Source: Candidatus Moraniibacteriota bacterium
GTDB taxonomy: Bacteria > Patescibacteriota > Minisyncoccia > Moranbacterales > UBA1568
Assembly (NCBI GenBank): GCA_016699875.1
Contig: CP064989.1
Location: 85,380-149,379 of the forward strand
Reading direction: 5' to 3'
DNA: 64,000 bases
Shown here: in pieces, positions 1 to 64,000 of the stretch
How positions within the stretch are numbered: the stretch's first letter is position 1
Layout of the letters: every line of letters starts with the position of its first letter
Notes under the pieces: generated by a model
The model's database searches: none
What the model saw: the letters and a program-made list of their open reading frames with translations, nothing else
Told to the model about the DNA's origin: nothing
Program-made: the position numbers and the translations under genes

Positions 1-539
1 CTCCCGTATCGACAACAACGGATCATGCTCGGATACTTCCCTTGAGAGATGCAATTCAAGAGCTGCTGCAGATACATCGCATGATATGTCTGCGAGACAA
101 TGCAGGCAGCTGCGCGATCCATGTCGGCTTTCTGCAAATGTTTCCAGAAAATGCGAATGCTTGCTTCAATGTTCGAGGATACATGATCGACATAGACGCA
201 ACGTTCAGAAATTCCTTTCTGGACAAGCCACTGTTGTATGATGTTACAGACCAGGGCAGATTCCCCGTATACATCCGCACAGGAGATGCTCCCGGAAACA
301 AACATCGAGAATCCCCGCCTATTACTACGGCCAGAGTCGATTTTGTCGCATATCTTGTAGATGGCAAGCACCTCTTCAAGTCGCTTCAGCAACTCTCCGC
401 AAGGCATGCCATCTTTAATGATAGCTCCCTTGGCGCCAAATCCGGACACAAAGACCCGAACTTGACCATTTGCAAAGGTGTTTTCAGTGAAGAACATTTC
501 CCATCTCCTACGATTGATTTTTAAGACTACAATCCTCAT
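1..539 (-). CDS. DUF218 (YdcF/ElyC/SanA-like) protein. N-terminus at 539, C-terminus beyond the window start.
   Basis: Hand translation of the minus strand from ATG at 539 is open to position 1: MRIVVLKINRRRWEMFFTENTFANGQVRVFVSGFGAKGAII..LLKRLEEVLAIY..FVSGSIS..GES..VDHVSSNIEAS..IVSQTYHAMY. This matches the three DUF218 signature blocks (vlGgg..Rl..a..ly; E..S.nT.ENa; VTs.yHm.Ra). It is not in the ORF track because it runs off the edge, and it competes with the listed +strand ORF 42..524. Confidence 0.55.
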   Translation of the reverse strand, partial: MRIVVLKINRRRWEMFFTENTFANGQVRVFVSGFGAKGAIIKDGMPCGELLKRLEEVLAIYKICDKIDSGRSNRRGFSMFVSGSISCADVYGESALVCNIIQQWLVQKGISERCVYVDHVSSNIEASIRIFWKHLQKADMDRAAACIVSQTYHAMYLQQLLNCISQGKYPSMIRCCRYG

Positions 540-714
540 CGAAAACCCACCAAATAACATGATGGATTCCAAAAAGGCACTGTCGACAATATACCGTATT
601 TATAATCATTTGTCAATGATCTCAGACAAAAAAAGAAGCCCGGACACACGCTGGTCATCCGAGCCCCTACAAGCAATAGCGCCACCTAAGAACTAAAGAT
701 TCCACATACACACA

Positions 715-1269
715 TCAGCCGGTAATTTCGCCCCGTTCCTGTCGCTCCCTAACCATAGCACGAAACAACATCTCTCTTCTTGGCAGGGGACATTTTCTCT
801 CCAAGCGGAATGCCAATGGACAAGAGCAAGGGGACGCATTGGGACCGTTATAAAGATCTTTTATAACACACCCCTCTGAAAAAACACACAACTCACAGGA
901 GTTCGCCGGACAATACATGCCCCATGGAGCCGTAATACTGTCATGCAAACTTGTTTCCATTCGACTCCAAAATTCTTGAGAATCACTCTCTTGTTCTTCG
1001 TCAAATATGAAGATGAGGATATCCCTGGCGGTATGCACTTTCGTTAAAACATAGAATAGGGTATCTACCCTCCGATCCGTATGGAAAACAAGGTTAAATT
1101 CAACAATACCGATTCCCTCCTCCACAGGAAGAGATAGCGCCTCTCTCTGCAATTTGTAAATTTGACGCGCCAAAAACCTTGCTATCCCGGCATCAACTCG
1201 CCACGCACTCCCAATGGGGACTACATGCACACGGACTTGCTCTCCAGTGCCGATAGGATTGGTACTCAT
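715..1269 (-). CDS. Hypothetical cysteine-rich protein (C-terminal CxxSCxLC...CxxxxxxxxxxxxxCSC cluster)
   Basis: 184-aa ORF. No family recognised by eye. Cys-rich C-terminal third. Divergent from the GH94 gene. Confidence 0.4.
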   Translation of the reverse strand: MSTNPIGTGEQVRVHVVPIGSAWRVDAGIARFLARQIYKLQREALSLPVEEGIGIVEFNLVFHTDRRVDTLFYVLTKVHTARDILIFIFDEEQESDSQEFWSRMETSLHDSITAPWGMYCPANSCELCVFSEGCVIKDLYNGPNASPCSCPLAFRLERKCPLPRREMLFRAMVRERQERGEITG

Positions 1270-1523
1270 ACTCCCCTCCCAAATAGCTTGCCGTTGAAAA
1301 TGTTAAGGAAGATTCTGCTTCTGTTCGACATTCAAGAAAGACGGAACTTCCCGTCGAACGCACGCAGACGACTCTCCAAGAGTACACCGTACTCTATTAT
1401 TTGTCAATATACATGGACTATGTTCTCTTCTCAAAAGCAGTGCCGTTAAAGTATCGCGAGGAGTGCGCTATACTATAGGCATCACGTATACCTACCTCCT
1501 CTTGCATTTCTCTCGCCGCAACT

Positions 1524-4500
1524 ATGAAGCCCTGCCTTCCCGAAAACGAATACGTGCTTTCAAACGGATCGTTCGAATCGCATTTCAATGCGCTCGGGAA
1601 CGGATACCTCAAATCGCGCGAATGCTTCCTCACAAGCCACCGCCCTTCTTCGGACGATGGCCTCTTCTTCTTTGTAAGAGACGCCGATTCCGGAGCGTAT
1701 TGGTCGGCGACACCGGCACCGGTCTTTGCCCGTCCCGAACACTTCCGGATGAAAGTCGGCGCCCATTCAGCGCATATCGAGCGGCTCGACCATGGCATAG
1801 AAACCTCGCTCGATATCCTGCTGCCGAAGACTGGCAATTTCGAAATTCGCCGCCTCACCCTTACCAACCGTGACACAACCGTCCGGCGATTCGAGGTAAC
1901 CAGCTCCGTCGACATCATCCTCCTCTTCGACCGTCTTCGCGATTCCTATCACCAAACCTTTAGCAATATGTTTATCGGGGCCGAATTCAAAGAGGAGGAG
2001 CACGCCCTCCTCTACCATCGGCGATTCTTTGACAACCCAACGCACTTCCCATTTTTCATGCATCGGATATTCCTCGACGCGCCGGAGAACTTCCTCGGAT
2101 TCGAAACGGATCGTGAAGCATTCATCGGACGCGGACAGCCCTTTGGACGACCAATCGCCCTCAATCGCCCGCTCAAGAACACCGAAGGATACATACTCGA
2201 CCCGCTCGCCAATCTTCGGGCCGCTCTCACGCTGGAACCGGGCGAAAGCCATTCACTCTTCTTCTCCAATTCCGCTCACTTTCCGCCGGAACAACCCGAT
2301 CGCTTTTCGGAACAATTTCCGGATATCGGCGCCATCCGCACATTTTTCCACTCGGAGTTCGAGCGGGAGAATACCACTCGAAAAGATGTCCCCTGCGAAC
2401 GGGATGAGGTCGCCCCGCCAACGCCGCTCATCGAAAAACCCTCCGAAAACCTTCCCTTCAACTCCGAATCGCTTCTCTTCTGGAACGAATTCGGCGGCTT
2501 TGATCCGGATACGAATGAATACCGAATGCGCGTCTGTCCGGAGAATCTCCCGCCGCAGCCCTGGACAAATTTTCTCGCCAATCCCAATTTCGGTACCATG
2601 ACGACCGAAAACTCCCTCGGTACTACCTGGTTTAAAAACAGCAAGCACGGCCGTCTCACACCCTGGAGCAATAATCCCGTGAGCGACCCGCCAGCCGAGA
2701 TTCTCTTTATCCGGCAGAAAGATAGCGACGAGACCTGGTCGCTCACTCCGTCTCCTTTGCCAGCCTCGTCCGAATACCGGGTAACTCACGGAAGAGGCTT
2801 CACCAAATATGAAAGCGGGCGCAAATCGATTCACCACACGCTGACCGTCTCGGTGCATCCCGAACACGCCGTAAAATACCTCGCCATAGAGATTGAAAAC
2901 AGCGATGACAAACCGATCGATATCGATCTGATATTCTTCATGGACACCGCTCTCGATGCGTTCTCCGAAACCCCGGAACAAAAACATCCGCCGAAGCACG
3001 CTCCGACAGAAAATGTATTCCTCTTCGACGCCTCCGCATTCTCTCCGATTCGAAACCCGGAGTCAGTTCCATTTCATGTCGCCCTAACCGGAAGCGAACA
3101 CGTGCACTTGATCACGCGAAGCAAAGAACAGCTCTTCGGCATTTCCGGATCACTTTCCGTGCCAAAGCATATTCCGCATACAGAGAGCATCGCGAACCCG
3201 AAGTCTGCCACAGACGCCTGCATTGCCCTGGAAATGTCCGCCTCGATCAATCCCCGCGAAAAACACCGGGCGTTCTTTGCCATAGGCGTCGGAACAACGG
3301 AATCAGAGACACTCTCGCTCCTTCCGATCATCCGAAAGGAAATAGCGGCACAGTCGCCATTCTCGCTCGACACAGTGAGTCAATTTTGGAAACAAAACGA
3401 TACGCTGCCCTCCATCCAAACTCCGGATACATCACTCGATATCCTCTTCAATACATGGCTTCCCTATCAGACGCTCACTTCGCGCCTGTGGGCCAAGATG
3501 GGATTCTACCAACCCGGAGGCGCCTTCGGCTTTCGCGATCAACTTCAGGATTCGATGGCACTCTGGTATGTCAACCCGGAGATTACCGAGAAGCATATAC
3601 TCGCCGCCGCCGCCCAACAATTCGAAGACGGCAATGTCCGAGCCTGGTGGTCGCCAGACTCCGGGTATGGTGTCAAAAACGCAGCATCCGATCATCCGCT
3701 CTGGCTCGCCTGGAGCACCGCAGAATATATCCGCCTCTCCGGAAAAAACGATATTCTCGACCAAGATGCCCCCTTTCTCTCCACCGATCAGAATCAAGAT
3801 AAAGCAACGCTCTTCGACGTACAAAAACACAGGCCGTCGACCGTTTCCGCAACACTCCTCGAACACTGTCTCAGATCCATCGAGTTCGTATCCGTATTTG
3901 GCGTGCACGGACTTCCGGTTATCCGGAACGGTGACTGGAATGACGGCTTCAACCGAGTCGGCAATCAAGGAAAGGGCGAGAGCGTCTGGCTCGGATTTTT
4001 CTTATTCTCCGTCCTCGAGTCGTTTACGGCCATACTCGTCTCTCGAGGCGATATCCCCCGAGCGGACACACTCCGAAAACAATCCGCGACGCTCAAGCAG
4101 AACCTCAATACCCATGGCTGGGGCGGACACTGGTTTCTCCGCGCCTTCTACGACGATGGAACACCGCTCGGTTCCGAAAGCAGTCATGAGTGCCGCATTG
4201 ACGCGATTGCTCAGAGCTGGTCTGTTCTTTCCGCGGCAGGCGAGCGAGAGAAGCAGAAAGAGGCGCTGGAAAATCTCTGGCACTTTCTCTATGATCCCGA
4301 GTCAAAGATATTGAAACTCCTTGATCCGCCCTTCAATGACCTCTCCCGGAAGAATCCGGGCTATATCAAAGACTACCCGCCGGGCATACGGGAGAACGGA
4401 TCACAATACAATCACGCCGTTTTTTGGGCGGCGGAAGCATTTGCTGCTTTCGGAAATGCCGATCGCGTCTATACCCTCCTTGAATGCGCCAATCCAATCC

Positions 4501-4901
4501 GCCGTTCCGATTCAAAAAGCGCGGCACAGCTCTATGAGGTAGAGCCCTACGTGGTCGCCGCGGATATCTATTCCGCTGAACACCGCGGCAAAGGCGGATG
4601 GACATGGTATACCGCCTCAGCGGGACTCCTCTACCGGACCATCATCGAAACGCTCTTTGGCATTCACCTTACCGGCACTACTGTTTCATTTCATCCCTGC
4701 CTGCCGAAGACGTGGACACAGAGCTCAATCACGCTTCCGCTCGCACACGGTCGATACACATTTGTGTTCACCGCCCGAGCACATCACACGAATACGATAC
4801 AAAACATCGCACTCGACGGATCACCATTTAATGTATCTCAACCACCATACTCACTTCCAACCGATCAACAGGACCACCGATTTGAAATCTTCCTGAAATA
4901 G
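1524..4901 (+). CDS. Glycoside hydrolase family 94 (GT36) glycan phosphorylase, giant form (1125 aa; cellobiose/beta-1,2-oligoglucan phosphorylase-like)
   Basis: GH94 catalytic-region signature GFRDQLQDSMAL..VNPEITEKHILAAAAQQFEDGNV..WW, followed by the (alpha/alpha)6-barrel region motifs (NGDWNDG, YNHAVFWA). Roughly 170 aa longer N-terminally than the classical ~800-aa cellobiose phosphorylases. Confidence 0.8.
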   Translation: MKPCLPENEYVLSNGSFESHFNALGNGYLKSRECFLTSHRPSSDDGLFFFVRDADSGAYWSATPAPVFARPEHFRMKVGAHSAHIERLDHGIETSLDILLPKTGNFEIRRLTLTNRDTTVRRFEVTSSVDIILLFDRLRDSYHQTFSNMFIGAEFKEEEHALLYHRRFFDNPTHFPFFMHRIFLDAPENFLGFETDREAFIGRGQPFGRPIALNRPLKNTEGYILDPLANLRAALTLEPGESHSLFFSNSAHFPPEQPDRFSEQFPDIGAIRTFFHSEFERENTTRKDVPCERDEVAPPTPLIEKPSENLPFNSESLLFWNEFGGFDPDTNEYRMRVCPENLPPQPWTNFLANPNFGTMTTENSLGTTWFKNSKHGRLTPWSNNPVSDPPAEILFIRQKDSDETWSLTPSPLPASSEYRVTHGRGFTKYESGRKSIHHTLTVSVHPEHAVKYLAIEIENSDDKPIDIDLIFFMDTALDAFSETPEQKHPPKHAPTENVFLFDASAFSPIRNPESVPFHVALTGSEHVHLITRSKEQLFGISGSLSVPKHIPHTESIANPKSATDACIALEMSASINPREKHRAFFAIGVGTTESETLSLLPIIRKEIAAQSPFSLDTVSQFWKQNDTLPSIQTPDTSLDILFNTWLPYQTLTSRLWAKMGFYQPGGAFGFRDQLQDSMALWYVNPEITEKHILAAAAQQFEDGNVRAWWSPDSGYGVKNAASDHPLWLAWSTAEYIRLSGKNDILDQDAPFLSTDQNQDKATLFDVQKHRPSTVSATLLEHCLRSIEFVSVFGVHGLPVIRNGDWNDGFNRVGNQGKGESVWLGFFLFSVLESFTAILVSRGDIPRADTLRKQSATLKQNLNTHGWGGHWFLRAFYDDGTPLGSESSHECRIDAIAQSWSVLSAAGEREKQKEALENLWHFLYDPESKILKLLDPPFNDLSRKNPGYIKDYPPGIRENGSQYNHAVFWAAEAFAAFGNADRVYTLLECANPIRRSDSKSAAQLYEVEPYVVAADIYSAEHRGKGGWTWYTASAGLLYRTIIETLFGIHLTGTTVSFHPCLPKTWTQSSITLPLAHGRYTFVFTARAHHTNTIQNIALDGSPFNVSQPPYSLPTDQQDHRFEIFLK

Positions 4902-4906
4902 TAGCT

Positions 4907-5632
4907 ATGACGGTACCTCCCACACACACACCATCAAAAAACTCTTCAACCGACACGGATTCCGTTTGGATTGTTGTTCCAGCATATAACGAAGCGTCTG
5001 TCATTGCTTCGGTCATCGAAGAAATACACCGCGCCGGATATCGAAACATCATAGTCGTAGACGATGGAAGTACCGACCAAACAAACGCTGTCGCTCAGTC
5101 ATGCGGAGTCATCACGCTCCGGCACCGTCTCAATCGCGGCAAAGGCGCTGCCACCAAGACCGGCATCGAAGCAGCAAAGCTTTTGGGCGCAAACAGTATT
5201 GTTACAATGGATGGCGACGGACAGCATGATCCGGCAGATATTGAGAAACTTCTATACCCTCTCCGACAAAGAGGAATTGACGTTTCCCTCGGATCACGTC
5301 TTCTTCACCCAAAGGGAATGCCTCTGTACAAGATTATTCAGAATCGTATTGGAAACCTGATTACCTGGTATCTCTTCGGGCTCTATGTTACCGACAGCCA
5401 ATCCGGGTTTCGCGCCTATTCCCGACGTGCTGCCGATCTGATCAATACCCGCTACGACCGCTACGAATATGAAAGTGAAGTTATTCGGGAAATATACCTG
5501 TACAGACTGCGTTATATCGAGCTCCCGATCGCTGTTCGCTACACTGCGTACTCGATAGGAAAAATCTCCAAACAGAACCTCGCAAACGGCGTAAAAACCG
5601 TATACAAAATGTTCTTCAAATTACTTACCTAA
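4907..5632 (+). CDS. Glycosyltransferase family 2 (polyprenyl-phosphate sugar synthase / DPM1-like)
   Basis: N-terminal VWIVVPAYNEASVI..IIVVDDGSTDQT GT-A motif. Size is 241 aa, typical of the ArnC/DPM1-like subfamily. Confidence 0.85.
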   Translation: MTVPPTHTPSKNSSTDTDSVWIVVPAYNEASVIASVIEEIHRAGYRNIIVVDDGSTDQTNAVAQSCGVITLRHRLNRGKGAATKTGIEAAKLLGANSIVTMDGDGQHDPADIEKLLYPLRQRGIDVSLGSRLLHPKGMPLYKIIQNRIGNLITWYLFGLYVTDSQSGFRAYSRRAADLINTRYDRYEYESEVIREIYLYRLRYIELPIAVRYTAYSIGKISKQNLANGVKTVYKMFFKLLT

Positions 5633-5643
5633 ACAATTCCTCT

Positions 5644-5991
5644 ATGACAATCCATCTCTATCAAATCATCGTCGCCGTCATTTCTGTGATCATGATTTAC
5701 CAAGGAACCATCCGCTACATCAGGAAAGAAAGCGGGCAGACGATTCTCAAGGTATTTGTTCGACTCAGCGTATGGGGAGGCATGATCGCTATAACGGTTT
5801 TCCCCAATCTTACCAATCTCATTGCCAACTTCGTTGGATTGCAGGGCAATATAAATGCCGTCATTCTCACTGGGTTTCTCCTCATCTTTCTCATGATATT
5901 CAAGCTCCTCTCAGCAATAGAACGTCTCGAACAGAACATCACGGAAGTTACCAGGAAAGAAGCCATTTCCGTCTTAAAAGAAAGACGATGA
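5644..5991 (+). CDS. Small membrane protein, DUF2304-like (GT2-associated)
   Basis: 115 aa with two to three TM helices. Positioned immediately after the GT2 gene as in GT2-DUF2304 pairs. Its stop overlaps the start of the next gene (ATGA). Confidence 0.5.
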   Translation: MTIHLYQIIVAVISVIMIYQGTIRYIRKESGQTILKVFVRLSVWGGMIAITVFPNLTNLIANFVGLQGNINAVILTGFLLIFLMIFKLLSAIERLEQNITEVTRKEAISVLKERR

Positions 5992-7154
5992 ACGCATCAG
6001 GAAAAACATCGTTTCTTATCTTTTCCCCCTACTATCCGCCGCATATCGGCGGACTGGAGTCTCACGCCGACGAATTCAACAAGCATCTCTCACAGCGTGG
6101 GGTAGATATCATTGTTTTCACTCCTCATATCCCGGTCTCCGCGCCGGAACGCGAAACCATTCATAACCATGTGGAAGTCATCCGATTTCCGGCCTTTGAA
6201 CTCATTCATAATTATCCCGTACCAAAACTGTGGTCTCCGAAATTCTGGATCCTATGGCGGGAACTTTTCCGTTCGGATACCGATATTATAATTTCCAGAA
6301 CCAGATTCTTTCTCACTTCGCTCATGGCGCTCATTTATGCGAAAACGCGAGGAAAAAAATGGATACACATCGAACACGGATCTGATTTCGTTCAACTCTC
6401 CAGCGCATTCAAGACATTTCTTGCCAAACTCTACGACCATATATTCGGACGGCTTGTATTTCGATATTCCGACAAAAATATCTCGATTTCAAAAGCCGTA
6501 CAGAACTTCGTCGGAAAATTCGACAAACGAATGTCCCCTGTCATTTACAGAGGGCTGGAAACACGAGCAATCGACGCGATCGCGCCGGACACCGAAGTTC
6601 GCGCTCGGCATCACGGAAAAGTAATTCTCACTTTCATCGGGAGACTCTACAAATGGAAAGGCGTGGCGGACAGCATAACGGCGATACGCTCCTTGCCCGA
6701 AGAGATAAAGAATAAAATCGTTTTCCTTATTGTCGGAGACGGCGAAGATTTCTCATCACTCAAAAAACTTTCCCAAAGTGAAAAATGCATCGAAATGCTT
6801 GGAAGCCTCCCAACGAAACACGCGATCGCGATACTCAAATCATCGGATATATATCTCCACTCTGCCCATCCGGGAGGAGGACTTTCCACATCGCTTCTCG
6901 AAGCAATATACTGTGGATGCACCGTTGTCGCCACACCACATGAGGGCGCGAATGAAGTCATACGGAACGGAGAGAACGGTATCCTTATGGAGGATTCTTC
7001 CCCTATCAGTGTAAAAGTGGCTATCGCTAGCCTTCTCGCTAATAGTAGCCATAACGATGTCTCCCTAAAAAATCAGGCACGACAAACAATTACTGAAAAA
7101 TTTTCTTGGAAAAAATCGATCGACGAATATGTAGACATATTCAAAGCACTATGA
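5988..7154 (+). CDS. Glycosyltransferase family 4
   Basis: Start chosen at MNASGKTSFLIFSPYYPPHIGGLESH (GT4 N-terminal motif). C-terminal EA..CG.PVVAT-like motif. The track ORF begins further upstream (5772) but overlaps the DUF2304 gene in another frame. Confidence 0.75.
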   Translation: MNASGKTSFLIFSPYYPPHIGGLESHADEFNKHLSQRGVDIIVFTPHIPVSAPERETIHNHVEVIRFPAFELIHNYPVPKLWSPKFWILWRELFRSDTDIIISRTRFFLTSLMALIYAKTRGKKWIHIEHGSDFVQLSSAFKTFLAKLYDHIFGRLVFRYSDKNISISKAVQNFVGKFDKRMSPVIYRGLETRAIDAIAPDTEVRARHHGKVILTFIGRLYKWKGVADSITAIRSLPEEIKNKIVFLIVGDGEDFSSLKKLSQSEKCIEMLGSLPTKHAIAILKSSDIYLHSAHPGGGLSTSLLEAIYCGCTVVATPHEGANEVIRNGENGILMEDSSPISVKVAIASLLANSSHNDVSLKNQARQTITEKFSWKKSIDEYVDIFKAL

Positions 7155-7999
7155 GCTTAAAACCATTCATAAAAGTACCCCTCGTTCTCGTAGAGAATAT
7201 TATTTTTTCATTTTTTCCTTCTTCAAGAAAATTTATTGAAAGAATTGTTTTCAATCCGTACTCTTTTGGATTTAACCACTTGGAATATGCCAAAAAACAA
7301 TTCGATTCATTTCTTCTCAAAATCTCACCAACGCAAGTCCGCGACAAGATTATTCTAGAGCTTGGCCCTGGCGGATCCGTAGGATTCGGTCTGCTCGCCC
7401 TAAAGAGCGGTGCGAAAAGATATTACGCCATTGAAAATGGCGACCACACGAAGATAGATTCAAAAATATTCAAGGCCTACAAGAAGCTCCTCAATAATAA
7501 TGTTCACCTCATCTCAGAATTCTTTACTAAAAATTTTCACTTTAATCGTAAAAAAATCTGTTTCATTGAGAATGATCAGATCTCCCCATACAACATATCG
7601 GATAATTCCATCGATATAATATACTCCTGCGCTGTACTTGAGCATGTTCACAACTTGGACTTTTGCTTCTCGGAAATGACGAGAGTCTTGAAAAACGGCG
7701 GTATTATGAATCACCAAGTGGATTTAAGGGACCATATCTTCTCACAAAGAAGTATTTGGTTCTTAAAGATAAGCGATAGAATATTCAATGCCCTATTTTC
7801 AAAAACCGGTGAATACGTCAATAGAAAACGCTTCAGTTATTATATAGACCTTATCCGGAAGAATAACCTGCAGATAGTAAACGTAGAGAAAAACATCCTC
7901 TTCAACGGAGAGCTCGATCAAAACTTACTCAAGCGTTACACGGAGGACGACCTCCGAACACTCTCGATGAATATCACCCTCAAAAAATCATGCGCCTAG
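7151..7999 (+). CDS. Class I SAM-dependent methyltransferase
   Basis: ILELGPGGSVGFGLLALKSGAKRYYAIE motif I (GxGxG). ATGA overlap with the upstream GT4 gene. Confidence 0.7.
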   Translation: MSLKPFIKVPLVLVENIIFSFFPSSRKFIERIVFNPYSFGFNHLEYAKKQFDSFLLKISPTQVRDKIILELGPGGSVGFGLLALKSGAKRYYAIENGDHTKIDSKIFKAYKKLLNNNVHLISEFFTKNFHFNRKKICFIENDQISPYNISDNSIDIIYSCAVLEHVHNLDFCFSEMTRVLKNGGIMNHQVDLRDHIFSQRSIWFLKISDRIFNALFSKTGEYVNRKRFSYYIDLIRKNNLQIVNVEKNILFNGELDQNLLKRYTEDDLRTLSMNITLKKSCA

Positions 8000-9282
8000 A
8001 AGTTGATTCGCTCAAGCCATGGGCAAAAAAAAGCAAATGGATCATCGTCGCTTCCATATTTTTTATCGTGTGGAAATTCTTCCTGATTGATATCGAATTA
8101 GGAAACGGACTCGATAATCCGCGCTTCAATGATGCCTCCGTGTATATAGCCCACATCGAGAGCATCAGAAACTGTCCCACAATTATATTCTGCAAATCGT
8201 TCATTGAATCATTTGATGGATATTTTGGATTTGAACATCTCACCTATCGTATTTTCTTCGGAACACTCGCGATCATCTCCGAAATCAGCTCGCATGAAAT
8301 GTTTATTCAGAGTTTCTATATAGGCATCGTCCTTTTCCTCCCGGTGCTCATATTATTCTTGAAACGACTGAATTCAAACACAGATCTCATCGCCTTTTCA
8401 ATCTTCTTCCTTGCTCTCTACAACGGAGCGGGATCATATCATGGATTTTTCTGGGTTGTTCCGAGTTTCTTTGCGCTTCTTCTCTTTTTACTTGTTTTCT
8501 CCGTATTCATAACAGAAAATGTCCGCCACTGGCGGCTATTTCTCACTATCCTTGTACCGTCGATGATTTATACGCATTTCATAGGGCTCTACTTTATCAT
8601 CGTCCTCATATTTTATTCTATATTTCATGGTATTTTTAAAGGAAAAATTGATATCCCACTCATAAGAAAGCTTGGGTTCATCATTCTTATCACTGCACTG
8701 TTCTATATTCCTACCGCTTTTCATCTGAAGGATAGCCCCTACGGTGGAAACTCCTATGGTGTAGAAACTTTTCTTAAACCAGTCATAAAAACAGCGGCAC
8801 ACTACATCAAAAATCAAAACCAGATAAACAACCCATCCCAAAAGATTGGCGAACAACATAACTCGTCAATTCTTCCCGGATTCGCACAAATCAAAACGGA
8901 TTATCTTGATTGGGTATTCCCGCATTGGACGGCCGTTCTGATTTTCTTCTTTCTCCTGTTTATTTTATTCTTTTATAAGCAGCATATCCTTCTTTCCCTG
9001 TTTTTTTCATCGCTTTCCTTCACCCTTCTTTCGTCGGTAAGCATATACGGGATAAGATCTCTTCTCCTAACTTGGCCACTAACATTCCTCATCTGCGCCC
9101 ATGGAACATGGTTTGTTTTTCGCTTCCTCAAAGACTCTATAAAGAATAGAAGTCTCCTCTGGCCGTCTTATTCCGTGGTATCTCTTTCTGTTATACTCTT
9201 CATAGTTGCCAACATAATTTACTCTTACTCGTGGAGTCACGGATCTGCAGTGAGTATCAAAGAAATAATAAGGAATCTCTAA
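7990..9282 (+). CDS. Polytopic integral membrane protein (possible GT-C glycosyltransferase or polymerase; function unassigned)
   Basis: 430 aa, roughly 10-12 hydrophobic helices. Lies inside the glycan cluster. Confidence 0.55.
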   Translation: MRLEVDSLKPWAKKSKWIIVASIFFIVWKFFLIDIELGNGLDNPRFNDASVYIAHIESIRNCPTIIFCKSFIESFDGYFGFEHLTYRIFFGTLAIISEISSHEMFIQSFYIGIVLFLPVLILFLKRLNSNTDLIAFSIFFLALYNGAGSYHGFFWVVPSFFALLLFLLVFSVFITENVRHWRLFLTILVPSMIYTHFIGLYFIIVLIFYSIFHGIFKGKIDIPLIRKLGFIILITALFYIPTAFHLKDSPYGGNSYGVETFLKPVIKTAAHYIKNQNQINNPSQKIGEQHNSSILPGFAQIKTDYLDWVFPHWTAVLIFFFLLFILFFYKQHILLSLFFSSLSFTLLSSVSIYGIRSLLLTWPLTFLICAHGTWFVFRFLKDSIKNRSLLWPSYSVVSLSVILFIVANIIYSYSWSHGSAVSIKEIIRNL

Positions 9283-9286
9283 ATTT

Positions 9287-11176
9287 ATGTGCGGTATTGC
9301 CGGAAAAATTTCCCTCACAAACAAAGAAATCTCGACTGTCGAAGTCGAGATGATGAACGAGGCTATCAAACACCGCGGCCCAGACGATGGAGGTGTATAC
9401 ATTTCACCAAATGCACGTGTCGGACTCGGCCACCGCAGACTTTCCATCATCGATCTCTCCCCGCTCGGGCACCAGCCGATGCGGTATATGGACCGCTATG
9501 AGATTGTCTTCAACGGCGAGATCTACAACTTCCAATCGGAACGGGATGCACTCGTCCGCGACGGATACACCTTCACCTCCCACTCAGACACGGAGGTCAT
9601 CATGGCACTCTACGACAAATACGGGAAAGACTGTCTCTCACATCTCCGCGGGATGTTCGCCTTCGCGATCTATGACGAGCAGAAACAAGTCCTCTTTGCC
9701 GCCCGGGATCGGGTCGGAAAGAAACCGTTCAAGTACTTCTTCGACGGAAGCGTGTTTCTCTTCGCATCCGAACTCAAGGCGATCCTGACGCAGCCGGAGT
9801 ACACACGAGAACCGGACTTCGAGGCAATCCACCACTATCTCACCCTCCAGTACGTCCCAGCCCCACTCACCGGCTTCAAGGGTATCAAGAAACTGGAACC
9901 GGCCCATTCTCTCTCACTCGATATGCGGACGAAGAAGATGGAGATCGAGCGGTACTGGAAACTCGACTACTCTAAGAAGTGGAATCTCTCTCCCGAAGAA
10001 TGGAAGAAACGGATCATCGACACGCTCGAGGAATCGACAAAACTCCGGATGATCTCCGATGTGCCGATCGGGGCGTTCCTCTCCGGCGGTGTGGATTCAA
10101 GTGCAGTCGTTGCTATGATGGCACGACATTCCGACAAACCGATCAAAACTTTTTCCATCGGATTCAAAGAGGAGAAATACAACGAACTCCCATATGCACG
10201 GATGATCGCTGACCGGTTCAAGACTGACCACACGGAGTTTATTGTGGAACCCCATGCGATCGAACTCCTTCCCATGCTCGTAAAACAGTATGAAGAGCCC
10301 TATGCCGACTCGAGCGCACTCCCGACCTACTACGTCTCCAAACTCACCCGTGAACACGTCGCTGTCGCGCTCAATGGTGATGGCGGTGACGAGAATTTCG
10401 GCGGATATGGCCGATACAGCGTACACAAGTTCGCGCTCGCCTACGACAAGCTCATGTTTCTTCACAAGACGCTTGCACTTCCAGCAACGACACTTGCCGC
10501 TAGATTCTTTAAAACAACCTTCCTCGACCGCACACACCGCTTCGCCGAGAGTCTCTCGAAACCCTATAACTACCGATATGTGAACTACATTTGTTATTTC
10601 ACGAACCAAATGAAAGACGAACTCTATACGGATGACTTTCGTAAGAAAATGAAACATTCGGATTCGTACCGCATCGTTGCTGATCGATTTGGCGAGTCCG
10701 GGAGCCTAAACAAGGTTGAACAGGCTGTCTACGCAGATTTCGCAACCTATCTCCCCGATGACCTTATGGTCAAAGTGGATATCGATACTATGGCTGTCGC
10801 TCTCGAAGGGCGCTCCCCATTTCTCGATCATGAATTTCTGGAACTTACCACTAAAATTCCGTTCGACCTGAAACTTAAAGGAAGAAACAACAAAAAATAT
10901 ATCCTGAAAGAAGCGCTTCGCGGCATCATCCCTGATGAGATCATGTTCCGTCCGAAGATGGGATTCGGTATCCCGATACACAAATGGTTCCGTGGCGAAC
11001 TAAAGGATTACGCCTACCAAACCCTTCTCTCAGAGAAGGCGATACAACGGGGAATTTTTAAGAAAGAAGTCATCAAGTCTCTGCTTGATAAACATTGCAC
11101 AACAAACATCGATTTCGGATATCATATCTGGGCACTCATAACCCTCGAACTCTGGTTCCAAGAATATTTCGACTGA
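9287..11176 (+). CDS. asnB: Asparagine synthase (glutamine-hydrolysing) family amidotransferase
   Basis: MCGIAG N-terminal nucleophile Cys2. Ntn glutaminase domain plus the SGGVDSS PP-loop of AsnB. Confidence 0.85.
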   Translation: MCGIAGKISLTNKEISTVEVEMMNEAIKHRGPDDGGVYISPNARVGLGHRRLSIIDLSPLGHQPMRYMDRYEIVFNGEIYNFQSERDALVRDGYTFTSHSDTEVIMALYDKYGKDCLSHLRGMFAFAIYDEQKQVLFAARDRVGKKPFKYFFDGSVFLFASELKAILTQPEYTREPDFEAIHHYLTLQYVPAPLTGFKGIKKLEPAHSLSLDMRTKKMEIERYWKLDYSKKWNLSPEEWKKRIIDTLEESTKLRMISDVPIGAFLSGGVDSSAVVAMMARHSDKPIKTFSIGFKEEKYNELPYARMIADRFKTDHTEFIVEPHAIELLPMLVKQYEEPYADSSALPTYYVSKLTREHVAVALNGDGGDENFGGYGRYSVHKFALAYDKLMFLHKTLALPATTLAARFFKTTFLDRTHRFAESLSKPYNYRYVNYICYFTNQMKDELYTDDFRKKMKHSDSYRIVADRFGESGSLNKVEQAVYADFATYLPDDLMVKVDIDTMAVALEGRSPFLDHEFLELTTKIPFDLKLKGRNNKKYILKEALRGIIPDEIMFRPKMGFGIPIHKWFRGELKDYAYQTLLSEKAIQRGIFKKEVIKSLLDKHCTTNIDFGYHIWALITLELWFQEYFD

Positions 11177-11288
11177 TTTTTTTCATTTGTCATCCCAGAC
11201 ATGATCCGGGATCCAGAAATCACAATCGATCTAGATTCCGATTCTGATGCCAGGATTACAGAGCAGAGAAATATCATCCACATTTTCT

Positions 11289-12413
11289 ATGCCCAAGAAA
11301 AGAATCATCCACCTCATCACGGGACTTGAAATAGGAGGAACGGAAATGATGCTCCTTAAAACTTTGCCAGGATTGCAAGGAGACTTTGACAACCGCGTCT
11401 GCTGTATTCGTGGTCACGGATCGATAGGGAAGCGACTTGAAAATGCCGGTGTTCCTGTCGTATATCTCGAACTGAAAAATATTTTTGATTTTGGTGCAAC
11501 TCTCCGTTTCCGTGGCATTATCAAAGAATTTCAACCAGATATCCTTGTCACCTATCTTATCCATGCCGATCTTCTTGGTCGCGTTTTCGGTCGGCTTTTC
11601 GGAATCAAAAAAATCATCTGCAATCAACGAGGAAAACTTCTCCAATGGGAGTTTCTTCGTTTCATTGATTATGCCACGAAATCATTGGTCACGAAATATA
11701 TAGTACAGACTAGCATTGCTCAACAGGAACTCATGAAAAAACTCCGCCTGCCTAAAGAAAGATTAGTAGTCATTCCAAACGCCATCGATACGGAAGAGTT
11801 CAACTTTGAAATGGATTGTGGCAAAAAACGAGCTGAATTCTCTCTGAAATCAGACGATATAGTCATCACCTGCGTGAGCAAACTTCGCCGTGGTAAAGGG
11901 CACAAATATCTCCTTGAAGCATTTGAATCACTTTCATTGCGAGGAAGTGAAACGACTGCAGCAATCCAGCCTTCCCACCTCAAGCTCCTCCTCGTCGGCG
12001 ACGGCGAGCAAAAAGAGGAACTTCTCGAGCAGGTCAAAAACTACACATCAAGGCCGAATATTCTCTTTCTTGGAAATCGTGGTGATATCAAAGAAATTCT
12101 GAAAATTTCTGCCATTTTTATACTCGCAACGGAAGGCGAAGGGATGTCCAATGCTATTATGGAGGCGATGGCCGCTGGGCTCCCCGTCATTACGACTAAC
12201 CTCCCGGAAAACCATGAACTCATTGAACACGGAAGCACCGGAATCCTTGTGCCTCCAAGAAATGCTAGCATGCTCGCTGAGGCGATGAACTTCCTTGTTG
12301 CTGATCCACACAAACAAAAAGCTCTCGGAAAAAACGCCAAGGGTGCAATTATGGAAAAATTCGACCTCAAAAAAATTGTCAGGCGACTTTCTCAATTCCT
12401 CGCAAGACTATAG
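11289..12413 (+). CDS. Glycosyltransferase family 4
   Basis: MPKKRIIHLITGLEIGGTE N-terminus. C-terminal EGEGMSNAIMEAMAAGLPVITT motif. An alternative upstream start lies at 11247. Confidence 0.75.
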   Translation: MPKKRIIHLITGLEIGGTEMMLLKTLPGLQGDFDNRVCCIRGHGSIGKRLENAGVPVVYLELKNIFDFGATLRFRGIIKEFQPDILVTYLIHADLLGRVFGRLFGIKKIICNQRGKLLQWEFLRFIDYATKSLVTKYIVQTSIAQQELMKKLRLPKERLVVIPNAIDTEEFNFEMDCGKKRAEFSLKSDDIVITCVSKLRRGKGHKYLLEAFESLSLRGSETTAAIQPSHLKLLLVGDGEQKEELLEQVKNYTSRPNILFLGNRGDIKEILKISAIFILATEGEGMSNAIMEAMAAGLPVITTNLPENHELIEHGSTGILVPPRNASMLAEAMNFLVADPHKQKALGKNAKGAIMEKFDLKKIVRRLSQFLARL

Positions 12414-13510
12414 AGAAGTTCCTCCCACTGCTTCCCTACGATATTGATATCGTGGTTTTCTTTTGCATATCTAAAAGCATTCGTTGATTTTTTTTTCCAA
12501 TCGCCCTCATCATTCAAAAGAGTTTCTATCTGATCGATCATTTTTTCAAAAACCGAATCAGCGCAATAGCCTATATTATTTTTAGTTATATAATTGTCGG
12601 GGTTTATGTTAAGCGTAACCACTGGAGTACCCCCGATACACGATTGCAAATGAACATTCGGAAATCCTTCGTATTCCGAAGTGCACACCAATAGCCTTGC
12701 CTTATTGAAATACTCCTGTATCTTATCAAATGGCACGCGTTCGATAAACTGAACATTTTCCATACTCTGCGCCTTATTGAACGCCATCTCGAAATATTCC
12801 ACCAAATGATTTTGTTTTGGAGCGATCATGACAAACCGCTCTCGCGGAAATTTTTTGGCAAGTTTCAGATATGTTTCCGGACGCTTGTTCGGCTCCATCC
12901 TGCCTACCCACAGAATACCTTTCTTTTCCGATTCTGAAACAATGCCTGTCTCATCATGTTCATGTATAGCGAACGCATTTTTTATGAGAACAGCATCTAT
13001 ACCATAATGCTTCTTTAAGAGCGCCTCATTTTCTTTGCTCTGAGCAATGATGACATCGGCGTGCTCTAGGCCGAATTTAAACAATTTTCCGCGAAATCCG
13101 TTTTTTCGTATATATTCTCCATCGCAATCAATACTACTCGCTGTCCGATAGATAAATCTCTTTCGCAACACTTTGCAAAACAAAGCTATGACACCGACTT
13201 CTGGTCCAGCTGCAGATGTTATGAATATATCGGCATCCGTCCGATAAAGCGCTTTTATCAAAATAAATAGCGATTTTACGCGGAACCACGGACTCAAATA
13301 TCCGCCAAGGCGGATTGATTTGATAAACGTATAATCTCCTATGCGTTCTGTATCTGCCTGACCGAAGTCAGCCACAATAAAACTTATTTCATGACGCGAT
13401 GCAAGATGTTCAGCAACAATCGAAAGCTGTAATTCGGATCCGCCGAAAACAGCCTGGTGGCCAGACTTGAACAGGGGGTACGCAGAAAGAGAAAAGAAAC
13501 AAATCTTCAT
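12392..13510 (-). CDS. Glycosyltransferase family 4
   Basis: EYEGFPNVHLQSCIGGTPVV GT4 C-terminal motif. Convergent with the previous gene, with a 22-bp overlap. Confidence 0.7.
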   Translation of the reverse strand: MKICFFSLSAYPLFKSGHQAVFGGSELQLSIVAEHLASRHEISFIVADFGQADTERIGDYTFIKSIRLGGYLSPWFRVKSLFILIKALYRTDADIFITSAAGPEVGVIALFCKVLRKRFIYRTASSIDCDGEYIRKNGFRGKLFKFGLEHADVIIAQSKENEALLKKHYGIDAVLIKNAFAIHEHDETGIVSESEKKGILWVGRMEPNKRPETYLKLAKKFPRERFVMIAPKQNHLVEYFEMAFNKAQSMENVQFIERVPFDKIQEYFNKARLLVCTSEYEGFPNVHLQSCIGGTPVVTLNINPDNYITKNNIGYCADSVFEKMIDQIETLLNDEGDWKKKSTNAFRYAKENHDINIVGKQWEELLYSLARN

Positions 13511-14289
13511 AAGATTTCCTTCCCTGCCTCACCTCTTTTCTTGTATATCGAAAGAATGTATGGAGAAACAGATTTAGTTTCCGGCAGCATTATTCCATTT
13601 TGGAAAAGAAAATTAAATACGTTTTGAATAGCTTGATGGATATACCCAAATGGCCATTTCCCTGAATACAGACCGAAATTCACCCTTCCGATATACCCGG
13701 TATAAATGTTTTCAAGAGCGTCTTTATTTCCAACCTCGTTGAAAAACTCAAGATTCATAACGTCAAGATTGTGAATCTTGACATTCTCACTATTCAACAG
13801 TTTCTGATAAAAGAGATTCCACCCTGAAAGATTCGGGACCGAAATAACAATAAACCCACCCGGCTTGGTAAATTCAATGTGTTTCTGAATTATGCGTTGG
13901 AGCGTATCCCCATGAAAATGTTCGATAAGCCCGGCAGAAAAAACAACATCATAATGTTTTTTTGGAACGAAGCTGTCCAGATTTCCTTGAAAAAGCTCAT
14001 GCGTTATACCCAATACATCCAGGTTCTTCCTCGTAATTTCAATCCCTTTCGGTGAAAAATCAATTCCAGAGACGTTGTAATCGAAACGATTATGAAAATA
14101 ATACATCCAACCACCCGGCGCGCACCCCAGCTCGATAAAATCACACGGGTAATCGGTGGGGAGAATTTTCTTGAAAATTCTATCAAGCTCAATACTAGAA
14201 AGGCTTGCGTTATACTCATATTTGATCGGGAGTTTCGTTTTCTCGATATTACTATCCCAATAGCTTGATTCGGTCAGAGCCTCTCTCAT
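13507..14289 (-). CDS. Class I SAM-dependent methyltransferase
   Basis: FIELGCAPGGWMYYF motif I. Overlaps both neighbours by 4 bp. Confidence 0.7.
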   Translation of the reverse strand: MREALTESSYWDSNIEKTKLPIKYEYNASLSSIELDRIFKKILPTDYPCDFIELGCAPGGWMYYFHNRFDYNVSGIDFSPKGIEITRKNLDVLGITHELFQGNLDSFVPKKHYDVVFSAGLIEHFHGDTLQRIIQKHIEFTKPGGFIVISVPNLSGWNLFYQKLLNSENVKIHNLDVMNLEFFNEVGNKDALENIYTGYIGRVNFGLYSGKWPFGYIHQAIQNVFNFLFQNGIMLPETKSVSPYILSIYKKRGEAGKEIL

Positions 14290-15398
14290 AGTGATGTGTT
14301 GTTATTGAGCCATTTTTTATCAGCCCTTATTTCATCCATTATGGATTTAAACGTGTTTTCCAGCTTATAAAATTGCGCAGCTCTTTTAAAGCCCGCCATA
14401 GCGATTCGCTTCCGTTCTTCATCATGGGTAAGATAGTATTCTATCTTTTCAATAGCTTCTGAAATGGAATCATACGTAACCACTTCTTCATCGATCCTAT
14501 AAAGTTCCGACAAACCATCCTTACAGTCACAGATCTGCATGACTCCATTCATCGGTAATTCATACAACCTCAAGTTGCTCGGACCGAAAGACATATGCAT
14601 ATTGAAACCGATTTTTGTGTCTTGATACAGGCTCACTAGTCCATCTTTTGGCAGTTCATTTATTCTCGGTATCTCAAAATATCGCTTCACCAGATATTCA
14701 ACGACCCTTTTAATAGTGCTTGCGCCCTCATAGTTCCAACCTCTTCCATAGATAAGCATTCTTTTGCCGAAGTGTTTTTTTAACCGAAAGATACGAATGA
14801 TTTTTTTGAGGTACGCACCACCAACATAAACCAAATCAATATTCCGAGAAGATACATCATTAAAGGGAAGTCTATATTTGATTGGATTTGCACCAAGTGG
14901 CACAAACAGAGCCTTCCGTGCTCCCCATTCTCTATATAGTTCCTCTGTTTTTTTCAATCTATCAAAATAGATCCCTCCGCAAAAAGCATAATCATAATAC
15001 CGTACATACCAACGCGAAGTATGATCGGATCCCTCTGGATCATCACCAAAATAGCACGCAGCATACGAAATTGATTTTACTCTATTGATAAACGACTGTG
15101 ACCAAGGGTATCCAGAACCAAAGAAAATGCAAATAGTTACTTGATGATCTTTCAGATAATCAAGGATACGAGAATATTCTTGAGCCACACCTTCCAGGAG
15201 ATCCAATCTACCGTGCTCTTCATATGTTTTGAATCGTATCAATTCTGGATTATCTGTATCAAAGAGATGCACCTGGAGATCATTAAAAAGTGCCAATGCC
15301 TGGACATTCTCTTTTTCTGATAAAGTTGTGCCGAAGCTTTTTTTTTGAAAAAAAGCGACTTTCGTAGCGCCGGTTTTATTGAAAATTTCGAATCTCAT
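14286..15398 (-). CDS. CgeB-like (DUF3880-type) putative glycosyltransferase, paralog 1
   Basis: Shares the conserved C-terminal block SFGPSNLRLYELPMNGVMQICD with the adjacent paralog. Resembles the CgeB spore-maturation family. Confidence 0.55.
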   Translation of the reverse strand: MRFEIFNKTGATKVAFFQKKSFGTTLSEKENVQALALFNDLQVHLFDTDNPELIRFKTYEEHGRLDLLEGVAQEYSRILDYLKDHQVTICIFFGSGYPWSQSFINRVKSISYAACYFGDDPEGSDHTSRWYVRYYDYAFCGGIYFDRLKKTEELYREWGARKALFVPLGANPIKYRLPFNDVSSRNIDLVYVGGAYLKKIIRIFRLKKHFGKRMLIYGRGWNYEGASTIKRVVEYLVKRYFEIPRINELPKDGLVSLYQDTKIGFNMHMSFGPSNLRLYELPMNGVMQICDCKDGLSELYRIDEEVVTYDSISEAIEKIEYYLTHDEERKRIAMAGFKRAAQFYKLENTFKSIMDEIRADKKWLNNNTSL

Positions 15399-15399
15399 A

Positions 15400-16491
15400 T
15401 TACGAGGTGATATAACGGATATGCTTTTCCATCACTCGTTCATACGTGTATTCTTTTGATGCCCTTTCATATCCGGCACGTGCAATCTGCTCCCGCTCAG
15501 CGTCATGTTCAAGATAATATTTTATTTTCCCCAATGCCTCCTTTATGCTCGAATAACAGACAATCTCCTTTCCGACTTCATACAAAGAGTGATATCCATT
15601 CTCGTTATCGGTTATCTGCAAGACACCGTTCAAGCATAACTCATAACTCCGTGCATTGCTCGGTCCATACGATAAGTGACGATTGAAACCGATCTTACTC
15701 CTCTTATATGCTTTCTTCAACTCGACATCGCTGATATTTTCAACCTCTGGAAGTGGAAAAAAGTAATTCAGAAGGCTGTATGCGCTCCTGAAAATGGTAT
15801 CCGCAGAACGAGGATCATATCGGCTATATAGCTTCAATCGATTTCCAAAGCGTCGATACAGTCGGTGTAGCGAAATCCATCGCTTCCAATTGAACGAACC
15901 CACATGAATAACATCGATATCCTTTTTATCATATTCAATCGGCCGTAAATCATAATGCCTCGGATCAACGAAGACTGGCAGAAACTTCACATCTTTCGCT
16001 CCCCAGCTACGATACATTGCCGCAATCGTTCTGCGTCCATCATAGTCCACCCCCGAACAGATGCATTTGTCATAGAAACGAACAATTGGTTTTGAGTAAA
16101 CCAAACTCCCTTCCGGATCATCGACAATTTTCGTTGCAAGGACGATTCCGAATGCTCGCAACTCATTCAAGAATTTCGGATGCCACATATTCGAATTCAG
16201 TAGCGCGTACCGGATACGCTCCTGCCGAATCTTATTCACCAGCTTTCCTATAGTTTCCCGATATTCCGGGATACGGAGAGCATTGTCCAAATTGTACGCC
16301 GGGGCCGTTTTCCCTATTCTTGTCCAAACCTTCGGTAAAGAATCATAAAAACCCTGATAAAAATCGGGGTCAATATAATACAGCGTGACATCAAGGAACG
16401 AGATGACCTCCCGTAGACCATCCGTTATGAAAATCGGATGCCCTATAAGGATCTTTTTCGATCCACTTCCGATGTGTTGAAATATCTGCAT
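15400..16491 (-). CDS. CgeB-like (DUF3880-type) putative glycosyltransferase, paralog 2
   Basis: SYGPSNARSYELCLNGVLQITD block. Collinear similarity to 14286..15398 along the whole length. Confidence 0.55.
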   Translation of the reverse strand: MQIFQHIGSGSKKILIGHPIFITDGLREVISFLDVTLYYIDPDFYQGFYDSLPKVWTRIGKTAPAYNLDNALRIPEYRETIGKLVNKIRQERIRYALLNSNMWHPKFLNELRAFGIVLATKIVDDPEGSLVYSKPIVRFYDKCICSGVDYDGRRTIAAMYRSWGAKDVKFLPVFVDPRHYDLRPIEYDKKDIDVIHVGSFNWKRWISLHRLYRRFGNRLKLYSRYDPRSADTIFRSAYSLLNYFFPLPEVENISDVELKKAYKRSKIGFNRHLSYGPSNARSYELCLNGVLQITDNENGYHSLYEVGKEIVCYSSIKEALGKIKYYLEHDAEREQIARAGYERASKEYTYERVMEKHIRYITS

Positions 16492-16499
16492 ACGCCATC

Positions 16500-17045
16500 C
16501 TACTTTACCGCCTCGACGTTAAGACTGACCGGCAATCCATGTTCCTTATCCATGTGAGGAATGTATGCCTGCGAGTAATCATCGATTCCGGCATGCTCCG
16601 TCTTTCTCCAATCATACCGCCGAACCCCCTTGAAACCAGCCTCTATAAGAAGCTCTGAAAGAAATCTGAAATCGAACGCCATATAATGGAAATTATAAAG
16701 ATACGTCTGCCCACCGACAAGCGGTCCGAGAACCAGTTTCAAATCTCCATATTTCTGATAGATGGCAACGATCTCCTCAAAACCGGGTACTGAAAGCCTC
16801 AAAACGCCTCCCGGTTTCAATACCCGAAACCATTCCTGTAAAACCTTCTTGACCTCCGTTCGCTTGAAGTGCTCTAGAATATGACAGGCATATACGAGAT
16901 CCACACTATCATCATCAAAGACACTCAGATCATCGGCCGGTATCTTATAATCGATGTGATCAAAGTCCATGAGATCGATATGGATAAACCCAGGAATATA
17001 TATTCTCCCACACCCAAGATGCAATTTTTTCATACATTTAGACAT
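16500..17045 (-). CDS. SAM-dependent methyltransferase (Methyltransf_11-like)
   Basis: HLGCGRIYIPGFIHIDL...VYACHILEHF motifs. Confidence 0.7.
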   Translation of the reverse strand: MSKCMKKLHLGCGRIYIPGFIHIDLMDFDHIDYKIPADDLSVFDDDSVDLVYACHILEHFKRTEVKKVLQEWFRVLKPGGVLRLSVPGFEEIVAIYQKYGDLKLVLGPLVGGQTYLYNFHYMAFDFRFLSELLIEAGFKGVRRYDWRKTEHAGIDDYSQAYIPHMDKEHGLPVSLNVEAVK

Positions 17046-18321
17046 TCTTACAAATATTTACATGAATCATTTTCCTTACATAAATAGCGGCCAAAACATA
17101 AATTAGAATTTGCGCAATCAAATATGCATACACGCTCCTGAAAAGGATAATCGAGCTTACCATGAAACTATAAATAACCAAGTTAATAAATGTCGCCCTT
17201 CCGATTTGATCGATATTTAATATCCCCATGAAAACAAAGAAAATTATATTCAAAAGTGATGCCAGGGAAAATAGAAGCATGAGTATCAATTGAAATGGGT
17301 ATTCGTTACCGAAAAACAAGAGAAATGTTGATCCACTCAAGACATTAAGAATGAACCAAAGAATGAAATACCTATAAAAAGCAACCTCCAATTTCTTAAC
17401 AATTGGTTTGAGATTCTCCTTATTTCTTATAACAACTGGCCAAAAGATATTCATGAAGACTATAGCGATCGTTGAGATAACTGTCTGCGATGAAGTGTAA
17501 TATGCACTATAGACTCCGAGCTCAGCGTTTCCTATATACTTACCAATAAAAACCTTGTCCGAGCTCAGAATGAGGCCGCTTACACCGGCAATTATCAAGA
17601 ATTTATTGTAATGTAGCAATAACACAACATCATCCCATGTAAAAAAAACAAGTCTTTTCCTCAAAAAATAAAGAGCCGCCACGATAAAGATCGTGGCGCC
17701 AGCCATAAGCGAAGCTACGTAATACAAATATGTGAATGTTTCCCGCGAAAGAAAATAAAAAGAGAAAAAGACGAGAATGACAAAAATTGAATCCAGAAAT
17801 TTCATCGCCGATTGCCTCTTGAAAAAACCGAGTGCTCTCAAGAATGAGTCAAATAATTCCCGAAAAGAAAATATGAGACCAAAGAAAAATATCAGGAGAA
17901 TTGAAGAATCACTTAAATCGAGTTTATCTCCCAAGAAACCCCTGAAAGCGTAAACGAAAACGAAGAAGACGGCTGCCTGAATGAGCGTTAAAAATATGGA
18001 CGCACTTAGTAGCGCCTCTTTTTTCTCTTTGTATTTTTGATCTGAGACAAATCGTGTACCACTCGAATTATTCCCTAAGAGAAAAAAGAAGGTTGACGAC
18101 GTCGCAAGAGAGAGGAAGTAATTATATTCGCCATAACCAACCGGACCAAGAATCCTTCCGGCTGATATGTTTGTTACGAATAAAAGTCCGGAAGTGAGAA
18201 CACCCAAAAAAAACGAGAAGGAAAGGTTCTCTAAAAAGAGCTTCATTTCATCGCTCATGGCATGATGAAATATCTTTTCATGCAGTTTTTCAGCAAAAAC
18301 TTTCACTTTCTCTCTAAGCAT
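17038..18321 (-). CDS. Polysaccharide biosynthesis protein / Wzx-like oligosaccharide flippase (MOP superfamily)
   Basis: About 12 TM helices. Start placed at internal MLREKV (18321) because the longer ORF would overlap fcl. Confidence 0.65.
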   Translation of the reverse strand: MLREKVKVFAEKLHEKIFHHAMSDEMKLFLENLSFSFFLGVLTSGLLFVTNISAGRILGPVGYGEYNYFLSLATSSTFFFLLGNNSSGTRFVSDQKYKEKKEALLSASIFLTLIQAAVFFVFVYAFRGFLGDKLDLSDSSILLIFFFGLIFSFRELFDSFLRALGFFKRQSAMKFLDSIFVILVFFSFYFLSRETFTYLYYVASLMAGATIFIVAALYFLRKRLVFFTWDDVVLLLHYNKFLIIAGVSGLILSSDKVFIGKYIGNAELGVYSAYYTSSQTVISTIAIVFMNIFWPVVIRNKENLKPIVKKLEVAFYRYFILWFILNVLSGSTFLLFFGNEYPFQLILMLLFSLASLLNIIFFVFMGILNIDQIGRATFINLVIYSFMVSSIILFRSVYAYLIAQILIYVLAAIYVRKMIHVNICKNV

Positions 18322-18340
18322 AAAAAATAAGGGGGTGCAT

Positions 18341-19282
18341 TTACGAAACTTTCCTCGCATCATCGAGAAACCAATCATACGTCGTCCTGATTCCGTCCAG
18401 AAGAGCGATCGAATGCATCCATCCGAGGGAACGCAACCTGGTAACATCGAGCCACTTTCTCGGCGTCCCATCCGGTTTTCTGGTATCCCAGATGATCTCA
18501 CCTTCAAATCCGATCACCGATCGAATTGTTTCCGCGAGTTCCTGTATCGTCACATCTTCTCCCGTTCCAATGTTCACTATTTCCGATCCGTTGTAATGAT
18601 CCATAAGAAAGACCGCTGCATCCGCAAGATCATCCACATGGAGAAATTCCCGTTTCGGCGAACCCGTTCCCCACAACGTCACCGTCTTCGCACCGGAGAC
18701 CTTCGCTTCATGAAATTTCCGAATCATCGCCGGAAGCACATGCGACGTTTCAATGTCGAAATTGTCGTTTGGACCATAAAGATTTGTTGGCATAACGGAG
18801 ATAAAATTCGTGCCATACTGATCATTGAAACTTTGGCACATTTTAATTCCCGCGATCTTTGCAGTAGCATAAGCATCATTTGTTTCTTCAAGAGGACCCG
18901 TCATGAGATATTCTTCCCTAATCGGTTGCGGGCAAAGCTTCGGGTAAATACAGGAACTTCCAAGAAAGAGGAGTTTTGTCACACCGTTTTTCCATGCACT
19001 ATGGACGATATTGTTTTGTATCTGCAAGTTTTCATAGATGAAGTCCGCCTTTTCTTTTTTGTTCGCAAGAATACCGCCAACTTTGGCGGCGGCCAAAAAG
19101 ACATATTCTGGCTTCCCCCTCTCAAAGAACGCCTCGACATCCGACTGACGAAGCAAATCCAATTCCTCCCTTGTCTTTAAAAGAAGATTGCCATACCCTT
19201 TCGCGAGCAGTCTTCGCACGATTGCCGATCCAACCAACCCTCGATGCCCAGCAACGTATATTTTCGATTGTTTCTGCATCAT
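18341..19282 (-). CDS. fcl: GDP-L-fucose synthase
   Basis: KIYVAGHRGLVGSAIVRRL Rossmann N-terminus and overall Fcl-like sequence. Confidence 0.85.
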   Translation of the reverse strand: MMQKQSKIYVAGHRGLVGSAIVRRLLAKGYGNLLLKTREELDLLRQSDVEAFFERGKPEYVFLAAAKVGGILANKKEKADFIYENLQIQNNIVHSAWKNGVTKLLFLGSSCIYPKLCPQPIREEYLMTGPLEETNDAYATAKIAGIKMCQSFNDQYGTNFISVMPTNLYGPNDNFDIETSHVLPAMIRKFHEAKVSGAKTVTLWGTGSPKREFLHVDDLADAAVFLMDHYNGSEIVNIGTGEDVTIQELAETIRSVIGFEGEIIWDTRKPDGTPRKWLDVTRLRSLGWMHSIALLDGIRTTYDWFLDDARKVS

Positions 19283-19312
19283 AACGATGAGTCCATGGTC
19301 ATTATTTCTACT

Positions 19313-20353
19313 TTATTTTATCAGACGCTGCACAGCTGCAAAATCGGCATCCGTCATCAATTTCACAAGCTCGCGAAACTTCGTTTTCGGCTCCCACCCG
19401 AGCTCTTTTTTTGCTTTGGATGGATCACCGATAAGCATATCCACTTCCGCCGGACGAAAATACCTCGGATCGATTCGGATGATCGTTTTCCCCGTCTTCA
19501 CATCCTTTCCTTCTTCGTTCATGCCACTTCCTTCCCAAGCGATCTTGATACTAAGTATCGCCGCAACCTCCTCGATAAATTCCCTAACTGTATGCATTTC
19601 ATTGGTCGCAAGAACATAATCATCCGGTCTATCACCTTGTAATATCTTCCACATCCCTTCCACATAATCCTTAGCGTATCCCCAATCTCGCTTTGCGTCG
19701 ATATTCCCGAGATAGAGCATATCTTCCAGTCCGCATACGATACGGGAAAGTCCTCGGGTTATCTTCCGTGTCACAAACGTCTCGCCGCGTCGAGGCGATT
19801 CGTGATTGAAGAGGATACCGTTGCAGGCGAACATCCCATAACTTTCCCGATAATTCTTCGTAATCCAGTACCCATATACCTTCGAGCAAGCGTAGGGAGA
19901 TCGTGGATAAAAAGGCGTCTTTTCGGTTTGCGGAACCTCCGACACCTTTCCGAACATTTCGGAGCTCGACGCTTGATAGAACTTCGCGCATATTCCAGAA
20001 TCCTTTATCGCATCCAAAATCCTGACTGTTCCAAGCGCGTCGATATCCCCCGTATATTCCGGTATATCAAAACTCACCCGAACATGACTCTGCGCACCAA
20101 GATGATATATTTCATCCGGACGAATTTTCCCGATAAGCCTCGAAATACTGCCTCCATCAGAAAGATCACCGTAATGCAGAAACAGCCGAACATCGTTTAT
20201 ATGCGGATCCTGATAGAGATGATCGATGCGTTCCGTGTTGAAGGTTGAGGCTCTGCGAATCATTCCATGCACTTCATAACCCTTCTCCAAAAGCAATTCG
20301 GAAAGATACGATCCATCCTGTCCAGTTATGCCAGTAATAAAAGCTTTTTTCAT
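19313..20353 (-). CDS. gmd: GDP-mannose 4,6-dehydratase
   Basis: [30 protein letters not shown] is nearly identical to the canonical Gmd N-terminus. The start may be 18 nt upstream (20371). Confidence 0.9.
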
Positions 20354-20466
20354 ATATTTTGTAGTAACCATAGAATCCTAAACAACTCCCCTACTTCAAC
20401 CTTCAACGAGACCTCCTTGGAATCGCATCAGAAGTGCCATTTTAAAGCATTCATAGTATACTCTCA

Positions 20467-21969
20467 TTGAAGATTTTCCAAAAGACAAAGACGTCTGCTC
20501 CATGTAGAGAGCGCATGAATATTACTCAACATCCCCTATTTCTCATTTCCCTCCTTCTTGCCGCCTTTTTTTTCAAAGGCGTGTTTTTGGTGGCGCTTTT
20601 CCCGATATTCACCGGGCAAGACGAAGCAAGACACTACAACACACTTCAATACTTCAATCAACCGAAAATACCCAACGAAAAGATGACTCACCGTCCTTAC
20701 ATTCAAAACAAAGAAGACTTTTCCGACTACAATTTCTCCGAAGAAATCATCAATACCGGAAAAGCGGCCGGCATTGATGATTTGCGGCACGGGCTTTTTG
20801 ATACGCAGCCATTCGTCTCGGAAAGCTTTGACGGTCCGAATGAATCGAGTATCACTCAAAAAACATGGAAACCATATAACTTCACTGCACCCGCCGACAT
20901 TGCCGGAACCGGAAGTTTCTACCATAAAGTTGCGAGCGAAATCGAGTCAGCACTTTCTCAACACGATATTCTCGTTCGATTCTACGCAATTCGCATTTTC
21001 TCAGTATTTCTTGGAACCATAGCCGTATTGCTCGCCTTCCTCATTGCGAGAGCGCTCCGATTCGACTTATTCACAAGCACCCTCTTTGCCGCACTCGTCG
21101 CTTTCCAACCGAAGTTCTCCATGTACATGACCAATATCAACTACGACGCCCTCCTCATCCCATCGTTTTTCCTCTTTACCTGGGGAGGGGTCTTGAGTCT
21201 CCAAAAAGGACTTAACTGGAAGAGCTTCATCGTGATGCTGACAGCAGTGGCAATCGGACTCCTCACCAAGGGAACCGCTATTGTTCTACTCGCGGCATTT
21301 CTTGGCATTATCGTTTTTCACATTCTTGCTCTGGCAAGGCGCACCTTCAATGCCACCACTACTATAAAAAGCGTAGGGGTGGCACTCTTCGTTATCGTCG
21401 GTATATTCATACTCTCCAGCGGACGATACCACTACACAACACTCATTCCTGTCGGAGATTCACTATCAATCACCATCAGCTCCTTGGAAAGCTACCTCGA
21501 CAAAAGCCTCACATTCGGGAGATTTGCACTTTCGTCACGTACCTATTGGGGCACGCTCGGATGGAACGACGACTTCTTGGCAAATCATCTCACAGATATA
21601 CTCTCACGAGTCGAAGGAATTGCCGCGCTTGGCCTCGTGCTCTTTCTCTTCACTAAAAACAAGCCTGATTTCCTTCCGGAGAAATGCTCGGTTATATTTC
21701 TTATTGCCATGATCTTGGCACTTCAACTTGGTATTCGAGCCGCAGACTGGAACATATTTGCCCATACCGGGTCGCTCGTTCTCGGCACGCCAGGCAGATA
21801 CTTCCTCCCTAATTTGGCAACACACATCATACTTGTCTTCATTGGGCTCGGTATGCTTCTCGGAACCCGCGAACGATTTAAGAACGTGCTTATCGGCGGA
21901 GTTATCCTGATGTGTTTCTTCTCAATATTTCTCACGCTTGATACGATTCTTCCACGATTCTATCTCTAA
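20467..21969 (+). CDS. GT-C fold membrane glycosyltransferase (ArnT/PMT-like)
   Basis: Polytopic, with a DEARHY motif in the first extracytoplasmic loop. This is the GT-C DE signature of the ArnT/PMT families. Confidence 0.55.
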   Translation: MKIFQKTKTSAPCRERMNITQHPLFLISLLLAAFFFKGVFLVALFPIFTGQDEARHYNTLQYFNQPKIPNEKMTHRPYIQNKEDFSDYNFSEEIINTGKAAGIDDLRHGLFDTQPFVSESFDGPNESSITQKTWKPYNFTAPADIAGTGSFYHKVASEIESALSQHDILVRFYAIRIFSVFLGTIAVLLAFLIARALRFDLFTSTLFAALVAFQPKFSMYMTNINYDALLIPSFFLFTWGGVLSLQKGLNWKSFIVMLTAVAIGLLTKGTAIVLLAAFLGIIVFHILALARRTFNATTTIKSVGVALFVIVGIFILSSGRYHYTTLIPVGDSLSITISSLESYLDKSLTFGRFALSSRTYWGTLGWNDDFLANHLTDILSRVEGIAALGLVLFLFTKNKPDFLPEKCSVIFLIAMILALQLGIRAADWNIFAHTGSLVLGTPGRYFLPNLATHIILVFIGLGMLLGTRERFKNVLIGGVILMCFFSIFLTLDTILPRFYL

Positions 21970-21977
21970 TATCCGCT

Positions 21978-22679
21978 ATGTTCCCATATCGAACACCAGC
22001 ACTCTTTCTCACGCTCATTGCCATCTTAACGGCGATTATTGTTGTGAATCTCTCCAATCAGTGGGGATTTCCAGACACTCGATTCCCTCTCAATAAAGGA
22101 GAAAAAACAAAGCTTGGCGAAGCGGGAGCGCAACAGACATTCAAGATTGACCGCAATGGGCTCTCGGGCATCAATATCCTCTTCAGTGGCTCGCAGATAG
22201 ACAATGGTGGAACACTCTCGCTCGCTCTCCTCGATGAGTCGTGTCAGGAAACAATCGTCCGACAGGTACTCCTCGCCAGGTCTCTTGATACCGAGAACTC
22301 GTTTCGATTTTCTTTTGCCTCCATTGCCGATTCAAAAGGAAAAACCTTCTGTCTCGATATACATTTTTCCCCCGAGAAAGGATCGAAAAAAGCGGCGATA
22401 TTCGTTATTCCCAACACGATCCCCGAGAAATCGCTCTCACTCTTCATAAATGGAAAAGCGCGTCCCAATGAATCACTCGCCTTTCGTCCCGTATACAGAA
22501 GTGGCAACATTCTTACCGACCTCATTGAGCTCGATCAACGAATATCCCAATACAAACCATGGTTCTTAAAGAGCGCCGCCCTTGCTGGAATAGCGATTCT
22601 CTCCGTCGGATTCACCTTCTGGTTTCTTATCCTCATAGCAATCTCCCCATCAAAGCAGAAGCACAAAACAAAAGAATGA
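21978..22679 (+). CDS. Hypothetical bitopic membrane protein
   Basis: N-terminal and C-terminal TM helices flanking a soluble domain. Confidence 0.4.
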   Translation: MFPYRTPALFLTLIAILTAIIVVNLSNQWGFPDTRFPLNKGEKTKLGEAGAQQTFKIDRNGLSGINILFSGSQIDNGGTLSLALLDESCQETIVRQVLLARSLDTENSFRFSFASIADSKGKTFCLDIHFSPEKGSKKAAIFVIPNTIPEKSLSLFINGKARPNESLAFRPVYRSGNILTDLIELDQRISQYKPWFLKSAALAGIAILSVGFTFWFLILIAISPSKQKHKTKE

Positions 22680-22729
22680 AAACTGCCTACGCCTTCTCTT
22701 GGTAGCTCGAAAATACTTTCGGGAAACGC

Positions 22730-23680
22730 TTACACCCTGTAATACTCCCGGTACCATTCAACAAAGTTTTTGATGCCTACATCGATACGCGTCGTCGGTT
22801 CCCATCCGAGCGCGCGCAGTTTTGAAATATCCGCAACTGTCGCCGGGACATCGCCCGGCTGCATGGGCATCATCTTCTTCTCAGCTGTCTTCCCGATATT
22901 CTCTTCGATAACCTCGATAAATCGTGTCAATTTTTCTTCAGCATCACCGCCAATATTCATAACACCTGTCGGCAAATCAGCATCTAATACCCTTATCGTT
23001 CCAGAAACGATATCGTCGATATAGGTAAAGTTTCTCGTCATATTCCCGAAATTGTACACTTCTATCGGCTTTCCTTCAAAAATATTTTTTGTGAAACTAA
23101 AAAGGGCCATATCAGGCCGTCCCCACGGACCGTACACCGTGAAGAACCGAAGCCCGGTCGTCGGGAGCTTATACAGATGGCTCCACACGTGAGCAAAGAG
23201 CTCATTTGCTTTTTTACTCGCGGCATACGGAGAAACCGGAGCATCAACAGAATCGCTTTCAGCAAATGGTACTTTTTCATTCCCGCCATAAACGGATGAT
23301 GACGATGCATACACAAAATTCTTTGCATCATGTTTTCGCGCCGCCTCAAGCAATACAAGCGTGCCGTTCACATTCACATCCGCATACAGAAGCGGGTCCT
23401 GTATAGAATATCGAACACCCGCCATTGCCGCCAAGTGGACCACTTTCTCTATCTTCTCCTCTTCAAAAATGCTCTCAACTAGTTTCGCATCGCGGATATC
23501 GCCCTCGTACAACTTGAAATCAACACCCTTCAAAAAAATAGCGATACGATCCCGCTTGAGTTGCGGATCGTAATAATCATTGAAGTTATCAAGAATCACT
23601 ACTCGATCACCGCGCTCCACTAAGCGCTTCGTCACTGCTGACCCGATAAATCCAGCACCTCCGGTCACAAGAATATTCAT
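22730..23680 (-). CDS. NAD-dependent sugar-nucleotide epimerase (UDP-glucuronate/UDP-glucose 4-epimerase-like)
   Basis: MNILVTGGAGFIGSAV Rossmann motif and YxxxK region of extended SDRs. Confidence 0.8.
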   Translation of the reverse strand: MNILVTGGAGFIGSAVTKRLVERGDRVVILDNFNDYYDPQLKRDRIAIFLKGVDFKLYEGDIRDAKLVESIFEEEKIEKVVHLAAMAGVRYSIQDPLLYADVNVNGTLVLLEAARKHDAKNFVYASSSSVYGGNEKVPFAESDSVDAPVSPYAASKKANELFAHVWSHLYKLPTTGLRFFTVYGPWGRPDMALFSFTKNIFEGKPIEVYNFGNMTRNFTYIDDIVSGTIRVLDADLPTGVMNIGGDAEEKLTRFIEVIEENIGKTAEKKMMPMQPGDVPATVADISKLRALGWEPTTRIDVGIKNFVEWYREYYRV

Positions 23681-23731
23681 ACAGAGAGAATTAGGTATTA
23701 CGAAGAAATAAGGAGTCGAGAAAACACGCTA

Positions 23732-25003
23732 TCAAGAATGCGGGATTCTCGCTTTCAGGAAGAGGCTGTACTCGCCGTCAGGATCACTATTTGTCGTATA
23801 GCACCGAAGAGCAGTCTCTCGAGCCCTCTCCCCCATCTTCCTCCGAAAATCACCATCAGAAATAAGCTGTGATGCTTTTTTATACCAGTCTTCTTCATTC
23901 ACGGCAATATACCCATCTTCACCATCACGTATTGCCTCTTGAAAAGTTTGCGTCGCCGTAGCGATCGTTGATACGCCGACAATGCCCGCTTCAAAGAATT
24001 TCAGTTCGCTCTTCGCCTCACAAAACGGATCGCCGACTTCCAAAGGCGCAATATTGATATCGACGCTTGCAATATTCCGAAAATTCTCAGCACGCGGAAC
24101 ATAAGAAACATGATCAATACGAGTAGTGTACGGTTCGAGCACGCTAGGAAGACTGAGCGGTCCGCCAATAAAGATTCGAAGATACTCAAACTCATCCAGA
24201 AGCCGCTTCAAAACAGATGAAACTGTGTCGAAATCCCGATCATGCCCCGTTGACCCGCTAAAATAGCCGATGGTAACAGGAGCAGGAAATGGAAGGTGGG
24301 AGATAGAAGATGAAACGACACTGTCTGACTCCTTATTTCTCATTCTTAATTCCACATCCCGCATTCTTAATTCTTCTGTATCCTTTTTTCTTGTCTCAAG
24401 AATCGCCTCTGCGATTGTGACATCTTCACAACTCAGGCGATTCGGCACGACAAACACTGGCTTCCCAAAAACACGAAGCCTCTCCGCAAGAAATTCCGTA
24501 CTCGTTGTTACTCCTGAAATAGCCGAGCTCTTCAGAAATTCAGCGCCGATACCGTTTTGATACTGCTTTCTTTCAAATGCATTCATCGCCTCATAGGCAG
24601 CTGTTTGTTTGAAAAGTGCCACGTCAAAAGTAAGATCATCCGTATCAAATATCACAGTCTTTTTCAAAGATTCCAACTGTCGGATAAATGCATCCACAGA
24701 TGACGTCCACGACGTCCGGTGAAATACAAACACCGAAAACTTCTCGGCAAATCGTGAAAGACGAAGGGTGTCCTGCTGAATCACTCCTGCTCGGAAGCCC
24801 TGCAAACGAAGAGATTCCGCAACATGCGCACAACGATAGCGCGCACTATCGCCAACACCGCTCGCTATAAAGAGAACATCTCCGGAGTCAGCCCGACGAA
24901 ACAGTGTCGGTATTGAAGAAACGATCCTCCGACTCCCATTCACAATTCCGTCTCGCCGAAATACCGACCACGCTTTTCCAAGTTGTACAAGAAGTCGTTC
25001 CAT
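23732..25003 (-). CDS. Glycosyltransferase (GT4-like)
   Basis: C-terminal E..FFEAGIVG..TIATATQTFQEAIRDGEDGYI resembles the GT4 EX7E region. Confidence 0.65.
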   Translation of the reverse strand: MERLLVQLGKAWSVFRRDGIVNGSRRIVSSIPTLFRRADSGDVLFIASGVGDSARYRCAHVAESLRLQGFRAGVIQQDTLRLSRFAEKFSVFVFHRTSWTSSVDAFIRQLESLKKTVIFDTDDLTFDVALFKQTAAYEAMNAFERKQYQNGIGAEFLKSSAISGVTTSTEFLAERLRVFGKPVFVVPNRLSCEDVTIAEAILETRKKDTEELRMRDVELRMRNKESDSVVSSSISHLPFPAPVTIGYFSGSTGHDRDFDTVSSVLKRLLDEFEYLRIFIGGPLSLPSVLEPYTTRIDHVSYVPRAENFRNIASVDINIAPLEVGDPFCEAKSELKFFEAGIVGVSTIATATQTFQEAIRDGEDGYIAVNEEDWYKKASQLISDGDFRRKMGERARETALRCYTTNSDPDGEYSLFLKARIPHS

Positions 25004-25014
25004 ACGACAGAAAT

Positions 25015-26304
25015 CTACAGGTACTTCTCCGGATTGATATGCGCGCCCGTCGGAATAAGAAGATCCTTTATACTTGACGACTTTACCACCTCAAACGACT
25101 CGCTTGTGTACACGCCAAAGTGCACATGCGGCCCGGTAGAATACCCCGTACTTCCCATAAGACCGATTTTTTCGCCGCGATCAACCTTCTCGCCCTTCTT
25201 AACTGACTGCTTACTCAAATGCCCATAGAGCGTTGTCAATCCGTTTTCATGCTCTATGGCAATCCACTTCCCATAGGCATACTTCCCCTCATCACCCATT
25301 GCGACTACCTTTCCATCCTCTGCCGCCAGAACCGGCGTGCCCACTGAGTCAGCAAAGTCCACCCCATTGTGAAAGGTATACCACTTCGTAAAGGTCGTCT
25401 TGCCATACCCTTGTGTTTTGCGCGGATCCTTCACTGGATACCCGAGAACACCCGAGCTGAAATTCGGAATAGAGCTCAAATCTATCTTCCCAGCCCTCGC
25501 CGCATCCAGCTGTTCGATTTCATCTTCTATTTCCTTACGCTGCTTCTCCAAGTCGGAGACGATATCGCTATACTTTGATTGCTCTGCCGCCGCTTGTGCC
25601 GCAAGCGTCTCTTTGTTGCGTCGGGAATTTTCCAAATAAGCATTCTGTTGCTCAAGCTGGAACTTCACACTTGCCACTTCCACTTTCTTTGTACTTGCCA
25701 AATCGTGTTCGCGCACAAGAGCATTGCGAAGATTCGTTATACTCGAGAGCGTCTCTTTCACGCCCGTTCCCGCCTCGAAAAGGTGATCCCGCCCAAGAAT
25801 CATCGAATCAAAATCATCCACAGAAGCAAGCAACATTGATGAAACGCCAATAGCCTGCGTCTGAGAATCATAATACGAACGAAGAATACCCGCCAAAATG
25901 CCCTTCTGAATACCAATTACTTTTTCCTTCTCCTTCACTCGAGATTCCAACGACTCAATTTGCTGTCCCAAGTCCGCCAATCGCCGCTCATTGCTCGTGA
26001 TATCGCCTTGCAACACATCCGATTGCGCCGCCAAATTCTCCGCCTGTGCCGCCAGTTGGTCATGTTCCTTATCTTTCAAGTTTACAATTTTCTGGTAGGT
26101 TTTTATTTTGTCCTTTAGCTCGTCGAGCACATCTTCCTTTTCATTTTGCGCTTTCTTGAGTGCATCCTCTTGCTCCGGTGTGCGTGTCGCCTGCGCATGA
26201 GAAATATTCCGAAATGGAACCAGAGAAAGAGCAAAAGACAGGGCCATCAAGAAAGAAAACCCAAAGAGCAACTCATGCACTGTCTTTCCCAAGAACGCCT
26301 TCAT
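25015..26304 (-). CDS. M23 family metallopeptidase with N-terminal coiled-coil (EnvC/LytM-like)
   Basis: Signal/TM at the N-terminus and a long coiled-coil. C-terminal HNGVD...HVHFGVY M23 motifs. Start set at internal MKAFLGK (26304) to avoid overlap with gltX. Confidence 0.7.
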   Translation of the reverse strand: MKAFLGKTVHELLFGFSFLMALSFALSLVPFRNISHAQATRTPEQEDALKKAQNEKEDVLDELKDKIKTYQKIVNLKDKEHDQLAAQAENLAAQSDVLQGDITSNERRLADLGQQIESLESRVKEKEKVIGIQKGILAGILRSYYDSQTQAIGVSSMLLASVDDFDSMILGRDHLFEAGTGVKETLSSITNLRNALVREHDLASTKKVEVASVKFQLEQQNAYLENSRRNKETLAAQAAAEQSKYSDIVSDLEKQRKEIEDEIEQLDAARAGKIDLSSIPNFSSGVLGYPVKDPRKTQGYGKTTFTKWYTFHNGVDFADSVGTPVLAAEDGKVVAMGDEGKYAYGKWIAIEHENGLTTLYGHLSKQSVKKGEKVDRGEKIGLMGSTGYSTGPHVHFGVYTSESFEVVKSSSIKDLLIPTGAHINPEKYL

Positions 26305-26335
26305 CGTTCTAGTCGTAAAGATTTGTACCCCCTGA

Positions 26336-27850
26336 TTATAGCATTTTCTCCAAAAGCGTCTCCGCTTTTTCGATTCTCTCAAGTGTCGACTGCTTCCCAA
26401 TGACCCAGGCAATTTCATGGGGCGGCGGCGACTGCTTCTCGCCCGAGAGCGCCACACGAAGCGGCCAGAGGAAATCCCCTCGCCTCTCCCCTGCCGTTTC
26501 AAGGAGTGTTTTTTCCAGCCGCCCTCGTTCCCATTCATTGTCCGGAATATCTGCAAGCACCGCGAGCATCGTCTCCAGCAACAGTCTCGTTTCCTTGGGA
26601 GTATTCTTCTTCCACGGAAGAAACAACGGATCCACCGTCGGCTCAACAAAGAGAAATTTTGACGATTCACCAACATCGGAGAGTTTTTGCAGTCGGTCCT
26701 GTTCGATAACCAATACCCGCGCTACATATTCCGATTCTTTCCGGCTATCTTCGACAGACTCGAACCACGTCTTTTGTCGCAAAAACGGGAGCGCTCTCGT
26801 GAATAATTCTTCAGCTGAGAGGTTCTTAATATACTGCGCATTGAGCCAGTCAAGCTTCTTCCCATCAAAGACCGCTCCACCCTTGTGAACATGGGCAAGA
26901 TCAAACTCATCTACCAATTCACGAAGTGAAAAAATTTCCTGAGTCTTCCCCTCGCCAGGATTCCACCCCAAAAGCGCCACAAAATTGAGAAGCGCCTCAG
27001 GAAGATACCCCTTCGCCAAATAATCCTCAACCGCTACATCGCCCTGCCGCTTCGAGAGCTTCGAGCGATCGGGATTGAGGAGAAGCGGCAAGTGCGAAAA
27101 CTGCGGAATATTCCATCCAAACGCTTCATAGAGCAAAATATGCTTCGGCGTCGACGGCAACCACTCTTCACCGCGAATCACATGCGTGATACCCATCAAA
27201 TGATCATCCACTACGTTTGCCAAGTGATAGGTTGGAAATCCGTCCGACTTAAGGAGCACCTGATCATCAATCGTCTCCCGTAAAAACGAAACTTTCCCGC
27301 GCACGGCATCATCAAAAGTGATGTTCCCATCCCCTCCATCAACGCGCAGCCGAACCACATACGACGCATCTTCTATCAATTTCTTCGAAACCTCTTCCTT
27401 CGACAGATTTCGACACCGCCCGTCATATCGCGTCGGCTCTTTGCGCGCCTCTTGCTCTTTCCGCACCGCCTCGAGTCGTTCCGCACTGCAAAAGCACCGA
27501 TATGCCCTCCCCTTATCAATCAATTCTTCGGCATGCTTCCGGTATATATCCAGCCGCGCGGACTGAACATACGGACCGCACATCCCCTTTTCTGTCGTCC
27601 CCCATCTTCCGTTTTCCGCTTTCCCCACCAATCCCTCATCCCAGTCAAAAAACAATCCGAGCGTCCCCAACAATTTCTCGACCGCATCCTCAACCAGTCG
27701 CTTCCGATCGGTATCTTCAATACGAAGAATAAACGTGCCTCCGCACTTCCGTGCAAAGAGATAATTATACAAAGCCGTCCGCAAGCTCCCCACATGCAAA
27801 TACCCCGTCGGCGACGGCGCAAACCGCACCCGAACTTTTTTGTCATCCAT
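26336..27850 (-). CDS. gltX: Glutamate--tRNA ligase
   Basis: VRVRFAPSPTGYLHVG HIGH motif and KLSKR (KMSKS-class) motif. Confidence 0.9.
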   Translation of the reverse strand: MDDKKVRVRFAPSPTGYLHVGSLRTALYNYLFARKCGGTFILRIEDTDRKRLVEDAVEKLLGTLGLFFDWDEGLVGKAENGRWGTTEKGMCGPYVQSARLDIYRKHAEELIDKGRAYRCFCSAERLEAVRKEQEARKEPTRYDGRCRNLSKEEVSKKLIEDASYVVRLRVDGGDGNITFDDAVRGKVSFLRETIDDQVLLKSDGFPTYHLANVVDDHLMGITHVIRGEEWLPSTPKHILLYEAFGWNIPQFSHLPLLLNPDRSKLSKRQGDVAVEDYLAKGYLPEALLNFVALLGWNPGEGKTQEIFSLRELVDEFDLAHVHKGGAVFDGKKLDWLNAQYIKNLSAEELFTRALPFLRQKTWFESVEDSRKESEYVARVLVIEQDRLQKLSDVGESSKFLFVEPTVDPLFLPWKKNTPKETRLLLETMLAVLADIPDNEWERGRLEKTLLETAGERRGDFLWPLRVALSGEKQSPPPHEIAWVIGKQSTLERIEKAETLLEKML

Positions 27851-27909
27851 AAATATTCAGTTTCTTCTTAACATACGACGCTTCCACTTCAGAATCAAAG
27901 AAATGATTT

Positions 27910-29112
27910 TTATCTTTGGAGTACCATCACCAGACGAGGTTCGCCATCACCCCAATAATTTTCTTTTCGGGATTCAATAACAAATCCAAAAGACCGGTAC
28001 AGCTTCTGCGCAATCATATTGTCCGGATGAGTAACCAAATCGATCCTCTTCATATCTTTCAAATCCTCTTCCAAAATCTTGCTCAACACCTCACGTCCGA
28101 TACCTTGCCCCTGAAAACGAGGTGCCACAACAAGTCCGCTTATATGAGCAATGTTTTCGCCTTTTCTTTCATATGAAACATTTCCCACTATCTCACCGCC
28201 CTTTTCAATAAGATAGACAGAACCTTTCCGCATCTCTTCATTCCATTCGTCTTCCTTGACCATCGGCGAATAAATGCACGTTCCCGAGACTTTGTTCTCA
28301 ATATCCAGAAGCAGAGGAATATCAGTATGCGTCGCCTCTTTCAAATGAACCGGCAGAGGTGTATTCATAAGAAAATCACAAAGTACCGAACAAGGGAATA
28401 CAATAACCGCTCGGAATATCCTTCGCCACCGCGACGGCTGGACAAGAAGCCGCCAGAGCCACTCAAATCCGAATATTCGAAGTAATTTCGGAGCTCGAGA
28501 GATCTTTCCGGTCAGGAAGTCAAAAGCCCCTCCCACTCCCATTGCCAGTTTCACATGTTCCGCACGTCCCCGCAAGGACTCGAGGAAATATTCCTGCTCC
28601 GGTGCTCCGAAGTTGGAGAAGACAATAGAAGTGTTGATTGTTGATTGTTGATTGTTGATCGGCAAAGCAAATTCCTCCCCCGTCACTTTCAATCTCGGGT
28701 ATTTCTTGAGAAGTGCGGTTTGAATTTCATCAAGCGATGAAAGTCCATCTTTCCTAATGGCAAGAAACATGGAAAAATTTCGTTTCTCTGCTTCTTTCAG
28801 AATCTCATGAAGTATATCCGCACCTGGAAATCGATCGATGTGTTTTCCGGAAAGCCACCCCGCAATCGTAATGCCGATACCATCCGCAACGCGCACATCC
28901 GCCTGAAGAAGATTCGCATGAAATTGCTTACTTTCTCTTGCGAGCAAGAGAAATTCCGGCCCGACGGTTGCAATCCGATGGAAAGCATTCCCTGAAAGCC
29001 AGCGCGTTACGCCGTCACGCACTTCTCCGCGCGACACGAGCGATAGAGGTATTCCGAAAATGGAGAATGTGCTCAAATTCATGTATTCCAAAAACAGCAA
29101 AGCATTCGTCAT
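27910..29112 (-). CDS. Fusion protein: WecB/TagA/CpsF (GT26) glycosyltransferase domain + C-terminal GNAT N-acetyltransferase domain
   Basis: N-terminal FGIPLS...ADGIGI...GVGGAFDFLTGKISRAPK..FEWLWRL GT26 blocks. C-terminal VAPRFQGQGIGREVL (GNAT motif A). Confidence 0.7.
   Translation of the reverse strand: MTNALLFLEYMNLSTFSIFGIPLSLVSRGEVRDGVTRWLSGNAFHRIATVGPEFLLLARESKQFHANLLQADVRVADGIGITIAGWLSGKHIDRFPGADILHEILKEAEKRNFSMFLAIRKDGLSSLDEIQTALLKKYPRLKVTGEEFALPINNQQSTINTSIVFSNFGAPEQEYFLESLRGRAEHVKLAMGVGGAFDFLTGKISRAPKLLRIFGFEWLWRLLVQPSRWRRIFRAVIVFPCSVLCDFLMNTPLPVHLKEATHTDIPLLLDIENKVSGTCIYSPMVKEDEWNEEMRKGSVYLIEKGGEIVGNVSYERKGENIAHISGLVVAPRFQGQGIGREVLSKILEEDLKDMKRIDLVTHPDNMIAQKLYRSFGFVIESRKENYWGDGEPRLVMVLQR
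28622..28649. repeat. Perfect 4x tandem heptanucleotide repeat (TGTTGAT)4 inside the GT26-GNAT CDS
   Basis: Directly visible: tgttgat tgttgat tgttgat tgttgat. Encodes INNQQSTIN on the minus strand. The unit length is not a multiple of 3. Confidence 0.9.
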
Positions 29113-29229
29113 CCCGACCGAAGCGACGAAGGAGCGAAGCGGAAAAATCCAAAACCGTATTGGTTATGAGGCCCCTCTGTTTCGGTCGGGAGGACATAGG
29201 TACGGTCGGGATAATCAATGCAACCCGCA

Positions 29230-29796
29230 TTACTCCTCCCCCAGAGGGAATTCTTCCAGCACTTCATAGTGCAAACCTTCCGCTTTTGAAAACGTGCTCT
29301 CGAAGAGCGTGAGACTCGAAACAGGAATTGAAACTCGCCAGGATGAGGCGAGGATAGGCTTCTCACGAAGCGCCTCCCACTTCTCTTTGCGGATGCGAGC
29401 AAGCGTGATATGCGGACGGAAATGCTTTCGAGGCGCTGTCGCCATATCCAATGCCTCTTCAAGTCGATTTGCCAGCAAAAGCAATTCCGCACTTTCTTCT
29501 CCCGAAAACCACAGCATATTTCCCTTCTCCGAAGCATCGCCCTCCTTGTGTGAGAAATCTATTGTGTCAAGCGCCACATCGAACGATTCAGTAGCCAGAC
29601 ACACCTCAGCAATGCGCGACACGATCTCGGAAATATCCTCATCGCCTCGAAATCCCAGGAAAAGCACCGTCACGTGCAAATTCCGCTCTTTGGTAAGACG
29701 AAGCGGCAGAGATGTCCATTTTTCCATCCGTACCGAGAGCCGCCTCGCCACTTCCGCCGGGATACGAACTCCCAAGAATATTTTCCGCGCCTTCAT
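29230..29796 (-). CDS. thpR: RNA 2',3'-cyclic phosphodiesterase (2H phosphoesterase, LigT/ThpR)
   Basis: Two H-x-T/S-x motifs (HVTVLF and HITLAR). Start at MKARKIF placed just after the dnaJ stop. Confidence 0.65.
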   Translation of the reverse strand: MKARKIFLGVRIPAEVARRLSVRMEKWTSLPLRLTKERNLHVTVLFLGFRGDEDISEIVSRIAEVCLATESFDVALDTIDFSHKEGDASEKGNMLWFSGEESAELLLLANRLEEALDMATAPRKHFRPHITLARIRKEKWEALREKPILASSWRVSIPVSSLTLFESTFSKAEGLHYEVLEEFPLGEE

Positions 29797-29800
29797 AGCC

Positions 29801-30895
29801 TTATTTTTCAATATCCCGAAGAGCTTCAAAAAGCCTTTTCTCCTCGCGCGAAAGATGCTTCGGAACACGCACCGTCACCGTCACCAAGTGATCTCCTCTC
29901 CCCCACGAACTCCCTACCGGAAGAAGCCCTTTGCTCCGAATGCGAAACACCTCGCCCGACTGCGTGCCGGCAGGAACTTTCATAGATACCAATCCATCAA
30001 TTGTCTCGACATCCACCGTATCGCCAAGCGCCGCTCGCACAGCAGAGACAGAAATATTCGAAAGCACATCATTGCCTCGTCGCGAAAAGACCGGGTGCGG
30101 TCGCACATGCACCGAAACCAAAAGATCGCCCGGCTGGCTCCCCGCCTCTCCCGCCTCGCCCTCACCCGAAAGCGAAAGCATCTGCCCATCCTCGATACCG
30201 GCCGGGATATCCAACGGAATTTCATCGGTTTTTTTCACACGTCCCGAACCGCGACACTCCAGACATTTCTCCGCATACACTTTCCCGCGCCCACCGCAAT
30301 CGCCACACACTTCCGCTTGCTGAAATGTCCCTAAGATACTCCGTACCGTTCGCCTCACTTGTCCGGCGCCATGACATGTCGGACAGTTTTGCTCTTTCGA
30401 CCCGCGCTTGCCGCCCGTGCCTGAACACAAAGAGCACGCCACTTCTCGTCGAAGCGAGAGCGTTTTCCGCACGCCAGCCGCCATTTCCTCAAATGAAATT
30501 TCAACGTCTACCTGAATGTCAGATCCGCGCCGCCGCGACCGACTGCCTCTTGACCGGCCGCCACCGAAAATATCCGAGAAAATATCTTCGAAACCCCCCT
30601 CAAAATGAAAGTTGCCATTCGAGAATCCCTCGAAGCCGCGGCCGAAATCGAAACCGCCAAACCCGGCACCTCCGCCGCCACCCTGCGAGAACGTCTCGCC
30701 GAACTGGTCATACTGCGCCCGCTTCTCTTTATTCGAAAGCACCTGGTACGCCTCATTGATCTCCTTGAACTTTGCCTCGTCGCCACCCTTTTTATCCGGA
30801 TGATGCGCATGTGCGAGCTTTCGATACGCCTTCTTAATCTCGTCCGCCGACGCCCCTCGGGCAACACCAAGTGTCTGATAGTAATCCTTCGCCAT
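29801..30895 (-). CDS. dnaJ: Molecular chaperone DnaJ
   Basis: MAKDYYQTLGV...HPDK J-domain, Gly/Phe-rich linker, four CxxCxGxG zinc-finger repeats. Confidence 0.9.
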   Translation of the reverse strand: MAKDYYQTLGVARGASADEIKKAYRKLAHAHHPDKKGGDEAKFKEINEAYQVLSNKEKRAQYDQFGETFSQGGGGGAGFGGFDFGRGFEGFSNGNFHFEGGFEDIFSDIFGGGRSRGSRSRRRGSDIQVDVEISFEEMAAGVRKTLSLRREVACSLCSGTGGKRGSKEQNCPTCHGAGQVRRTVRSILGTFQQAEVCGDCGGRGKVYAEKCLECRGSGRVKKTDEIPLDIPAGIEDGQMLSLSGEGEAGEAGSQPGDLLVSVHVRPHPVFSRRGNDVLSNISVSAVRAALGDTVDVETIDGLVSMKVPAGTQSGEVFRIRSKGLLPVGSSWGRGDHLVTVTVRVPKHLSREEKRLFEALRDIEK

Positions 30896-31032
30896 AGTCA
30901 GAAAGTATACAAGCAATGCTTTCAGTCTACCCCAAACTCAAAAAATTAGCAATCACCAAAAGTGAGTGCTAATTCCAAAGACTGCAGAGATACATTTACG
31001 AAAAAGAGCGAACTACAAGCGCTATATTGCTG

Positions 31033-31431
31033 TTATCGCTTAGTAATTTTATCAAAATTGAACATGAAGTTCTTGTTGTTCAAATCATGCTCCCATATTC
31101 GTATTACGTTCCACCCGAGTTTTTTGTAGTGGAGAGTAACCTCTTTGTCCCGTTCCTTATTTCGGGAAATCTTCTTCATCCAAAATTCTTTTCGAGTTTC
31201 CGGAATAGAACCATGTCTCTGGCATCCGTGCCAGAAGCATGAATCCAAAAATAGCACAGTTTTGTATTTTGGTAGAACTAGATCGGGTTTACCATGATAT
31301 TTCTTTGAATTTTTTAAGTATCTGAATCCCCGCTTCCAAAGTTTCTTTCTAAAATCAACCTCGATTTTACTATCCTTACTCTTAACTTTAGACATTATCT
31401 CACTCCGCTTCCTGTCCGTGTAAATGTCCAT
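31033..31431 (-). CDS. vsr: Very-short-patch-repair endonuclease
   Basis: SKIEVDFRKKLWKRGFRY...FLDSCFWHGC motifs of Vsr. Confidence 0.85.
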   Translation of the reverse strand: MDIYTDRKRSEIMSKVKSKDSKIEVDFRKKLWKRGFRYLKNSKKYHGKPDLVLPKYKTVLFLDSCFWHGCQRHGSIPETRKEFWMKKISRNKERDKEVTLHYKKLGWNVIRIWEHDLNNKNFMFNFDKITKR

Positions 31432-31439
31432 ATAAAGAC

Positions 31440-33083
31440 CTACAGCACAACTGCATTATCTAACCTGTAATACAGGTGAGAAAGTAGTGCAAGCGCATCC
31501 AGACAATCACGGTCAGTATATAATCCTGACTGTCCCAAATCTTCAACCTCTTCATGTGAAATTGGATCTCTGAATGCGTCCCACATTGCGAGTGCAAGCA
31601 TTCTATGACCTTCAGTGATATTTTTGACAGTATCAGCCTCAAACGAATCGCCGTTTGGCTTACTAAAAGCATCGGTAACTGACATTTTTGGATTTTTGAG
31701 CGCAAACACATTTTCGATCAGGTTTCGGTCCGTGATCGTAGAGCTGGATTTTGCCTTTAGATTATTTATGTACTTTTTTACTCCTTCGAACACAGCGGTG
31801 TAGTAGTTGCCATCCTTATAATAACGAAAGGCCAAAGTCTTTAATTCGGGGTGTAGGTTTCTCCAGTGAAAATATGGATATGGCTTAATGATTTTCTGCA
31901 ATCCTTTCAAGCTGCTTGTGAGATCGTCATCTGCAAGTTCAGATTCACTAAGTAGGGCGCCGATAACGGGGTCAAGATCATCCTTTATTTCTTCTGGAAT
32001 GTGGCTTCGCCATTCGCCAATACTCATTCCTGTTCGTTTTTCGGCTTCTTCTGCACGCAAATCTGCTCGTTTTCTGCGCCAATCTCGTTCAAGCGAATTA
32101 ATCATCCTTTGTAGACACAGTTTAAGTTTCTGCATCTCAGGATGACCCCAGTTGAGAGCTTGACGGTTTGTCGATATCACATCTTCGTCTAGCTCATCTA
32201 TATAGTCCACTTCAAGCCAGCCAGTCAAATACGAAAAGAAGTGGCTTGATGTGCTGTCAGAAAAGTATTCCGGAAGATTAACGAGCTTTTTGCGAGAAAA
32301 TAACGTAATACCTCGCATATTTGTACGAGGTGAAATTGGTTTCTTTGTTGCAATCAAATGTCCTGATATCTTATCTTTTACTTCGCATTCCCATTCTTCT
32401 GCCAGATCATTGGGGATACTCCACTCAACCTCCTTATCCAAATCGTTGTATTTTCGTTCGTTCTCAACCGGCACTGTATCACCATCGTTAAGTTGTATAG
32501 AAATTCCAAAATCCTCGTCCACAATGAACATTTTTGATAGACTATTGGCTACTTCTTCAGCATCAAAATCCGATTCGCGTTGGATTTCTCTCAGCATAAC
32601 GGTGGTTCCCATCTCATCTCCACAATCTTCATCATTGATAACAACTGTTGGGTGGTACTCTTTTTCTTCAGCTTGAATTTCATCCCATCGAAGCTTGAAT
32701 GTATTATGCTTACCGGCTTTCTTTGTGGATATTTCCACTTCGTGAGCTATGCCAAAAAATGATAGTTTTCCTAAACCTTTTTTGCCAATTATCTTTCGGC
32801 CGCCTGGACTAACATCTGTTTGATCCTCGTGACGACGGTCGCGGCCAATCATCAGAAACTTTTCGTCAATTTCTTGAAACGTCATTCCATGACCATCGTC
32901 TGACACAACAATTTCTTTATTCGTGCCGTCGTCCAGAAGATGAATATGTACTTGTTCCGCATCCGCATCATACGCATTAGCAACAAGCTCTGCCAATACG
33001 GGTGGCAAAGTTGAATATAGCCGAACGCCCAGGTGCTTTATGGTGCGCGGATCGAATTTCATTGTCAGTGTTGGCTCAGGCAT
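31440..33083 (-). CDS. GHKL-superfamily (HATPase_c_3, MORC-like) ATPase with C-terminal R-x4-H (HEPN-like) domain
   Basis: Bergerat-fold boxes: N-box ELVANAYDA, G1 DDGHGMT, G2 GKKGLGKLS. The C-terminal ~170 aa carry WDAFRDPISHEE (R-x4-H). 8-bp overlap with dcm and an 8-bp gap to vsr imply one operon. Confidence 0.7.
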   Translation of the reverse strand: MPEPTLTMKFDPRTIKHLGVRLYSTLPPVLAELVANAYDADAEQVHIHLLDDGTNKEIVVSDDGHGMTFQEIDEKFLMIGRDRRHEDQTDVSPGGRKIIGKKGLGKLSFFGIAHEVEISTKKAGKHNTFKLRWDEIQAEEKEYHPTVVINDEDCGDEMGTTVMLREIQRESDFDAEEVANSLSKMFIVDEDFGISIQLNDGDTVPVENERKYNDLDKEVEWSIPNDLAEEWECEVKDKISGHLIATKKPISPRTNMRGITLFSRKKLVNLPEYFSDSTSSHFFSYLTGWLEVDYIDELDEDVISTNRQALNWGHPEMQKLKLCLQRMINSLERDWRRKRADLRAEEAEKRTGMSIGEWRSHIPEEIKDDLDPVIGALLSESELADDDLTSSLKGLQKIIKPYPYFHWRNLHPELKTLAFRYYKDGNYYTAVFEGVKKYINNLKAKSSSTITDRNLIENVFALKNPKMSVTDAFSKPNGDSFEADTVKNITEGHRMLALAMWDAFRDPISHEEVEDLGQSGLYTDRDCLDALALLSHLYYRLDNAVVL

Positions 33084-34194
33084 TGGACTTTACGTTACCA
33101 TCAACAGACTTTATGATTTGCTCACCCAAGATTCTTGCAAACTCGGGAGGAACTGCATTACCAATCATTTTGGCAACATCCGCTGTGTTTGCGCTGATAA
33201 ACTCGTAACTTTTCGGAAAGGTTTGCAGTGTTGCTCCTTCGCGAAGTGAAATGCCTCGATCCTCTTCTGGATGAGCGAACCGACCATTGCTGATGCTATA
33301 AAACTTGGTGGTGATTGTGGGAGAAGGTTTGTCCCACCACATACGACCGTAAGTATCAGAGAATTTCTTTTTCTTGCCGTCATCAGATGAGAAACAGGCG
33401 AGCGCATGGCTTTTCTTGCTTTGCCAAACACTGCGATCCCCTCCATCCTTTGGCGTCATCCTCAAACGATCCAGGTTCTTTTTGCTCAAGCCGGCCACGG
33501 TGTGCATCCGCTTTGTTCCATCTTTATGTCCGGCAACCACTACCGCAAACCCATTGTTCACGCCGATAGCATCCCTGACCGTTCTACGCTTTTTTATTGG
33601 TTTTGGCAACTCGACACCGGCTACCCGCGAGGCCAACAGCGTAAAGCGTCGACGTCTTTGCGGAATGCCATACTCAGACATATTCACAACATGAAAATCA
33701 TTGAACTTGTACCCGATTTTCTCGATCGACTTTATAAATGAATTTATGGGACCGCCTTTTTTCGAAGAAGAAATCCCCGGGACGTTCTCCACCAAAATAT
33801 ATCCGGGCATGAAGTATTCAACGTATTTCTGAAAATCGAGAATAAGATTTTTTGTCTTCTCAGACCTCTTCTTGCTCGTGCGGATAATACTCCAGAATTG
33901 ACACGGAGCGCATCCGGCAAACAGAAGATTATCATCACCTCTCCTTAAATTCAAATCTTTCTCCATGCCCTTTGGTGAATAGCTAGTCACATCTCTATCC
34001 AAAAACACCGCCCCCGGATTGTTTTTTTCATATGTTTCTTTACAGATACTATCGTTATCTACCCCTGCAATCACATTAATACCAGCCATGCGTAGACCAT
34101 ACGTAAGACCACCAGCACCTGAAAAGAAATCCACTGCTTTAATTCTTCCATTTTTTACCACTTTAAGAGGGTTCGACATCGACATATCTTTCAT
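33076..34194 (-). CDS. dcm: DNA (cytosine-5)-methyltransferase
   Basis: Motif I DFFSGAGGLTYG, motif IV PCQFWS (PCQ), motif VI ENVPG. Classic C5-MTase. Confidence 0.85.
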   Translation of the reverse strand: MKDMSMSNPLKVVKNGRIKAVDFFSGAGGLTYGLRMAGINVIAGVDNDSICKETYEKNNPGAVFLDRDVTSYSPKGMEKDLNLRRGDDNLLFAGCAPCQFWSIIRTSKKRSEKTKNLILDFQKYVEYFMPGYILVENVPGISSSKKGGPINSFIKSIEKIGYKFNDFHVVNMSEYGIPQRRRRFTLLASRVAGVELPKPIKKRRTVRDAIGVNNGFAVVVAGHKDGTKRMHTVAGLSKKNLDRLRMTPKDGGDRSVWQSKKSHALACFSSDDGKKKKFSDTYGRMWWDKPSPTITTKFYSISNGRFAHPEEDRGISLREGATLQTFPKSYEFISANTADVAKMIGNAVPPEFARILGEQIIKSVDGNVKSNA

Positions 34195-34332
34195 TTACAT
34201 AGAATCAAACCAAATCACGAAAATCAAAAAGCCTGCACCCAAGATACATCCAGATTGTACCACTAAACACATTGCCACTCTCAAGAGAGTATGTCCGAGG
34301 CGATAAAGCGAAAAAAATTTAAAAAATGTAGC

Positions 34333-35376
34333 CTACAATCCATTTTTGGCTTTATTCTTCACATGCTCCTCGAAGGTTTTGGAGAAGAAGGTTTGGCCGG
34401 TTTGAGGGTTATTGAGGAAGAAGTAGTAGTCGTTGGCGATCGGGAAGAGCGCGGCGCGAAGCGAGACAAGTCCCGGATTCGATATGGGTCCGGGCGGAAG
34501 CCCCTTGTTGGCGTAGGTATTGTAGGGCGAATCGACGGCGATATCTTCGGCGGAATGCTGAATCTTTGTCGCGCCGCCTCGCGCGTACTGCACCGTCGCA
34601 TCACTCTCAAGCGCGTGCCCATCGGCAAGCCGTCGCCAAAAGAGATCGCTCACCATTCCCCGTTCGCGTACGATATCTTCCGCAGACTGTCTCGCCGTGC
34701 CGATCTCCCGCTCGACGATACTCGCCATCGTCACAATCTCGAGAATACTCTTCCCTTGTCGCATCGTCTCCGTTTGCATATCAGCTGTGAAGCGCGTCTC
34801 GAAATTCCGAAGCATTTTCGAAATGATATCCTCCGGAGTCGCCGAGAGAAGAAACGTGTACGTATCCGGAAAGAGAAATCCCTCGAGCGACGCGCGCTCC
34901 GGCACACCCGCCAGCACCGGATATTTCTCACGCCACTCAGCAAGCGGGTTCGTAACCAGCGCCAAGAATCCATTGCCGTCAAACTCGTTCGCCGAGAGTC
35001 GAGCGGCCATCTGTTGAGCCGTCCATCCTTCGGGGAATGTCAGCGTGATCTCCTTTGGCTTCCCGTCATTCAAGAGGAATATCGTCACCACTTCCGGCGA
35101 GGTGAGTTTTCCGGGGATTACAAAATCCCCTGCATGAATCTTTCCTCGGAGACCCCCCAGCCACGCGCTCCACAAGAAATACCATCGTGATACCACAAGA
35201 TGCTCGCTCTCAAGGCGATTCGCTACCGAGAACACGTTTTCATGCTCATTGATATGAAAGAGCCGCTCCCCAACAAATTCGCTCTGTACTGATTTCGCTC
35301 GATAGACAAAAACACCAGCACCAATGCCAGCAAAAATACACAACCCAAGGAATCCAAACAAAAGCCTCCTGAGCAC
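34333..35376 (-). CDS. mltG: Endolytic murein transglycosylase MltG (YceG-like)
   Basis: N-terminal TM, YceG domain with GLPPGPISNPG and YYFFLNNPQTGQTFFSKTFEEH. Confidence 0.85.
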   Translation of the reverse strand: MLRRLLFGFLGLCIFAGIGAGVFVYRAKSVQSEFVGERLFHINEHENVFSVANRLESEHLVVSRWYFLWSAWLGGLRGKIHAGDFVIPGKLTSPEVVTIFLLNDGKPKEITLTFPEGWTAQQMAARLSANEFDGNGFLALVTNPLAEWREKYPVLAGVPERASLEGFLFPDTYTFLLSATPEDIISKMLRNFETRFTADMQTETMRQGKSILEIVTMASIVEREIGTARQSAEDIVRERGMVSDLFWRRLADGHALESDATVQYARGGATKIQHSAEDIAVDSPYNTYANKGLPPGPISNPGLVSLRAALFPIANDYYFFLNNPQTGQTFFSKTFEEHVKNKAKNGL

Positions 35377-35380
35377 AAGA

Positions 35381-35827
35381 TTATTCTAATTCTTTCCGCA
35401 TATCTTCAAGCCATTGCTCCAGTGTTTTTCCATTTTGAGCCGCCAATGTTCTTTGCTCATCCATCCATCCGGGGACCTCGGAATCCACTATTACTTGAAA
35501 TCGTTTCGCCCGTTTTTCATCCTCCTCTGTCCAGCCTGCCGGTCTCTTTCCTCTCTTAGAAGCTAATAAAGTTTTCCACTCTTCCACTTCATTTGTTAGC
35601 TTCCGCTGGAATTGTATCCAGCTTTCTAGTGACATTCCTGAAGATTGTGCCAGCCGTCTTTGTTCTTCAATTGGAAGGTCCAAAACATCCTGAACTTTTC
35701 GATTTTCTTTGTGCCCTATCCATAAGCTCTTTCCTATTGTTTGTTCAAATGATTCCCTTTCAAGAACAGCTAATTCCTTTTGACGTTTATTTAATCGGTA
35801 AATCCAGAACAGTGTGCATAGCGACAT
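35381..35827 (-). CDS. Hypothetical protein with internally repeated helical motif
   Basis: 148 aa. Repeated ..SLESWIQFQRKL.. / ..TLEQWLEDMRKEL.. segments. No family recognised. Confidence 0.4.
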   Translation of the reverse strand: MSLCTLFWIYRLNKRQKELAVLERESFEQTIGKSLWIGHKENRKVQDVLDLPIEEQRRLAQSSGMSLESWIQFQRKLTNEVEEWKTLLASKRGKRPAGWTEEDEKRAKRFQVIVDSEVPGWMDEQRTLAAQNGKTLEQWLEDMRKELE

Positions 35828-35907
35828 TTGTCATATATACCCGTGAGCTCTCCACTCAACTGATTGTCGACTTTCGACTCAACAACACATCTCGAATATC
35901 TCTGCGC

Positions 35908-36348
35908 TCAAATCCCCATCACCTGCACCACAACATCGCGCTTCCTGGCGCCATCAAACTCGAGTGCGAAAATACTTTGGAGCGGCGAGAGAATAAGATC
36001 GCCGCGCTCGATCAGCACCGTCTCACTCGATCCGACAAGCAGCGCCTTGCAGTGCGAATGCCCATTGCTCCGCCCGTCGGAAGGGCGCTCCTTGCGAAGC
36101 TCGAAGAGATCATGCGAGTAGTGATCGTCGATCGGCGCCACTTTGTAGAGAATACGCATGAAGTCCTGCAAAAGAAGCGGCTCGTTGTGATTGATCACAA
36201 CGCTCATTGTCGTATGCGCCGAAAATACCGTCACCTGCCCCTGCCGAATACCTGATTCGCGCACGATATCGCGCACACGATCCGTAATATCCACGAAGTC
36301 GATCTGCGTCCGACTCTCAAAGGGAACGACCTGTTTGTGTATTCTCAT
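35908..36348 (-). CDS. yjbQ: YjbQ/UPF0047 family protein (secondary thiamine-phosphate synthase-like)
   Basis: IDITD...TVFSAHTTMSVVINHNEP...GHSHCKALLVGSS family signature. Confidence 0.7.
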   Translation of the reverse strand: MRIHKQVVPFESRTQIDFVDITDRVRDIVRESGIRQGQVTVFSAHTTMSVVINHNEPLLLQDFMRILYKVAPIDDHYSHDLFELRKERPSDGRSNGHSHCKALLVGSSETVLIERGDLILSPLQSIFALEFDGARKRDVVVQVMGI

Positions 36349-36366
36349 ACCCTCCTCTTTTGTGTT

Positions 36367-36681
36367 TTATGCTTTCGACAGAGCATCTTTGAGCACATCC
36401 TTCTGTTGAAGACCCAAAAACTCTTTCACGACTTTCCCGCCTTTGAAAATCTTGAGACTCGGAATAGACATGATGCCATATTCTGAAGCGCGTTTCGGAT
36501 TCTCATCCACATCGAGCTTGCCCACCTTTGCCGTCGATTTCACTTCCTCGGCGAGTTCTTCAATCACCGGACCCATCGCCTGACACGGGCCACACCACTG
36601 CGCCCAAAAATCCACCAATACCGGCTGCTCACTCTTCAACACCTCTTCCTCGAAATTATCGTCAGTAAATGTATGTGCCAT
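36367..36681 (-). CDS. trxA: Thioredoxin
   Basis: WCGPCQ active site. Start at internal MAHTFTDDNF gives a ~105-aa Trx. Confidence 0.85.
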   Translation of the reverse strand: MAHTFTDDNFEEEVLKSEQPVLVDFWAQWCGPCQAMGPVIEELAEEVKSTAKVGKLDVDENPKRASEYGIMSIPSLKIFKGGKVVKEFLGLQQKDVLKDALSKA

Positions 36682-36773
36682 ACTACTTGAAATTATTTGA
36701 TACGATACGTATTGTCTCATTTGCAACATCATCGGAACAACAAAAGACAAGGAAACAAACTGAGAATACCAGG

Positions 36774-37064
36774 CTAATGGGATTTCTGGAGAATGTTTCC
36801 GCCCTTTCCTTCGCCACCAAGGAAATCTGATAACTCATGCGCAAACACTCCGTCGCGCTTGCCAATCCAGGCCAAGAGCATTGCGGCATGTTCTTTTTCT
36901 TCGTCCCGATTGTGCTCGAGAATACCTCGAAGTTCTTCGTCAGTCGCTATCTCGGCGCGCTGATTGTACCAGTCAATCGCCTCCAACTCTTCTCGCAGAG
37001 AATCGATCGCCCGTTTCATATCAAGCGCCTCGGAGCTCAACTTCCCTCGCTCTTCATGCAGCAT
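36774..37064 (-). CDS. Ferritin-like (EncFtn/rubrerythrin-like) small protein
   Basis: 96 aa with EELEAI and DEEKEHAAML motifs resembling E..E / ExxH di-iron ligands. No encapsulin shell gene is adjacent. Confidence 0.45.
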   Translation of the reverse strand: MLHEERGKLSSEALDMKRAIDSLREELEAIDWYNQRAEIATDEELRGILEHNRDEEKEHAAMLLAWIGKRDGVFAHELSDFLGGEGKGGNILQKSH

Positions 37065-37142
37065 AGGCGTGTCATTATTCGGATTATCCCCCTCAGTATC
37101 ACCAGTATATCACAGAGAAGAATCGACAGAAAAGACCCGCCG

Positions 37143-39065
37143 CTATCCATCATTCTTCCGGAGAACATCGAGAAATGCTTGCGGAGGAATTGTCACGCCG
37201 CCAATCGCGCGCATCTTTTTCTTTCCTTTCTTCTGTTTTTCGAGAAGCTTGCGTTTCCTGGTCACATCGCCACCATAGAGCTTTGCGATCACATCTTTTC
37301 GAAAGGCCGATATCGTCTCGCGCGCAATAACCTTGCCACCCACAGCCGCCTGGATAGCAACGGCAAAATTATGCCGAGGAATCACCGTTTTCAATTTCTC
37401 AACCGTCTCTTTCCCTTCTGAGAACGCTCGGGATTTCGGCACCATACGGGAAAACGCCTCAACCGGCTCATTCGCGACAATGATGTCCAGACGGACCACG
37501 TCCGATTTCCGGTAACCGATCGGCTCGTAGTTCATCGATGCAAACCCCGATGAAACACTTTTCAGCCGATCGTGAAAACTCACGATCACATCCATGAGTG
37601 GCGCGTCGAAGGTCAGCAACACACGCTCTTCATCAAGATACTCCGTATTCCGATACTCTGCGCGAATCGATGCCGAGAGATCCATGAGCGCTCCCAGGAA
37701 CGATGTGGGTGCCACCACCTTGAGATCGACATACGGTTCATATATTGCTTCAATCGATGCCGGGTCCGGCATATCCATAGGAGAATACAACGGCACGCGA
37801 CCTTCTTTTCCGCGCAATTCCAGCTCATAAATAACCGAGGGCGTTGTTATTGTTGGCGTAATTTCAAATTCACGCTCAAGTCGCGCCTGCACTATTTCGA
37901 GATGGAGCAGTCCCAAAAATCCGCATCGGAATCCTCGCCCGAGCGCCACATTACTCTCCGGTTCGAATGCAAATGCCGCATCATTCAATTTCAATTTATC
38001 CAACGCATCGCGCATCTCCGCATAGTCATCACCATCAACCGGATAGAGACTCGCATACACCATCGGTTTCACATCCTGATAACCGGGCAACGCCTCAACC
38101 GTTCCCACGCCCGATTGTCGGTCACCGCGAATAGCGATTGTAATAGTATCTCCGACACGACAGGAGGCCACATCTTTTTGTCCCGTCGCCAAGTAGCCGA
38201 TATCGCCTGCGGACAACTCGCCAACCGGCACAAGCTCCGGCTTCATAATACCCGCCTCAATCGCCAAGCTCTCAGTCGATGTCGCCATCATGCGAAGCAC
38301 ATCATCCCGACGAACCATGCCGTCCACAATACGCACCGATGCCACAACACCCTTATACGTATTGTAAGCGGAATCGAAAATAAGCGCGCGAAGCGGTTCG
38401 TCCCTGTTTCCTCGAGGCGCTGGCACGCGTTCAACAACAGCGCGCAAAATATCCGAGACCCCCAAACCCGTCTTTCCGGACGCCAAGAGAATGTCCGTTT
38501 CGAGACACCCGAGCACATGGAGGATTTCTTTTTTTGTCTTTTCAACATTTGCCGCCGGCAAATCCACTTTGTTGATGACCGGGATAATTTCAAGCCCCTC
38601 TTCGATTGCCAGGTAGAGATTCGCCAGCGTTTGCGCCTGCACACCCTTGGTTGCATCTACCAAGAGAATCGCACCCTCAACCGCCGCCAGAGACCGCGAC
38701 ACTTCGTAATGAAAATCCACATGTCCCGGCGTATCGATAAGATTCAGCACGTACTTCCCAAAAGGAATAGTGGAGACATCCTTCTTGCGGCTTCTGGATT
38801 CCTGATTCCCCGCCTCAGATTTATCATTCTCTCCTCCCAAATTCTTACCGCCTACCTTTGCCTGATACTCATACTCCATCCGAACCGGCTGAAGCTTTAT
38901 TGTAATACCGCGCTCGCGCTCCAGATCCATCTGATCCAGAAGTTGCGCTTTCATCTTCCGCTTCTCGACTGTTGCCGTCTCTTCCAAGAGCCGATCTGCC
39001 AAAGTCGACTTCCCATGGTCGATATGCGCGATAATGCAGAAATTTCTAATAAACCGCTGGTCCAT
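37143..39065 (-). CDS. lepA: Translation elongation factor 4 (LepA) with lineage-specific insertion in the G domain
   Basis: FCIIAHIDHGKSTLADRLLE G1 motif, DTPGHVDF G3. A ~35-aa low-complexity insert (GGKNLGGENDKSEAGNQESRSRKKD) sits before DTPGH. Confidence 0.9.
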   Translation of the reverse strand: MDQRFIRNFCIIAHIDHGKSTLADRLLEETATVEKRKMKAQLLDQMDLERERGITIKLQPVRMEYEYQAKVGGKNLGGENDKSEAGNQESRSRKKDVSTIPFGKYVLNLIDTPGHVDFHYEVSRSLAAVEGAILLVDATKGVQAQTLANLYLAIEEGLEIIPVINKVDLPAANVEKTKKEILHVLGCLETDILLASGKTGLGVSDILRAVVERVPAPRGNRDEPLRALIFDSAYNTYKGVVASVRIVDGMVRRDDVLRMMATSTESLAIEAGIMKPELVPVGELSAGDIGYLATGQKDVASCRVGDTITIAIRGDRQSGVGTVEALPGYQDVKPMVYASLYPVDGDDYAEMRDALDKLKLNDAAFAFEPESNVALGRGFRCGFLGLLHLEIVQARLEREFEITPTITTPSVIYELELRGKEGRVPLYSPMDMPDPASIEAIYEPYVDLKVVAPTSFLGALMDLSASIRAEYRNTEYLDEERVLLTFDAPLMDVIVSFHDRLKSVSSGFASMNYEPIGYRKSDVVRLDIIVANEPVEAFSRMVPKSRAFSEGKETVEKLKTVIPRHNFAVAIQAAVGGKVIARETISAFRKDVIAKLYGGDVTRKRKLLEKQKKGKKKMRAIGGVTIPPQAFLDVLRKNDG

Positions 39066-39156
39066 ATTTCCCCTTACTCAAAACAAAAAGAAGCTTCTTA
39101 CAGCTCCTTCACAGTAATATAGACCCCCGAAAAAGGCAATCGCAACCGTCTCTTCG

Positions 39157-40821
39157 TCACACCACCGGGCGAGCGGATTCTTCTTCGGCTTCTTTGAGAA
39201 GTTGGGGTTGTCTCAAGAAGCGAGAGACAATGAAGCAGCGAACGCTTTCGAGTTCCTCTATTTTGAGAAGCCAAGAAGCCGCGATAAATGCGGCAATACC
39301 AAGCGCTCCGGACAATACCAACTCCGAGAAAACATCGAAAAACGTATCTAACTCGACGTTTCCAAGTCCGAAAAAAAACTTGCCCGCCTGCACGGCAAGC
39401 AAGGCGGCAAGAGATGCGATCGTCACCTTACTAAAAGACATGAGAAACGATCGATCATCCCATCCCTCGACTCGCCTCCGAAGAAACACGTAGAGAAGAA
39501 ACGCATTCGCCACACTTGCAATAGAAAAGGACAGAGCGAGCGAGAGTGCGCCCCACTCCCCAACAAAGACAGCCAGAATGGCAATATGAATCGCCTCAGA
39601 GAAAGCGGCAAGGAGAAGCGGCGTCTTGGTATCTTGCAAAGAGAAAAATGCTCGAGCAAAGAGCGGGATAAGACTCTGCGCAAAGAGACTAATCGACAAG
39701 ACGCCGAGTATTTCAAATGTCATACGCGTATCCTCCCAGTCGAAGTGTCCCGTTCCCAGTATGACGCGCACGATCTGCGCGCGAAGCGCAATCATCATAA
39801 AACTCACCGGGATCACAAAGAACAATACTTTTCTCGATGTTTTCAAAAGCATATCGGAGAATCGACGGCGTTCATCCTTAGCGGCGAATCCGGAAAGCGT
39901 TGGAAACGCCGCGAGAGAGAACGCCACACCAAAAAGTCCCAAAGGAACGCTTTGAATATTATTGGCAAGCGTAAAAGCGGCGAGCGTCCCGGAAGCAAGT
40001 GCGGACGCAAAAAATGTCACAACAAGAAAACTCACCTGTCCCACTGCAATCCCCAACGAACGCGGCACCATCAGTCGTACCACCCGCCAAACTTCTCGGC
40101 TCACCGCCGAAGCGGCATGAAACGAAAATTGAAATCCCGCTTTTCGTACGCTTGGGTACTGCACCAACGCATGGAATATCGTTCCCAGGACGACGCCCAT
40201 GGCAAGACCGATCGGACCGAAAAACCGCGCAAAAATAACCGCACCGAGAATGATGCCGACATTGTAGAAAACCGGCGCCAAAGAAAAAACAATGAAATTT
40301 CGAAAAGAGACCAGCACGCTCCCAAAAACAGCGCTTACTCCAAGAAATATCGGCCCGATCAGCATCACGCGAGTGAGATTCGTAGCAAGAAGCTGTTTCT
40401 CCGGTGAAAAACCCGGAACAATCGCCCGCATTATCGGCCCCGCAAAAATAGCCGAGAGCACAGACACTGCGCCAAGCAAAATAATGAGCAACAAAAATAC
40501 TCCGCCAGCAAGATCCCACGCGGATTGCTCGCTCTTCTTCTCGCGCAGCTCGGTAAAGACCGGCACAAATGCCGCCGAGAGCGCTCCGGCAACAAGCAGT
40601 CCGTAGAGAAAATCCGGGATACGAAACGCGGCGTAATACGCATCAAGCACATCACCCGCACCGAATGTTCCCGCAAGAATTCGATCCCGGACAAAGCCAA
40701 GCAATCGACTTGCTATACCAAAGACAGCAATCACCAATGCCGCGCCACTCACCGTCCTGTTTGCTCTCCCATGAAACAAAGAAACAAGCAGCCTCCGTAC
40801 CCGAAATAAAATCCCCCTCAT
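39157..40821 (-). CDS. murJ: Lipid II flippase MurJ (MviN)
   Basis: About 14 TM helices. N-terminal LGFVRDRILAGTFGAGDVLDAYYAAFRIPDFL MurJ signature. Confidence 0.85.
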   Translation of the reverse strand: MRGILFRVRRLLVSLFHGRANRTVSGAALVIAVFGIASRLLGFVRDRILAGTFGAGDVLDAYYAAFRIPDFLYGLLVAGALSAAFVPVFTELREKKSEQSAWDLAGGVFLLLIILLGAVSVLSAIFAGPIMRAIVPGFSPEKQLLATNLTRVMLIGPIFLGVSAVFGSVLVSFRNFIVFSLAPVFYNVGIILGAVIFARFFGPIGLAMGVVLGTIFHALVQYPSVRKAGFQFSFHAASAVSREVWRVVRLMVPRSLGIAVGQVSFLVVTFFASALASGTLAAFTLANNIQSVPLGLFGVAFSLAAFPTLSGFAAKDERRRFSDMLLKTSRKVLFFVIPVSFMMIALRAQIVRVILGTGHFDWEDTRMTFEILGVLSISLFAQSLIPLFARAFFSLQDTKTPLLLAAFSEAIHIAILAVFVGEWGALSLALSFSIASVANAFLLYVFLRRRVEGWDDRSFLMSFSKVTIASLAALLAVQAGKFFFGLGNVELDTFFDVFSELVLSGALGIAAFIAASWLLKIEELESVRCFIVSRFLRQPQLLKEAEEESARPVV

Positions 40822-40833
40822 ACGCGAAAAGTA

Positions 40834-43215
40834 TTACCGATCCTTCTCCGAAAAGAGAATGCCAGCAAACCGATCATATTGCAAATCAGACTGCCAACGA
40901 ACGCCATGCTCGAACGGTACCAGATTTCCCTCCGATTGCCAAACATTTTCAAATCGTTCCGGAAAGAGTATTTCGGAATCGAGAGAGCTCCCTCGCGAAC
41001 CGGATTGTTTCTGGAATACGATTGAATACGAATCAAGCGAATTGTCCGATCGATGCGGATCAACACGAAATGGAAGAAGATACGCGTACGTCACCTCGAC
41101 GCTTTCGCCCGGACTCACATAAACCCAATTTCCAAACACCGTTTTCCCGGCATCTTCAGAAATACGGGTACCGGATACGGGATCGATTCGCATTCCCATT
41201 CGCTCGCGCTCAACGTCCTGATCACGTGCAAAATGAAGTCTATCATAATCAAGTGGCGGTTCTACGGTCTCGCGAGTATACCCATCAGCGGAAACAAGCG
41301 TCGACCCGAGCGGCACATAGACTCGCATATAATCGGCATTCACCCGATCCCACCACTCCCGATCGGTATGTCCGCCCATATGCGTCCGCTTCACCGTCAC
41401 CGTGTCAAGTACGCTTCCGTCATCGCGGATATCCGCTCGATGCGAAATCAATTCATCTATCACGCCGTCTGTTTTGTACCCGTTTATATTGGAATGAATC
41501 ACACTCAAATAGTCCCGATCCGAAGAAAGCACTTCGCCAGACCACCCAACATTTCTGACAAGCCGTTCCATGTCGCTATTGCGAAAATAGAACAGCATAT
41601 GTTTTTCCGAAAGTCCCTCCTCTACAGCCGACAAGGCTTTTCCGAACGCTCCCGGAACAGCCTGCTCTCCAAAGATTCGATCGAGCAATATCGGTGCTAA
41701 ATCCGAGAGGATCTGCTTTGGTTTATTTTCCTCTTTATCATACGCAACCTCAACCTGATACTGGATAGTCTCCAGGAAATTATCCGCATCAACAGTCACG
41801 CCATACGCATCCATGCGAATCGGTCCGGTAATAGCGAGAAACTTTCGAAGAATCTCCGGCGTAAACGCAATAACGCCATCAACTGTCGGACCGCCCGTCT
41901 TTTCATAAAATGAAATTGCTTTCTCCGCAGAAACCGGAAAATCAGGAAACCAATTGCTGTCATGCAGACTCCAGCCAGCGCTGATTTTCTGTATCGGTTC
42001 CGGTGGAACAATGTCCGTATGCAGCTGACCATCCGGGTTGAATATGCCATCAACAAAAAATTTTCGAACCTGCCCGTCATTCACATCAAGAAACGCATAG
42101 CTCCCAATAAACCCGCCAGTTGCTCGCATTTCTTGATTGTTTTCAAAAAGAAATAAAAACTTCCGCGGTCCATTTCCACCAAGAACATCCGCCAAGATAT
42201 CACCATGATCAAGAAAGAGCCGCATGCCGGAGAGCGCTTCCGGCAACTTTGTCTTCAGTGATAAGAATTGTTCCCGCTTGTCTTCCGGAAGATCTGCCAC
42301 AGAAACTTTGCCGAGACTTTCCAGCGCGCTCGAAAGAAGCGTGTCCGCACGTTCAATTGCCCCGCGCGTTTCTCGAAACACTGAAAGAAATGAAACATTT
42401 CGATCGCCGGATAGGGGATTTCCGAGCGAAAAAATCGAACCGCCGACCGTCGACATCGCCTCGCCCGCTGCCGAAATATCTCGAGCCGCATCCACGAGGT
42501 ACTTTCCCGACGATAGCTTGGAAACAAGCGGAAGAAACCGCGCCGCCTCGATAACAGTGCCGTTCCACGACGCGAACAGGTCGGACGCGGTCGAGAAAGA
42601 GACGAATGCTTCCTGAAACAATTGACCCGATTTCGAAAAGTCCTTCGACTTCGCCGTCTCAACCGCTTGTGAAAGCTCTTCGTAACCATCGGTACTCACA
42701 CCCAGCACTTCTCCCTTCATCTTCATCCCTCGCGCAAAGAGTCCGACTCCAAGCCACGCACCTCCTGCAAGCAGGAGAAGTAAAACGAGAATGGTAAGAA
42801 ATCGACCGCGGTCGGCAACAACTCCGAATATCTTCGAAAAAGAAGAGAGCGACGAAGCAAAAGAGAACCACCAAGAAGATAGCTTCTCCCGAGATGATCT
42901 CATTGACCGATTGCTGGAAGAGGCCGATTGACCCCGTGAAGAAACAGCATGTTGCACTCTCTCAAGCGAATGCTCCCCCTTCCCGTCCATTTCCTCGCTT
43001 GGTTTACCAGAAACTGATACCGGAGCCACATGTAACAGATGAGGCTGACTTCGCCCAGAAAAGCGACGATTCCGAAGAGTAGAGGGTGGATATTCCCTTG
43101 GCCTTGATATACCACCAGCCTTATTCGGCAGAGCTGAAAGAGAGGCACCCATTGCAGGCGCCCTCCGCTTCACCGCCCGAATATCCGACATGCGTTGAGC
43201 AACAGGCGTCCTCAT
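40834..43215 (-). CDS. Large hypothetical membrane-anchored extracytoplasmic protein (DUF4012-like?)
   Basis: Single TM (FLTILVLLLLLAGGAWLGVGLF) followed by a ~650-aa domain. The track ORF extends to 43398 but would overlap the GT4 gene upstream. True start probably at 43152-43215. Confidence 0.5.
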   Translation of the reverse strand: MRTPVAQRMSDIRAVKRRAPAMGASLSALPNKAGGISRPREYPPSTLRNRRFSGRSQPHLLHVAPVSVSGKPSEEMDGKGEHSLERVQHAVSSRGQSASSSNRSMRSSREKLSSWWFSFASSLSSFSKIFGVVADRGRFLTILVLLLLLAGGAWLGVGLFARGMKMKGEVLGVSTDGYEELSQAVETAKSKDFSKSGQLFQEAFVSFSTASDLFASWNGTVIEAARFLPLVSKLSSGKYLVDAARDISAAGEAMSTVGGSIFSLGNPLSGDRNVSFLSVFRETRGAIERADTLLSSALESLGKVSVADLPEDKREQFLSLKTKLPEALSGMRLFLDHGDILADVLGGNGPRKFLFLFENNQEMRATGGFIGSYAFLDVNDGQVRKFFVDGIFNPDGQLHTDIVPPEPIQKISAGWSLHDSNWFPDFPVSAEKAISFYEKTGGPTVDGVIAFTPEILRKFLAITGPIRMDAYGVTVDADNFLETIQYQVEVAYDKEENKPKQILSDLAPILLDRIFGEQAVPGAFGKALSAVEEGLSEKHMLFYFRNSDMERLVRNVGWSGEVLSSDRDYLSVIHSNINGYKTDGVIDELISHRADIRDDGSVLDTVTVKRTHMGGHTDREWWDRVNADYMRVYVPLGSTLVSADGYTRETVEPPLDYDRLHFARDQDVERERMGMRIDPVSGTRISEDAGKTVFGNWVYVSPGESVEVTYAYLLPFRVDPHRSDNSLDSYSIVFQKQSGSRGSSLDSEILFPERFENVWQSEGNLVPFEHGVRWQSDLQYDRFAGILFSEKDR

Positions 43216-43276
43216 GATTGTGAGATAAGGAAGATCCTGAAAACCAAATACAAAGTAAGAAACAGCCTTTCTTGTG

Positions 43277-44458
43277 TTACCGTTTTTCTGAACACGATCG
43301 ATATACTGCAAGTGTCTCACGAGCCATCCGTGCCCAAGAGAAGTCACTAGTCCGAGCAAACCCCCGATTGCGAAGCAGCGCTCGAAGTGCCGCATCATTC
43401 CAGACAGATATCAGTGCTGACCGCAGAGATAGTATATCGTACGGATCAAAGAAAAGCGCCGCATCACCAAGTATTTCCGGAAACACCGTCGCACGAGCCG
43501 CAAGAACCGGCGATCCCTTTGCCATCGCCTCAAGCGGAGGCAGTCCAAAACCTTCACACAGCGAGGGAAATACCGAAACGCGCGCATATCGGTATAAAAG
43601 ATCAAGGTGCGTATCGGAAACCACTCCTGCAAAAATCACTCTATCCATACCCCGGCGCTTCGCGTATGCCCTAAGTCGGCGATAGAAGTAATCCTTTCCA
43701 CCCACCAAAATAAGACGTGCTGACTTATCCGGAAACGAGTCGAATGCAGACAGTAACACCTCGAGATTCTTGTGAGGATACGCATTGCCAACATACAGCG
43801 CATACGGCTTCAGTGTAGCATAGAATGAACCGCTCTTCACTGCCCTGGAATCCTCTTCGGATAAAATACCGATTGAGATAAAAAATTGCATCGCCGCTTC
43901 ATGTCGCAATATCCGACATGTGGGACTTGCTGCTTCGTAGGTAACCACTATTCTGCGAAAAGAAACACGATATCGCTCAAGGATATCCCGCTTGGTGTAT
44001 TCCGAAATAGTGATAATAGTACGAGAACGAAACAGCGCATTTCGAATAACCAGTCGATACGCCAAGAATTTCAGACGATATAGAAGCGGACTCAGAGTTG
44101 TCGCCCGCAACGTTGGAAAGCGCAAAAGGATCAGGTCATGTACCGTGACAACAAAGGGTTTCCAGTAGAGAATGGGCACATTGAAATGCGGAAAATGCAT
44201 CAAATCAAGCCGCTCGCGAAAGAGCACAAACGGAAAGAATATCTGCTCAGCGAAAGAGTACCACTGAAAATCCGCAAGCACCTTCCGAAAACGCCGATTC
44301 ACAGGAACGTAGTGATCGAAATTTTCCCGGCGCAAAAAAATAATGTAGTCATTCTCCGTATCGATCGCTTCAAGCGATCGGATAAGCTCTTCCGTATATC
44401 GTCCAAGACCGCCCCTGCCAGCCGGACCGTAGAATCGAGCGTCGATGCCGATTTTCAT
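43277..44458 (-). CDS. Glycosyltransferase family 4
   Basis: MKIGIDARFYGPAGRGGLGRYTEEL N-terminus. EGFGLPPLEAMAKGSPV motif. Confidence 0.7.
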   Translation of the reverse strand: MKIGIDARFYGPAGRGGLGRYTEELIRSLEAIDTENDYIIFLRRENFDHYVPVNRRFRKVLADFQWYSFAEQIFFPFVLFRERLDLMHFPHFNVPILYWKPFVVTVHDLILLRFPTLRATTLSPLLYRLKFLAYRLVIRNALFRSRTIITISEYTKRDILERYRVSFRRIVVTYEAASPTCRILRHEAAMQFFISIGILSEEDSRAVKSGSFYATLKPYALYVGNAYPHKNLEVLLSAFDSFPDKSARLILVGGKDYFYRRLRAYAKRRGMDRVIFAGVVSDTHLDLLYRYARVSVFPSLCEGFGLPPLEAMAKGSPVLAARATVFPEILGDAALFFDPYDILSLRSALISVWNDAALRALLRNRGFARTSDFSWARMARETLAVYRSCSEKR

Positions 44459-45180
44459 GATTTCGAAATAACAGACTCTGCCGCCTCCCTCTTCTCTGTT
44501 TTCTTCGCAGCCAGTTGCTCCTGTTCGGCGGAAAACAAGAAAAGTGCCTGAGCAGCAAGCGCCTTAAAAATTTCCGGATCTTCTACAGTACCCGTCTTCT
44601 TGCGGAGCACAATAAAAGCAAGACAACCTCTTACTCGTCGGGGAGATCGAATAATACAGTAGTCCCCTTCTCGTATCACCGTTTCCGTACGCTTAGCCAG
44701 ATCCTGATATTTCAAAACCGGACAACGCTTTCCGCGCACATCGAATTTCTTCTCAATGACGCCCGAACGGACATCGACAATACACAGAAAGAAAACGTCG
44801 GTTTTTCCGAGAAGCGCAAGCGCTTCCATAATAGATTCATACACTTCCTTGAGACGCTCCGGCGTAATCGATGCCGTTTCAGGAAGACCCAACGCGATAT
44901 TCTTCACAATCTCCATTTTTCGGTTGATTTCCGCAATATACGAATAGGAATCGGCGAGATCGCGAGAAACGCGAGAAGTTTCTTTTTGAAGCTTGAGTTT
45001 TTCTCGCATCTGAAACCTCAACTGATTCTCCTTCCAGAGATAAATTAGAAGACCGATCGCTCCAACAAAAAAGATAAGGAGAGATTCCTGGTCATCTTCA
45101 ATGAGGAACAGCCGATCACCGTTGATAATCTTCGGAATAAGAACGATGAGGACAAACAATGAGAGGTATATCCAATACAT
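44455..45180 (-). CDS. Hypothetical membrane protein (2 N-terminal TM + cytoplasmic domain)
   Basis: 241 aa. 4-bp overlap with the GT4 gene. No family recognised. Confidence 0.4.
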   Translation of the reverse strand: MYWIYLSLFVLIVLIPKIINGDRLFLIEDDQESLLIFFVGAIGLLIYLWKENQLRFQMREKLKLQKETSRVSRDLADSYSYIAEINRKMEIVKNIALGLPETASITPERLKEVYESIMEALALLGKTDVFFLCIVDVRSGVIEKKFDVRGKRCPVLKYQDLAKRTETVIREGDYCIIRSPRRVRGCLAFIVLRKKTGTVEDPEIFKALAAQALFLFSAEQEQLAAKKTEKREAAESVISKS

Positions 45181-45252
45181 ACTTCAGTACAGCACGCTGC
45201 AATATTGAAAATGATACGCATTCACACCGACACTTCCGCTCCGCAACACATG

Positions 45253-46137
45253 CTAGAAATTCCGAGTGAGCTGTTTGAGATGATCGCGAAGCTTCGGTCC
45301 TACTTCTGGGTGCTGAAGACCGAAATGTAGCGTCGTTTTGAGGAAATTAAACTTATCGCCGGTATCATACCACTCTCCATCGAGGATCCTTCCGTGAATC
45401 GACTTTCCCTCACGCAACATAATATTAAAAGCATCAACAAGTCGTATCTCGCCCGACTCTCCCTCTGTCATAGTGGAAAGCGTCTGAAACACATCGTGCG
45501 TGAGAATATATTTTCCCGGTGCCACAATAGTACTTGGCGCCGCCTCAATCGATGGTTTTTCCACGATCTCTCGAATGCGGATATCGCGATCATTCATATG
45601 ATCGCCAGCTACCACGCCAAATTTTGACACTTCCTCTCTCGGAATATCGGCAAGTCCAATGATCGGCGTCTTATATTCGGCATATGCCTCAATAAGTTGG
45701 CGCGATGCCGGAATCGAACTATCGTAAATACAATCACCGAAAATCACCAGGACACTCTCGTCGTCATCAACCAAATGTGCCGCCTGGAAAAGCGCATGAC
45801 CATCCCCCAAAGGAATCGGCTGCCGCACATAAGAAAACTTAGCCAAACCGGAAATCTTCCGGACCGCCTCCAATAAGTCAAGCTTGTTCTTTTCAACAAG
45901 CGTATCTTCAAGCTCATAGGAGACATCGAAATGATCTTCAATCGCGCGTTTCCCGCGACCTGTCACGAAGATAATCTCTTCGATACCAGATGCAACCGCC
46001 TCTTCAACCAGGTACTGCACCACTGGTTTGTCAACTACCGGAAGCATCTCTTTCGGCTGCGCTTTCGTTGCCGGCAAAAATCTTGTCCCAAATCCCGCTA
46101 CCGGAAGAATCGCCTTCTTAATGTTTGCATGTTCCAT
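45253..46137 (-). CDS. galU: UTP--glucose-1-phosphate uridylyltransferase
   Basis: KAILPVAGFGTRFLPATKAQPKEMLPVVDKP signature. Confidence 0.85.
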   Translation of the reverse strand: MEHANIKKAILPVAGFGTRFLPATKAQPKEMLPVVDKPVVQYLVEEAVASGIEEIIFVTGRGKRAIEDHFDVSYELEDTLVEKNKLDLLEAVRKISGLAKFSYVRQPIPLGDGHALFQAAHLVDDDESVLVIFGDCIYDSSIPASRQLIEAYAEYKTPIIGLADIPREEVSKFGVVAGDHMNDRDIRIREIVEKPSIEAAPSTIVAPGKYILTHDVFQTLSTMTEGESGEIRLVDAFNIMLREGKSIHGRILDGEWYDTGDKFNFLKTTLHFGLQHPEVGPKLRDHLKQLTRNF

Positions 46138-46207
46138 ATCGATACTCCTAAAAATTCAGTTCAGCGGAAAATTCAAAATTATCTTCCTGGTTTATTCAAA
46201 GACTCTT

Positions 46208-47452
46208 TTACCGATAAAGCGGAAATTTCTTACACAAGATACACACCTCTTTTCGAAGTTCCCGAAGGATAACCCGATCACCTCCCGACCGAAGCGCTCG
46301 ATCCATCCACTCGGCGATTTTCTTCACCTCTCGCTCTTTCATGCCTCGAGTTGTTATTGCCGGGACTCCGATTCGTATCCCCGAAGGATCCATCGGGCTT
46401 CTCGGCTCATCCGGTATCACATTTTTGTTGATAGTAATGCCAATAGCATCAAGCAGCGCTTCGGCATCTCGACCGCTCACACCAAGTGTTCCCCACACAT
46501 CGAGCAGAAGCATATGATTTTCCGTTCCGCCAAAAAGAATAGTATACCCTCGACGTTCGAATTCAAGCGAAAGTACTTTCGCATTCCTCAGCACGTGCGC
46601 CGCATATTTTCTGAAACCTGCTTTCGACGCTTCTTGGAAAGCAACCGCTTTCGCAGCAATGATATTCATATGCGGCCCCCCCTGGACACCCGGAAACACC
46701 GCTTTGTCTATAGCTTTGGCAAATTTCTCTCGGCAGAGAATCATACCGCCCCGGGGACCGCGGAGTGTTTTATGTGTCGTTGTTGTCACAATATCAAAAT
46801 GTTCGACCGGATTCGGCACGACACCTCCTGCAACCAAGCCGGCAATATGCGCCATGTCCATCATAGTGATAGCTCCCACTTTTTTCCCAACCGCCACGAA
46901 CTTCTCATAGTCAATCTGGCGAGTATACGAAGAAAACCCCGCGAGTAGCAACTTCGGCTTTTCGACCTTGGCGAGCGCCTCAAGTTTCCGATAATCAATA
47001 CTTCCATCTGGTTCCGTCTTGTAACGTACAAATCGGAAAATCTTGGAGGTGAATGTCACCGGATGCCCATGCGTCAAATGCCCGCCATGAGAGAGGTCCA
47101 TACCAAGCACCGTATCACCCGGTTGCAATGTAGCGGCATACGCAGACATGTTTGCCGAGGCACCTGAAAGCGGTTGGACATTTGCGTGCTCTGCGCCGAA
47201 AAGTTTCTTCGCTCGATCAATCGCCAGCATCTCAATACTATCGGTAAACTCCTGTCCGCCATAATACCGGCGCCCCGGATATCCTTCGGAGTATTTGTTT
47301 GTAAACACCGTCCCCAAGGTCTCGATCACCGCTCGCGATGCATAATTCTCCGATGCGATCATTTCCAATCCCTCCTCCTGCCGCTTCATTTCCCCCACTA
47401 TTGCCGACATCACTTTTTCATCCGTTTTCTTGAGTTCCGTATATCGAAACAT
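46208..47452 (-). CDS. glyA: Serine hydroxymethyltransferase
   Basis: LEMIASENYASRAV...TTTTHKTLRGPRGG PLP-lysine motif. Confidence 0.9.
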   Translation of the reverse strand: MFRYTELKKTDEKVMSAIVGEMKRQEEGLEMIASENYASRAVIETLGTVFTNKYSEGYPGRRYYGGQEFTDSIEMLAIDRAKKLFGAEHANVQPLSGASANMSAYAATLQPGDTVLGMDLSHGGHLTHGHPVTFTSKIFRFVRYKTEPDGSIDYRKLEALAKVEKPKLLLAGFSSYTRQIDYEKFVAVGKKVGAITMMDMAHIAGLVAGGVVPNPVEHFDIVTTTTHKTLRGPRGGMILCREKFAKAIDKAVFPGVQGGPHMNIIAAKAVAFQEASKAGFRKYAAHVLRNAKVLSLEFERRGYTILFGGTENHMLLLDVWGTLGVSGRDAEALLDAIGITINKNVIPDEPRSPMDPSGIRIGVPAITTRGMKEREVKKIAEWMDRALRSGGDRVILRELRKEVCILCKKFPLYR

Positions 47453-47513
47453 ACCGTTATGCCGTATAACAGATAAGAAAAACCTCCGTCCCAGCAGTAT
47501 ACCAAACTGAACC

Positions 47514-47546
47514 AGAAAACAAAAGAAGCCCCCTGAAGGGACTTCT
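47514..47546 (-). terminator. Putative rho-independent terminator downstream of rpsI
   Basis: On the minus strand: GAAGTCCCTTCAGGGGGCTTC hairpin followed by TTTTGTTTTCT. Confidence 0.45.
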
Positions 47547-47572
47547 CTGGAAAATCTAATGCCAAAGAATAT

Positions 47573-48076
47573 CTATCGTTTGCTCCACTGCGGGGCACGA
47601 CGAGCCTTATTGAGACCAGGCTTCTTGCGCTCCACTTTGCGGGCATCCCGAGTCAAAAAGCTCCCCGCCTTGAGAAGTGGCCTGTGATCCACATTTGCCA
47701 CAACCAGAGCACGAGCAAGGCCGAGTCCGGATGCGCTCGCTTGCCCGGAAAGACCACCACCACGCACATGAACAGAGATGCGAAACTTATTCTCCAATCC
47801 CACAGCACGAATCGGATCGAGAAGAAGACTCTGAAGACGAGCTGTTGGGAAGTACACTTTCACAGATTTCCCATTTACTGAGACATCACTCTCACTATCA
47901 GAAGCATCTTCAAAAATACGAACCGTAGCAACCGCCGTCTTTCGCCGTCCGACACCTGAAAAATATTTGTCTGTCGACACTGCAATGACAGGATCTGAAA
48001 CCGAACTCTTCTCATGAAGAGCAAGGTTCTTTGACTCGCGGGCGGTCTTCTTTACAGAATCTTTCTTAGTTACCAT
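47573..48076 (-). CDS. rpsI: 30S ribosomal protein S9 (with ~40-aa Lys-rich N-terminal extension)
   Basis: GVGRRKTAVATV...C-terminal KARRAPQWSKR. Confidence 0.85.
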   Translation of the reverse strand: MVTKKDSVKKTARESKNLALHEKSSVSDPVIAVSTDKYFSGVGRRKTAVATVRIFEDASDSESDVSVNGKSVKVYFPTARLQSLLLDPIRAVGLENKFRISVHVRGGGLSGQASASGLGLARALVVANVDHRPLLKAGSFLTRDARKVERKKPGLNKARRAPQWSKR

Positions 48077-48109
48077 AGGAGATAGGAGAACAGAAAAATT
48101 TAGAGGGTA

Positions 48110-48514
48110 TTAGAGAGCAAGCGTCTCATCAATAGCATGCTTTTGATCCGAGTTACGATAGAGGAGTAATCGCGTCATCATGCGATCCCGCAACTTATTC
48201 TTCGGAAGCATGCCATACACCGCCATCTCAAGCACTTTCCTCGAATCTTTCTTCATCTGATCCTTGAGTCGAGTAGATGTAATCCCTCCGGGATAGCCAC
48301 TAAAGCGATGATACACTTTATCTTCGAGCTTCTTACCAGTTACCACTATGCCGTCAGTGTTCACTACCACCACAAAGTCACCGCCGTCGATATGCGGCGC
48401 AAAATCCACTTTTCCTTTCCCAGAGACAGTCTTCGCAACCTGTGTCGCCAAACGACCAAGAACCTGCCCTTGCGCATCAATGAGAAAGTGTTTCCGTTGA
48501 GACTGCTCTTTCAT
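48110..48514 (-). CDS. rplM: 50S ribosomal protein L13
   Basis: HFLIDAQGQVLGRLATQVA...FAPHIDGGDFVVVVN. Start at internal MKEQSQ to avoid overlap with rplQ. Confidence 0.85.
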   Translation of the reverse strand: MKEQSQRKHFLIDAQGQVLGRLATQVAKTVSGKGKVDFAPHIDGGDFVVVVNTDGIVVTGKKLEDKVYHRFSGYPGGITSTRLKDQMKKDSRKVLEMAVYGMLPKNKLRDRMMTRLLLYRNSDQKHAIDETLAL

Positions 48515-48518
48515 ACAA

Positions 48519-48890
48519 TTAGTCGACAAATTCAAGGATAGCAACCTTTGCTCCATCAGTCTTTCGGGGAGCCAATTTTACAACACGAGTGAACCCGCTG
48601 GTACGCTTTCCGAATTTCTTCAAGAAATCAGCGTCACACAGACGATCCAGCGTAATACCGGAAACCCGTTGTTTCAAGAGGCGAACTGTTGCCACGCGCC
48701 GATCAGGAACAGCGATACCCTCTTTGGCAAGATTCACCAATCGATCAATCCGGGATTTCATCTCTTTCGCACGCGCTTCCGTTGTGCAAATACGTCCATG
48801 AAGCACCAAGCCTTCAGCGAGACTCTTTACCAGTGCCCGCCTCTGATTTCGATTCCGTTCAAGTTTTCGCCCAGATTTCTGATGATTCAT
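48519..48890 (-). CDS. rplQ: 50S ribosomal protein L17
   Basis: MNHQKSGRKLERNRNQRRALVKSLAEGLVLHGRICTTEARAKE. Confidence 0.85.
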   Translation of the reverse strand: MNHQKSGRKLERNRNQRRALVKSLAEGLVLHGRICTTEARAKEMKSRIDRLVNLAKEGIAVPDRRVATVRLLKQRVSGITLDRLCDADFLKKFGKRTSGFTRVVKLAPRKTDGAKVAILEFVD

Positions 48891-48914
48891 AGTCGTCTCG
48901 TTCCTCGCGGAAAA

Positions 48915-49823
48915 TTATGCCGATACTATAAAGGAAAGCCCTGCCGCTTGCAAAGCTTCCTTGACCTCTTCAAAACCTTTCTCGCCCATACCGGAAAAGT
49001 CACGGACTTCTGACTCGGAGAGTGCCGCTATGTCAGAGAGTGTCCGCACATCGTATGCCTCCAAGACCTTCCGTGTACGAGACGAGAACATGCCAAGCTC
49101 CGCATCACCCTCTTTCTCGCGATCCTTTTGCAACACTTCCGCACTCCGCAGGGCAGAAAACTGACCGATCAAGATAGCCACCGCTCGCTGGAAGGCTTCC
49201 TCGGGAGTAATGCTCCCATCAGTCAAAACTTCAAGCGTAATACGATCAAAATCGGTCCGCTTTCCGACACGCATGTTCTCCACAGTGTAATTGACACGCT
49301 CAATTGGCGTATAAATAGCATCAATAGCAATAACTCCAATCTCCTTCTCATGTCGGACCTGGTGTTCGACAGCAACATATCCAAGACCACGTTCTACGGT
49401 AAGTTCAAGTTCGAGTTCCGCCTTTTTGTCGGTCAAAGTAGCAATCAGTTGACCACCATTCACCACTTCCAAAGAAGAAGGGGCATGAATTTTCTCGGCA
49501 CACACTGCACCTTCGCCTTTTGCCTTCAAAGTCACTTTCACCAGCTCGTCATCGCCATGGATACGGAAACGTACTTTCTTCAGATTCAAAATAATCTTCA
49601 CCACATCCTCGAGCACTCCCGGGAGCGTCGAGAATTCATGAGAAACATTCATAATCTTCACCGACGTAATTGCGGCTCCCTCAAGAGACGACAACAATAC
49701 CCGGCGAAGTGCATTTCCCAGAGTAGCGCCATATCCGGGATAGCATCCGTCGATCTCAAATTTTCCAAAATGTTCGCCGATCGCCGTATATTTCGGCTCT
49801 TGCGGAAGAGATATAGTCTGCAT
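48915..49823 (-). CDS. rpoA: DNA-directed RNA polymerase subunit alpha
   Basis: GYGATLGNALRRVLLSSLEGAAITSVKI N-terminal-domain motif. Position between rpsD and rplQ. Confidence 0.9.
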   Translation of the reverse strand: MQTISLPQEPKYTAIGEHFGKFEIDGCYPGYGATLGNALRRVLLSSLEGAAITSVKIMNVSHEFSTLPGVLEDVVKIILNLKKVRFRIHGDDELVKVTLKAKGEGAVCAEKIHAPSSLEVVNGGQLIATLTDKKAELELELTVERGLGYVAVEHQVRHEKEIGVIAIDAIYTPIERVNYTVENMRVGKRTDFDRITLEVLTDGSITPEEAFQRAVAILIGQFSALRSAEVLQKDREKEGDAELGMFSSRTRKVLEAYDVRTLSDIAALSESEVRDFSGMGEKGFEEVKEALQAAGLSFIVSA

Positions 49824-49938
49824 ACCGTTTTCCGTTCCTCCCAAGACACACCTCTTCTTCAGAAAACTCCAGGGAAACCAAGAGAACTGGAAGAGATGCG
49901 CGAGAAAGCGGTTAAGAGTAAATCAACGAAACAAAAAC

Positions 49939-50568
49939 TTATTTTGAGTAATATTCAACAACTGCCTGAGGATCCACATGAATACCGATATCCGTACGAG
50001 TCGGCATGCCTATTACCTTCCCGGATAGTGTAGCAGCATCAAGCTCAAGCCACTGCGGAACATCTTTCTTGTTGAGTATCTCCTCTTTCTTTTTCTTGAA
50101 ATATTCTTTTTCAATCTTAGTAGAAGCAATTGAAACCGTATCTCCCACACGAATTTCCGCAGACGGGATTGAAAGAAGCTTTCCATTTACTCGAAATGCC
50201 CGGTGTGAGACTAACTGGCGAGCCAAAGCCCTCGAAGAGGCAAATCCCAGACGATATACAACACTATCCAAGCGCATCTCCAAGCGAGCGAGAAGAAGAT
50301 CTCCGGCAACACCCTTCCGCCGACTCACGTCCTCATAGTGTTTGCGGAATTGTTTCTCCAAGACACCATAAATGCGCTTGATACGCTGTTTCATGGCAAG
50401 CTGCTTCCCATACTCACTCTGCCCCCGCGAAACCGTTTTCCCATGAACTCCCGGCGCATACGCCTTTCTTACCATAGCGCACTTCGGAGAAAAACAACGA
50501 TCTCCCTTGAGAAAGAGTTTCTCACCAGCCCGACGGCACAATCTACATTTATCTAAATTTCTCGCCAT
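49939..50568 (-). CDS. rpsD: 30S ribosomal protein S4
   Basis: MARNLDKCRLCRRAGEKLFLKGDRCFSPKC zinc-ribbon N-terminus. Confidence 0.9.
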   Translation of the reverse strand: MARNLDKCRLCRRAGEKLFLKGDRCFSPKCAMVRKAYAPGVHGKTVSRGQSEYGKQLAMKQRIKRIYGVLEKQFRKHYEDVSRRKGVAGDLLLARLEMRLDSVVYRLGFASSRALARQLVSHRAFRVNGKLLSIPSAEIRVGDTVSIASTKIEKEYFKKKKEEILNKKDVPQWLELDAATLSGKVIGMPTRTDIGIHVDPQAVVEYYSK

Positions 50569-50606
50569 AATCCATGCTACAAACAAAATAGAGACTCATG
50601 TCCAAC

Positions 50607-51116
50607 CTATACTCGACGTGGCTTCCGCGGACGACATCCTCCGTGAGGAAGCGGCGTAATGTCGCGAATTGAGAGCAAAGTCAGTCCGTTATTTGCCAAT
50701 GCTCGGACAGCTGCTTCCCGGCCACTCCCGACACCGCGCACAAACACCTCAACCTCTTGAAGCCCAAACTTCCGAGTTTTTTCCACAACTTCACTCACTA
50801 CCTGCGTCGCAGCATAGGGAGTCGATTTCTTAGCACCCTTAAACCCCATATGCCCGGAACTTGACCAGGCCAGCGTCGCTCCATTCATGTCAGCAAGAGT
50901 AACAATGGTATTGTTATAGCTACAACGGATACTGGCACGTCCGCGGGCGATCTGATTCTTCCATTTCTTCTTTTTCTTTGTCGGCGCAGCATCGACATCG
51001 GAAGATGCCTCCTTTGAAACAGTTGCCATCTCAACCTCTTCAGTTGATTGTTCCGATTTGTCCTTTTCTTCGACCATAAAATATGTCAGTTGGAGAGGTA
51101 ATCTTTCTTTTTTCAC
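50607..51116 (-). CDS. rpsK: 30S ribosomal protein S11 (N-terminally extended; start uncertain)
   Basis: IARGRASIRCSYNNTIVTLADMNGATLAWSSSG core. An acidic/Lys-rich ~45-aa N-terminal extension. Alternative internal starts at M14/M30. Confidence 0.8.
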   Translation of the reverse strand: MKKERLPLQLTYFMVEEKDKSEQSTEEVEMATVSKEASSDVDAAPTKKKKKWKNQIARGRASIRCSYNNTIVTLADMNGATLAWSSSGHMGFKGAKKSTPYAATQVVSEVVEKTRKFGLQEVEVFVRGVGSGREAAVRALANNGLTLLSIRDITPLPHGGCRPRKPRRV

Positions 51117-51146
51117 GTATCAAAAGGGGTGTATCATTCTTCAGAA

Positions 51147-51536
51147 CTATGTCTTCTCAGCAGCCTTGCGACGACCGCTTCCCATTGTCTTTCGAACATT
51201 GCCACGAATAGTCCGCGTATTTGTCTTTGTGCGCTGTCCGCGAACCGGAAGACCCTTTTGATGGCGAACTCCTCGATAACAGGCAATCTCTTTGAGTCGC
51301 TTTACATTCATTTTGACAGAATGTCGAAGCTCGCCTTCAACACGATATTTCTTCTCAATGAAGTCGCGCAAACGATTAGCGTCCTCAATAAGGAGATCCT
51401 TGGAACGAGTATCGGGATTGATCGACAATTCCTCCAAGATTTTCCGACTTGTCACCAGTCCTATACCGTACACAGACGTCAACGCCACTTCAATGCGCTT
51501 TTGATCGGGAATATTAATGCCGGCGATACGAACCAT
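51147..51536 (-). CDS. rpsM: 30S ribosomal protein S13
   Basis: MVRIAGINIPDQKRIEVALTSVYGIG. Confidence 0.9.
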   Translation of the reverse strand: MVRIAGINIPDQKRIEVALTSVYGIGLVTSRKILEELSINPDTRSKDLLIEDANRLRDFIEKKYRVEGELRHSVKMNVKRLKEIACYRGVRHQKGLPVRGQRTKTNTRTIRGNVRKTMGSGRRKAAEKT

Positions 51537-51572
51537 AAAATTCTCTCTTAATCAGGATAAAACAAAGAGGGA

Positions 51573-51686
51573 TTACCCTTGCCGCTGCTTATGTTTCTTG
51601 ACCGTGCAGATTACATAGAGATATCCTCTTCGCTTCACCACCTTGCAGTGCGCACACATTTTTTTGACAGAAGCTCTCACTTTCAT
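51573..51686 (-). CDS. rpmJ: 50S ribosomal protein L36 (not in ORF track)
   Basis: Hand-translated minus strand: [37 protein letters not shown]. Canonical L36 with its C-x2-C...C-x4-H zinc ribbon. Sits between rpsM and infA as expected. Confidence 0.75.
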
Positions 51687-51737
51687 AGCTATGAGGTAAA
51701 GAGGAAACCACTGAAACTAAACCCAGATACATTTTCC

Positions 51738-51965
51738 CTACTTGAGGCGATGTACGATGCGACCACGGTTCAAATCATAAGGACTCATCTCAAGCGTCAC
51801 GCGATCCCCGGGAAGTAAACGGATATAATTAACTCGCATCCTTCCGGAAATATGTGCAAGCACCTCATGTCCATTTTCAAGTCGCACTCGAAATGATGTG
51901 CTCGGAAGCGACTCAATCACTTCCCCCTCGACACGGATGATTTCTTTGTCTTTGTTCGAACCCAT
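51738..51965 (-). CDS. infA: Translation initiation factor IF-1
   Basis: [36 protein letters not shown]1-like fold signature. Confidence 0.9.
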
Positions 51966-52347
51966 ATACGCCCAAAGGGCAATGCTACTAAAATACTTCC
52001 ATCACTTTCGGAAACTGACAAAATGCAAGGCATTACTCTCTCCAACGCCCGTCTGGGAACTATACAGGAAACCACTCGAAAATGCAAATACGCGCAAAGA
52101 AACGGCGGATATTATTGCCGCCGACGAATATACACAAGCCAAGGACCGGTCTCTCGAGAAAGTCATTCCTCATGCTAGCGTTTCTTTCGCGCGTCGATCC
52201 GAACGTCTCCGTTCCGATTGCAAAAACTGGTTTTTTGAGAGCACTGAGCATTCTAACCAATGATTTCTCTTTTGTCAACAAGCCACAAAGCGATCATACT
52301 TGGAGTTTCTCAGTAAAGAGAAGTAACACGGAAAACAAGCCAAAATA

Positions 52348-52851
52348 TCACAGTTTCCGACTATCATACGCCCACTGGAGAAGCGCTTGGCGCTGACGCG
52401 GACGGCATGTCAGATCGCCGCAATGACAGTGCTTTGCAATCTGCACAGCATGCCGCCGCATGGCGCGCCACCGATTGATTTGCCGCAAATCGTCTTCGTG
52501 CCGCCGACCACGATAGTAACGGCAGTACCACTGAAACCACCCGCGCGGATCATCCGGATGAATCCATCCGTTCTCCCGCCAGACCGAAAGCGATTGACTC
52601 GCATCCACACCGAAGAAGTTCAGTTTCGGATCTCGACAGCCCGTTGCAAACTTCGCCCGTACGAACCACTCTTTCGGAAACTCTTTCGCACAGTCCCGCA
52701 TATACACACCGCCAAAAACACCCATCTTGAGCATATCTTTCGGAGAAAGATCCGGCTTGAAGGACAGATCAAAATGCTTCCCCTCCGGTTTCGTCAATTC
52801 GTATCGATAGCCGCTTTGCATCCGATCGCGAACTGTCACAAAAGTGCGCAT
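52348..52851 (-). CDS. Hypothetical Trp/Arg/Cys-rich protein
   Basis: 167 aa. C-terminal HCHCGDLTCRPR cluster. No family recognised. Confidence 0.4.
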   Translation of the reverse strand: MRTFVTVRDRMQSGYRYELTKPEGKHFDLSFKPDLSPKDMLKMGVFGGVYMRDCAKEFPKEWFVRAKFATGCRDPKLNFFGVDASQSLSVWRENGWIHPDDPRGWFQWYCRYYRGRRHEDDLRQINRWRAMRRHAVQIAKHCHCGDLTCRPRQRQALLQWAYDSRKL

Positions 52852-52860
52852 ACCCTTAAG

Positions 52861-53448
52861 CTATTCGCGCGCATCTTTGAGAGCCTTTCCCCACCAGAGA
52901 AGCTGGTCAAGAAATATTTTTGCTTTCCCTTCAAGCGAAGTAAGGAGCTCTTCCGCACTCGATTCGCCCATCGCCACCGGGAAGTACCGCTCGCCGGGAA
53001 TATGTATCGATTCGCGAATCGGCGCCATCTGAAGCTCGATACTATTCAAACGAAGCTGCTCGACCGCTCGCGCACCACCGACACTCCCGTAACTCACAAA
53101 ACCGACCGATTTGTTGTTCCACTCCCGATATACCCAATCAAGCGCATTCTTCAAGACGCCGGACGTACCGTGATTATATTCGGGCGTCACCATGATAAAA
53201 ACATCACTCGCTGCTATTTTCTCCGTGAAACGCGCAACCGCTTCGTGTGCGTATGGTTCGTTCTTGTATGACGGACTCACCGGATCATCGAAGAAAGGCA
53301 TCTCATAATCACGAAGATCGAGTACTTCAACAGACACTCCCGATCGCTTCGCCGCCTCGCTCGCAATCCAGCGCGCCGCTTTGTCGCTGAAGCGCCCTTC
53401 CCTCGTACTCCCCGCAATAACCGACACATGCAATTTGGACTGACTCAT
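52861..53448 (-). CDS. NADPH-dependent FMN reductase family flavoprotein
   Basis: LHVSVIAGSTREGRFSDKAARWIA...TPEYNHGTSGVLKNALDW. Confidence 0.75.
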   Translation of the reverse strand: MSQSKLHVSVIAGSTREGRFSDKAARWIASEAAKRSGVSVEVLDLRDYEMPFFDDPVSPSYKNEPYAHEAVARFTEKIAASDVFIMVTPEYNHGTSGVLKNALDWVYREWNNKSVGFVSYGSVGGARAVEQLRLNSIELQMAPIRESIHIPGERYFPVAMGESSAEELLTSLEGKAKIFLDQLLWWGKALKDARE

Positions 53449-53587
53449 AAGAAGTATATAAATTACGTACCAGCTCCATCTTACCGCACCAGCATATGCC
53501 GTTCAAGACACCACACAATGCGATCATTGTTTTCTTAATTATCGCATCTTGGTACAATAAACCAGAGTATACATTTTTGGTAAACAT

Positions 53588-53980
53588 ATGAAAAACCAGC
53601 ACCCGGTCGTCCATTTCGAAATGCCCTACAAAGATGCCGCTCGCGTCACCGAATTTTATGAAACTGCCTTTGGATGGAATATGAATCGGTTTGGTGAGGA
53701 TATGGGAAATTACATCATGGCACGTACCACTGAAACAGATGAAAACAACATGATCAAAACTCCCGGCGCCATCAATGGCGGATTTTACCCGAAGCGTCCC
53801 GATGCACCGCAGCCCGGCATCGTCATATCAGTCGACGATATCCAAAGCGCTATGCAAAAAGTGCGCGAGGCGAGCGGAAAGGTATTCGGCGAACCGATAG
53901 ATATCCCCAACGTCGGTCTCTACATCGCCTTTTCCGATACCGAAGGAAATTTTGCCAGCATGCTCCAGCCGAAAAAATAG
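53588..53980 (+). CDS. VOC (glyoxalase/bleomycin-resistance) family protein
   Basis: VVHFEMPYKDAARVTEFYETAFGW N-terminus and overall ~130-aa VOC architecture. Confidence 0.7.
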   Translation: MKNQHPVVHFEMPYKDAARVTEFYETAFGWNMNRFGEDMGNYIMARTTETDENNMIKTPGAINGGFYPKRPDAPQPGIVISVDDIQSAMQKVREASGKVFGEPIDIPNVGLYIAFSDTEGNFASMLQPKK

Positions 53981-54005
53981 TTTTCAATGTTAAGAAAGAA
54001 CGTTC

Positions 54006-54425
54006 TTGCTTATGGAAAAAATTACAGTCAGCATCACTGTTAATGCTCCAAGGAAGACTGTGTGGGAATACTGGAATGACCCAAAACACATTCCTCATTG
54101 GGCATTTGCCACGCCAGAATGGGGCGCGGAGAGTACTGAGAATGATCTGCAAATAGGGGGCCATTTCAAACACAAAATGTTCGCCAAAGATGGCAGCGCT
54201 TCTTTTGATTTCGAAGGAGTCTACACTCTCGTCGAGCCGCATCAGCGCATCGAATATACCATCACTGATGGACGCATCGTCTCTGTGCTTTTCGAAGAAG
54301 TCAATGGGAACACTCGTATCACCGAATCGTTCGATCCCGAACATGAAAACCCTCTGGAGATGCAACGCGCTGGTTGGCAAGCCTATCTTGAGAACTTCAA
54401 GAAATACATAGAGACTCAAAAATAG
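54006..54425 (+). CDS. SRPBCC (AHSA1/Bet v1-like) family protein
   Basis: ITVNAPRKTVWEYWNDPKHIPHW...FDFEGVYTLVEPHQRIEYT pattern typical of the Activator-of-Hsp90-ATPase-like SRPBCC family. Confidence 0.7.
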   Translation: MLMEKITVSITVNAPRKTVWEYWNDPKHIPHWAFATPEWGAESTENDLQIGGHFKHKMFAKDGSASFDFEGVYTLVEPHQRIEYTITDGRIVSVLFEEVNGNTRITESFDPEHENPLEMQRAGWQAYLENFKKYIETQK

Positions 54426-54570
54426 CATGTCCAAACAAACACTTCCCGGCAGATCAATACACGGACTTCCAAAAGATTTCCGAACCACACTATCAAGTCC
54501 GACACGAAAGCAGTGGCGCTCCAGCTCGACATCACACCACTCGCTCGAAACGAAAGAAAAATACCCATCC

Positions 54571-54611
54571 AAACAAAAAACTCCCCCGCCAGACATCCTG
54601 TCTGCGGGGGG
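54571..54611 (-). terminator. Strong GC hairpin followed on the minus strand by a T-tract: terminator for the 805-aa M23 gene
   Basis: CCCCCGCCAGACA-tcc-TGTCTGCGGGGGG. The minus-strand read is followed by AGTTTTTTGTTTGG. Confidence 0.5.
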
Positions 54612-54655
54612 TAAATACTACAAGCACATATCCGTCGCTGTCACCAACTCACTCA

Positions 54656-57073
54656 TCACTCGGCGAGAGCAGCCGCCTGCTGCTGATAGCCGGACGCCGT
54701 ACAACCGACATCCCGACATCCGCACTTCCAAACATTGTCTACCAAATGGCAGATATAGGCGAGAATGAGCATAGGCTTCGCCGTTGAGCCCGTATCCACC
54801 TGGGGACCTGCGATAGTGAGTCGGGCTCCTCCCTGACAATAGTCCTCCCATAATTCACCAGAAGAACATTCAACGGTAAAGGTCGAATCCACACCCATTT
54901 TGCTATTCCGCACATACGCCGTCTTGTACACAAGAACATTCTCATCGCCATCTTTCCCGAGTTCCACATCGAGCCTCTCCGGTTGGTTCGGATAACAGAT
55001 GGGAGAAATAGTCAGGCGATTCCCTTCATACCAATCAAACGGCGGCGAGTAGTGCTGAACACTCCATACATCCCAGGTGTCCGCCGTAATGAGCGGGCAT
55101 GAAACCGGAGCACTCGGATCCGAAACCGTATCGATTTCGTCACCATCCGCTGTTTCCGGAATGGTAAACAAAAGCGAAGCGGTCATACCACCCCTATCGG
55201 ACTGCGTCGTGCGAAAGTCGTAGTCAACTTCCGCCGAGAGCACGTAGTCGCCCGGGACCGTCGGCATGACAAACGAAACTTCTTCCTGCGCTTCGTCGCC
55301 TTCGTCTCTCAAGTGTTCCCGCTTGGTTTGGTCAATACCGATCACAATCGGGTCGGGACCGTACTGCGGACCCTGAACCCGCCACTGCGTATTCACCTTG
55401 CTCGATGCAAATGGCGTTCCATCGTTCCGAATCTTTACATAGACTGTCACCCCTTCTCCGGGTTTCACAGTGGGATTGGAAAACCATATCTGTGGTATGG
55501 AGAGATGCGGATTCTCCGTCAACTCGAAAGGCTGTTCATCCTTCCCGTTGTTTTTCTCATTCGACTCAGACTCCTTGTTGTCAGGATCAATATATGCCCC
55601 GAAGTTGAAGTGTCCCGGATAGAGGGACGGGTAATTGTCGCCATGGATATTGACACAGTGCTTTGTCGTTGCCTTGGCAGTCCTTGCTTTGGCAAGATAC
55701 TTCGCCGGTATCATTTCGGACCCGACCGGGTTCGGATGCTTATCCCCCCATCCGCCTTTCGAGACATAGAAAGTGATCTTTATGTCTTTCAACACATTCT
55801 TGTTTCCGGCATTCTTGCTTTCGGCAACAAAGCACACCGTATCCCCCCAACCGATAGTATCCCAGACATGGCCGCTACTACGCTCTGTCCAAAGTTTGGT
55901 CACAACCAGATCGGATCGCTTTCCGTCCGCATTAGCTCCAACTGCCGGTGAGAAAACTTCGCCGGTAGGATCCGTTTCGGCATAGGCGCCCCAGTCGATA
56001 GCTTTGTCGCCATGCATACCAGGACCATCCGTTAAGACAACCACCTGCCGATTGGTTCCCTGGATTTCATAGACTTCACCGATCCGGTAGACAGTGAGCT
56101 GTTGTTGAATCGACGAATCGGCAGCCAAAGCGGTCGGCGTTTGCGCGAGTCCGAACAGTGAATGCCACAGACTCGTCAAAGGACTGATCCACGATGACCA
56201 CCACGGCGCCTTTTTCACATCGACGATATCGTCCACCTTGACGACACCGCCATTGTTCTCCGCACTTTGCAGTGTAGACTCGATAGCCTGCTCGACTCCC
56301 GAGCAAGCCTCGCTCTGACTCACCTCCTGTGTAATCCAGTTGTCACTCTTTAATCCGTCAATGATTTTGAAACGAGCATTTGCCGTATCGCATCGGTTGG
56401 ACCCCTGGAGAACATAGTCTCCCACATGATGAAAACCCTGTGTACCTTTTGGAATGAGGGTGGCGGGACGGTTATCTTTGAGGAACTTGAAAGGCTCTAC
56501 CCAACCGCAGTGATCGGATTGGTAGCAACTGTTGCCTCGGTATTCCTTTTCTGGATCTTTTACATCTGGACGAATCCCAATATGTAAATGATCCGCACGA
56601 GATCCATCCTTTTGGTAGTATGAATGAACAGTGGCAATTTCCTCGCCCTTCTTCACAATCGTCTTACTCCCGCACCTCCTAGCATCCAGATAGGCTGCAT
56701 CAGGAGTATCGTGTCCATAGACGGTAAAGAATACCTGCCCCGTATCTGTATAGTGACGGAGAAGTATAACGCCGCCTTTAATTCCAACACCACCATAGTT
56801 CTTGGCATCTAAACTATAGTCTTCCACACAACCATCAGCTATTGCAGTGATTGGCGTATAGACTTCGCGACACATATCATCGCCAACATGTCCGTCATAC
56901 CCAACGGGATCGCCCGAGTATTGAGAGAACTGAGCGCAGTACTCACGGGAACGGAAATCTACGGGAGATGACCATCCGTTCTGGCGATAATCAGGAACGT
57001 CAGCGCCAAGAGCGAATGTGAGCCCCGGCATAATGACAAGAAACACAACTGCAAGAAACCTTCTCGGAAACAT
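54656..57073 (-). CDS. Secreted M23-family metallopeptidase with very large C-terminal beta-rich extension (CARDB-like segment)
   Basis: Signal peptide MFPRRFLAVVFLVIMPGLTFALG. HVGDD (HxGxD) and HLHIG (HxH) M23 motifs in the first 250 aa, then ~550 aa of additional domains. Confidence 0.6.
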   Translation of the reverse strand: MFPRRFLAVVFLVIMPGLTFALGADVPDYRQNGWSSPVDFRSREYCAQFSQYSGDPVGYDGHVGDDMCREVYTPITAIADGCVEDYSLDAKNYGGVGIKGGVILLRHYTDTGQVFFTVYGHDTPDAAYLDARRCGSKTIVKKGEEIATVHSYYQKDGSRADHLHIGIRPDVKDPEKEYRGNSCYQSDHCGWVEPFKFLKDNRPATLIPKGTQGFHHVGDYVLQGSNRCDTANARFKIIDGLKSDNWITQEVSQSEACSGVEQAIESTLQSAENNGGVVKVDDIVDVKKAPWWSSWISPLTSLWHSLFGLAQTPTALAADSSIQQQLTVYRIGEVYEIQGTNRQVVVLTDGPGMHGDKAIDWGAYAETDPTGEVFSPAVGANADGKRSDLVVTKLWTERSSGHVWDTIGWGDTVCFVAESKNAGNKNVLKDIKITFYVSKGGWGDKHPNPVGSEMIPAKYLAKARTAKATTKHCVNIHGDNYPSLYPGHFNFGAYIDPDNKESESNEKNNGKDEQPFELTENPHLSIPQIWFSNPTVKPGEGVTVYVKIRNDGTPFASSKVNTQWRVQGPQYGPDPIVIGIDQTKREHLRDEGDEAQEEVSFVMPTVPGDYVLSAEVDYDFRTTQSDRGGMTASLLFTIPETADGDEIDTVSDPSAPVSCPLITADTWDVWSVQHYSPPFDWYEGNRLTISPICYPNQPERLDVELGKDGDENVLVYKTAYVRNSKMGVDSTFTVECSSGELWEDYCQGGARLTIAGPQVDTGSTAKPMLILAYICHLVDNVWKCGCRDVGCTASGYQQQAAALAE

Positions 57074-57221
57074 AGACTATCTCCTTTGCAGAAAGGGTGA
57101 AAAGTAATTTCGATAACGCCATCCTGAGATTGTTAAAGAACATTCCTTTGATTCTCTACTTGTCCCCAAATTTTTGGAAACAAGATGGAAAAACAAAGGG
57201 TTTCGAATTCCTAATATGCCC

Positions 57222-57908
57222 CTAGAAGAATCGAAATGTACCTAAAATAGAGGAAAAATAATCTGATTTACCATCAAACAAATAACTTGATCCACAAGTA
57301 TTTATCTCAATAATATATTTATTATTTGTGAAAAAGGCACTATAGTCACTACAAATCGATGCCCAGCTGATAAAATTCTCACTTTGCCAAGCATTAGAAC
57401 CGGAGAACAATTTATTAACTCCAAACCTCTCCACATCGGCATCGTGAGTTTTCCCGATCCACCCTTCAAAGTTATTGCTAAATTCTTTCGAGAAATCAAA
57501 AACCGACACATTGATAACCCAAGAATCTACAGCGTCTCCTCCGCCGAGAGAAGGATCGGAAATCTTCAATCCTCTCCGGCTATTGAACATATATTCCGTT
57601 TTCTGAGGATCCAAGTATACAACATTTCCTTCAGCCCTCACTTGATTCTTCATATTTTCCGGAACAGAATACTCGTCCGACAGTTTGAATTCGAATCCGT
57701 ATTTTTCATTCCGATATGTCTTCCATGTTGAAGCATCGTCGGATTCTGAAACTGCTACATCCTCCACATTGTCTGTCGACTGAACAGGGTTCTTGTGTTC
57801 GCTTTGTGCATACTGTCGATCACGAAGAACACACCATCCTGCCACAGCGGCAGCAATCGAGACCAACGCTACGACACCAAGAATAATCCGCTTGTTTGAG
57901 GGCTTCAT
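57222..57908 (-). CDS. Hypothetical N-terminally anchored extracytoplasmic protein
   Basis: TM VALVSIAAAVAGWCVL then a ~200-aa domain. No family recognised. Confidence 0.4.
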   Translation of the reverse strand: MKPSNKRIILGVVALVSIAAAVAGWCVLRDRQYAQSEHKNPVQSTDNVEDVAVSESDDASTWKTYRNEKYGFEFKLSDEYSVPENMKNQVRAEGNVVYLDPQKTEYMFNSRRGLKISDPSLGGGDAVDSWVINVSVFDFSKEFSNNFEGWIGKTHDADVERFGVNKLFSGSNAWQSENFISWASICSDYSAFFTNNKYIIEINTCGSSYLFDGKSDYFSSILGTFRFF

Positions 57909-58014
57909 ATGCGTGGAAATAATTTAATGTATATCGGTATTTTTGTCAACAATATATCCGTAAGTGATAACCTATCCATTCTCCAACAAAGCAGGAGGAG
58001 CACACAGATTCCAT

Positions 58015-60999
58015 TTACACTTTCTCTTGAACTCGTTCGCGCACGTGCTCAAATATTCGATCGTTTACAAACTTTCGCAATTCAGGATTCTCGTCGAGCT
58101 TTTTATAGAGTTCAAAATGACTATTAAGCATACGCACCAATTCATCATTGAAGAGATGGTCGAATTTGATTTTGGCACTGTCTTTGCTATTGGCGCGAAT
58201 AGTGCCCGACAAATCAGCATTGCCAACTAAACGCTCGCTCAAATCATTCAAAATCACGCGATCGTCCGAATTGAAATTCGTGCCATAACGCTCGTTTATC
58301 TCTTTGACAATCTTTGAAAGTGGGTCAATCTCTTCATGCACCTCCCACTTCGAACCGCCGCTCCCCATCGGTTCAATTTCGCCAGATTCATGTGCGAGTT
58401 TGATTTGTCGCATGCCTTTGTCCTCGACACGATAGAGCTCCATATCCACCGCTTCAAGCACCTCCTTCGGCAACGCATCTTTTTCCCTTGGCAATTTCTT
58501 AATCAAGAACTTGAGGAATATATATAGCTTCTCCAACGCCGGATCTTGAAATGTCACGATCTGCGAGATAAACGCATACTTGCGATTATAATCCGCCGCT
58601 TTTGACTTGAAGTCCATTCGTTCCTCAGCAAGCCAGTCTTTCGCACGCTCCACCACCGCATCCATCGCCGCATTGAGCTGATCAGGGGTCGCGCCCATCA
58701 TGTACATCTCTACAAATCCCTCCATCTCGCAAGTCTCAAACAGTTTGTATCCGAGTACATCGCGTTCAAGATTATATAAGATGTTCGGGTCGGTTGCCTC
58801 GGAGAGTATTGTGGTTGTGTAGTACGGTTGGAACGCTTTCTCTATGTCATCTGTTGTGTTCACAAAATCCAACACAAACACTTCTTCTTTGAGCGGTGGA
58901 TGAATACGGTTCAGTCGCGAGAGTGTCTGTACCGCACTCACGCCGGAAAGCTTCTTGTCGACATACATCGCCATAAGAAGTGGCTGATCAAATCCGGTCT
59001 GGAATTTCTCCGCCACGATCAAGAACTTGTATTCATCCTTGTCAAACTCGTCCGCCGTCTGCTTTTCCGGTACACCGTTCATCTGCGCTTCGGTATACTC
59101 ACGACCATCATCTTTCACCGTACCCGAAAATGCCACCATCGCTTTGTGATCATAGCCTTGCTCCTTGAGGTACTTGTCAAACGCCAGTTTGTACCGAACC
59201 GCATGAAGCCGCGACTTAGTAACAACCATCGCTTTTGCCTTGCCGCCATCTTGCTTCGCGATCTTTTCTTCAAAGTGCCGAACCATGATCTCAGTTTTCT
59301 TGCCGATCGCATGCTCGTGTCGCTCGACATAGCCCACCAGAAGCCGCTCAGCTTTCTTCTTGTCAAATTCCGGGTCATCCTCAACCTTCTTCAGAAGTCC
59401 AAAATACGTTTCGTACGTTGTATAGTTTTTGAGTACATCAAGAATAAAGCGCTCTTCAATCGCTTGCTTCATCGAGTACAGCGAGAACGGGTAAAATTTC
59501 CCATCCACCAGACTCTGCACGCCAAAGAGCTCCAGTGTCTTCTGTTTCGGGGTGGCGGTAAACGCAAAGAAGCTTACGTTCGGCGCCTTCACCTTGCGCG
59601 CCTTCATGCGCTCGACGAGACGATCCTCGACCGTCTTGAACGCCTTTTCTCGATTCTCTTGCTCACGCTCAGCATCTTCAAGCGTCAGCACCTCGCGCAA
59701 ATCAGCGGCCGACTCTCCCGACTGCGAGGAGTGCGCTTCGTCAACGATCACCGCAAAGCGACTGCCCTCGGTTGCATCAATAGACTCGACGATCACCGGA
59801 AACTTCCGCAACGTACTCGTGATGATACGCGTACCCTTCTCAAGTGCCTCACGAAGCTCAATAGAACTCTCCACATGCTTCACAACACCTTTTACCTGAG
59901 AAAAACTCTCGACCGTTTCGGAAAGTTGTCGATCAAGCACACGCCGGTCAGTAACCACTACCACGCCATCGAATACTTTTGTATCATACTCATCGTGCAA
60001 CTCCGACAAACGATGTGCCGCCCATGCGATCGTATTGCTCTTCCCCGATCCCGCACTGTGCTGAATAAGATAGTTGCACCCCGGACCATTCTTCCGCGCA
60101 TCTGCGATCAATCGCCGCACGGTATCAAGCTGGTGATAACGCGGAAAGATGAGTCTATTTTCTTTTGTCTTTTTACCATTCGGCAATTCCTTTTCCTCCC
60201 ACACATCCTGTATAAAACGCGATACAAGATCAAGCACGCTCGACTTGCTCCACACATCCTCCCATAGGTAATGCGTCTTGTATTTCTTATCAGCAGGAGG
60301 ATTGCCTGCGCTCTCTTTGTATCCTTTGTTAAACGGCAAGAAATATGTCTTGAGTCCCGAGAGCTTGGTGCTCATGAGTATCTGTTCGGCATCAACCGCA
60401 AAGTGCGTGAGGCAACGCTTGAATGACAAAAGTTTCTCTTTCGGATCGCGATCGGCCTGATATTGTCGCACGGCATTCAAAACATTTTGCCCCGTGAACT
60501 GATTCTTAAGCTCGGTAGTAAAGAGTGGCAATCCGTTCAAAAACAGCACCATGTCAATCGAGCTCTCATTCTGCTCACTGTATTTGAGCTGGCGCACCAC
60601 GCTCAAAATATTCGCATCAAAATCTTTCTGCGCATCCGGGTTCATGCTCGTCTGCGGCTCGGCATACATAAGCCTGACCGTCACTCCGCGATCTTTCACT
60701 CCCTCTCGAAGCACTTTCAAAAGCCCTTGACTCGCAATCTCTTCATCCACCCGCTCCAAAAATCGCTCTTGCACATCGGCACCATACTGCCCCTCAAGCA
60801 CCTGCCACTCATCCGACTGCGTAGTTCGCACGAACTCCAGCAAAAGTCCGGCATCCATCGCAAGCCGTTTATCATAATGCTCGCGCGGGCTACGAATACG
60901 ATACCCATGCTTCTCCACGAGCTCATGCTCAATGAATTCTTCAAATCCTATTTCTTTGGTGTTTGTTCGTAAATCGGACATAGTACTATGATTTATCAA
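58015..60999 (-). CDS. hsdR: Type I restriction enzyme R subunit
   Basis: N-terminal PD-(D/E)xK (IDMVLFLNGLPLFTTELK), helicase motifs GSGKSNT (Walker A) and VIVDEAHSSQ (DEAH). 994 aa. Confidence 0.9.
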   Translation of the reverse strand: MINHSTMSDLRTNTKEIGFEEFIEHELVEKHGYRIRSPREHYDKRLAMDAGLLLEFVRTTQSDEWQVLEGQYGADVQERFLERVDEEIASQGLLKVLREGVKDRGVTVRLMYAEPQTSMNPDAQKDFDANILSVVRQLKYSEQNESSIDMVLFLNGLPLFTTELKNQFTGQNVLNAVRQYQADRDPKEKLLSFKRCLTHFAVDAEQILMSTKLSGLKTYFLPFNKGYKESAGNPPADKKYKTHYLWEDVWSKSSVLDLVSRFIQDVWEEKELPNGKKTKENRLIFPRYHQLDTVRRLIADARKNGPGCNYLIQHSAGSGKSNTIAWAAHRLSELHDEYDTKVFDGVVVVTDRRVLDRQLSETVESFSQVKGVVKHVESSIELREALEKGTRIITSTLRKFPVIVESIDATEGSRFAVIVDEAHSSQSGESAADLREVLTLEDAEREQENREKAFKTVEDRLVERMKARKVKAPNVSFFAFTATPKQKTLELFGVQSLVDGKFYPFSLYSMKQAIEERFILDVLKNYTTYETYFGLLKKVEDDPEFDKKKAERLLVGYVERHEHAIGKKTEIMVRHFEEKIAKQDGGKAKAMVVTKSRLHAVRYKLAFDKYLKEQGYDHKAMVAFSGTVKDDGREYTEAQMNGVPEKQTADEFDKDEYKFLIVAEKFQTGFDQPLLMAMYVDKKLSGVSAVQTLSRLNRIHPPLKEEVFVLDFVNTTDDIEKAFQPYYTTTILSEATDPNILYNLERDVLGYKLFETCEMEGFVEMYMMGATPDQLNAAMDAVVERAKDWLAEERMDFKSKAADYNRKYAFISQIVTFQDPALEKLYIFLKFLIKKLPREKDALPKEVLEAVDMELYRVEDKGMRQIKLAHESGEIEPMGSGGSKWEVHEEIDPLSKIVKEINERYGTNFNSDDRVILNDLSERLVGNADLSGTIRANSKDSAKIKFDHLFNDELVRMLNSHFELYKKLDENPELRKFVNDRIFEHVRERVQEKV

Positions 61000-61666
61000 G
61001 CTCCGTTAACTCATTGATATGCTTCCAATGTATACTTCGAAAGATACTTGCTGGACCTACTTCAAGAGAAGGCGAATGCGACACCACTCCTACGACCTTT
61101 TGAAAGTTCTTTCTCATCACGATTGGGGCACCACTATATCCTCCCACAATCGGACCCGATATCTGAATTGTTTTAAAACCCGCTCCTTCGTCGTTCACAT
61201 CATTACCTATTACACCTTCTGCATACGAAGGTGAATGTTTTTCATTGAGCAATTGTGTACCAAACGGAAATCCCGCGTAAGCAATCTTTTCACCAACATC
61301 AAGATGTTCGGAACATATCTCGAGACCCTCCAAAACCTCGTGTTCGAGCAACTTAACGTCATCATCATCGTTTGGTTCGATATTAAGAATCGCGAGATCA
61401 TGCTTATAATCCAAAACACTAACAGTCGCTTTCCGATACGGTTTCAAATTTCCCCCAACAACAAGAATGCCTGTAATTTCAATTGGCTGGTTCAGAAGGT
61501 TTTCGACCACATGGGCGCACGTAATAAAGGATCCATTATCGATCCAGAAACCCGTGCCATTAACCTCAAGGCGTGGCGAGTCAAACCCTTTTGCTACAGG
61601 ATTAAATTTTGGTTTGAGAATACCGACCGTACGAACCGCAGACAATAATTTTTGATTTGTAGACAT
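60986..61666 (-). CDS. Cytoplasmic trypsin-like (S1/Trypsin_2) serine protease embedded in the Type I R-M operon
   Basis: Catalytic triad context TCAHVV (His), DLAIL (Asp), GYSGAPIV (GxSGxP Ser). No signal peptide. 14-bp overlap with the hsdR start and a 10-bp gap to hsdS. Confidence 0.7.
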   Translation of the reverse strand: MSTNQKLLSAVRTVGILKPKFNPVAKGFDSPRLEVNGTGFWIDNGSFITCAHVVENLLNQPIEITGILVVGGNLKPYRKATVSVLDYKHDLAILNIEPNDDDDVKLLEHEVLEGLEICSEHLDVGEKIAYAGFPFGTQLLNEKHSPSYAEGVIGNDVNDEGAGFKTIQISGPIVGGYSGAPIVMRKNFQKVVGVVSHSPSLEVGPASIFRSIHWKHINELTELDKS

Positions 61667-61675
61667 ATTTGTGAT

Positions 61676-62923
61676 TTACACCCTCACCTTCCCCGTCACC
61701 ACATGCGAGATGAGGGCGGATTTGAATTCTTGTAATAGGGTTGTCGACTTTTCGACATTGGTCATGATCTGATCAATGAGCATCAGTCTTTCTAAGAGAT
61801 GGCTTACAATTTCTTGTTGCACATCAATAGAGGGGAGTTTCAGTTGGTAGTTCCGTACAAACTTGTCCGAAACTCGTTTTTGTCCTGCCGATCCGCGCAT
61901 CTCAATTTCACCATGCTTTCGAAAGTTATCAGCATAGACAATGTAATATAAGTATTCTGGCAGAATTGACTCATCAGACCGAAGTACCAAGAACTCTGTT
62001 GTGCCAAAACCAAACCCACCATTCAAACCTCTTATCACGGCAGCTTTTCCATTTTCATAGCACGGCGTAATTTTTGCCAAGACCACATCTCCATCTTTGA
62101 AATACGTGAAGCCGTCTTTTACGTCACCGTACTTACGCTCCTGCGACGTCACCACACCAGTTTCTGAAACTGCTTCCATTGGAAGAAAAGCAACGATGTT
62201 ATTTGGATCGAGTTTTGGTACTTCCCGCTTACTTGGATTCACCAATACATGATGTCTTAGTCGAATCGTCTCACCATCCACACTTGTCACCGCGCGGTTG
62301 ATGATGGCGGCGCGTTTTTCGCGCAGAAGCTCGATCTGCTTCTTTTTCTTCTCAATGATCGCGTCGACGAGCGCCGTCTTTTCGTCGAGGTATGCGGCAA
62401 TCTTTTCTCGATCTACTGTCGAGGGTACAGGTATGATAATGCGCTTCATTTCATTTGAACGTGTTGTCCAAAGGTCATCGACAATGCCACGTCCCCATCG
62501 ATAGAACTCATCACCAAAAATTGCGCTTCGTATGAGGTAGTGAAAGTAGCGCGATGTTTCTTCACCACTTCGAGCCTTAAGTACGTGATATACCAAGGAT
62601 ACCGATCCATCATATTCTGACAACCCGGCAGCACCACGCCTGTCCGATCTACCATTTATTGCAATGTCACCTTTCTTCACTCGCTTTCGACTACTTCCTT
62701 CTGCATTAGATTTTGCGGCATTCTCAATTTGCGGTACCACGCCGCCGTACGTCACAGAGAGTGCTTCATAGTCCTCATCACTTACCTTATCGTTACGAAA
62801 ATCAAACTGCGAGTACAGCTTTTTAGCGTCCCACTCAGCAGGCATCTCACCAACCCACTCCGCACCCGAGTTTTTATACTTGGGATAGCGATCGTATTTT
62901 TTTGTCAGCTTCAGCGTTGGCAT
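61676..62923 (-). CDS. hsdS: Type I restriction-modification specificity subunit
   Basis: Two target-recognition domains separated by a conserved central helix (IIEKKKKQIELLREKRAAIINRAVT). Conserved C-terminal helix (LLQEFKSALISHVVTGKVRV). Confidence 0.85.
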   Translation of the reverse strand: MPTLKLTKKYDRYPKYKNSGAEWVGEMPAEWDAKKLYSQFDFRNDKVSDEDYEALSVTYGGVVPQIENAAKSNAEGSSRKRVKKGDIAINGRSDRRGAAGLSEYDGSVSLVYHVLKARSGEETSRYFHYLIRSAIFGDEFYRWGRGIVDDLWTTRSNEMKRIIIPVPSTVDREKIAAYLDEKTALVDAIIEKKKKQIELLREKRAAIINRAVTSVDGETIRLRHHVLVNPSKREVPKLDPNNIVAFLPMEAVSETGVVTSQERKYGDVKDGFTYFKDGDVVLAKITPCYENGKAAVIRGLNGGFGFGTTEFLVLRSDESILPEYLYYIVYADNFRKHGEIEMRGSAGQKRVSDKFVRNYQLKLPSIDVQQEIVSHLLERLMLIDQIMTNVEKSTTLLQEFKSALISHVVTGKVRV

Positions 62924-62924
62924 A

Positions 62925-64000
62925 CTACAACTCCTTCAGAAGATCCAGAAGTTCATTCTCCACCTCTTCGATATCCTTCTCGATCGCTTCAAGCTCGCGC
63001 GGCGGTTCGTATTTGTAGAAGTAGCGCGTGAACGGTATCTCGTAGCCGACCTTGCCGACTTCGTTGTCCTTGTGATCACGGACTGATTCGTTGATCCATG
63101 CATCGGGCACATAGGGTCTCACCTCTTTCTCAAAATACTCATAGATATCTTGATCGAGCGGCACATTCTCGTGATCGCGCAAGTCGCTGTCTGGCTCGGG
63201 GTCGCCGTGCGTGTCTGTGCAGATGTCTGCCGAGTCGCTTCGCTCTGAGAGCGTGTTGAGCACTGCCTTTTTTAGTGGCGTGCCGAGCTTTTTTGGTTTC
63301 AGGTATGACTCGAACACTTCGAGGAACTGCTCGCGATTGGTATAGAGCTCTTTGTATGGGAACGCTTTGAGATACTCAATGAGCGCGGTTTGCTCTGTAG
63401 CTTTGAGTTTTTCGAATACCTTTTCGGTCTTGAGCCTTTCAAGTCGTTCGTCGCTCACCTGGAAGTCGAGCCGCAGCGGTCGCTCGATGGTGATCTGGCG
63501 GTACCCGAAGTCGGTCGTATTGAATATCTTGCTGTATTCTCCATCTTCAAATGCTTCATAGAGATCATGCACACGCTCGCGTGCTTTTTCATCGATATCG
63601 TTACGCTTGTTGCCCAAGCTCTTGCGACGCTTGGTGAAGAATGTACGTGCGTCTATGAGTTGTACTTTGCCTTTGCGTTCGTCACTCTTCCTGTTGGAGA
63701 TAAACCACAGATATGTGTTGATGCCGGTGTTGTAGAAAAGCTGGTCAGGCAGCGCCACGATCGTCTCAAGCAGGTCTTTCTCAAGAAGCCAGCGACGGAT
63801 CTCACTCTCACCACTGCCCGCGTCGCCCGTAAAGAGCGGTGAGCCATTGTGAACAATGCCGATGCGGGAACCGCCGTCTTTGATCGGTTTCATTTTAGAC
63901 ACAAGATGCTGCAAGAACAGAAGTTGCCCGTCGGAAATGCGCGGTGTCCCCGCACCAAATCTCCCCGCATACCCGCGCCGCGCTTCGCGATCGACCGCTT
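62925..64000 (-). CDS. hsdM: Type I restriction-modification methyltransferase subunit (C-terminal ~2/3; N-terminus beyond window end)
   Basis: The frame stays open upstream of the track start to the window end (..GYAGRFGAGTPRISDGQLLFLQHLV..). LFLQH and downstream HsdM C-terminal region. 1-bp gap to hsdS. Confidence 0.8.
   Translation of the reverse strand, partial: AVDREARRGYAGRFGAGTPRISDGQLLFLQHLVSKMKPIKDGGSRIGIVHNGSPLFTGDAGSGESEIRRWLLEKDLLETIVALPDQLFYNTGINTYLWFISNRKSDERKGKVQLIDARTFFTKRRKSLGNKRNDIDEKARERVHDLYEAFEDGEYSKIFNTTDFGYRQITIERPLRLDFQVSDERLERLKTEKVFEKLKATEQTALIEYLKAFPYKELYTNREQFLEVFESYLKPKKLGTPLKKAVLNTLSERSDSADICTDTHGDPEPDSDLRDHENVPLDQDIYEYFEKEVRPYVPDAWINESVRDHKDNEVGKVGYEIPFTRYFYKYEPPRELEAIEKDIEEVENELLDLLKEL

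Follow-up and report, generated by a model that had tools for sequence, protein, structure and literature searches.

The interval from position 4907 to 25003 of the window (the whole stretch of DNA that was analysed, 64 kb from the approximately 1.09-Mb genome of a Candidatus Moraniibacteriota (CPR/Patescibacteria) bacterium) is an unbroken series of 19 glycan genes. We read it, with a probability of about 0.6, as the main cell-surface glycoconjugate locus, in which a conserved scaffold and a swappable cassette make a lipid-linked glycan via four steps; a methylated, fucose-containing, and probably uronic-acid-containing lipid-linked glycan is the best reading of the product. The first-pass annotation had described a single functionally coherent surface-glycan locus, which is borne out by the ORF map, by Pfam and NCBIfam profile searches, and by the recurrence of the gene order in L060, the corresponding locus of an independent relative. 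Besides one GT2, four GT4, and two CgeB-like paralogues, the locus encodes three SAM methyltransferases, a Wzx-like flippase, Gmd, Fcl, a UDP-glucuronate-4-epimerase-like SDR, and a WbpS-like AsnB amidotransferase, and a run of 19 adjacent genes of this kind is far beyond chance. The number of GT-A/GT-B glycosyltransferases is five (one GT2 and four GT4) rather than the six claimed earlier, whereas the two CgeB-like enzymes stand. Three polytopic membrane proteins had also been listed, two of which turn out to be GT-C enzymes, and the total therefore rises to nine glycosyltransferases. The start codons of several genes were reassigned. A cell-surface sugar-polymer cluster of this kind is real and of a fairly ordinary type; what is less ordinary is the combination of a fixed scaffold with an exchangeable sugar cassette, and the presence of a membrane glycosyltransferase family for which no database has a matching entry.

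Synteny comparison shows that related genomes retain the order GT2-DUF2304-GT4-(membrane protein)-AsnB-GT4. The scaffold opens with a soluble GT2 of 241 residues (4907..5632, + strand; PF00535, 88.7 bits), for which TM prediction gives no segment and which is 57-70% identical to its counterparts in most Moranbacteria loci. Its NCBIfam matches are NF058614 (PpgS, the best, at 153 bits against a cut-off of 370) and TIGR04182 (AglJ, 108 against 325), so that by sequence it resembles polyprenyl-phosphate-sugar synthases of the PpgS/AglJ/Dpm1 kind at scores far under the equivalog cut-offs. In nearly all relatives the GT2 gene is followed by one for a small DUF2304 membrane protein with three TM segments (5644..5991, +; PF10066, 57.2 bits against a cut-off of 25.5), which had been missed; it lies in the 5' part of a 460-aa ORF that was evidently read as a single glycosyltransferase. 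The module of PpgS-like GT2, DUF2304 protein, and GT-C enzyme was accordingly absent from the earlier reading, and its presence alters the mechanism. GT4a (5988..7154, +; PF00534, PF13439) starts within the stop codon of the DUF2304 gene (ATGA overlap), and GT4b (11247..12413, +; PF00534), which scores 181.8 bits, under the cut-off, against TIGR03088 (stp2), is the conserved partner of AsnB, a GT4 coming after AsnB in most fetched loci. Immediately to the left, and ending 5 nt before GT2, is a gene for a 1125-aa GH94 phosphorylase-like protein (1524..4901, +) with the Pfam GH94 supersandwich and catalytic domains; in the PDB it matches cyclic beta-1,2-glucan synthase best, in the C-terminal GH94 domain of that enzyme (574 bits). 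This gene precedes GT2 in L005 too (59% identity), but not in most other relatives, and is a possible accessory member at the left edge of the locus.

The part exchanged among relatives is the low-GC minus-strand cassette, which here carries fucose genes, CgeB-like enzymes, and methyltransferases. Its genes have a GC content of 0.36-0.44, compared to 0.50-0.55 for housekeeping genes, and their identity with L060 is a mosaic. The fucose genes had been proposed from the start, and both hold up: Gmd (19313..20371, -), which bears the same name at NCBI, exceeds the TIGR01472 equivalog cut-off (559.7 bits against 415), and Fcl, a GDP-L-fucose synthase (18341..19282, -), matches NF047922 over its full length with 493.5 bits against a cut-off of 500. 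The CgeB-like glycosyltransferases (14286..15398, -, PF13524, 83.7 bits; and 15400..16491, -, PF13524, 83.4 bits) are paralogues with 39% identity; the search for NCBIfam or PDB relatives of the first was unsuccessful, and the second has an 88% identical counterpart in L060. The Wzx-like MOP-family flippase (17038..18258, -; 406 aa, multi-TM; PF01943, 78.6 bits; GC 0.36) has had its start reset from the L060 homologue, and GT4c (12392..13510, -; PF00534, PF13439; GC 0.41), a GT-B enzyme and the last gene of the cassette, is just 40% identical to its L060 equivalent. In L001, Gmd, Fcl, the CgeB-like genes, and the methyltransferases are replaced by Glf, a GT4, and a methyltransferase. The block from GT4c to Gmd is the strain-variable part, and surface specificity, perhaps that towards phages or the host cell, is probably determined by it.

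All three methyltransferases are class I SAM enzymes. MT1 (7151..7999, +; 282 aa; PF08241), to which NCBIfam and PDB searches assign no specific family, adjoins a GT-C gene in L003, L013, L026, and L059-63 as well; MT2 (13507..14289, -; 260 aa; PF13649, PF08241; GC 0.39), with weak and generic PDB matches, is missing from L060 and is therefore an extra gene here; and the short MT3 (16500..17045, -; 181 aa; PF08241), also without a specific family in profile and PDB searches, is 91% identical to its L060 counterpart at an unchanged position. Had they proved to be rRNA, tRNA, or small-molecule methyltransferases, the first-pass reading would have been refuted, but this objection does not succeed: none of the three reaches the cut-off of such a family in profile searches, and MT1 and MT3 keep their positions within the locus in relatives. 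Three such genes had been called unusual, but this is not very much so given that L060 has two and the L001 cassette one.

In the pathway that we propose, Gmd and Fcl supply GDP-L-fucose, as is shown at the level of their families, and the SDR probably interconverts UDP-GlcA and UDP-GalA. The four GT4 and two CgeB-like enzymes may then assemble an oligosaccharide on polyprenyl at the cytoplasmic face, where the three methyltransferases would methylate the glycan or its nucleotide-sugar precursors and the AsnB paralogue would convert a uronic acid carboxyl to the amide, as WbpS/WbqG do; the methyltransferases, which are soluble SAM enzymes, and AsnB, which depends on ATP and glutamine, must both act in the cytoplasm. 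Uronamide and O-methyl-fucose as constituents of the product are what we infer from these assignments. The Wzx-like MOP protein would next flip either this glycan on its lipid or a donor that is lipid-linked. For the final steps we draw on gene order and domain fusions as well as on fold and family resemblance: the PpgS/Dpm1-like GT2 could, with DUF2304, charge polyprenyl phosphate with a monosaccharide, and the GT-C enzyme Mem430 and its PMT_2-like counterpart, the latter paired with the protein P233, might use lipid-linked donors outside the membrane, either decorating the glycan or joining it to its final acceptor.

The amidation step depends on how the 629-aa AsnB-family glutamine amidotransferase (9287..11176, +; PF00733, GATase_7; N-terminus MCGIAG) is interpreted. 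An earlier suggestion that it is WbpS-like holds in so far as TIGR03108 (eps_aminotran_1) is the closest model, matched over the full length with 614.7 bits, and a uronate-epimerase-like SDR is present in the locus, but the score is under the curated cut-off of 816.9. That SDR (22730..23680, -; PF01370) has 5u4q as its best PDB match (350 bits), scores 168 bits against the B. cereus UDP-GlcA 4-epimerase (6zl6), and contains a RFFTVYGPWGRPDMA motif, which is typical of the UDP-glucuronate 4-epimerase family; it is most likely such an epimerase. LtsA and AsnB1 amidate peptidoglycan stem peptides in Gram-positive bacteria, and it is conceivable, if somewhat unlikely, that the AsnB paralogue is an enzyme of that type, or the asparagine synthetase of the cell, that only happens to be located here. 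Its score against the generic asparagine-synthase model TIGR01536 (496.9 bits) does pass the cut-off (267), NCBI names it asparagine synthase, its identity of 62-87% across Moranbacteria makes it the best-conserved gene of the locus, as might be expected of a housekeeping function, and Ugd is not found in the window. Models of the E. coli AsnB type score far lower, however (289 bits, and 147 bits for 1ct9), glycosyltransferases are always on its flanks, and the relatives in Bacteroidota (40-47% identity) precede a GT4b-like gene, with Gmd also present in L031 and L052. Moreover, the EPS-type TIGR03108 family is the best model by more than 100 bits, and it includes WbpS and WbqG, with loss of a member abolishing uronamide formation (PMC7468200).

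A second alternative, which we regard as unlikely, is a classical Wzx/Wzy capsule or secondary cell-wall polysaccharide, to which the GT-C enzymes add only side-branch sugars, with the repeat unit made by this locus and the genes for the initiating transferase, Wzy, chain-length regulator, and LCP-type ligase in other parts of the genome. The Wzx-type flippase and many cytoplasmic glycosyltransferases of the locus fit such a scheme, as do a TagA/WecG-like linkage-unit transferase 3 kb away and the low GC and cassette swapping typical of such loci. Profile searches (Pfam/NCBIfam) of the window, however, reveal no Wzy, Wzz/PCP, ABC transporter, or initiating phosphoglycosyltransferase, and no ManB/ManC or acceptor-attachment enzyme (LCP, ligase). 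Only Mem430, Wzx, the PMT_2 GT-C enzyme, and MurJ have at least eight TM segments in the window, and none of these four is Wzy-like; nor is a Wzy-like gene present within 10 kb in the syntenic relatives L001, L020, and L060. The classical model is therefore not supported here, and an oligosaccharide or short decorated chain is likelier than a long Wzy-made polymer. Moraniibacteriota, as CPR bacteria, are not known to have LPS, for which reason an O-antigen, one of the products first envisaged, is inapplicable.

A further reading in which the two GT-C enzymes figure is protein glycosylation. Mem430 (7990..9282, +; 430 aa, polytopic, GT-C fold) represents an unannotated, Pfam-less, and apparently CPR-restricted family with an invariant acidic residue (D48) immediately past TM1 and two near-invariant cysteines in that loop. 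Its distant relatives are fused to GT2 or to CBM_11/ConA-like lectin domains, which ties the family to donors made by GT2 enzymes and to extracytoplasmic carbohydrate, and many related loci have another, unrelated polytopic protein at this position. The multi-TM PMT_2/ArnT-like enzyme (20467..21969, +; PF13231, 39.6 bits against a cut-off of 26.1; PF02366, 31.2 bits) has the sequence QDE immediately past TM1; its homologues adjoin Wzx in L001 and L020, and its conserved partner is P233 (21978..22679, +), a membrane-anchored beta-sandwich (jelly-roll, CBM-like) protein. In this reading, which we regard as distinctly improbable, a polyprenyl-phosphate sugar would serve PMT-type O-glycosylation of surface proteins (those of an S-layer, pilins, or others), or else Mem430 would be a minimal oligosaccharyltransferase that transfers a Wzx-flipped oligosaccharide en bloc. 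En-bloc transfer would have a parallel in the archaeal Agl pathway, with its GT2 AglJ, flippase AglR, GT-C enzyme AglS, methyltransferase AglP, and AglB. Neither the periplasmic domain nor the WWDYG motif of AglB is found in Mem430, the OST-fold protein of the window.

By orientation, the locus comprises four transcription units (plus 4907-12413, minus 12392-20371, plus 20467-22679, and minus 22730-25003), with switches at about 12.4, 20.4, and 22.7 kb and overlapping or closely packed genes within each; terminator-like hairpins are seen only at the convergent GT4b/GT4c junction, one of them at 12436-12455. An M23 peptidase gene and gltX belong to the same minus-strand series as the epimerase and GT4d (23732..25003, -; a divergent GT-B enzyme of 423 aa with weak PF13524, PF13692, and PF00534 matches over the C-terminal half), and these two are therefore tied to the locus by function only. 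Although a single operon is thus not what we find, the genes are not thereby unrelated, and it is very improbable that these switches, hairpins, and shared strand reflect four independent neighbouring units, such as a protein O-mannosylation pair, a fucose cassette, and a housekeeping operon, given that 19 of 19 genes have a glycan-related or membrane-glycan assignment and that the multi-unit layout is repeated in L060, L001, and L020.

Among known systems, PpgS/Rv3632/Rv3779, by which Mycobacterium and Corynebacterium modify arabinogalactan with galactosamine, has the same arrangement: the gene of a soluble polyprenyl-phosphate-charging GT2 comes directly before one for a small integral membrane protein, and the lipid-linked sugar is used outside by a GT-C transferase (PMC3485146, PMC9671496). 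PpgS is also the best NCBIfam match of the GT2 described here. Rv3632 is presumably a DUF2304 protein. The present locus differs in the low PpgS score of its GT2, in having the module within 20 kb of DNA that also carries Wzx, GT4s, methyltransferases, and AsnB, and in its two GT-C enzymes, one of an unannotated family. In three-component extracytoplasmic glycosylation, likewise, a lipid-phosphate-sugar synthase and a flippase work together with a GT-C enzyme to modify an already exported glycan (PMC11127046). The GtrA/GtrB/GtrC, CsbB/GtcA/YfhO, and GT136-founding pentofuranose systems share this logic with our GT2 and GT-C enzymes, and the flippase for the donor can there be one of the MOP/MATE type, a part that Wzx might play in the locus; here, however, DUF2304 takes the place of a GtrA-family protein, and GT2 is without the C-terminal TM helices of GtrB. 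For the AsnB-GT4b pair, the comparison is with the WbpS/WbqG O-antigen loci (P. aeruginosa O6, E. coli O121), uronamide formation requiring WbqG and PGN_1234 (PMC7468200), and with XrtA/PEP-CTERM EPS loci, in which a TIGR03108 amidotransferase accompanies a TIGR03088 glycosyltransferase. An eps_aminotran_1-type AsnB paralogue of about 630 residues beside a GT4 with stp2 as best match is common to all, but AsnB and GT4b are here under the curated cut-offs and the host is without LPS; exosortase or PEP-CTERM proteins were not seen in the window. The S-layer N-glycosylation cluster of Haloferax volcanii (Agl) is likewise not known to include Wzy or a classical phosphoglycosyltransferase. Although its host is archaeal rather than bacterial and Mem430 differs from AglB as described above, the two clusters have in common an AglJ-like GT2, soluble glycosyltransferases, a sugar methyltransferase, a Wzx-like flippase, a PMT_2-like GT-C enzyme, and an OST-fold GT-C enzyme.

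The ORF map and the Pfam/NCBIfam scans place an unbroken run of 19 glycan-related genes at positions 4907-25003, and thereby confirm the surface-glycan locus proposed in the first-pass annotation, which was largely correct. Its gene list was also essentially right, except that five rather than six GT-A/GT-B glycosyltransferases are counted and that a small DUF2304 gene had been overlooked. As judged by orientation, the locus comprises four transcription units. The first (4907-12413, +) encodes a GT2 glycosyltransferase, the DUF2304 protein, the GT-B glycosyltransferase GT4a, the SAM methyltransferase MT1, a 430-aa membrane protein, an AsnB paralogue, and GT4b, while the second (20371-12392, -) encodes Gmd, Fcl, Wzx, MT3, CgeB-like 2, CgeB-like 1, MT2, and GT4c. 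The third unit (20467-22679, +) consists of genes for a PMT_2-type membrane protein and a 233-aa protein, and the fourth (25003-22730, -), encoding GT4d and an SDR epimerase, is the end of a run that includes an M23 peptidase, gltX, and a TagA/WecG-GNAT fusion. Genes inside each unit overlap by 4-10 nt or are separated by gaps of 1-83 nt, and start codons were reassigned for GT4a (to 5988), MT1 (7151), Wzx (18258), and the M23 peptidase (26304). Terminator-like hairpins that make positional sense are seen only at the convergent GT4b/GT4c junction (12436-12455, +, and 12341-12324, -), in a scan that is mildly enriched relative to shuffled sequence (28 versus 18.4 ± 4.4). The promoter scan of the window gives no excess over shuffled sequence (32 versus 35.3 ± 5.7).

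Family assignments give the locus a GDP-L-fucose pathway (Gmd and Fcl) and nine glycosyltransferases distributed over three fold classes. Also encoded are a MOP flippase, three SAM methyltransferases, and one amidotransferase of the AsnB type. We assign a probability of about 0.6 to a composite picture in which the locus makes a lipid-linked glycan. The GT4 and CgeB-like enzymes would build a lipid-linked oligosaccharide in the cytoplasm from sugars that include fucose and probably a uronic acid (galacturonic or glucuronic). This intermediate would acquire its methyl and amide groups before flipping, given that the methyltransferases and AsnB are soluble enzymes dependent on SAM, ATP, and glutamine. 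Wzx would then flip the modified oligosaccharide, and the GT2/DUF2304 pair would supply a polyprenyl-phosphate monosaccharide for use outside the membrane by one or both of the GT-C enzymes, either in decorating the glycan or in attaching it to an acceptor. We are far less confident of any particular sugar structure, O-methyl-fucose and a uronamide included.

The precursor enzymes can be assigned with differing precision. Gmd has an equivalog-level NCBIfam match (559.7 bits against a cut-off of 415), and Fcl is matched over its full length at 493.5 bits, marginally under the cut-off of 500. The SDR epimerase (22730-23680) is most similar in the PDB to 5u4q (350 bits), scores 168 bits against Bacillus cereus UDP-glucuronate 4-epimerase, and contains a RFFTVYGPWGRPDMA motif, which is typical of UDP-GlcA 4-epimerases. 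The AsnB paralogue begins with MCGIAG, providing the Cys nucleophile, and has GATase_7 and PF00733 domains, as in amidotransferases of the WbpS/WbqG type. The first-pass assignment to this type is upheld in that TIGR03108 (eps_aminotran_1) is the best-scoring family and is qualified in that the score of 614.7 bits lies below the curated cut-off of 816.9, despite an end-to-end alignment (protein residues 1-625, model positions 1-626 of 628). Members of the TIGR03108 family include WbpS from P. aeruginosa, WbqG from E. coli O121, and PGN_1234 from P. gingivalis, and the uronamide form of the sugar is no longer made when either WbqG or PGN_1234 is lost (PMC7468200). A search of E. coli genomes for O121 wbqG by DNA similarity gave no match, and a search of plasmid proteins yielded only relatives with ≤43% identity, named asparagine synthase or XrtA amidotransferase. 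Independently of the other alternatives considered here, AsnB might be a housekeeping or peptidoglycan-amidating enzyme, as its sub-threshold family score would allow; we regard this as unlikely, the similarity to E. coli-type AsnB being much lower (289 bits to the NCBIfam model and 147 bits to 1ct9). The adjoining gene, GT4b, is best matched by TIGR03088, a glycosyltransferase family of the XrtA system, and a GT4b-like gene is found a few kb downstream of AsnB in most of the loci fetched from other genomes, including many from Bacteroidota.

The remaining modification and transfer enzymes are more generic. MT1-MT3 are class I SAM enzymes, and profile searches against specific rRNA, tRNA, and small-molecule methyltransferase families in NCBIfam, functions that might have removed them from glycan synthesis, gave nothing above or even near a cut-off; the best matches are to BioC (25 bits, cut-off 185), UbiG (33, cut-off 103), RrmJ (19, cut-off 300), and ArsM (26, cut-off 400). 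PDB sequence searches with MT1-MT3 and CgeB-like 1 returned nothing specific, the methyltransferase matches being weak and generic. The number of methyltransferases, initially called unusual, is at most a mild curiosity, as two are encoded in the nearest relative and a single one in another, serotype-like cassette. CgeB-like 1 and 2 are tandem paralogues (39% identical) with no relative of solved structure; they match PF13524 (Glyco_trans_1_2) with 83.7 and 83.4 bits (cut-off 25), and Wzx matches PF01943, of the MOP family, at 78.6 bits (cut-off 28.2).

Several functions of a complete polymer pathway were not found in the 64-kb window. There is no Pfam or NCBIfam match to a Wzy polymerase, and the polytopic proteins other than Wzx have a GT-C fold or are MurJ. 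No initiating phosphoglycosyltransferase of the WecA/WbaP/PglC/MraY type is present among the scanned ORFs of the window, and a chain-length regulator, an LCP ligase, an ABC transporter, UDP-glucose dehydrogenase, and ManB/ManC were likewise not found there. The presence of Wzx is what would be expected were the product a classical Wzx/Wzy polymer with the absent genes located elsewhere in the genome, a reading that we consider doubtful; the lack of Wzy makes a short decorated chain or an oligosaccharide more likely than a long polymer of repeats.

Two candidate GT-C enzymes are encoded in the window. The first (20467-21969) is a 500-aa protein that matches PMT_2 and PMT and has a "QDE" motif directly after the first TM helix. 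The second (7990-9282, +) is the 430-aa protein, which has no match whatever in Pfam or NCBIfam. A word-indexed search of 5.8 billion proteins identified 83 relatives, of which all that are named are hypothetical and all named hosts are Moranbacteria or Parcubacteria, and a profile search of 1.84 billion representatives expanded the family to 224 members. An AlphaFold model computed with a 48-sequence alignment is confident (pLDDT 89.8, pTM 0.89). Asp-48, directly after TM1 and usually part of a "DD" pair, is invariant and shares its loop with two near-invariant cysteines; Arg-356, His-151, and a G-x-G-x-x-H-G-F-F-W-V-V-P-S-F block are also invariant or nearly so. This pattern is the one expected for an outward-facing GT-C active site. 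In distant members of the family, an N-terminal GT2 domain precedes the GT-C domain (P0183), or CBM_11 or ConA-like lectin domains follow it at the C-terminus (P0217 and P0225). These fusions connect the family with donors made by GT2 enzymes and with carbohydrate outside the cytoplasm. We also considered, and rejected, an oligosaccharyltransferase of the STT3/AglB/PglB type, because there is no periplasmic domain, the protein ending after the TM domain at 430 aa, and no WWDYG motif, W[WFY]D[YWF]G being present in 0/48 aligned members.

An alternative that we judge to be improbable is that the locus serves protein glycosylation, either PMT-like or by en bloc transfer through the new GT-C in a manner resembling the archaeal Agl pathway. 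Yet more speculative, and in our view very unlikely, is the idea that Moranbacteria, and perhaps other Parcubacteria, have a lipid-linked-oligosaccharide pathway of archaeal/eukaryotic style. The AglJ/PpgS-like GT2 may start the glycan on polyprenyl monophosphate, so that a phosphoglycosyltransferase is not needed; extension, methylation, and amidation may proceed in the cytoplasm, followed by flipping by Wzx; and the wall or surface proteins may then receive the glycan en bloc from the Pfam-less GT-C, which would act as a minimal oligosaccharyltransferase without the usual periplasmic domain. If true, the variable cassette would set the host or phage specificity of the episymbiont.

Comparison with the related loci reveals a conserved core, GT2-DUF2304-GT4a-(polytopic membrane protein)-AsnB-GT4b, across Moranbacteria. 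The membrane-protein slot is occupied by a 430-560-aa member of the GT-C family, often preceded by MT1, in loci L003, L004, L008, L013, L016, L026, and L059-63, or, instead, by a larger protein (690-800 aa, 13-17 TM segments) that is unrelated and Pfam-less (L001, 7853-9916; L005, 6696-8792; L007, 7929-9989; L018, 6340-8742; L020, 6686-8827; L024, 6542-8737). The larger proteins were rejected as distant homologues of the 430-aa GT-C (none found by HMM search; hhalign probability 3%), and have no match in Pfam or the PDB; a conserved "PLPDxDPYYW" stretch in them hints at a further unrecognised GT-C-like family. Upstream of the core, a stand-alone 1125-aa GH94 protein (1524-4901, +) is encoded 5 nt before the GT2 gene, its best solved relative being the C-terminal phosphorylase domain of cyclic beta-1,2-glucan synthase (574 bits), and a GH94 gene (59% identity) likewise lies upstream of GT2 in L005. 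The protein might degrade, trim, or contribute to making a glucan.

The minus-strand block from GT4c to Gmd is the variable part of the locus. L060 has the gene order of the window without MT2 and is a mosaic, with high identities for MT3 (91%), CgeB-like 2 (88%), Wzx (86%), AsnB (86%), Fcl (80%), and Gmd (78%) and low ones for GT4a (57%), CgeB-like 1 (56%), GT4b (51%), and GT4c (40%). L001, the AsnB of which is 87% identical, has UDP-galactopyranose mutase, a GT4, and a different methyltransferase in the cassette position, and then Wzx, a PMT-like GT-C, and a homologue of the 233-aa protein in the same relative order as in the window, an AAA-ATPase gene being inserted between the last two. 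That the four units are merely unrelated neighbouring operons, as their alternating orientation might allow, is highly improbable given this shared gene order. GC content is 0.36-0.44 in the cassette genes versus 0.50-0.55 in neighbouring housekeeping genes. Conserved flanks around a variable centre are also the layout of O-antigen and capsule loci in other bacteria, and speak for diversifying selection acting on the surface glycan. A conserved scaffold with a swappable low-GC cassette suggests a glycan under diversifying pressure, from phages or through host recognition.

The host is a CPR/Patescibacteria bacterium with a genome of ~1.09 Mb (1,088,644 bp), and relatives of AsnB in species-representative genomes (62-87% identity) come almost entirely from Candidatus Moraniibacteriota/Moranbacteria MAGs. 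This taxonomy rules out O-antigen, one of the products suggested at first. NCBI entries QQS15829 (AsnB), QQS15839 (locus tag IPK84_00525), and QQS15843 (GltX) all belong to one contig of a Candidatus Moraniibacteriota MAG and are identical to window proteins. The counterpart of Gmd on that contig, QQS15837, shares its 90% cluster but is annotated with six fewer residues. Elsewhere, the window contains the housekeeping genes gltX, dnaJ, lepA, murJ, and glyA, together with ribosomal-protein and rpoA genes as read from translations; scans of the window for tRNAs and for Rfam families gave no hits. GC skew on the + strand is strongly and evenly negative throughout (-0.09 to -0.25 in 2-kb windows) independently of gene orientation, indicating an unusually strong replication-strand bias, and the G-rich minus strand carries most genes from 12.4 kb on. 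A second envelope cluster (39157-46137, -) encodes MurJ, an 854-aa DUF4012 protein, a GT4, a GalU-like UTP-glucose-1-phosphate uridylyltransferase (311 bits, cut-off 326.8), and a Pfam-less ORF with three predicted TM segments. Located 3 kb from the glycan locus, a 400-aa ORF (27910-29112, -) joins a WecG/TagA/CpsF glycosyltransferase domain to a C-terminal GNAT acetyltransferase, which suggests a linkage-unit type step somewhere in envelope synthesis. There are two M23 peptidases, one of 805 aa with a CARDB domain (54656-57073, -) and one with a long coiled-coil before the M23 domain (25015-26304, -); the latter gene is immediately downstream of the glycan genes and belongs to the minus-strand run containing gltX. 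Two restriction-modification systems are also present, one (31033-34194, -) composed of Vsr, a BbrUII/HgiDII-like HATPase restriction enzyme with a C-terminal Hypoth_Ymh domain, and a Dcm methylase, and the other (58015-63914, -) of type I, with HsdR followed by three more ORFs (226, 415, and 329 aa).

Gene clusters for polysaccharides or glycoconjugates are, as a class, ordinary, and the locus is otherwise routine for general glycobiology. Bacteria of the CPR/Patescibacteria are ultra-small and for the most part uncultured, their presumed lifestyle is one of attachment to other cells, and to our knowledge almost nothing is known of their surface chemistry. Small as this genome is, ~20 kb, or roughly 2% of it, is devoted to one glycan locus. 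What is added to the first-pass annotation is the CPR host, the architecture of conserved core and variable cassette, and a GT-C family, small and unannotated, that comes with a PpgS-like donor module and a CBM-like partner protein. Unrecognised by Pfam and NCBIfam, this family of 224 representatives could be annotated across CPR genomes, as could the CBM-like, membrane-anchored partner of the PMT-type enzyme (233 aa; 21978-22679, +).

The PpgS-like donor module was absent from the initial reading of the genes. The GT2 protein (241 aa) has a PF00535 domain and no predicted TM segment, and its best NCBIfam matches are PpgS, a polyprenyl-phospho-GalNAc synthase (153 bits, cut-off 370), and archaeal AglJ (108 bits, cut-off 325). 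Encoded 11 nt downstream, the DUF2304 protein (PF10066, 57.2 bits) has three TM segments, and the pair is retained in nearly all of the Moranbacteria loci fetched. In mycobacteria and corynebacteria, PpgS is partnered by the adjacent small membrane protein Rv3632, and the GT-C enzyme Rv3779 moves the PpgS-made sugar onto arabinogalactan outside the membrane (PMC3485146, PMC9671496). The locus resembles PpgS/Rv3632/Rv3779- or Gtr-type systems in two respects: the small membrane partner beside the synthase is matched here by DUF2304, and a GT-C-fold transferase with an acidic motif in its first outside loop is present.

Follow-up and report, generated by a model that had tools for sequence, protein, structure and literature searches.

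Heptanucleotide arrays recur at one linker site in the GT26 genes of Moraniibacteriota-type bacteria, including a perfect fourfold repeat in a GT26-GNAT fusion gene

A perfect TGTTGAT x4 repeat, exactly 28 bp long, lies in the coding sequence of a GT26-GNAT fusion gene at positions 28632..28659 of the window (the whole 64-kb stretch of DNA that was analysed). Comparison with related genes shows that GT26 genes of the Moraniibacteriota type share a hot spot for such arrays, of which this tract is one allele. The original prediction had taken it for a contingency (phase-variation) locus acting on a surface-glycan modifying enzyme. We think it somewhat more probable than not that the tract is a slippage-born heptanucleotide microsatellite which was fixed in frame in a permissive loop and is stably inherited, and that it is not an operating phase-variation switch. 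On this best-supported view it is one case of a lineage-typical way of making loop insertions, is stable on the timescales sampled and is shuffled between lineages by recombination.

The coordinates first given for the repeat, 28622-28649, were 10 bases too far left, while its four perfect units and their translation, INNQQSTIN, are both borne out by the sequence. On the coding strand the unit reads ATCAACA and the array starts at codon 152, in phase 0, of the ORF at 27910..29112. The tract is the top TRF match of the window and is alone in reaching a local score of at least 12 across periods 2-15, where shuffles expect 0.0-0.1 such tracts; for the two-unit pattern the expectation in shuffles is 0.05. 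Its period-7 score is 21, compared to a maximum of 8 in approximately 5000 random 90-nt windows. The heptamer, which was to be sought in other glycan genes of the genome, has no further copies elsewhere in the 64 kb of the window. The window also lacks long homopolymers and further SSRs of the kind expected if a wider 'phasome' existed, and Rfam searches of both strands returned nothing relevant. An independent assembly (L030, from SRR11674035) carries an identical tract, which rules out an assembly artefact. The features of the gene are as follows.

27910..29112, minus strand: GT26-GNAT fusion gene (400-aa ORF)
28417..28902, minus strand: GT26 (WecG/TagA/CpsF) domain, residues 71-232 (PF03808)
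27979..28257, minus strand: GNAT acetyltransferase domain, residues 286-378 (PF00583)
28366..28368, minus strand: Met249, once the start codon of GNAT as a gene of its own, where standalone GNATs start
28632..28659, minus strand: perfect (ATCAACA)x4 heptanucleotide array, codons 152-161, peptide INNQQSTIN
28627..28668, minus strand: connector between strands E142-148 and E163-167 (residues 149-162, AlphaFold)
28593..28743, minus strand: approximate recombination patch comprising the array and its flanks, 93-98% identical to L004

The protein is represented at NCBI by QQS15844.1 (Ca. Moraniibacteriota), which carries only the product name 'GNAT family N-acetyltransferase'. This entry is the 390-aa form starting at Met11 (window position 29082), and an exact look-up of the 400-aa ORF form gave no match. 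The Pfam model Glyco_tran_WecG (PF03808) matches residues 71-232 with 112.5 bits against a cut-off of 27.4 (E = 2.4e-32), and membership of the GT26 superfamily is further supported by the NCBIfam model TIGR00696 (105.4 bits, cut-off 69). Among solved structures, TagA of Thermoanaerobacter italicus comes closest (7mpk, E = 1.7e-27). Two more specific models, the TarA equivalog NF041710 (82 bits, cut-off 350) and the WecG-type equivalog NF002980 (86.9 bits, cut-off 323), both fall below threshold. In the C-terminal part, Acetyltransf_1 (PF00583) matches residues 286-377/378 with 63.1 bits against a cut-off of 20.7 (E = 3.7e-17); the best GNAT equivalog match, RimI, stays below threshold at 53.5 bits (cut-off 86.4), and WecD-type NCBIfam models match weakly (E = 1.2e-6 and 2.4e-3), far under their cut-offs. 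A GT26-GNAT fusion had been predicted from the sequence, and with both domains above the curated Pfam cut-offs and the tract in the middle of the GT26 domain this description holds. The fusion is genuine, as independent assemblies have yielded six protein clusters with it (P0001-P0006).

In other relatives the GT26 and GNAT parts are separate neighbouring genes, in the order LigT - GT26 - HAD - GNAT - gltX in L004 and LigT - GNAT - GT26 - HAD in L018. Standalone GNATs of 152 aa (P0124 and the L004 gene) begin at the equivalent of Met249, upstream of which the fusion gene has no obvious Shine-Dalgarno motif. Among the E. coli ECA genes, wecG encodes a GT26 enzyme and wecD a GNAT protein, so that a genetic association of a GT26 transferase with a GNAT acyltransferase has a parallel there, although in Moraniibacteriota the two parts are fused in some lineages and neighbouring genes in others. 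A glycan cluster lies near the fusion gene, downstream of gltX and an M23 peptidase gene, and includes a GT4 glycosyltransferase, an epimerase/dehydratase, a PMT-like glycosyltransferase, a GDP-mannose dehydratase and a Wzx-like flippase.

The repeat-encoded peptide is placed by structure prediction in a loop. In the AlphaFold model (mean pLDDT 83.5) residues 149-162 have no secondary structure, and the block 151-160, with a pLDDT of 59, is the least confident internal segment. Alignment with 7mpk puts an alpha-helix of the solved TagA at the loop position, with a 7-aa deficit in the window protein. The model shows a predicted disordered connector of 9-10 residues replacing the TagA helix that joins two beta-strands, and a loop so modelled is evidently permissive. 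The protein otherwise resembles T. italicus TagA/TarA (7mpk, 5wb4, 5wfg) in its fold family, its NFGAPxQE and GVGGxFD blocks and its conserved C-terminal tail. It differs in that the helix between the 'KIVG' and 'VLFVALG' strands has given way to the shorter, disordered, repeat-encoded loop, and in its additional fusion to a GNAT domain.

As expected for a contingency locus, the repeat has a non-triplet unit within the reading frame (a 7-nt unit present four times from codon 152). Arrays of 1, 4 or 7 units are in frame, while three units give a product of 184 aa and five units one of 199 aa, confirming that gain or loss of one unit would, as had been proposed, truncate the protein before the GT26 C-terminal blocks (NFGAPxQE and GVGGxFD) and the GNAT domain. 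Two other roles for the repeat were dismissed: programmed ribosomal frameshifting, given that the unit lacks the form of a slippery X XXY YYZ motif, and binding-site iterons, given that the unit sequence differs between lineages.

Copy numbers in relatives were read from consensus assemblies, which do not represent minority alleles in the reads. Because looking up exact proteins yields contigs that are intact by construction, contigs were instead fetched via the neighbouring LigT gene. All eight contigs retrieved in this way, and hence not pre-selected for an intact GT26 gene, carry four units, and the 3x or 5x alleles that were to be sought among strain variants did not appear in these consensus assemblies. 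The array of L030, whose LigT is exactly that of the window, is a perfect x4. In all seven sequencing runs of a 92%-identical lineage the array reads ATCAACA x3 plus one ATAAACA unit (a synonymous change), and the same array is found in L005. L004, at 77% protein identity, again has a perfect x4 array, and L009 has four units with 4 of the 28 nucleotides substituted, between flanks 78-89% identical to those of the window. Linker length is identical in the approximately 60 proteins of the window's allele class, and it is constant among all members of each of ten 90% clusters, which show point changes only. Thus neither the eight LigT-retrieved contigs nor these class proteins reveal any copy-number polymorphism at the consensus level.

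Array purity varies between lineages. Only three sequences have a perfect x4 array (the window, L030 and L004); the array of L011 is also perfect, those of L001 and L005 carry one substitution, and those of L009, L016, L017 and L018 are decayed. A non-exhaustive search of 91 representatives and 56 cluster members gave no N-terminal product of around 184 or 199 aa. A chimeric query, in which the N-terminal part was combined with both frameshift tails, also returned no OFF product, a weak negative as the fusion proteins P0001-P0006 were unlisted too. In P0178 (185 aa), one candidate of fitting size, the truncation lies past NFGAP and not at the array, and the 260- and 267-aa variants in the P0025 cluster, which might suggest a copy-number change, fit an alternative start codon within a 5' array. 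With four units in all related strains sampled and no frameshifted product found, the proposed function as a contingency locus finds no support in these tests.

Three short Logan contigs end 2-67 nt past the array, two of them within sequence that does not differ between lineages. These ends were not taken as repeat heterogeneity; assembly-graph branching in mixed populations is suspected.

The history of the array is bound up with that of a short patch around it. Over approximately 150 nt including the array, the window matches L004 at 93-98% identity, compared to 60-80% elsewhere and a gene-wide pS of 0.58. Conversely, L004 and L018 are essentially identical on either side of a patch of approximately 130 nt that holds completely different arrays, and L015 and L024 show the same mosaic pattern. 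On these sequence comparisons the GT26 genes are recombinational mosaics, and array cassettes travel between lineages on short patches by homologous recombination. The perfect array common to the window and L004 is accounted for by the recently shared patch seen in the sliding-window comparison, so the idea that its DNA had been conserved over the long term was rejected. In the allele class of the window, point substitutions make the array diverge about as fast as its flanks.

Heptamer arrays at the GT26 linker are a property of the family. In 119 of 161 distinct Moraniibacteriota-type GT26 proteins (74%), a 9-aa segment of the linker fits the three-frame translation of a single heptamer at 7/9 or better, a fit reached by 0.11% of control windows; it is 9/9 in 28 of the 161 proteins and 6/9 or less in 42. 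There are approximately 15 classes of unit (periodic-peptide classes), usually with about four units, in some cases about seven, and in a few almost none. At the DNA level arrays were confirmed in nine lineages, their period-7 scores being 10-21 where the null does not exceed 8, and in relatives they end approximately 17 nt before the NFGAP codons. The following arrays are found at this site.

L015: ACTACYA x4.4
L019-23: CCTTATT x4
L024-29: AAATTGA x4.7
L011 (47% identity): CATCATG x3.6, perfect
L006: AAAATCA-type
L016, L017 and L018: decayed ACTCCTC-type, four units in L016 and approximately seven in L017 and L018

Linker lengths form series 7 aa apart, and in some gene pairs whose flanks are 91-97% identical the arrays are either of different kinds or exactly 7 aa apart in length. 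The linker peptides of different allele classes are unrelated. Perfect or near-perfect arrays are retained in several lineages with identities as low as 47-77%, and the suggestion that the repeat might be a neutral coincidence, with orthologues lacking it and keeping the same amino acids, is wrong: orthologues keep the DNA repeat or other heptamer arrays at the site. When the window array (ATCAACA) and that of L015 (ACTAACT) are read in the same register, their differences are repeated in each unit, which calls for homogenisation or independent expansion and not for independent point mutation. More distant GT26 homologues (26-35% identity) have a charged segment resembling the canonical helix at this position, and the DNA of L014, the one distant homologue that was scored, has no period-7 signal.

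Similar arrays occur outside the GT26 linker. When periods 4-12 were scored in Moraniibacteriota-type loci, strong tracts were found at period 7 only, some of them in other genes; the more distant L012 has tracts of periods 8, 9 and 12 as well. One recurrent site is the lineage-specific WDEG...GPYVQS loop of the essential gene gltX, an insertion of 19 residues when compared with the solved GluRS 8i9i. This loop is encoded by AGAAGAT x4 in L017 and by an ACAAGGA-type array in L019, and L001 has a decayed remnant, as does the window:

27607..27624, minus strand: decayed gltX array in the WDEG...GPYVQS loop, GGAAAGC GGAAAAC GGAA on the coding strand

L011 has a further array, GAATGGA x3.7, at a later position along gltX, and the 5' end of the GT26 gene in L019, L015 and L024 contains arrays of ATG- and Shine-Dalgarno-like heptamers. 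Arrays at two loci of one genome have exact strings in common, of 16 nt in L019 (null maximum 9 nt) and of 12 nt in L011 (null maximum 10 nt). At lower thresholds there is no period-7 enrichment within the 64-kb window. Since a near-perfect x4 array can reside in essential gltX, a heptamer array is by itself no sign of a switch, and both this and the decay of several lineages' arrays by point substitution count against the switching function that had been proposed for the window gene.

In the microsatellite reading that we prefer, a 7-nt seed would expand into an array, and selection would spare the in-frame states only, that is 1, 4 or 7 units. Occasional slippage through short-lived frameshifted intermediates could then renew or homogenise the units, and any potential ON/OFF behaviour would be a by-product and not a selected function. 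Homogenisation by single-unit steps needs frameshifted alleles, so on this mechanism OFF states must have existed at least transiently. Two observations pull the other way: the persistence of arrays at 47-77% identity would be expected under selection for mutability as well, and the 7-nt specificity together with the sharing of units within a genome is beyond simple slippage.

The alternative advanced by the original prediction, in its fuller form, is that slipped-strand gain and loss of ATCAACA toggles the TagA-like GT26-GNAT enzyme and so alters a wall glycopolymer, for instance as bet-hedging against phages or in host attachment, with selection keeping the slippery array clade-wide. The perfect x4 array of a non-triplet unit, its mid-gene position, the truncation caused by a one-unit change and the adjoining surface-glycan cluster are all what such a locus would have. 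The retention of an array at one site across deep divergence, with turnover of the unit and variants of four and seven units, also speaks for it and requires recurrent slippage. There is precedent in pglE of Neisseria meningitidis, a pilin-glycosylation glycosyltransferase that is phase-variable via an intragenic heptanucleotide repeat (PMC7157529). Here too a heptanucleotide repeat lies in the coding region of a surface-glycan glycosyltransferase and a one-unit change shifts the frame, but pglE belongs to a host-adapted pathogen and the window gene to an uncultured CPR bacterium; the likeness is in mechanism only. Moreover, ON and OFF states of pglE have been scored and change among carriage isolates (PMC7157529), whereas the sampled sequences of the window's allele class have four units throughout and gave no OFF allele. 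Heptanucleotide units are likewise associated with surface-structure genes in Haemophilus influenzae, as promoter repeats of hmw1A and hmw2A and as an intragenic (AATTTTG)14 in hmw1A (PMC2651432). The survey of that species scored 7-mers as SSRs from at least three units, a threshold which x4 exceeds, and used length variation between strains as its criterion for candidates; its arrays have 13-38 units and are strain-variable (PMC2651432), whereas the array of the window has only four units and shows no variation in length among the sequences compared. Four units make a short array, most lineages have impure ones, equivalent arrays sit in essential gltX, and the 8 contigs, approximately 56 cluster members and 91 representatives yielded no copy-number polymorphism or OFF allele. 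In established contingency loci, OFF states are often encountered and copy number differs widely from strain to strain, behaviour from which that of the window gene differs. We therefore regard an operating contingency locus as unlikely.

A different mutational origin, to which we give slightly less credence still, is an insertion or copying process specific to 7 nt (by templated insertion, ectopic template switching or a tiny mobile repeat) that seeds arrays of approximately 28 nt in coding loops, with local replication slippage not the main cause. It would account for the strength of period 7 alone among periods 4-12 in Moraniibacteriota-type loci, for the 16-nt and 12-nt strings that loci of one genome have in common beyond the null, and for the clustering of arrays at about four units in unrelated genes, although an in-frame filter on ordinary slippage explains the last point. 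Against it, units within one genome can be unrelated (CCTTATT and ACAAGGA-type in L019), the window contains a single strong array and gains no excess of period 7 when thresholds are lowered, and no candidate enzyme was found. A partial parallel is offered by cyanobacterial STRR sequences, which are usually 7-bp tandem repeats of unknown function (PMC2670836) and, like the arrays described here, form heptanucleotide families that recur across a genome with a 7-nt period and no known mechanism; STRR examples are intergenic or in promoter regions (PMC2670836), whereas the Moraniibacteriota arrays are coding, in frame and of approximately four units. A combined reading, with an undescribed 7-nt-specific process in Moraniibacteriota and a GT26-linker array that is selected as a slow ON/OFF switch of the glycopolymer and shuffled by short-patch recombination, seems to us just as doubtful as the copying process on its own. 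It is very improbable that INNQQSTIN is a functional motif under protein selection and the DNA repeat incidental. Relatives with 64-92% overall identity retain the peptide, but this conservation reflects the recently shared recombination patch. The peptides of other allele classes at the site are unrelated to it, AlphaFold models the segment as a loop of low confidence, and the 7-nt periodicity has no rationale at the protein level. Finally, a chance event or an assembly or sequencing artefact has nothing in its favour except that the window is one single sequence; shuffles and null windows never come near the score of the tract, independent assemblies have the identical tract, and this reading can be considered refuted.

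None of the papers found in literature searches linked Patescibacteria or the CPR to phase variation or slipped-strand repeats. If the tract does switch, simple-sequence contingency loci would be extended to the Candidate Phyla Radiation and be described there for the first time. CPR bacteria are ultra-small, largely uncultured and often episymbiotic, and a switchable wall-glycopolymer enzyme would matter for their interactions with hosts and phages. Even without switching, a non-triplet microsatellite that persists at one orthologous mid-gene site across a family is unusual, as are the turnover of its unit, its exchange on recombination cassettes and its counterparts in an essential aminoacyl-tRNA synthetase gene. 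Loops built from 7-nt arrays point to a distinctive mutational or repair property of this lineage, and with the arrays the study of strain-level evolution in CPR metagenomes gains a tractable marker.

The architecture of the GT26/GNAT genes differs among lineages, and the NCBI name of the fusion gene in the window covers the GNAT part only, leaving GT26 unmentioned.

Arrangement of GT26 and associated genes in the window and in the loci and proteins compared with it.
Window, 27910-29112, minus strand: GT26-GNAT fusion, as in proteins P0001-P0006
L004, 3001-5000: GT26, HAD and GNAT, in that order, as separate genes
L018, 965-2806: GNAT, GT26 and HAD, in that order
P0157: LigT-GT26 fusion product of 436 aa

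Comparison of window positions 27910-29112 with the corresponding loci L004, L009 and L018, and of locus L015 with L024, reveals recombinational mosaicism of the GT26 genes on a fine scale, in which blocks of 95-100% identity adjoin blocks of 60-80%. In protein P0131, the N-terminus is P0011-like and the remainder resembles the fusion protein P0002.

In some lineages, heptamer arrays of 5-10 units (ATGAGCA ATGAACA GGGAACA ...) are present at the GT26 5' end. These contain several ATGs together with Shine-Dalgarno-like motifs and translate to MSNEQGT repeats. The choice of start site could be influenced by them; the GT26-GNAT gene of the window has no such 5'-end array. Besides the GT26 linker, a second hot spot of heptamer arrays lies in gltX, within a lineage-specific loop flanked by WDEG and GPYVQS which forms a 19-residue insertion relative to the solved GluRS structure 8i9i. 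The gltX loops of L009 and L001 belong to the same hot spot, and that of L016 is short only.

Heptamer arrays at the GT26 5' end, in gltX and at a distant locus.
L019, 1499-1560: GT26 5' end
L015, 2541-2575: GT26 5' end
L024, 1541-1575: GT26 5' end
Window, 27607-27624, minus strand: gltX loop, decayed remnant
L017, 1565-1592: gltX loop, AGAAGAT x4, peptide TEDRRWKMED
L019, 3490-3519: gltX loop, ACAAGGA-type
L011, 4986-5011: gltX C-terminal half, GAATGGA, near-perfect, 3.7 units
L012, 168-193: distant Patescibacteria locus lacking a long ORF, TTAACAG, near-perfect, 3.7 units

When periods 4-12 were scanned, the strong tracts in Moraniibacteriota-type loci were of period 7 only; at L012, periods 8, 9 and 12 are represented besides period 7.

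Three short Logan contigs break off shortly past the array in the GT26 linker (L030 after 67 nt, L035 after 65 nt and L036 after 2 nt), two of them within sequence that is identical across all lineages. The suspected cause of these ends is branching of the assembly graph where populations are mixed, not heterogeneity of the repeat.

Two other gene groups lie nearby in the window.
17038-25003: surface-glycan cluster (Wzx-like flippase, GDP-mannose 4,6-dehydratase, PMT-like glycosyltransferase, NAD-dependent epimerase/dehydratase and GT4-type glycosyltransferase), with gltX and a gene for an M23 peptidase lying between it and the GT26-GNAT gene
31033-34194, minus strand: adjoining genes for a Vsr very-short-patch repair endonuclease, a HATPase_c_3/Hypoth_Ymh protein and a C-5 cytosine methyltransferase, beside dnaJ, which may constitute a restriction-modification or defence-type island

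Arrays at separate loci of one genome also have exact strings in common. In L019, the arrays at 1489-1570 and 3475-3530 share a 16-nt string, AAGGAACAATGAGCAA (null maximum 9), while those of L011 at 2895-2995 and 4975-5020 share one of 12 nt, GAATGGAGAATG (null maximum 10). Such sharing suggests either ectopic copying or a common source.

Follow-up and report, generated by a model that had tools for sequence, protein, structure and literature searches.

What does an ATPase do in the place where a restriction-modification (R-M) operon would carry its restriction enzyme? The question is raised by three consecutive minus-strand genes in the window, by which we mean the whole 64,000 nt stretch of Candidatus Moraniibacteriota DNA that was analysed. 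The first gene, dcm (33076..34194), encodes a C5-cytosine DNA methyltransferase (M) of 372 aa. It is followed by the gene for a 547 aa protein (31440..33083), which we call the R-slot protein or R, and then by vsr (31033..31431), which encodes a very-short-patch-repair T:G mismatch nickase (V) of 132 aa. As originally described, dcm and vsr flank the 547 aa gene closely: in the list of open reading frames the dcm stop codon overlaps its ATG by 8 nt (33076–33083) and the vsr ATG lies 8 nt beyond its stop codon (gap 31432–31439). This spacing may reflect translational coupling, a term we prefer to the "co-translation" first proposed. The dcm product matched PF00145 (7e-53), TIGR00675 (131 bits, cutoff 100.65) and PADLOC MTase_II (1.6e-88), and its translation shows the PCQ and ENV catalytic motifs. 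The vsr product matched PF03852 (8e-28) and TIGR00632 (119.7 bits, cutoff 97.85). The R-slot protein, which is identical to the NCBI entry "TIGR02391 family protein [Candidatus Moraniibacteriota]", matched HATPase_c_3 (1e-23, covering residues 27–145), PF09509 Hypoth_Ymh (2.6e-12, 47.1 bits, cutoff 25) and TIGR02391 (52.4 bits, cutoff 39.45). The domains predicted for all three proteins are far above chance.

The three genes make up an inserted cassette of 3,358 bp (30975..34332, minus strand) that begins after the stop codon of mltG and ends at the conserved region upstream of dnaJ. A close relative (locus L023; identity to the window of 86% for MltG, 88% for DnaJ and 97% for UPF0047) carries the empty site, with dnaJ directly after mltG, and in a blastn comparison its homology ends at window position 34333 and restarts at 30974. 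GC content is 0.40–0.46 within the cassette versus 0.50–0.55 in the flanks. The cassette, with the gene content M + R + V, is a horizontally acquired, self-contained and mobile unit. A nearby LigT-like 2H phosphoesterase gene was rejected as a member because the empty-site relative carries it too, and an AT-skew anomaly at 39–41 kb was rejected as a related feature, as it corresponds to the gene for a 554 aa membrane protein. A promoter and terminator scan of 30700–34600 returned fewer sites than were found in shuffled controls and was therefore uninformative.

The R-slot protein begins with a GHKL (Bergerat) ATP-binding domain (residues ~1–170; 32574..33083, minus strand), assigned from the HATPase_c_3 match and from invariant motifs. 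The Bergerat motifs noted at the outset (ELVANAYDA, DDGHGMT and GKKGLGKLS) are all present in the translation, and motifs I–IV are invariant in alignments, the invariant residues being E32, N36 and D39 (motif I), D62, G64 and G66 (motif II), G100-K-K-G-x-G-K-L107 (motif III) and T160. AlphaFold2 (AF2) secondary structure and Foldseek place a beta-rich, S5-like transducer domain next (residues ~171–312; 32148..32573, minus strand), which is the best conserved part of the GHKL + transducer chassis, followed by a long helical linker of low sequence conservation (residues ~313–400; 31884..32147, minus strand; AF2 helices 315–351, 364–380 and 385–398). Foldseek aligned the N-terminal ~400 columns to Hsp90 N+M and to the ATPase modules of MORC2/3 (target-normalised TM of 0.45–0.49 to the latter). 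R has the arrangement of paraMORC/MORC-like proteins (Iyer et al. 2008), in which an S5-like transducer follows the GHKL domain and the gene has R-M neighbours. In all 16 non-redundant HEPN-class loci the gene directly upstream of R is dcm. The proposal of a MORC-like GHKL ATPase beside R-M genes is supported. PMC3710099 names the fusion partner of Ymh only as "paraMORC", without a family number. A profile of the whole family searched against PDB sequences found generic GHKL domains only (Hsp90, MutL) and no solved family member, and no methyl-sensing or sequence-reading domain was evident in the structure model of R.

The remainder of the protein (residues ~401–547; 31443..31883, minus strand) belongs to the Ymh/TIGR02391 family of HEPN domains, so that R as a whole joins a GHKL ATPase of paraMORC type to a Ymh-family HEPN. 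The original prediction had pointed to a HEPN-like R-x4-H in this region, to be checked by a search for a HEPN/TIGR02391-like fold; the C-terminal domain indeed has an all-alpha HEPN fold, in addition to the PF09509 and TIGR02391 matches above their cutoffs. The motif, R505-D-P-I-S-H510 (31554..31571, minus strand; from the translation and its conservation), sits within WDAFRDPISHEE. Its R and H are invariant in the alignment of close homologs. Among 54 diverse representatives, 46 (85%) have R-x4-H, five more carry K for R and three have a degenerate motif. The canonical R-N-x3-H form occurs in 45/54, although the window protein has R-D in place of the family-typical R-N. HEPN nucleases are metal-independent RNases that leave 2',3'-cyclic phosphate and 5'-OH ends (PMC11162769). 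Searches of Pfam, NCBIfam and PADLOC at E-values up to 0.1 gave no match to PD-(D/E)xK, HNH, GIY-YIG or PLD nucleases in the R-slot protein. There is no conserved acidic cluster in its tail among homologs, and the only HEPN-class-specific residues in the first 400 aa are R336 and P400; we therefore see no sign of a cryptic DNase. The domain content supports the earlier view of R as a candidate ATPase-coupled nuclease or Abi effector rather than a classical restriction endonuclease (REase).

The R-slot protein has more than 1,900 homologs, and a chassis search at E ≤ 1e-30 gave 370 representatives; the family spans CPR bacteria, DPANN archaea, Neisseria and Burkholderia. REBASE classes it as putative Type II REases, and the label "putative restriction enzyme" has been attached to it since about 2000. 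The closest described systems are NmeAI of Neisseria meningitidis and NgoAXIV of Neisseria gonorrhoeae, which have the same three genes as the window (PMC2441816, PMC3787668), in the order M-R-V at the gonococcal locus (L009) as here. Their R proteins share the GHKL + Hypoth_Ymh architecture, as reported for R.NmeAIP (PMC2441816). A tblastn search of the gonococcal chromosome with R gave a single detectable homolog, the NgoAXIV-locus R gene (36% identity over residues 1–544, E 1e-112); the window dcm is 50–54% identical to the methyltransferase of that locus and the vsr products are 53% identical. The two differ in host (a CPR bacterium versus Neisseria), in the motif (R-D-x3-H in the window, R-N-x3-H in the NmeAI/NgoAXIV type) and in the state of R, which is intact in the window but interrupted by two in-frame stops in the gonococcal sequences that were compared. 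From these sequence comparisons, the cassette is almost certainly an NmeAI/NgoAXIV-type module (REBASE subfamily R.NmeAIP), an already catalogued kind. What the window contributes is a further instance and some comparative detail; the type of system is not new. Searching the literature for experiments on GHKL-HEPN fusions turned up no such study.

In NmeAI, an M + R + V system, M methylates C5mCGG (PMC3787668, PMC4676702, PMC7973814). The TRD of the window dcm is only 48% identical to that of the gonococcal CCGG enzyme, so a shared target is only putative. With an O/E of 0.96, CCGG shows no depletion in the window. GGCC is depleted (O/E 0.41) and is the most depleted 4-mer palindrome in the window as well as across the pooled flanks of eight host loci; its depletion may reflect other systems because GGCC avoidance is common, and the attempt to assign a target to dcm by site depletion failed. 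Comparison of dcm with solved methyltransferases gave core matches only (Dnmt1, HaeIII, HhaI), which carry no inference about specificity.

A sister class of proteins has the same chassis with a D..ExK PD-(D/E)xK domain where the HEPN would be. HEPN is carried by 54 of 58 short proteins versus none of 41 long proteins, the long, PD-(D/E)xK class being defined as 600 aa and longer. Invariants common to both classes are G241, G258, Y285, G288, T305, R307 and W312. The BbrUII/HgiDII family (NF050001) has an N-terminal GHKL + transducer chassis of ~380 aa that is homologous to that of R (231.8 bits; residues 7–378 to profile positions 2–399 of 659), and these enzymes also adjoin C5-methyltransferases. 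However, their C-terminal ~250 aa form a PD-(D/E)xK domain (D520/E534/K536 conserved in 35–36 of 40 proteins), whereas R has HEPN there. Membership of R was rejected, as its score lies below the 550-bit cutoff and its C-terminus is different. The VcSduA protein of Vibrio cholerae (paraMORC3, Shedu type I-D) resembles R in layout, with a GHKL ATPase and a C-terminal nuclease effector, and the dimer predicted for it is clamp-like in its middle domain (PMC12137116). It combines GHKL with PD-(D/E)xK, and neither the ATPase nor the nuclease is dispensable for its phage defence (PMC12137116). Its effector is a DUF4263 PD-(D/E)xK DNase where R has HEPN, and it is a single-gene system without a methyltransferase, whereas R is paired with dcm. 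A profile scan for DUF4263 (SduA_C) gave no match in R and weak matches in sister-class proteins only, so Shedu membership of R was rejected.

Because one conserved sensor chassis carries a DNase in one class and an RNase in the other, we infer that the HEPN domain is the effector. The best-supported reading, to which we give a probability of roughly 0.4–0.5, is an RNase or abortive-infection mechanism. The C5-methyltransferase marks the host's own DNA, and Vsr repairs T:G mismatches arising from deamination of 5-methylcytosine. R would form a dimeric clamp, driven by ATP, that engages DNA and reacts when the cognate methyl mark is missing, alone or via the methyltransferase; it would then switch on the paired HEPN domains as a metal-independent RNase. 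This RNase would halt translation and so abort infection or plasmid establishment; the restriction arm would cut RNA, not DNA. Against this reading stand the REBASE classification, the gonococcal preprint discussed below, the lack in the model of an evident domain for reading sequence or sensing methylation, the R-D of the window protein and the three degenerate motifs among the 54 representatives. In its full form, an R-M system with a non-DNA-cutting arm, in which a methyl "self" mark is read by a MutL/MORC-like clamp that triggers a HEPN RNase in methylation-licensed abortive infection, the proposal is a tentative one, somewhat short of an even chance.

The alternative of genuine DNA restriction, in which the GHKL-HEPN protein makes double-strand breaks at unmethylated CCGG-like sites, alone or via Vsr or an unlinked nuclease, as the REBASE label "R" implies, we consider unlikely. 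The R slot stands beside an m5C methyltransferase at every locus, and the sister proteins HgiDII and BbrUII, with the same chassis, were named as REases (PMC2441816). A 2026 gonococcal preprint partly attributes in vivo cuts at unmethylated CCGG to the homolog of R: 5'-CG-overhang cuts at CCGG are lost in a strain that lacks both ngoAXIV and ngoAXIII, the RM1R1 deletion phenotype is complementable, and a phenotype is described for the N-terminal GHKL fragment alone, with none reported for the HEPN fragment (10.64898/2026.01.10.698803). The cut mapping is described, however, for the double-operon deletion only and comes without biochemistry (10.64898/2026.01.10.698803). As the gonococcal chromosome has a single detectable homolog of R, the enzyme of the second operon is unrelated and could make all of the CCGG cuts. 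A route through Vsr is suggested by MutL, itself a GHKL ATPase, which in Neisseria and E. coli binds Vsr and enhances its activity (PMC6116569), and the Vsr nick and the C^CGG cut fall at the same phosphodiester position; a more exotic variant is that a MutL-like ATPase could turn the co-encoded Vsr into a restriction nuclease at unmethylated sites. Against this, vsr is present in 7 of the 16 non-redundant HEPN-class loci and absent from the other nine; judged by gene content, Vsr is an optional accessory that is dispensable to the conserved dcm-R pair. DNA cleavage by R itself is opposed by its lack of a DNase domain or conserved acidic cluster and by the reliance of HEPN chemistry on the RNA 2'-OH (PMC11162769), and CCGG is not depleted in the window. 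Literature searches for HEPN proteins that cut DNA (SPARHA) yielded no usable result.

A Ymh-HEPN/paraMORC fusion has been proposed as an analogue of PrrC/RloC (PMC3710099), anticodon nucleases that, like R, couple an NTPase to a HEPN-type RNase and are linked to R-M, although their ATPase is of the ABC type and not GHKL, their partner is a Type I R-M system and they share no sequence homology with R. Such a guard, silenced by the methyltransferase or an unlinked restriction enzyme and firing only when a phage neutralises that partner, not on direct sensing of unmethylated DNA, would suit the locus (L013) where the dcm-R pair is embedded in a Type I R-M/Fic island. It seems improbable here: there is no further restriction gene inside the cassette in the window or at most other loci, and the cassette moves as a unit with M only, with or without V. 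Still less probable is a non-catalytic HEPN that binds a ligand or nucleic acid, as in sacsin and MtlR, the protein being an addiction module or a factor with a regulatory or epigenetic role and no nuclease activity, as non-catalytic HEPN families typically lose the R-x4-H motif (PMC3710099), which is retained here. We regard as very improbable a MutL-like accessory for Vsr repair of 5-methylcytosine deamination damage: the GHKL gene does adjoin vsr, and very-short-patch repair likewise joins a GHKL+S5 ATPase to a Vsr nickase and a Dcm-type methylase (PMC6116569, PMC2292703), but MutL is a housekeeping repair factor without HEPN, dcm persists at the loci that lack vsr, repair leaves the invariant catalytic residues of HEPN without a role, the mobile cassette occurs in defence-island-like contexts, and the sister class carries a DNase and has VcSduA, of proven anti-phage function, as a relative (PMC12137116).

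The CPR copy is intact and compact, with a defined insertion boundary, which makes it a convenient construct. For the family as a whole, a large group of proteins called "putative restriction enzyme" carries no DNase domain. If DNA is cut, the family would provide either the first HEPN-associated DNase or a MutL-like ATPase that licenses Vsr. If the effector is an RNase, as we favour, these would be R-M systems that punish unmethylated DNA by cleaving RNA, and the line between restriction and abortive infection would be blurred.

Translation of the window bore out the three minus-strand ORFs and the sequence motifs of the original prediction. These are dcm, encoding a 372 aa C5-methyltransferase (33076-34194; PF00145, 7e-53; TIGR00675 above cutoff), a middle gene encoding a 547 aa protein, here called R (31440-33083), and vsr (31033-31431; 132 aa; PF03852, 8e-28; TIGR00632 above cutoff). 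The first two genes overlap by 8 nt and a gap of 8 nt separates the middle gene from vsr. The N-terminal part of R matches HATPase_c_3 (1e-23, residues 27-145) and its C-terminus matches PF09509 (Hypoth_Ymh, 2.6e-12) and TIGR02391 (52.4 bits against a cutoff of 39.45), which supports the proposed architecture of a GHKL ATPase with a HEPN-like R-x4-H tail. In PADLOC, two "REase_II" models matched the N-terminus only, while the C-terminus matched an Argonaute-associated HEPN model and PD-Lambda-3_B.

R is a 100% match to an NCBI entry, "TIGR02391 family protein [Candidatus Moraniibacteriota]", on a 1.09-Mb contig. Its homologs number more than 1,900, and the 120 best are all approximately 545-580 aa long, 54-78% identical, and carry the same pair of Pfam domains. 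We aligned 31 of the best 120. The Bergerat residues are invariant in this alignment (E32, N36, D39; D62, G64, G66; G100-K-K-G-x-G-K-L107; T160), as are R505 and H510, the two residues of the R-x4-H motif on whose conservation the prediction depended. Among 54 more diverse representatives with the HEPN domain, 46 retain R-x4-H (45 of them as R-N-x3-H), K replaces R in five, and the motif is apparently degenerate in three.

The cassette is an insertion among housekeeping genes. In a close relative known from a metagenomic contig (UPF0047, MltG and DnaJ 97%, 86% and 88% identical, respectively), dnaJ comes directly after mltG; homology with this empty site breaks at window position 34333 and resumes at 30974, delimiting an inserted segment of 3,358 bp with a GC content below that of its flanks. 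The insertion point lies immediately upstream of a CIRCE-like inverted repeat, TTAGCACTC-N9-GATTGCTAA (30946-30972, minus strand), which is located just upstream of dnaJ, is kept in the empty-site relative, and has one mismatch to the HrcA operator consensus. Beside the cassette there is another small insertion specific to this strain, a 148 aa ORF without a Pfam match (35381-35827, minus strand) that separates the UPF0047 gene from mltG. It is missing from the empty-site contig L023 and from the relatives L024, L025 and L028, in all of which UPF0047 directly precedes mltG. Two genes downstream of the cassette is a LigT/2H phosphoesterase gene (29230-29868, minus strand), whose family acts on the 2',3'-cyclic phosphate ends of RNA; the empty-site relative has this gene too, so it is a resident and not a cassette component. 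Elsewhere in the window, a strong AT skew at 39-41 kb (up to 0.37) corresponds to a 554 aa multi-pass membrane protein ORF (39157-40821, minus strand) that by eye looks MurJ-like, and the skew there is ordinary.

We surveyed 16 non-redundant loci of the HEPN class, including the window. Eight (L001-L008) are from Saccharibacteria, Ignavibacteria and Parcubacteria-type MAGs and one "Methanoregula" MAG contig. The others are from a gonococcal chromosome, a Burkholderia megaplasmid, a Woesearchaeota contig, a 2.1-Mb contig, and three of four full-length contigs in a viral collection, the fourth (L017) being left out as a duplicate of the gonococcal locus. In all 16 loci, the gene immediately upstream of R encodes a C5-methyltransferase. 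In seven there is also a vsr gene, either downstream of R or upstream of dcm, and one locus is embedded in a Type I R-M/Fic island. The "Methanoregula sp." contig (L006) closely resembles a Patescibacteria contig (L004), with identical dcm match statistics and similar R ones; it may be mis-binned and therefore should not be taken as evidence of archaeal spread. On the Woesearchaeota contig (L011/L012, 3963-11277) the dcm-R pair is just upstream of grpE-dnaK-dnaJ, and the window cassette is likewise beside dnaJ, which may be a coincidence or a preferred insertion neighbourhood.

The association of prokaryotic MORC-like GHKL ATPases with R-M genes, cited as known in the original prediction, has precedent. 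ParaMORC GHKL+S5 ATPases were defined from R-M operons with DCM and Vsr among their neighbours (Iyer et al., PMC2292703), and Ymh was classed as a HEPN family fused to paraMORCs in R-M neighbourhoods, with an analogy to PrrC/RloC proposed (Anantharaman et al., PMC3710099). The REBASE subfamily R.NmeAIP was described as an N-terminal GHKL plus a C-terminal "Hypoth_Ymh" domain, and R.HgiDII as GHKL with a C-terminal part that was left unassigned (Orlowski & Bujnicki, PMC2441816). Meningococcal NmeAI has genes for modification, restriction and patch repair, and its methyltransferase, M.NmeAI, produces C5mCGG (PMC3787668, PMC4676702, PMC7973814). In two gonococcal chromosomes, R of the window is matched over its full length by the gonococcal R (36% identity, E 1e-112), the dcm and vsr on either side of the latter are 50-54% and 53% identical to those of the window, and the gene order (M-R-V) is the same; the gonococcal vsr (423 bp) has the length of the published ngoAXIVV gene. 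At this gonococcal locus (L009, NZ_CP119142.1, 2933-6072), two in-frame stops separate a 297 aa GHKL ORF from a 198 aa HEPN ORF, and dcm is apparently frameshifted with an early stop, although vsr is intact; the duplicate L017 has the same pattern. A 2026 preprint also describes a split gonococcal R but a complete M (10.64898/2026.01.10.698803), which is either a strain difference or a discrepancy. The PLSDB "plasmid" records NZ_CP119142.1 and NZ_CP119140.1 are 2.17-Mb N. gonorrhoeae chromosomes, almost unannotated (17 features), a data-quality issue of that plasmid collection. The NmeAI/NgoAXIV type is a kind of system known from computational descriptions of 2008-2013, and the window locus adds a new member to it that is intact and was inserted recently.

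The N-terminal region of R is common to a second class of enzymes. Residues 7-378 align to positions 2-399 of the 659-position NCBIfam model "BbrUII/HgiDII family restriction enzyme" (NF050001), with a score of 231.8 bits, far below the 550-bit cutoff. When the N-terminal 400 aa of R were searched against 1.84 billion representative proteins, 370 matches at E≤1e-30 fell into two length classes. The HEPN domain is present in 54 of 58 proteins of 530-600 aa but in none of 41 proteins of at least 600 aa. NF050001 matches the long proteins along its entire length. These proteins also have weak matches to PD-(D/E)xK families (SduA_C, NucS_C, HSDR_N_2), and 35-36 of 40 retain a D520...E534-x-K536 triad; C5-methyltransferases adjoin their genes too. 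Every ATPase and transducer invariant is common to both classes, so a single ATPase chassis bears a DNase in one class and a HEPN domain at the equivalent position in the other. Within residues 1-400 almost no conserved position is specific to the HEPN class (only R336 and P400), and comparison of the class alignments found no conserved acidic cluster in its tail; the HEPN class therefore gives no sign of a hidden DNase.

Among 4-bp palindromes in the window, GGCC is the most depleted (66 observed, 159 expected; O/E 0.41, z -7.4). GGCC likewise ranks first for depletion when the flanks of the eight other host loci, L001-L008, are pooled (66 against 127.5 expected; O/E 0.52), and is below expectation in each of them. 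GGCC could be the target of the window methyltransferase or of another, unseen GGCC system. CCGG is not depleted across the 64-kb window (O/E 0.96), and the target-recognition domain (TRD) of the window dcm (residues 200-285; 33340-33597) shares 48% identity with its counterpart in the CCGG-specific gonococcal enzyme. Partner TRDs in L001-L017 are of two types, 41-57% and 29-34% identical to that of the window. In the Woesearchaeota locus L011, a TRD of the second type accompanies an R that is 55% identical to ours, no less than the R proteins of first-type partners, so M and R lineages seem to have been shuffled. For NmeAI, the M and R phylogenies are likewise described as incongruent in the literature. 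Taken together, the two observations suggest that the DNA sequence may not be read by R itself.

Three features of R are established: its ATPase site is intact, so is its HEPN site, and it is obligatorily paired with a C5-methyltransferase; beyond these, we infer the mechanism. The HEPN nucleases characterised so far are RNases that need no metal and generate 2',3'-cyclic phosphate and 5'-OH ends (PMC11162769), and DNA cleavage by the HEPN domain of R is unlikely because this chemistry requires a 2'-OH. In the relative VcSduA (GHKL plus PD-(D/E)xK), phage defence depends on the ATPase as well as the nuclease, and the protein is predicted to dimerise, with a middle domain resembling a clamp (PMC12137116). 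On this basis, the best-supported model is that R would be an ATP-driven dimeric clamp, responsive to unmethylated DNA, that activates its paired HEPN RNase domains; the methyltransferase would protect self DNA and Vsr would be an optional repair accessory. The structure model of R shows no reader domain for methylation status or DNA sequence.

The main rival to this RNase model is that the system truly restricts DNA. According to the January 2026 preprint, gonococcal DNA is cut in vivo at unmethylated CCGG, leaving 5'-CG overhangs, and the cuts vanish on deletion of both the ngoAXIV and ngoAXIII operons; loss of the GHKL fragment, which is the first ORF of the split R gene of ngoAXIV, causes a complementable decrease in pilin antigenic variation (10.64898/2026.01.10.698803). 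In the text available, the cut mapping covers the double deletion only and no biochemistry is presented. We detected a single R homolog in the gonococcal chromosome, so the enzyme of the other operon is unrelated and could explain the cuts. Neisseria Vsr nickases are stimulated by MutL (PMC6116569), so in a variant of this rival the GHKL protein may act together with Vsr; vsr is missing from nine of the 16 loci, which speaks against this being the mechanism in general. The activity of a "restriction enzyme" whose sole nuclease-type domain is that of an RNase is a real and testable question, and one that predates this window.

Follow-up and report, generated by a model that had tools for sequence, protein, structure and literature searches.

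The window, a stretch of DNA of 64,000 nucleotides from a bacterium of the candidate phyla radiation, ends in four genes encoded on the minus strand in the order hsdM-hsdS-protease-hsdR, which extend from position 58015 to beyond 64000. The hsdM gene runs past the window end, and its C-terminal 357 codons were read (62925..64000, minus strand, frame open to the window end); the N-terminal ~300 aa, catalytic motif IV included, fall outside. This C-terminal part matches the Pfam family N6_Mtase (1.3e-22) and the PADLOC profile MTase_I PDLC03029 (6e-143, profile positions 306-659 of 661). The specificity subunit HsdS (61676..62923, minus strand, 415 aa) was recognised by PADLOC Specificity_I in two stretches (8.7e-89) and by Pfam Methylase_S (7.5e-10). 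The restriction and translocase subunit HsdR (58015..60981, minus strand, 988 aa from its ATG) shows the Pfam domains HSDR_N (5e-15), SWI2_SNF2 (1e-25) and T1R_D3-like (6e-13), as well as ResIII, and matches TIGR00348 (hsdR) with 1.6e-58; EcoR124I HsdR is a distant match (2e-12). In its translation, a D..ELK nuclease motif, GSGKS and DEAH can be seen by eye. [quoted passage not shown]

The original prediction had described these genes as tightly coupled, with junctions of 1 bp, 10 bp and an overlap. The order, the strand and the 1-bp spacer between hsdM and hsdS were confirmed, but the other two junctions had to be revised. The spacer between hsdS and the protease gene, read from the sequence, is 9 bp long (61667..61675, minus strand); both genes share one reading frame, with a TAA and three codons between them. 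As for the overlap, 14 nt are shared by the protease gene and hsdR only when the first in-frame TTG (60999) is taken as the hsdR start. Since orthologous HsdRs (70-96% identity) begin 2-3 residues ahead of a conserved TNTKEIGFEE motif, translation almost certainly begins at the ATG at 60981, and the TTG chosen by the ORF tool is probably unused; hsdR then follows the protease stop after a 4-bp spacer. Promoter-like and terminator-like signals inside the four-gene cluster were not above shuffle expectation, and an Rfam search of the window gave no matches. The protease gene is predicted to be co-transcribed with hsdM, hsdS and hsdR, probably with translational coupling.

The gene between hsdS and hsdR (60986..61666, minus strand) encodes a stand-alone protein of 226 aa that matches Pfam Trypsin_2 (3e-13) and has the double beta-barrel of the chymotrypsin fold (clan PA, S1). 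A profile-to-PDB alignment paired its putative catalytic residues with those of HtrA1: His52 in TCAHV (codon CAT, 61511..61513) with the HtrA1 histidine, Asp90 in HDLAIL (codon GAT, 61397..61399) with the aspartate of DLAVLKV, and Ser178 in GGYSGAP (codon AGT, 61133..61135) with the serine of GNSGGP, all three codons on the minus strand. The triad therefore has the canonical order and motifs. All three residues are invariant in the 35 sequences aligned, and His52 is kept in the window and in 37 of 38 homologous loci, the exception being an internally deleted copy (L014); the triad is intact alike in copies embedded in Type I operons and in solitary ones. No signal peptide was detected (maximal Kyte-Doolittle 15-residue mean of 0.87 over the N-terminal 30 starting positions), and a longer start that could supply one is impossible, because the upstream frame is closed by the TAA three codons before the start and beyond it encodes the HsdS C-terminus. 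The protein terminates at residue 226, after a C-terminal helix, and carries no accessory domain. Conservation across the family is good (mean column identity 61%), an N-terminal segment (R12, G15, P19) and the C-terminal helix, which ends in an invariant Ser, being its specific features. The GC content of the gene is 0.42, lower than that of its neighbours. These sequence features make the protein a cytoplasmic serine protease of the chymotrypsin fold with an intact triad, as had been proposed for it.

Comparison of the window protease with a 91%-identical homologue gave a pN of 0.048 and a pS of 0.78, and the proteases of L002 and L003 differ with a dN/dS of about 0.012; the gene is under strong purifying selection. 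Three copies are decaying, through a stop codon (L012), an internal deletion (L014) or a frameshift (L039). Among 1.84 billion proteins, only 17 clusters at 50% identity reached E<=1e-30, followed by a steep drop to generic Trypsin_2 matches, which defines a discrete, rare and unnamed family. Its hosts are mostly uncultured CPR, Omnitrophota, Planctomycetota, Verrucomicrobiota and gammaproteobacterial MAGs. The family was absent from the phage and plasmid collections, and only its patchy distribution points to mobility.

A search of the genomic neighbourhoods, which the original prediction had called for, revealed that the association with Type I systems is recurrent. None of the three observations named in advance as counting against the original prediction was made: homologues do occur with Type I genes elsewhere, the triad residues align, and no other start can supply a secretion signal. 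In 15 of 39 species-level loci the protease lies within or beside such a system, and the HsdRs concerned belong to at least seven lineages, with no more than 19-38% identity between them. A full, half or remnant hsdS is directly upstream in 14 of the 39 loci, in addition to the window; in 11 of the other loci the two genes overlap or are separated by 24 bp or less, and in 11 homologous loci the protease likewise stands between hsdS and hsdR. Seven further copies adjoin other restriction or defence genes, and the remainder are solitary. The neighbours recorded were HNH_2 and a C5-methylase (L010), an EcoRI methylase and GmrSD-HNH (L015), Mrr_cat (L020, L051), a MutH-like protein (L032), MazG, SLFN-helicase and SRA-HNH (L005, L038), an N4/N6 methylase (L049) and an ABC ATPase (L009). 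About 16 of the 39 loci have no recognisable defence neighbour, and there the flanks encode SerRS, GyrA, GroEL or glycosidases. The 39 loci share no conserved partner or pro-effector gene; the Hsd genes are the sole recurrent neighbour families.

The slot itself is variable. Protease-bearing operons also carry ThsB-TIR with SLATT, Shedu SduA_C or DUF4145, and orthologous operons without the protease hold DUF3800 or unknown genes in the same place; the presence of unrelated cargo in sister operons indicates that this position is a general embedding hotspot. In all five loci with extra cargo, the protease is still the first gene after hsdS. This fixed place hints at a tie to the Type I machinery closer than hitch-hiking. 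A YgjP-like/WLM-like metallopeptidase is another recurrent member of Type I operons and is found 3' of hsdR in L002, L003, L011 and L013.

In PADLOC, the best matches of the protease were RT-Protease_XI of retron type XI (3.8e-17), LmuA (1.3e-7) and Avs1b (5e-3). The first of these is limited to profile positions 350-490 of 510, that is, to the protease part. We rejected a retron type XI, given that the protein is 226 aa long without a reverse transcriptase and Rfam finds nothing in the window. Trypsin-like proteases act as defence effectors or activators (PMC12799240, PMC12642450), and protease domains have been acquired repeatedly by unrelated immune systems (PMC12799240).

Taken as a whole, the gene is probably an uncharacterised accessory phage-defence gene. 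The explanation that we favour, with a probability of roughly 0.4, is that it encodes a self-contained, second-line defence effector carried as restriction-system cargo. According to this proposal, the family would travel as an accessory of restriction systems, most often in the variable slot just downstream of hsdS. The protein, predicted to be an active, single-domain, cytoplasmic enzyme of the HtrA fold, would be held latent through its own conformation or oligomeric state, in the manner of HtrA-type proteases; a cue derived from the infection might then activate it, and cleavage of host or phage proteins would stop phage growth. The Type I operon would provide co-expression and co-transfer instead of an obligatory inhibitory partner. 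This proposal is weakened by the lack of a sensor domain and of a conserved partner, unlike every characterised defence protease, by the approximately 16 loci without a recognisable defence neighbour, by the fixed place of the gene right after hsdS and by the absence of the family from the phage and plasmid collections.

The original prediction started from the gene order hsdM-hsdS-X-hsdR, in which X is PrrC in the E. coli EcoprrI system of Type IC (PMC12707154). By analogy, the Type I complex could bind the protease and hold it inactive until a phage anti-restriction protein frees or activates it, leading to cell death or arrest; the trigger, which would disable or distort the complex, could be a Stp-like peptide or a protein that mimics DNA, for instance Ocr or ArdA. 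We consider this scheme, triggers included, unlikely. The positional part of the analogy stood: as with PrrC, one accessory gene lies between hsdS and hsdR, a back-up role to restriction is plausible, and the family follows hsdS directly, always as the first gene, in at least seven Type I lineages with spacers of 1-24 bp that suggest a fixed expression ratio with HsdS. The embedded fraction, about 40%, is also very high beside that of most systems in the survey of Payne et al. (bioRxiv 10.1101/2024.01.29.577857). However, PrrC is almost exclusively Type I embedded (bioRxiv 10.1101/2024.01.29.577857), whereas the majority of the protease copies that are intact and under selection have no Type I genes nearby, several of them being located next to Type II or Type IV enzymes; therefore, the family has no general dependence on a Type I 'antitoxin'. 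In addition, proteases that are 59-68% identical sit with HsdRs only 19-35% identical, some of them no more than 19-25%, which argues against a conserved HsdR-specific interface, and the host subunits are too divergent to share one. PrrC is moreover an ABC-ATPase fused to an anticodon nuclease, and its regulatory domain has no counterpart in the bare S1 domain of the protease, for which Pfam returned only Trypsin_2/Trypsin and PADLOC only protease models, with no ATPase or PrrC match; identity with PrrC/RloC was rejected. A PrrC-like control of the protease by the Type I complex is hypothetical, and the solitary and non-Type-I copies weaken it. A broader version, in which the whole family would represent the first restriction guardian that works by proteolysis, seems to us a little less probable still. 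Its members would be minimal serine proteases that monitor restriction complexes, chiefly those of Type I, by way of the HsdS/HsdM core as their constant genomic neighbour, and that turn to indiscriminate or targeted proteolysis once a phage anti-restriction protein disables the complex. If this is true, PrrC and PARIS would have a protease counterpart in the family, which at least seven Type I lineages would have recruited on repeated occasions.

Proteolysis is tied to Type I systems in another way, since ClpXP-mediated degradation of HsdR is an established form of restriction alleviation in Types IA and IB (PMC12707154, PMC11109961). The protease could be encoded in the operon to take over the part that ClpXP plays in the control of EcoKI, degrading HsdR or Type I complexes stalled on unmodified or damaged host DNA. 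Its co-expression with the putative substrate, the quality-control function of HtrA-fold enzymes and the recurrence of the YgjP-like/WLM-like peptidase in Type I operons are consistent with such a role. Nevertheless, we regard it as unlikely: solitary and non-Type-I copies have no HsdR to regulate, and the closest sequence relatives are effector domains and not regulators. The protease and the YgjP-like enzyme share some operons and so are not simple alternatives, and the protease is missing from thousands of operons with an orthologous HsdR, which indicates that it is not required for toleration of this Type I family. ClpXP, a chromosomal housekeeping protease, and the YgjP-like metallopeptidases also differ from the protease in fold and catalytic class.

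Two further explanations received little credit. The gene might have no function in defence and be a small cytoplasmic protease, or selfish cargo, that drifted into variable slots including the gap between hsdS and hsdR. The loci with only housekeeping or unknown neighbours, the three decaying copies and the GC content below that of the adjacent genes agree with this idea. We judge it improbable in view of the strong purifying selection, the kinship with defence effector proteases and the position right after hsdS in 14 of 39 loci from at least seven lineages, which, assuming that hsdS accounts for one or two of every few thousand genes, would be far beyond chance. It is very improbable that the protease cleaves phage or plasmid anti-restriction proteins, thereby shielding neighbouring restriction enzymes of several types: its linkage to Type I, Type II and Type IV-like genes instead of one system would fit, as would a bare protease domain without a partner, given that no toxin-like regulation is needed, but the idea is purely inferential, our literature searches found no known precedent for it, and anti-restriction proteins are very diverse compared with the well-conserved protease.

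The original prediction had also regarded the arrangement as undescribed. This held for the protease family, on which no paper was found in the literature searched, but not for the principle of embedding, which is already known: defence genes make up most of what is embedded in Type I, BREX or DISARM loci (bioRxiv 10.1101/2024.01.29.577857), as exemplified by TgvAB of Vibrio cholerae (PMC11411939). Like the genes identified through guilt by embedding (Payne et al. 2024), the protease interrupts a Type I operon in a slot with varying cargo, although the hosts of its family are probably outside the RefSeq set of that survey. Among the embedded candidates in PADLOC there is already a trypsin-like one, PDC-M35A (profile length of about 216 aa), but the protease matches it weakly (4.7e-7, 27.8 bits). 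PDC-M35 is a two-gene cassette, A>>B (FAM_02427>>FAM_02508), whereas the protease has hsdS and hsdR as neighbours and its family has no conserved partner in the 39 loci; we did not assign it to PDC-M35.

The closest defence relatives are the proteases of retron XI, Lamassu (LmuA) and Avs, which likewise contain a Trypsin_2 domain with an intact triad. In the known modules, a sensor (RT, HamA, Avs NTPase or LmuA) is fused to the protease, and the gene next to it encodes a pro-enzyme that the protease activates; the partners of the Avs and Hachiman trypsin modules are MBL nuclease, Pepco or EACC1 pro-effectors. In contrast, the window protease has neither a sensor fusion nor a conserved adjacent substrate gene. 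A module of protease and pro-effector (trypsin-MBL, Pepco, EACC1 or alpha/beta-hydrolase) was rejected because no non-Hsd neighbour family is recurrent; in a Pfam survey of 134 neighbours, these pro-effectors were absent among the 25 families listed of the 125 matched. The HtrA/DegP/DegS proteases (S1C) are only 17-25% identical to the window protease, which has no PDZ match, signal peptide or membrane anchor, and it was not placed among them.

Lit, encoded by the e14 prophage of E. coli, is a zinc metalloprotease that is activated by the Gol peptide of T4 and cleaves EF-Tu. It is a single-protein proteolytic abortive-infection effector without a partner gene and is not embedded in a restriction-modification locus. 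We know of no sequence or fold relationship between Lit and the window protease; if the latter is indeed a self-contained effector, Lit would be its closest functional analogue.

Within 58015-64000 of the window, four genes lie on the minus strand, all in the same direction. The first, hsdM, extends from 62925 to beyond the end of the window, with a frame that is open throughout and a match to profile positions 306-659 of 661 of PADLOC MTase_I (6e-143). It is followed by hsdS (61676-62923, 415 aa; PADLOC Specificity_I, 9e-89), by the protease gene (60986-61666, 226 aa; Pfam Trypsin_2, 3e-13), and by hsdR, which ends at 58015 and encodes HSDR_N, SWI2_SNF2, ResIII and T1R_D3-like domains (TIGR00348, 1.6e-58). 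NCBI annotates the protein identical to the protease, from a Candidatus Moraniibacteriota MAG, as 'trypsin-like peptidase domain-containing protein'. The ORFs and domain matches, together with an invariant triad and a non-hydrophobic N-terminus, confirmed the predicted cluster with an intact cytoplasmic protease. Regarding the junctions, which had been described as 1 bp, 10 bp and an overlap, we observed the 1-bp spacer between hsdM and hsdS, but the spacer between hsdS and the protease gene is 9 bp, and the protease gene and hsdR overlap only if hsdR is taken to start at the first in-frame TTG (60999). HsdR orthologues (70-96% identity) start 2-3 residues ahead of the conserved TNTKEIGFEE; therefore, the ATG at 60981 is the likely start, leaving a 4-bp spacer.

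The GC content is 0.42 for the protease gene, 0.46 for hsdS, 0.49 for hsdR and 0.52 for hsdM, with a window mean of 0.47; the low-GC part (60986-62923) fits an operon in which the hsdS-protease segment is what can be exchanged. When marks of insertion were sought inside the cluster, no meaningful repeat was found, and promoter-like and terminator-like sites did not exceed shuffle expectation; no tRNA or Rfam features were found in the window. At 61664-61678, hsdS and the protease gene are in one reading frame, separated by a TAA and three codons (ITN), and a single stop-codon read-through would yield an HsdS-protease fusion. Programmed read-through was rejected because the spacers of 11 other loci are not frame-consistent, and the shared frame thus looks coincidental. 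The C-terminal ~100 residues of HsdR (residues 897-992; 58015-58310) weakly match (1.5e-4) the PADLOC single-gene candidate PDC-S15. Directly downstream of hsdR and on the same strand (54656-57908), two genes encode a 228-aa protein (GC 0.41) that has a hydrophobic anchor at its N-terminus and an 805-aa protein that, by eye, appears to have a signal peptide and that weakly matches Peptidase_M23 (just below the Pfam cut-off) and CARDB. They look like cell-envelope genes outside the R-M cluster; an M23 peptidase is likewise found near the closest HsdR orthologue (locus L055).

The alignment of 35 protease homologues revealed 36 invariant positions, including H52 (TCAHV), D90 (HDLA) and S178 (GGYSGAP), which in the profile derived from it align with the catalytic residues of M. 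tuberculosis HtrA1, so that the proposed triad holds up. AlphaFold2, run on the homologue alignment, gave a pLDDT of 90.4 and a pTM of 0.88. No PDZ or other additional domain was found in the protease with Pfam. Its N-terminus is not hydrophobic, and since the sequence in frame upstream consists of the HsdS C-terminus, the TAA and three codons, a corrected start giving a longer form with a signal peptide is impossible. The protein is a bare protease domain and is cytoplasmic. Comparison with a 91%-identical homologue gave pN 0.048 and pS 0.78, and the proteases of loci L002 and L003 gave a dN/dS of ~0.012; these values point to strong purifying selection on the gene. Two family-specific elements outside the catalytic core are also conserved: an N-terminal segment (residues 1-35; R12, G15 and P19, about AVRTVGxxKPxFNP) and a C-terminal helix (residues 204-226) with invariant G204, A206, I208, F209, H216 and L223. 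All 35 aligned proteases end exactly on an invariant Ser (..ELxKS-COOH), whichever gene comes downstream. These terminal elements could act in oligomerisation, autoinhibition or docking.

A word-indexed search recovered 73 clusters (90% identity) of homologues at 45-100% identity, nearly all about 215-250 aa long, with four truncated to 180-206 aa. When 1.84 billion representatives were searched exhaustively with the profile, only 17 clusters reached E<=1e-30; beyond these, the matches dropped steeply to about 1e-13, the level of generic Trypsin_2 proteins, indicating that the family is rare and sharply delimited. Multi-domain relatives were considered as a clue to a sensor, and the nearest non-family matches, unrelated generic Trypsin_2 proteins that carry RCC1, WD40 or Ig domains, were uninformative. 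The hosts are mostly uncultured and include Patescibacteria/CPR, Omnitrophota, Planctomycetota, Verrucomicrobiota, Lentisphaerota and gammaproteobacterial MAGs. The triad is intact in all copies but three that are visibly decaying, through a stop codon (L012), an internal deletion (L014) and a frameshift (L039). A phage or plasmid origin was rejected: IMG/VR contained no relative, and plasmids gave only distant unrelated matches, to a Vibrio PEP-CTERM locus.

To define the genomic context, one genome per GTDB species was scanned, which yielded 39 close and 3 distant loci, whose neighbours were typed by tblastn, clustering of ORFs and phmmer searches of six-frame translations. Co-occurrence with Type I genes elsewhere was borne out, as 15 of the 39 close loci are in or beside Type I systems, whose HsdRs fall into at least seven lineages with mutual identities of 19-38%. 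The layout of the window, hsdM-(x)-hsdS-protease-(0-2 genes)-hsdR, is shared by 11 loci (L001, L004, L011, L013, L014, L016, L018, L033, L034, L035 and L037). In L002 and L003, the gene immediately preceding the protease gene is an hsdS of half size, and a complete hsdM-x-hsdS-hsdR-YgjP operon follows; in L012 and L023 the protease gene is located between hsdM and hsdS. A DUF4145 gene precedes it in L023 (2921-3685). In L008 and the metagenomic loci L045-L047, all that is left directly upstream is an hsdS remnant of 83-88 aa. The decaying Type I locus of L045 (2463-7963; also L046 and L047) comprises hsdR, an NYN gene, a truncated N6_Mtase, a Y1 transposase and an hsdS fragment of 68-86 aa, and is followed by an intact protease gene; here the protease has outlived its host operon. 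Where the hsdS-hsdR gap holds extra cargo, the protease gene immediately follows hsdS (5/5 loci); downstream of it, cargo of defence type comprises a ThsB-type TIR and a SLATT/DUF4231 membrane protein in L013 (6947-7757), a DUF4145 gene in L034 (8733-9440) and a Shedu SduA_C nuclease in L037 (5040-6170), the cargo of L011 and L018 being a weakly Nuc_deoxyrib_tr-like gene (E 6e-3, below the Pfam cut-off) and a 77-aa ORF, respectively.

The proteases are more alike than the HsdRs that accompany them: the window copy and L002 share 59% identity in the protease versus 19% in HsdR, and in L033-L037 the proteases are 63-68% identical versus 25-35% for the HsdRs. Embedded and non-embedded copies are interleaved on the protease tree, and the Type I association has therefore arisen or been retained repeatedly, without being bound to a single Type I family. 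Four of the Type I operons with a protease also carry a YgjP-like/WLM-like metallopeptidase gene, which overlaps the end of hsdR (L002:8300-9004; L003:15843-16547; L011:13007-13732; L013:10744-11484), so some operons encode two different peptidases; a truncated YgjP-like gene also follows the protease gene in L007 (1080-1649).

The HsdR family of the window is very abundant (>8000 matches at E<=1e-50), and orthologous operons (70-89% HsdR identity) have the common layout (RadC)-Fic-hsdM-[slot 1]-hsdS-[slot 2]-hsdR. Slot 2 contains DUF3800 and insertion-sequence genes in L055, a 104-aa ORF in L056 and a 188-aa ORF in L058; in L048, the locus of the closest protease homologue, an HTH/M78 peptidase gene adjoins the protease gene. 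The protease is therefore one among several cargoes that can fill this known embedding hotspot. Slot 1 is also variable, with NYN genes or unknown ORFs of 121-234 aa, and is empty in the window. A Fic/DOC gene, sometimes with RadC, is usually found directly upstream of hsdM in this family (L055, L056 and L058; L001 and L014:1551-2687 / 3400-4536); the corresponding region of our operon is beyond the window.

Several copies outside Type I systems have different restriction or defence genes as neighbours: HNH_2 on the upstream side with a C5 methylase on the downstream side (L010), an EcoRI-type methylase and GmrSD_N-HNH (L015), Mrr_cat (L020, L051), a MutH-like endonuclease (L032), an N4/N6 methylase with DUF6996/6997 (L049) and an AAA_15/AAA_21 ABC ATPase (L009). 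A three-gene cassette encoding a MazG-like protein, an SLFN-group-3 helicase fused to Peptidase_S24 and an SRA/HNH protein (L005/L043:4203-7734; L038:4918-7876) is a second recurrent partner of the family; it lies directly upstream of the protease gene, was seen twice independently in two unrelated phyla with divergent protease copies, and resembles a module for modification-dependent restriction. At about 16 loci, the neighbours are housekeeping or unknown genes (e.g. SerRS, GyrA, GroEL, glycosidases, aldo-keto reductase). A Pfam survey of 134 neighbours revealed no recurrent partner family among the 25 families listed, of 125 matched. A conserved partner or substrate gene was rejected after all-against-all BLASTP and phmmer clustering of the neighbours at the 42 loci, where the only recurrent neighbours were Hsd genes, the MazG/SLFN-helicase cassette (2 loci) and the YgjP metallopeptidase, and no small conserved ORF occurs downstream of the protease gene. 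In a Bifidobacteriaceae MAG (L028:5352-6566), a serpin gene (Pfam Serpin 1e-121, found by its signature motif) is located on the same strand, two genes downstream of the protease gene; Bifidobacteria are known carriers of serpins, and this proximity may be a coincidence.

These results establish that the protease gene is real, intact, selected and cytoplasmic, and that its family is linked to restriction systems far beyond chance, above all 3' of hsdS. We favour, with a probability of roughly 0.40, a self-contained second-line defence protease for which the restriction operon would be the vehicle. The original prediction was that the protease could be under the control of the R-M complex, by analogy with PrrC. 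The position agrees with this analogy, and the striking adjacency to hsdS is what a guardian tied to the Type I complex would lead one to expect; however, the many solitary or non-Type-I copies and the divergent host Type I subunits weaken the idea of PrrC-like control and make such a guardian unlikely. Less likely again is that the protease regulates HsdR turnover and restriction alleviation, for which ClpXP (PMC12707154, PMC11109961) and operon-encoded YgjP-like peptidases offer precedents, but which leaves the copies without any HsdR unexplained. A non-defence role seems improbable, and an anti-anti-restriction role the least probable of all.

As a self-contained defence protease, it would be a new single-gene defence candidate; if it regulates or guards restriction, a proteolytic layer would be added to R-M biology. 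A lone cytoplasmic protease also raises the testable question of how it is held harmless and what substrate it cuts. The hosts of the family are mainly uncultured lineages whose genomes are tiny (CPR, Omnitrophota) and in which each retained defence gene is informative, and the protein is small enough for synthesis and testing in E. coli. The unusually minimal module and its unusually specific linkage to hsdS make a modest experimental test worthwhile.

The protease belongs with known embedded accessory genes and protease effectors and is not a categorically new system. In the literature, we found no serine protease described as embedded in Type I operons, which agrees with the claim that the combination was undescribed; however, embedding itself is already published, since Type I operons are known carriers of back-up defences, and genes within Type I, BREX and DISARM systems are mostly defence genes, from which 145 candidates were derived (Payne et al. 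2024 bioRxiv). One of these, PDC-M35, is a two-gene cassette whose trypsin-like PDC-M35A profile has about 216 positions; the weak PADLOC match of the window protease (4.7e-7) and the lack of a partner gene place it outside this candidate. In PADLOC, it matches best the protease moiety of the retron type XI RT-protease (3.8e-17) and LmuA (1.3e-7). PrrC occupies the same operon position, but it is an ABC-ATPase fused to an anticodon nuclease (PMC12707154) and is embedded in Type I loci in almost all cases (Payne et al. 2024 bioRxiv). Trypsin-like proteases are increasingly recognised as common effectors of immunity: recent work describes them in Hachiman, AVAST, Lamassu and DRT systems, where each is fused to a sensor and switches on a neighbouring pro-effector such as an MBL nuclease, Pepco, EACC1 or an alpha/beta-hydrolase (PMC12799240, PMC12642450). 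In contrast to these characterised proteases, each with its sensor fusion and dedicated pro-effector, the window protease has neither, and a bare 226-aa protease that recurs immediately behind hsdS would be the simplest module of this kind so far.
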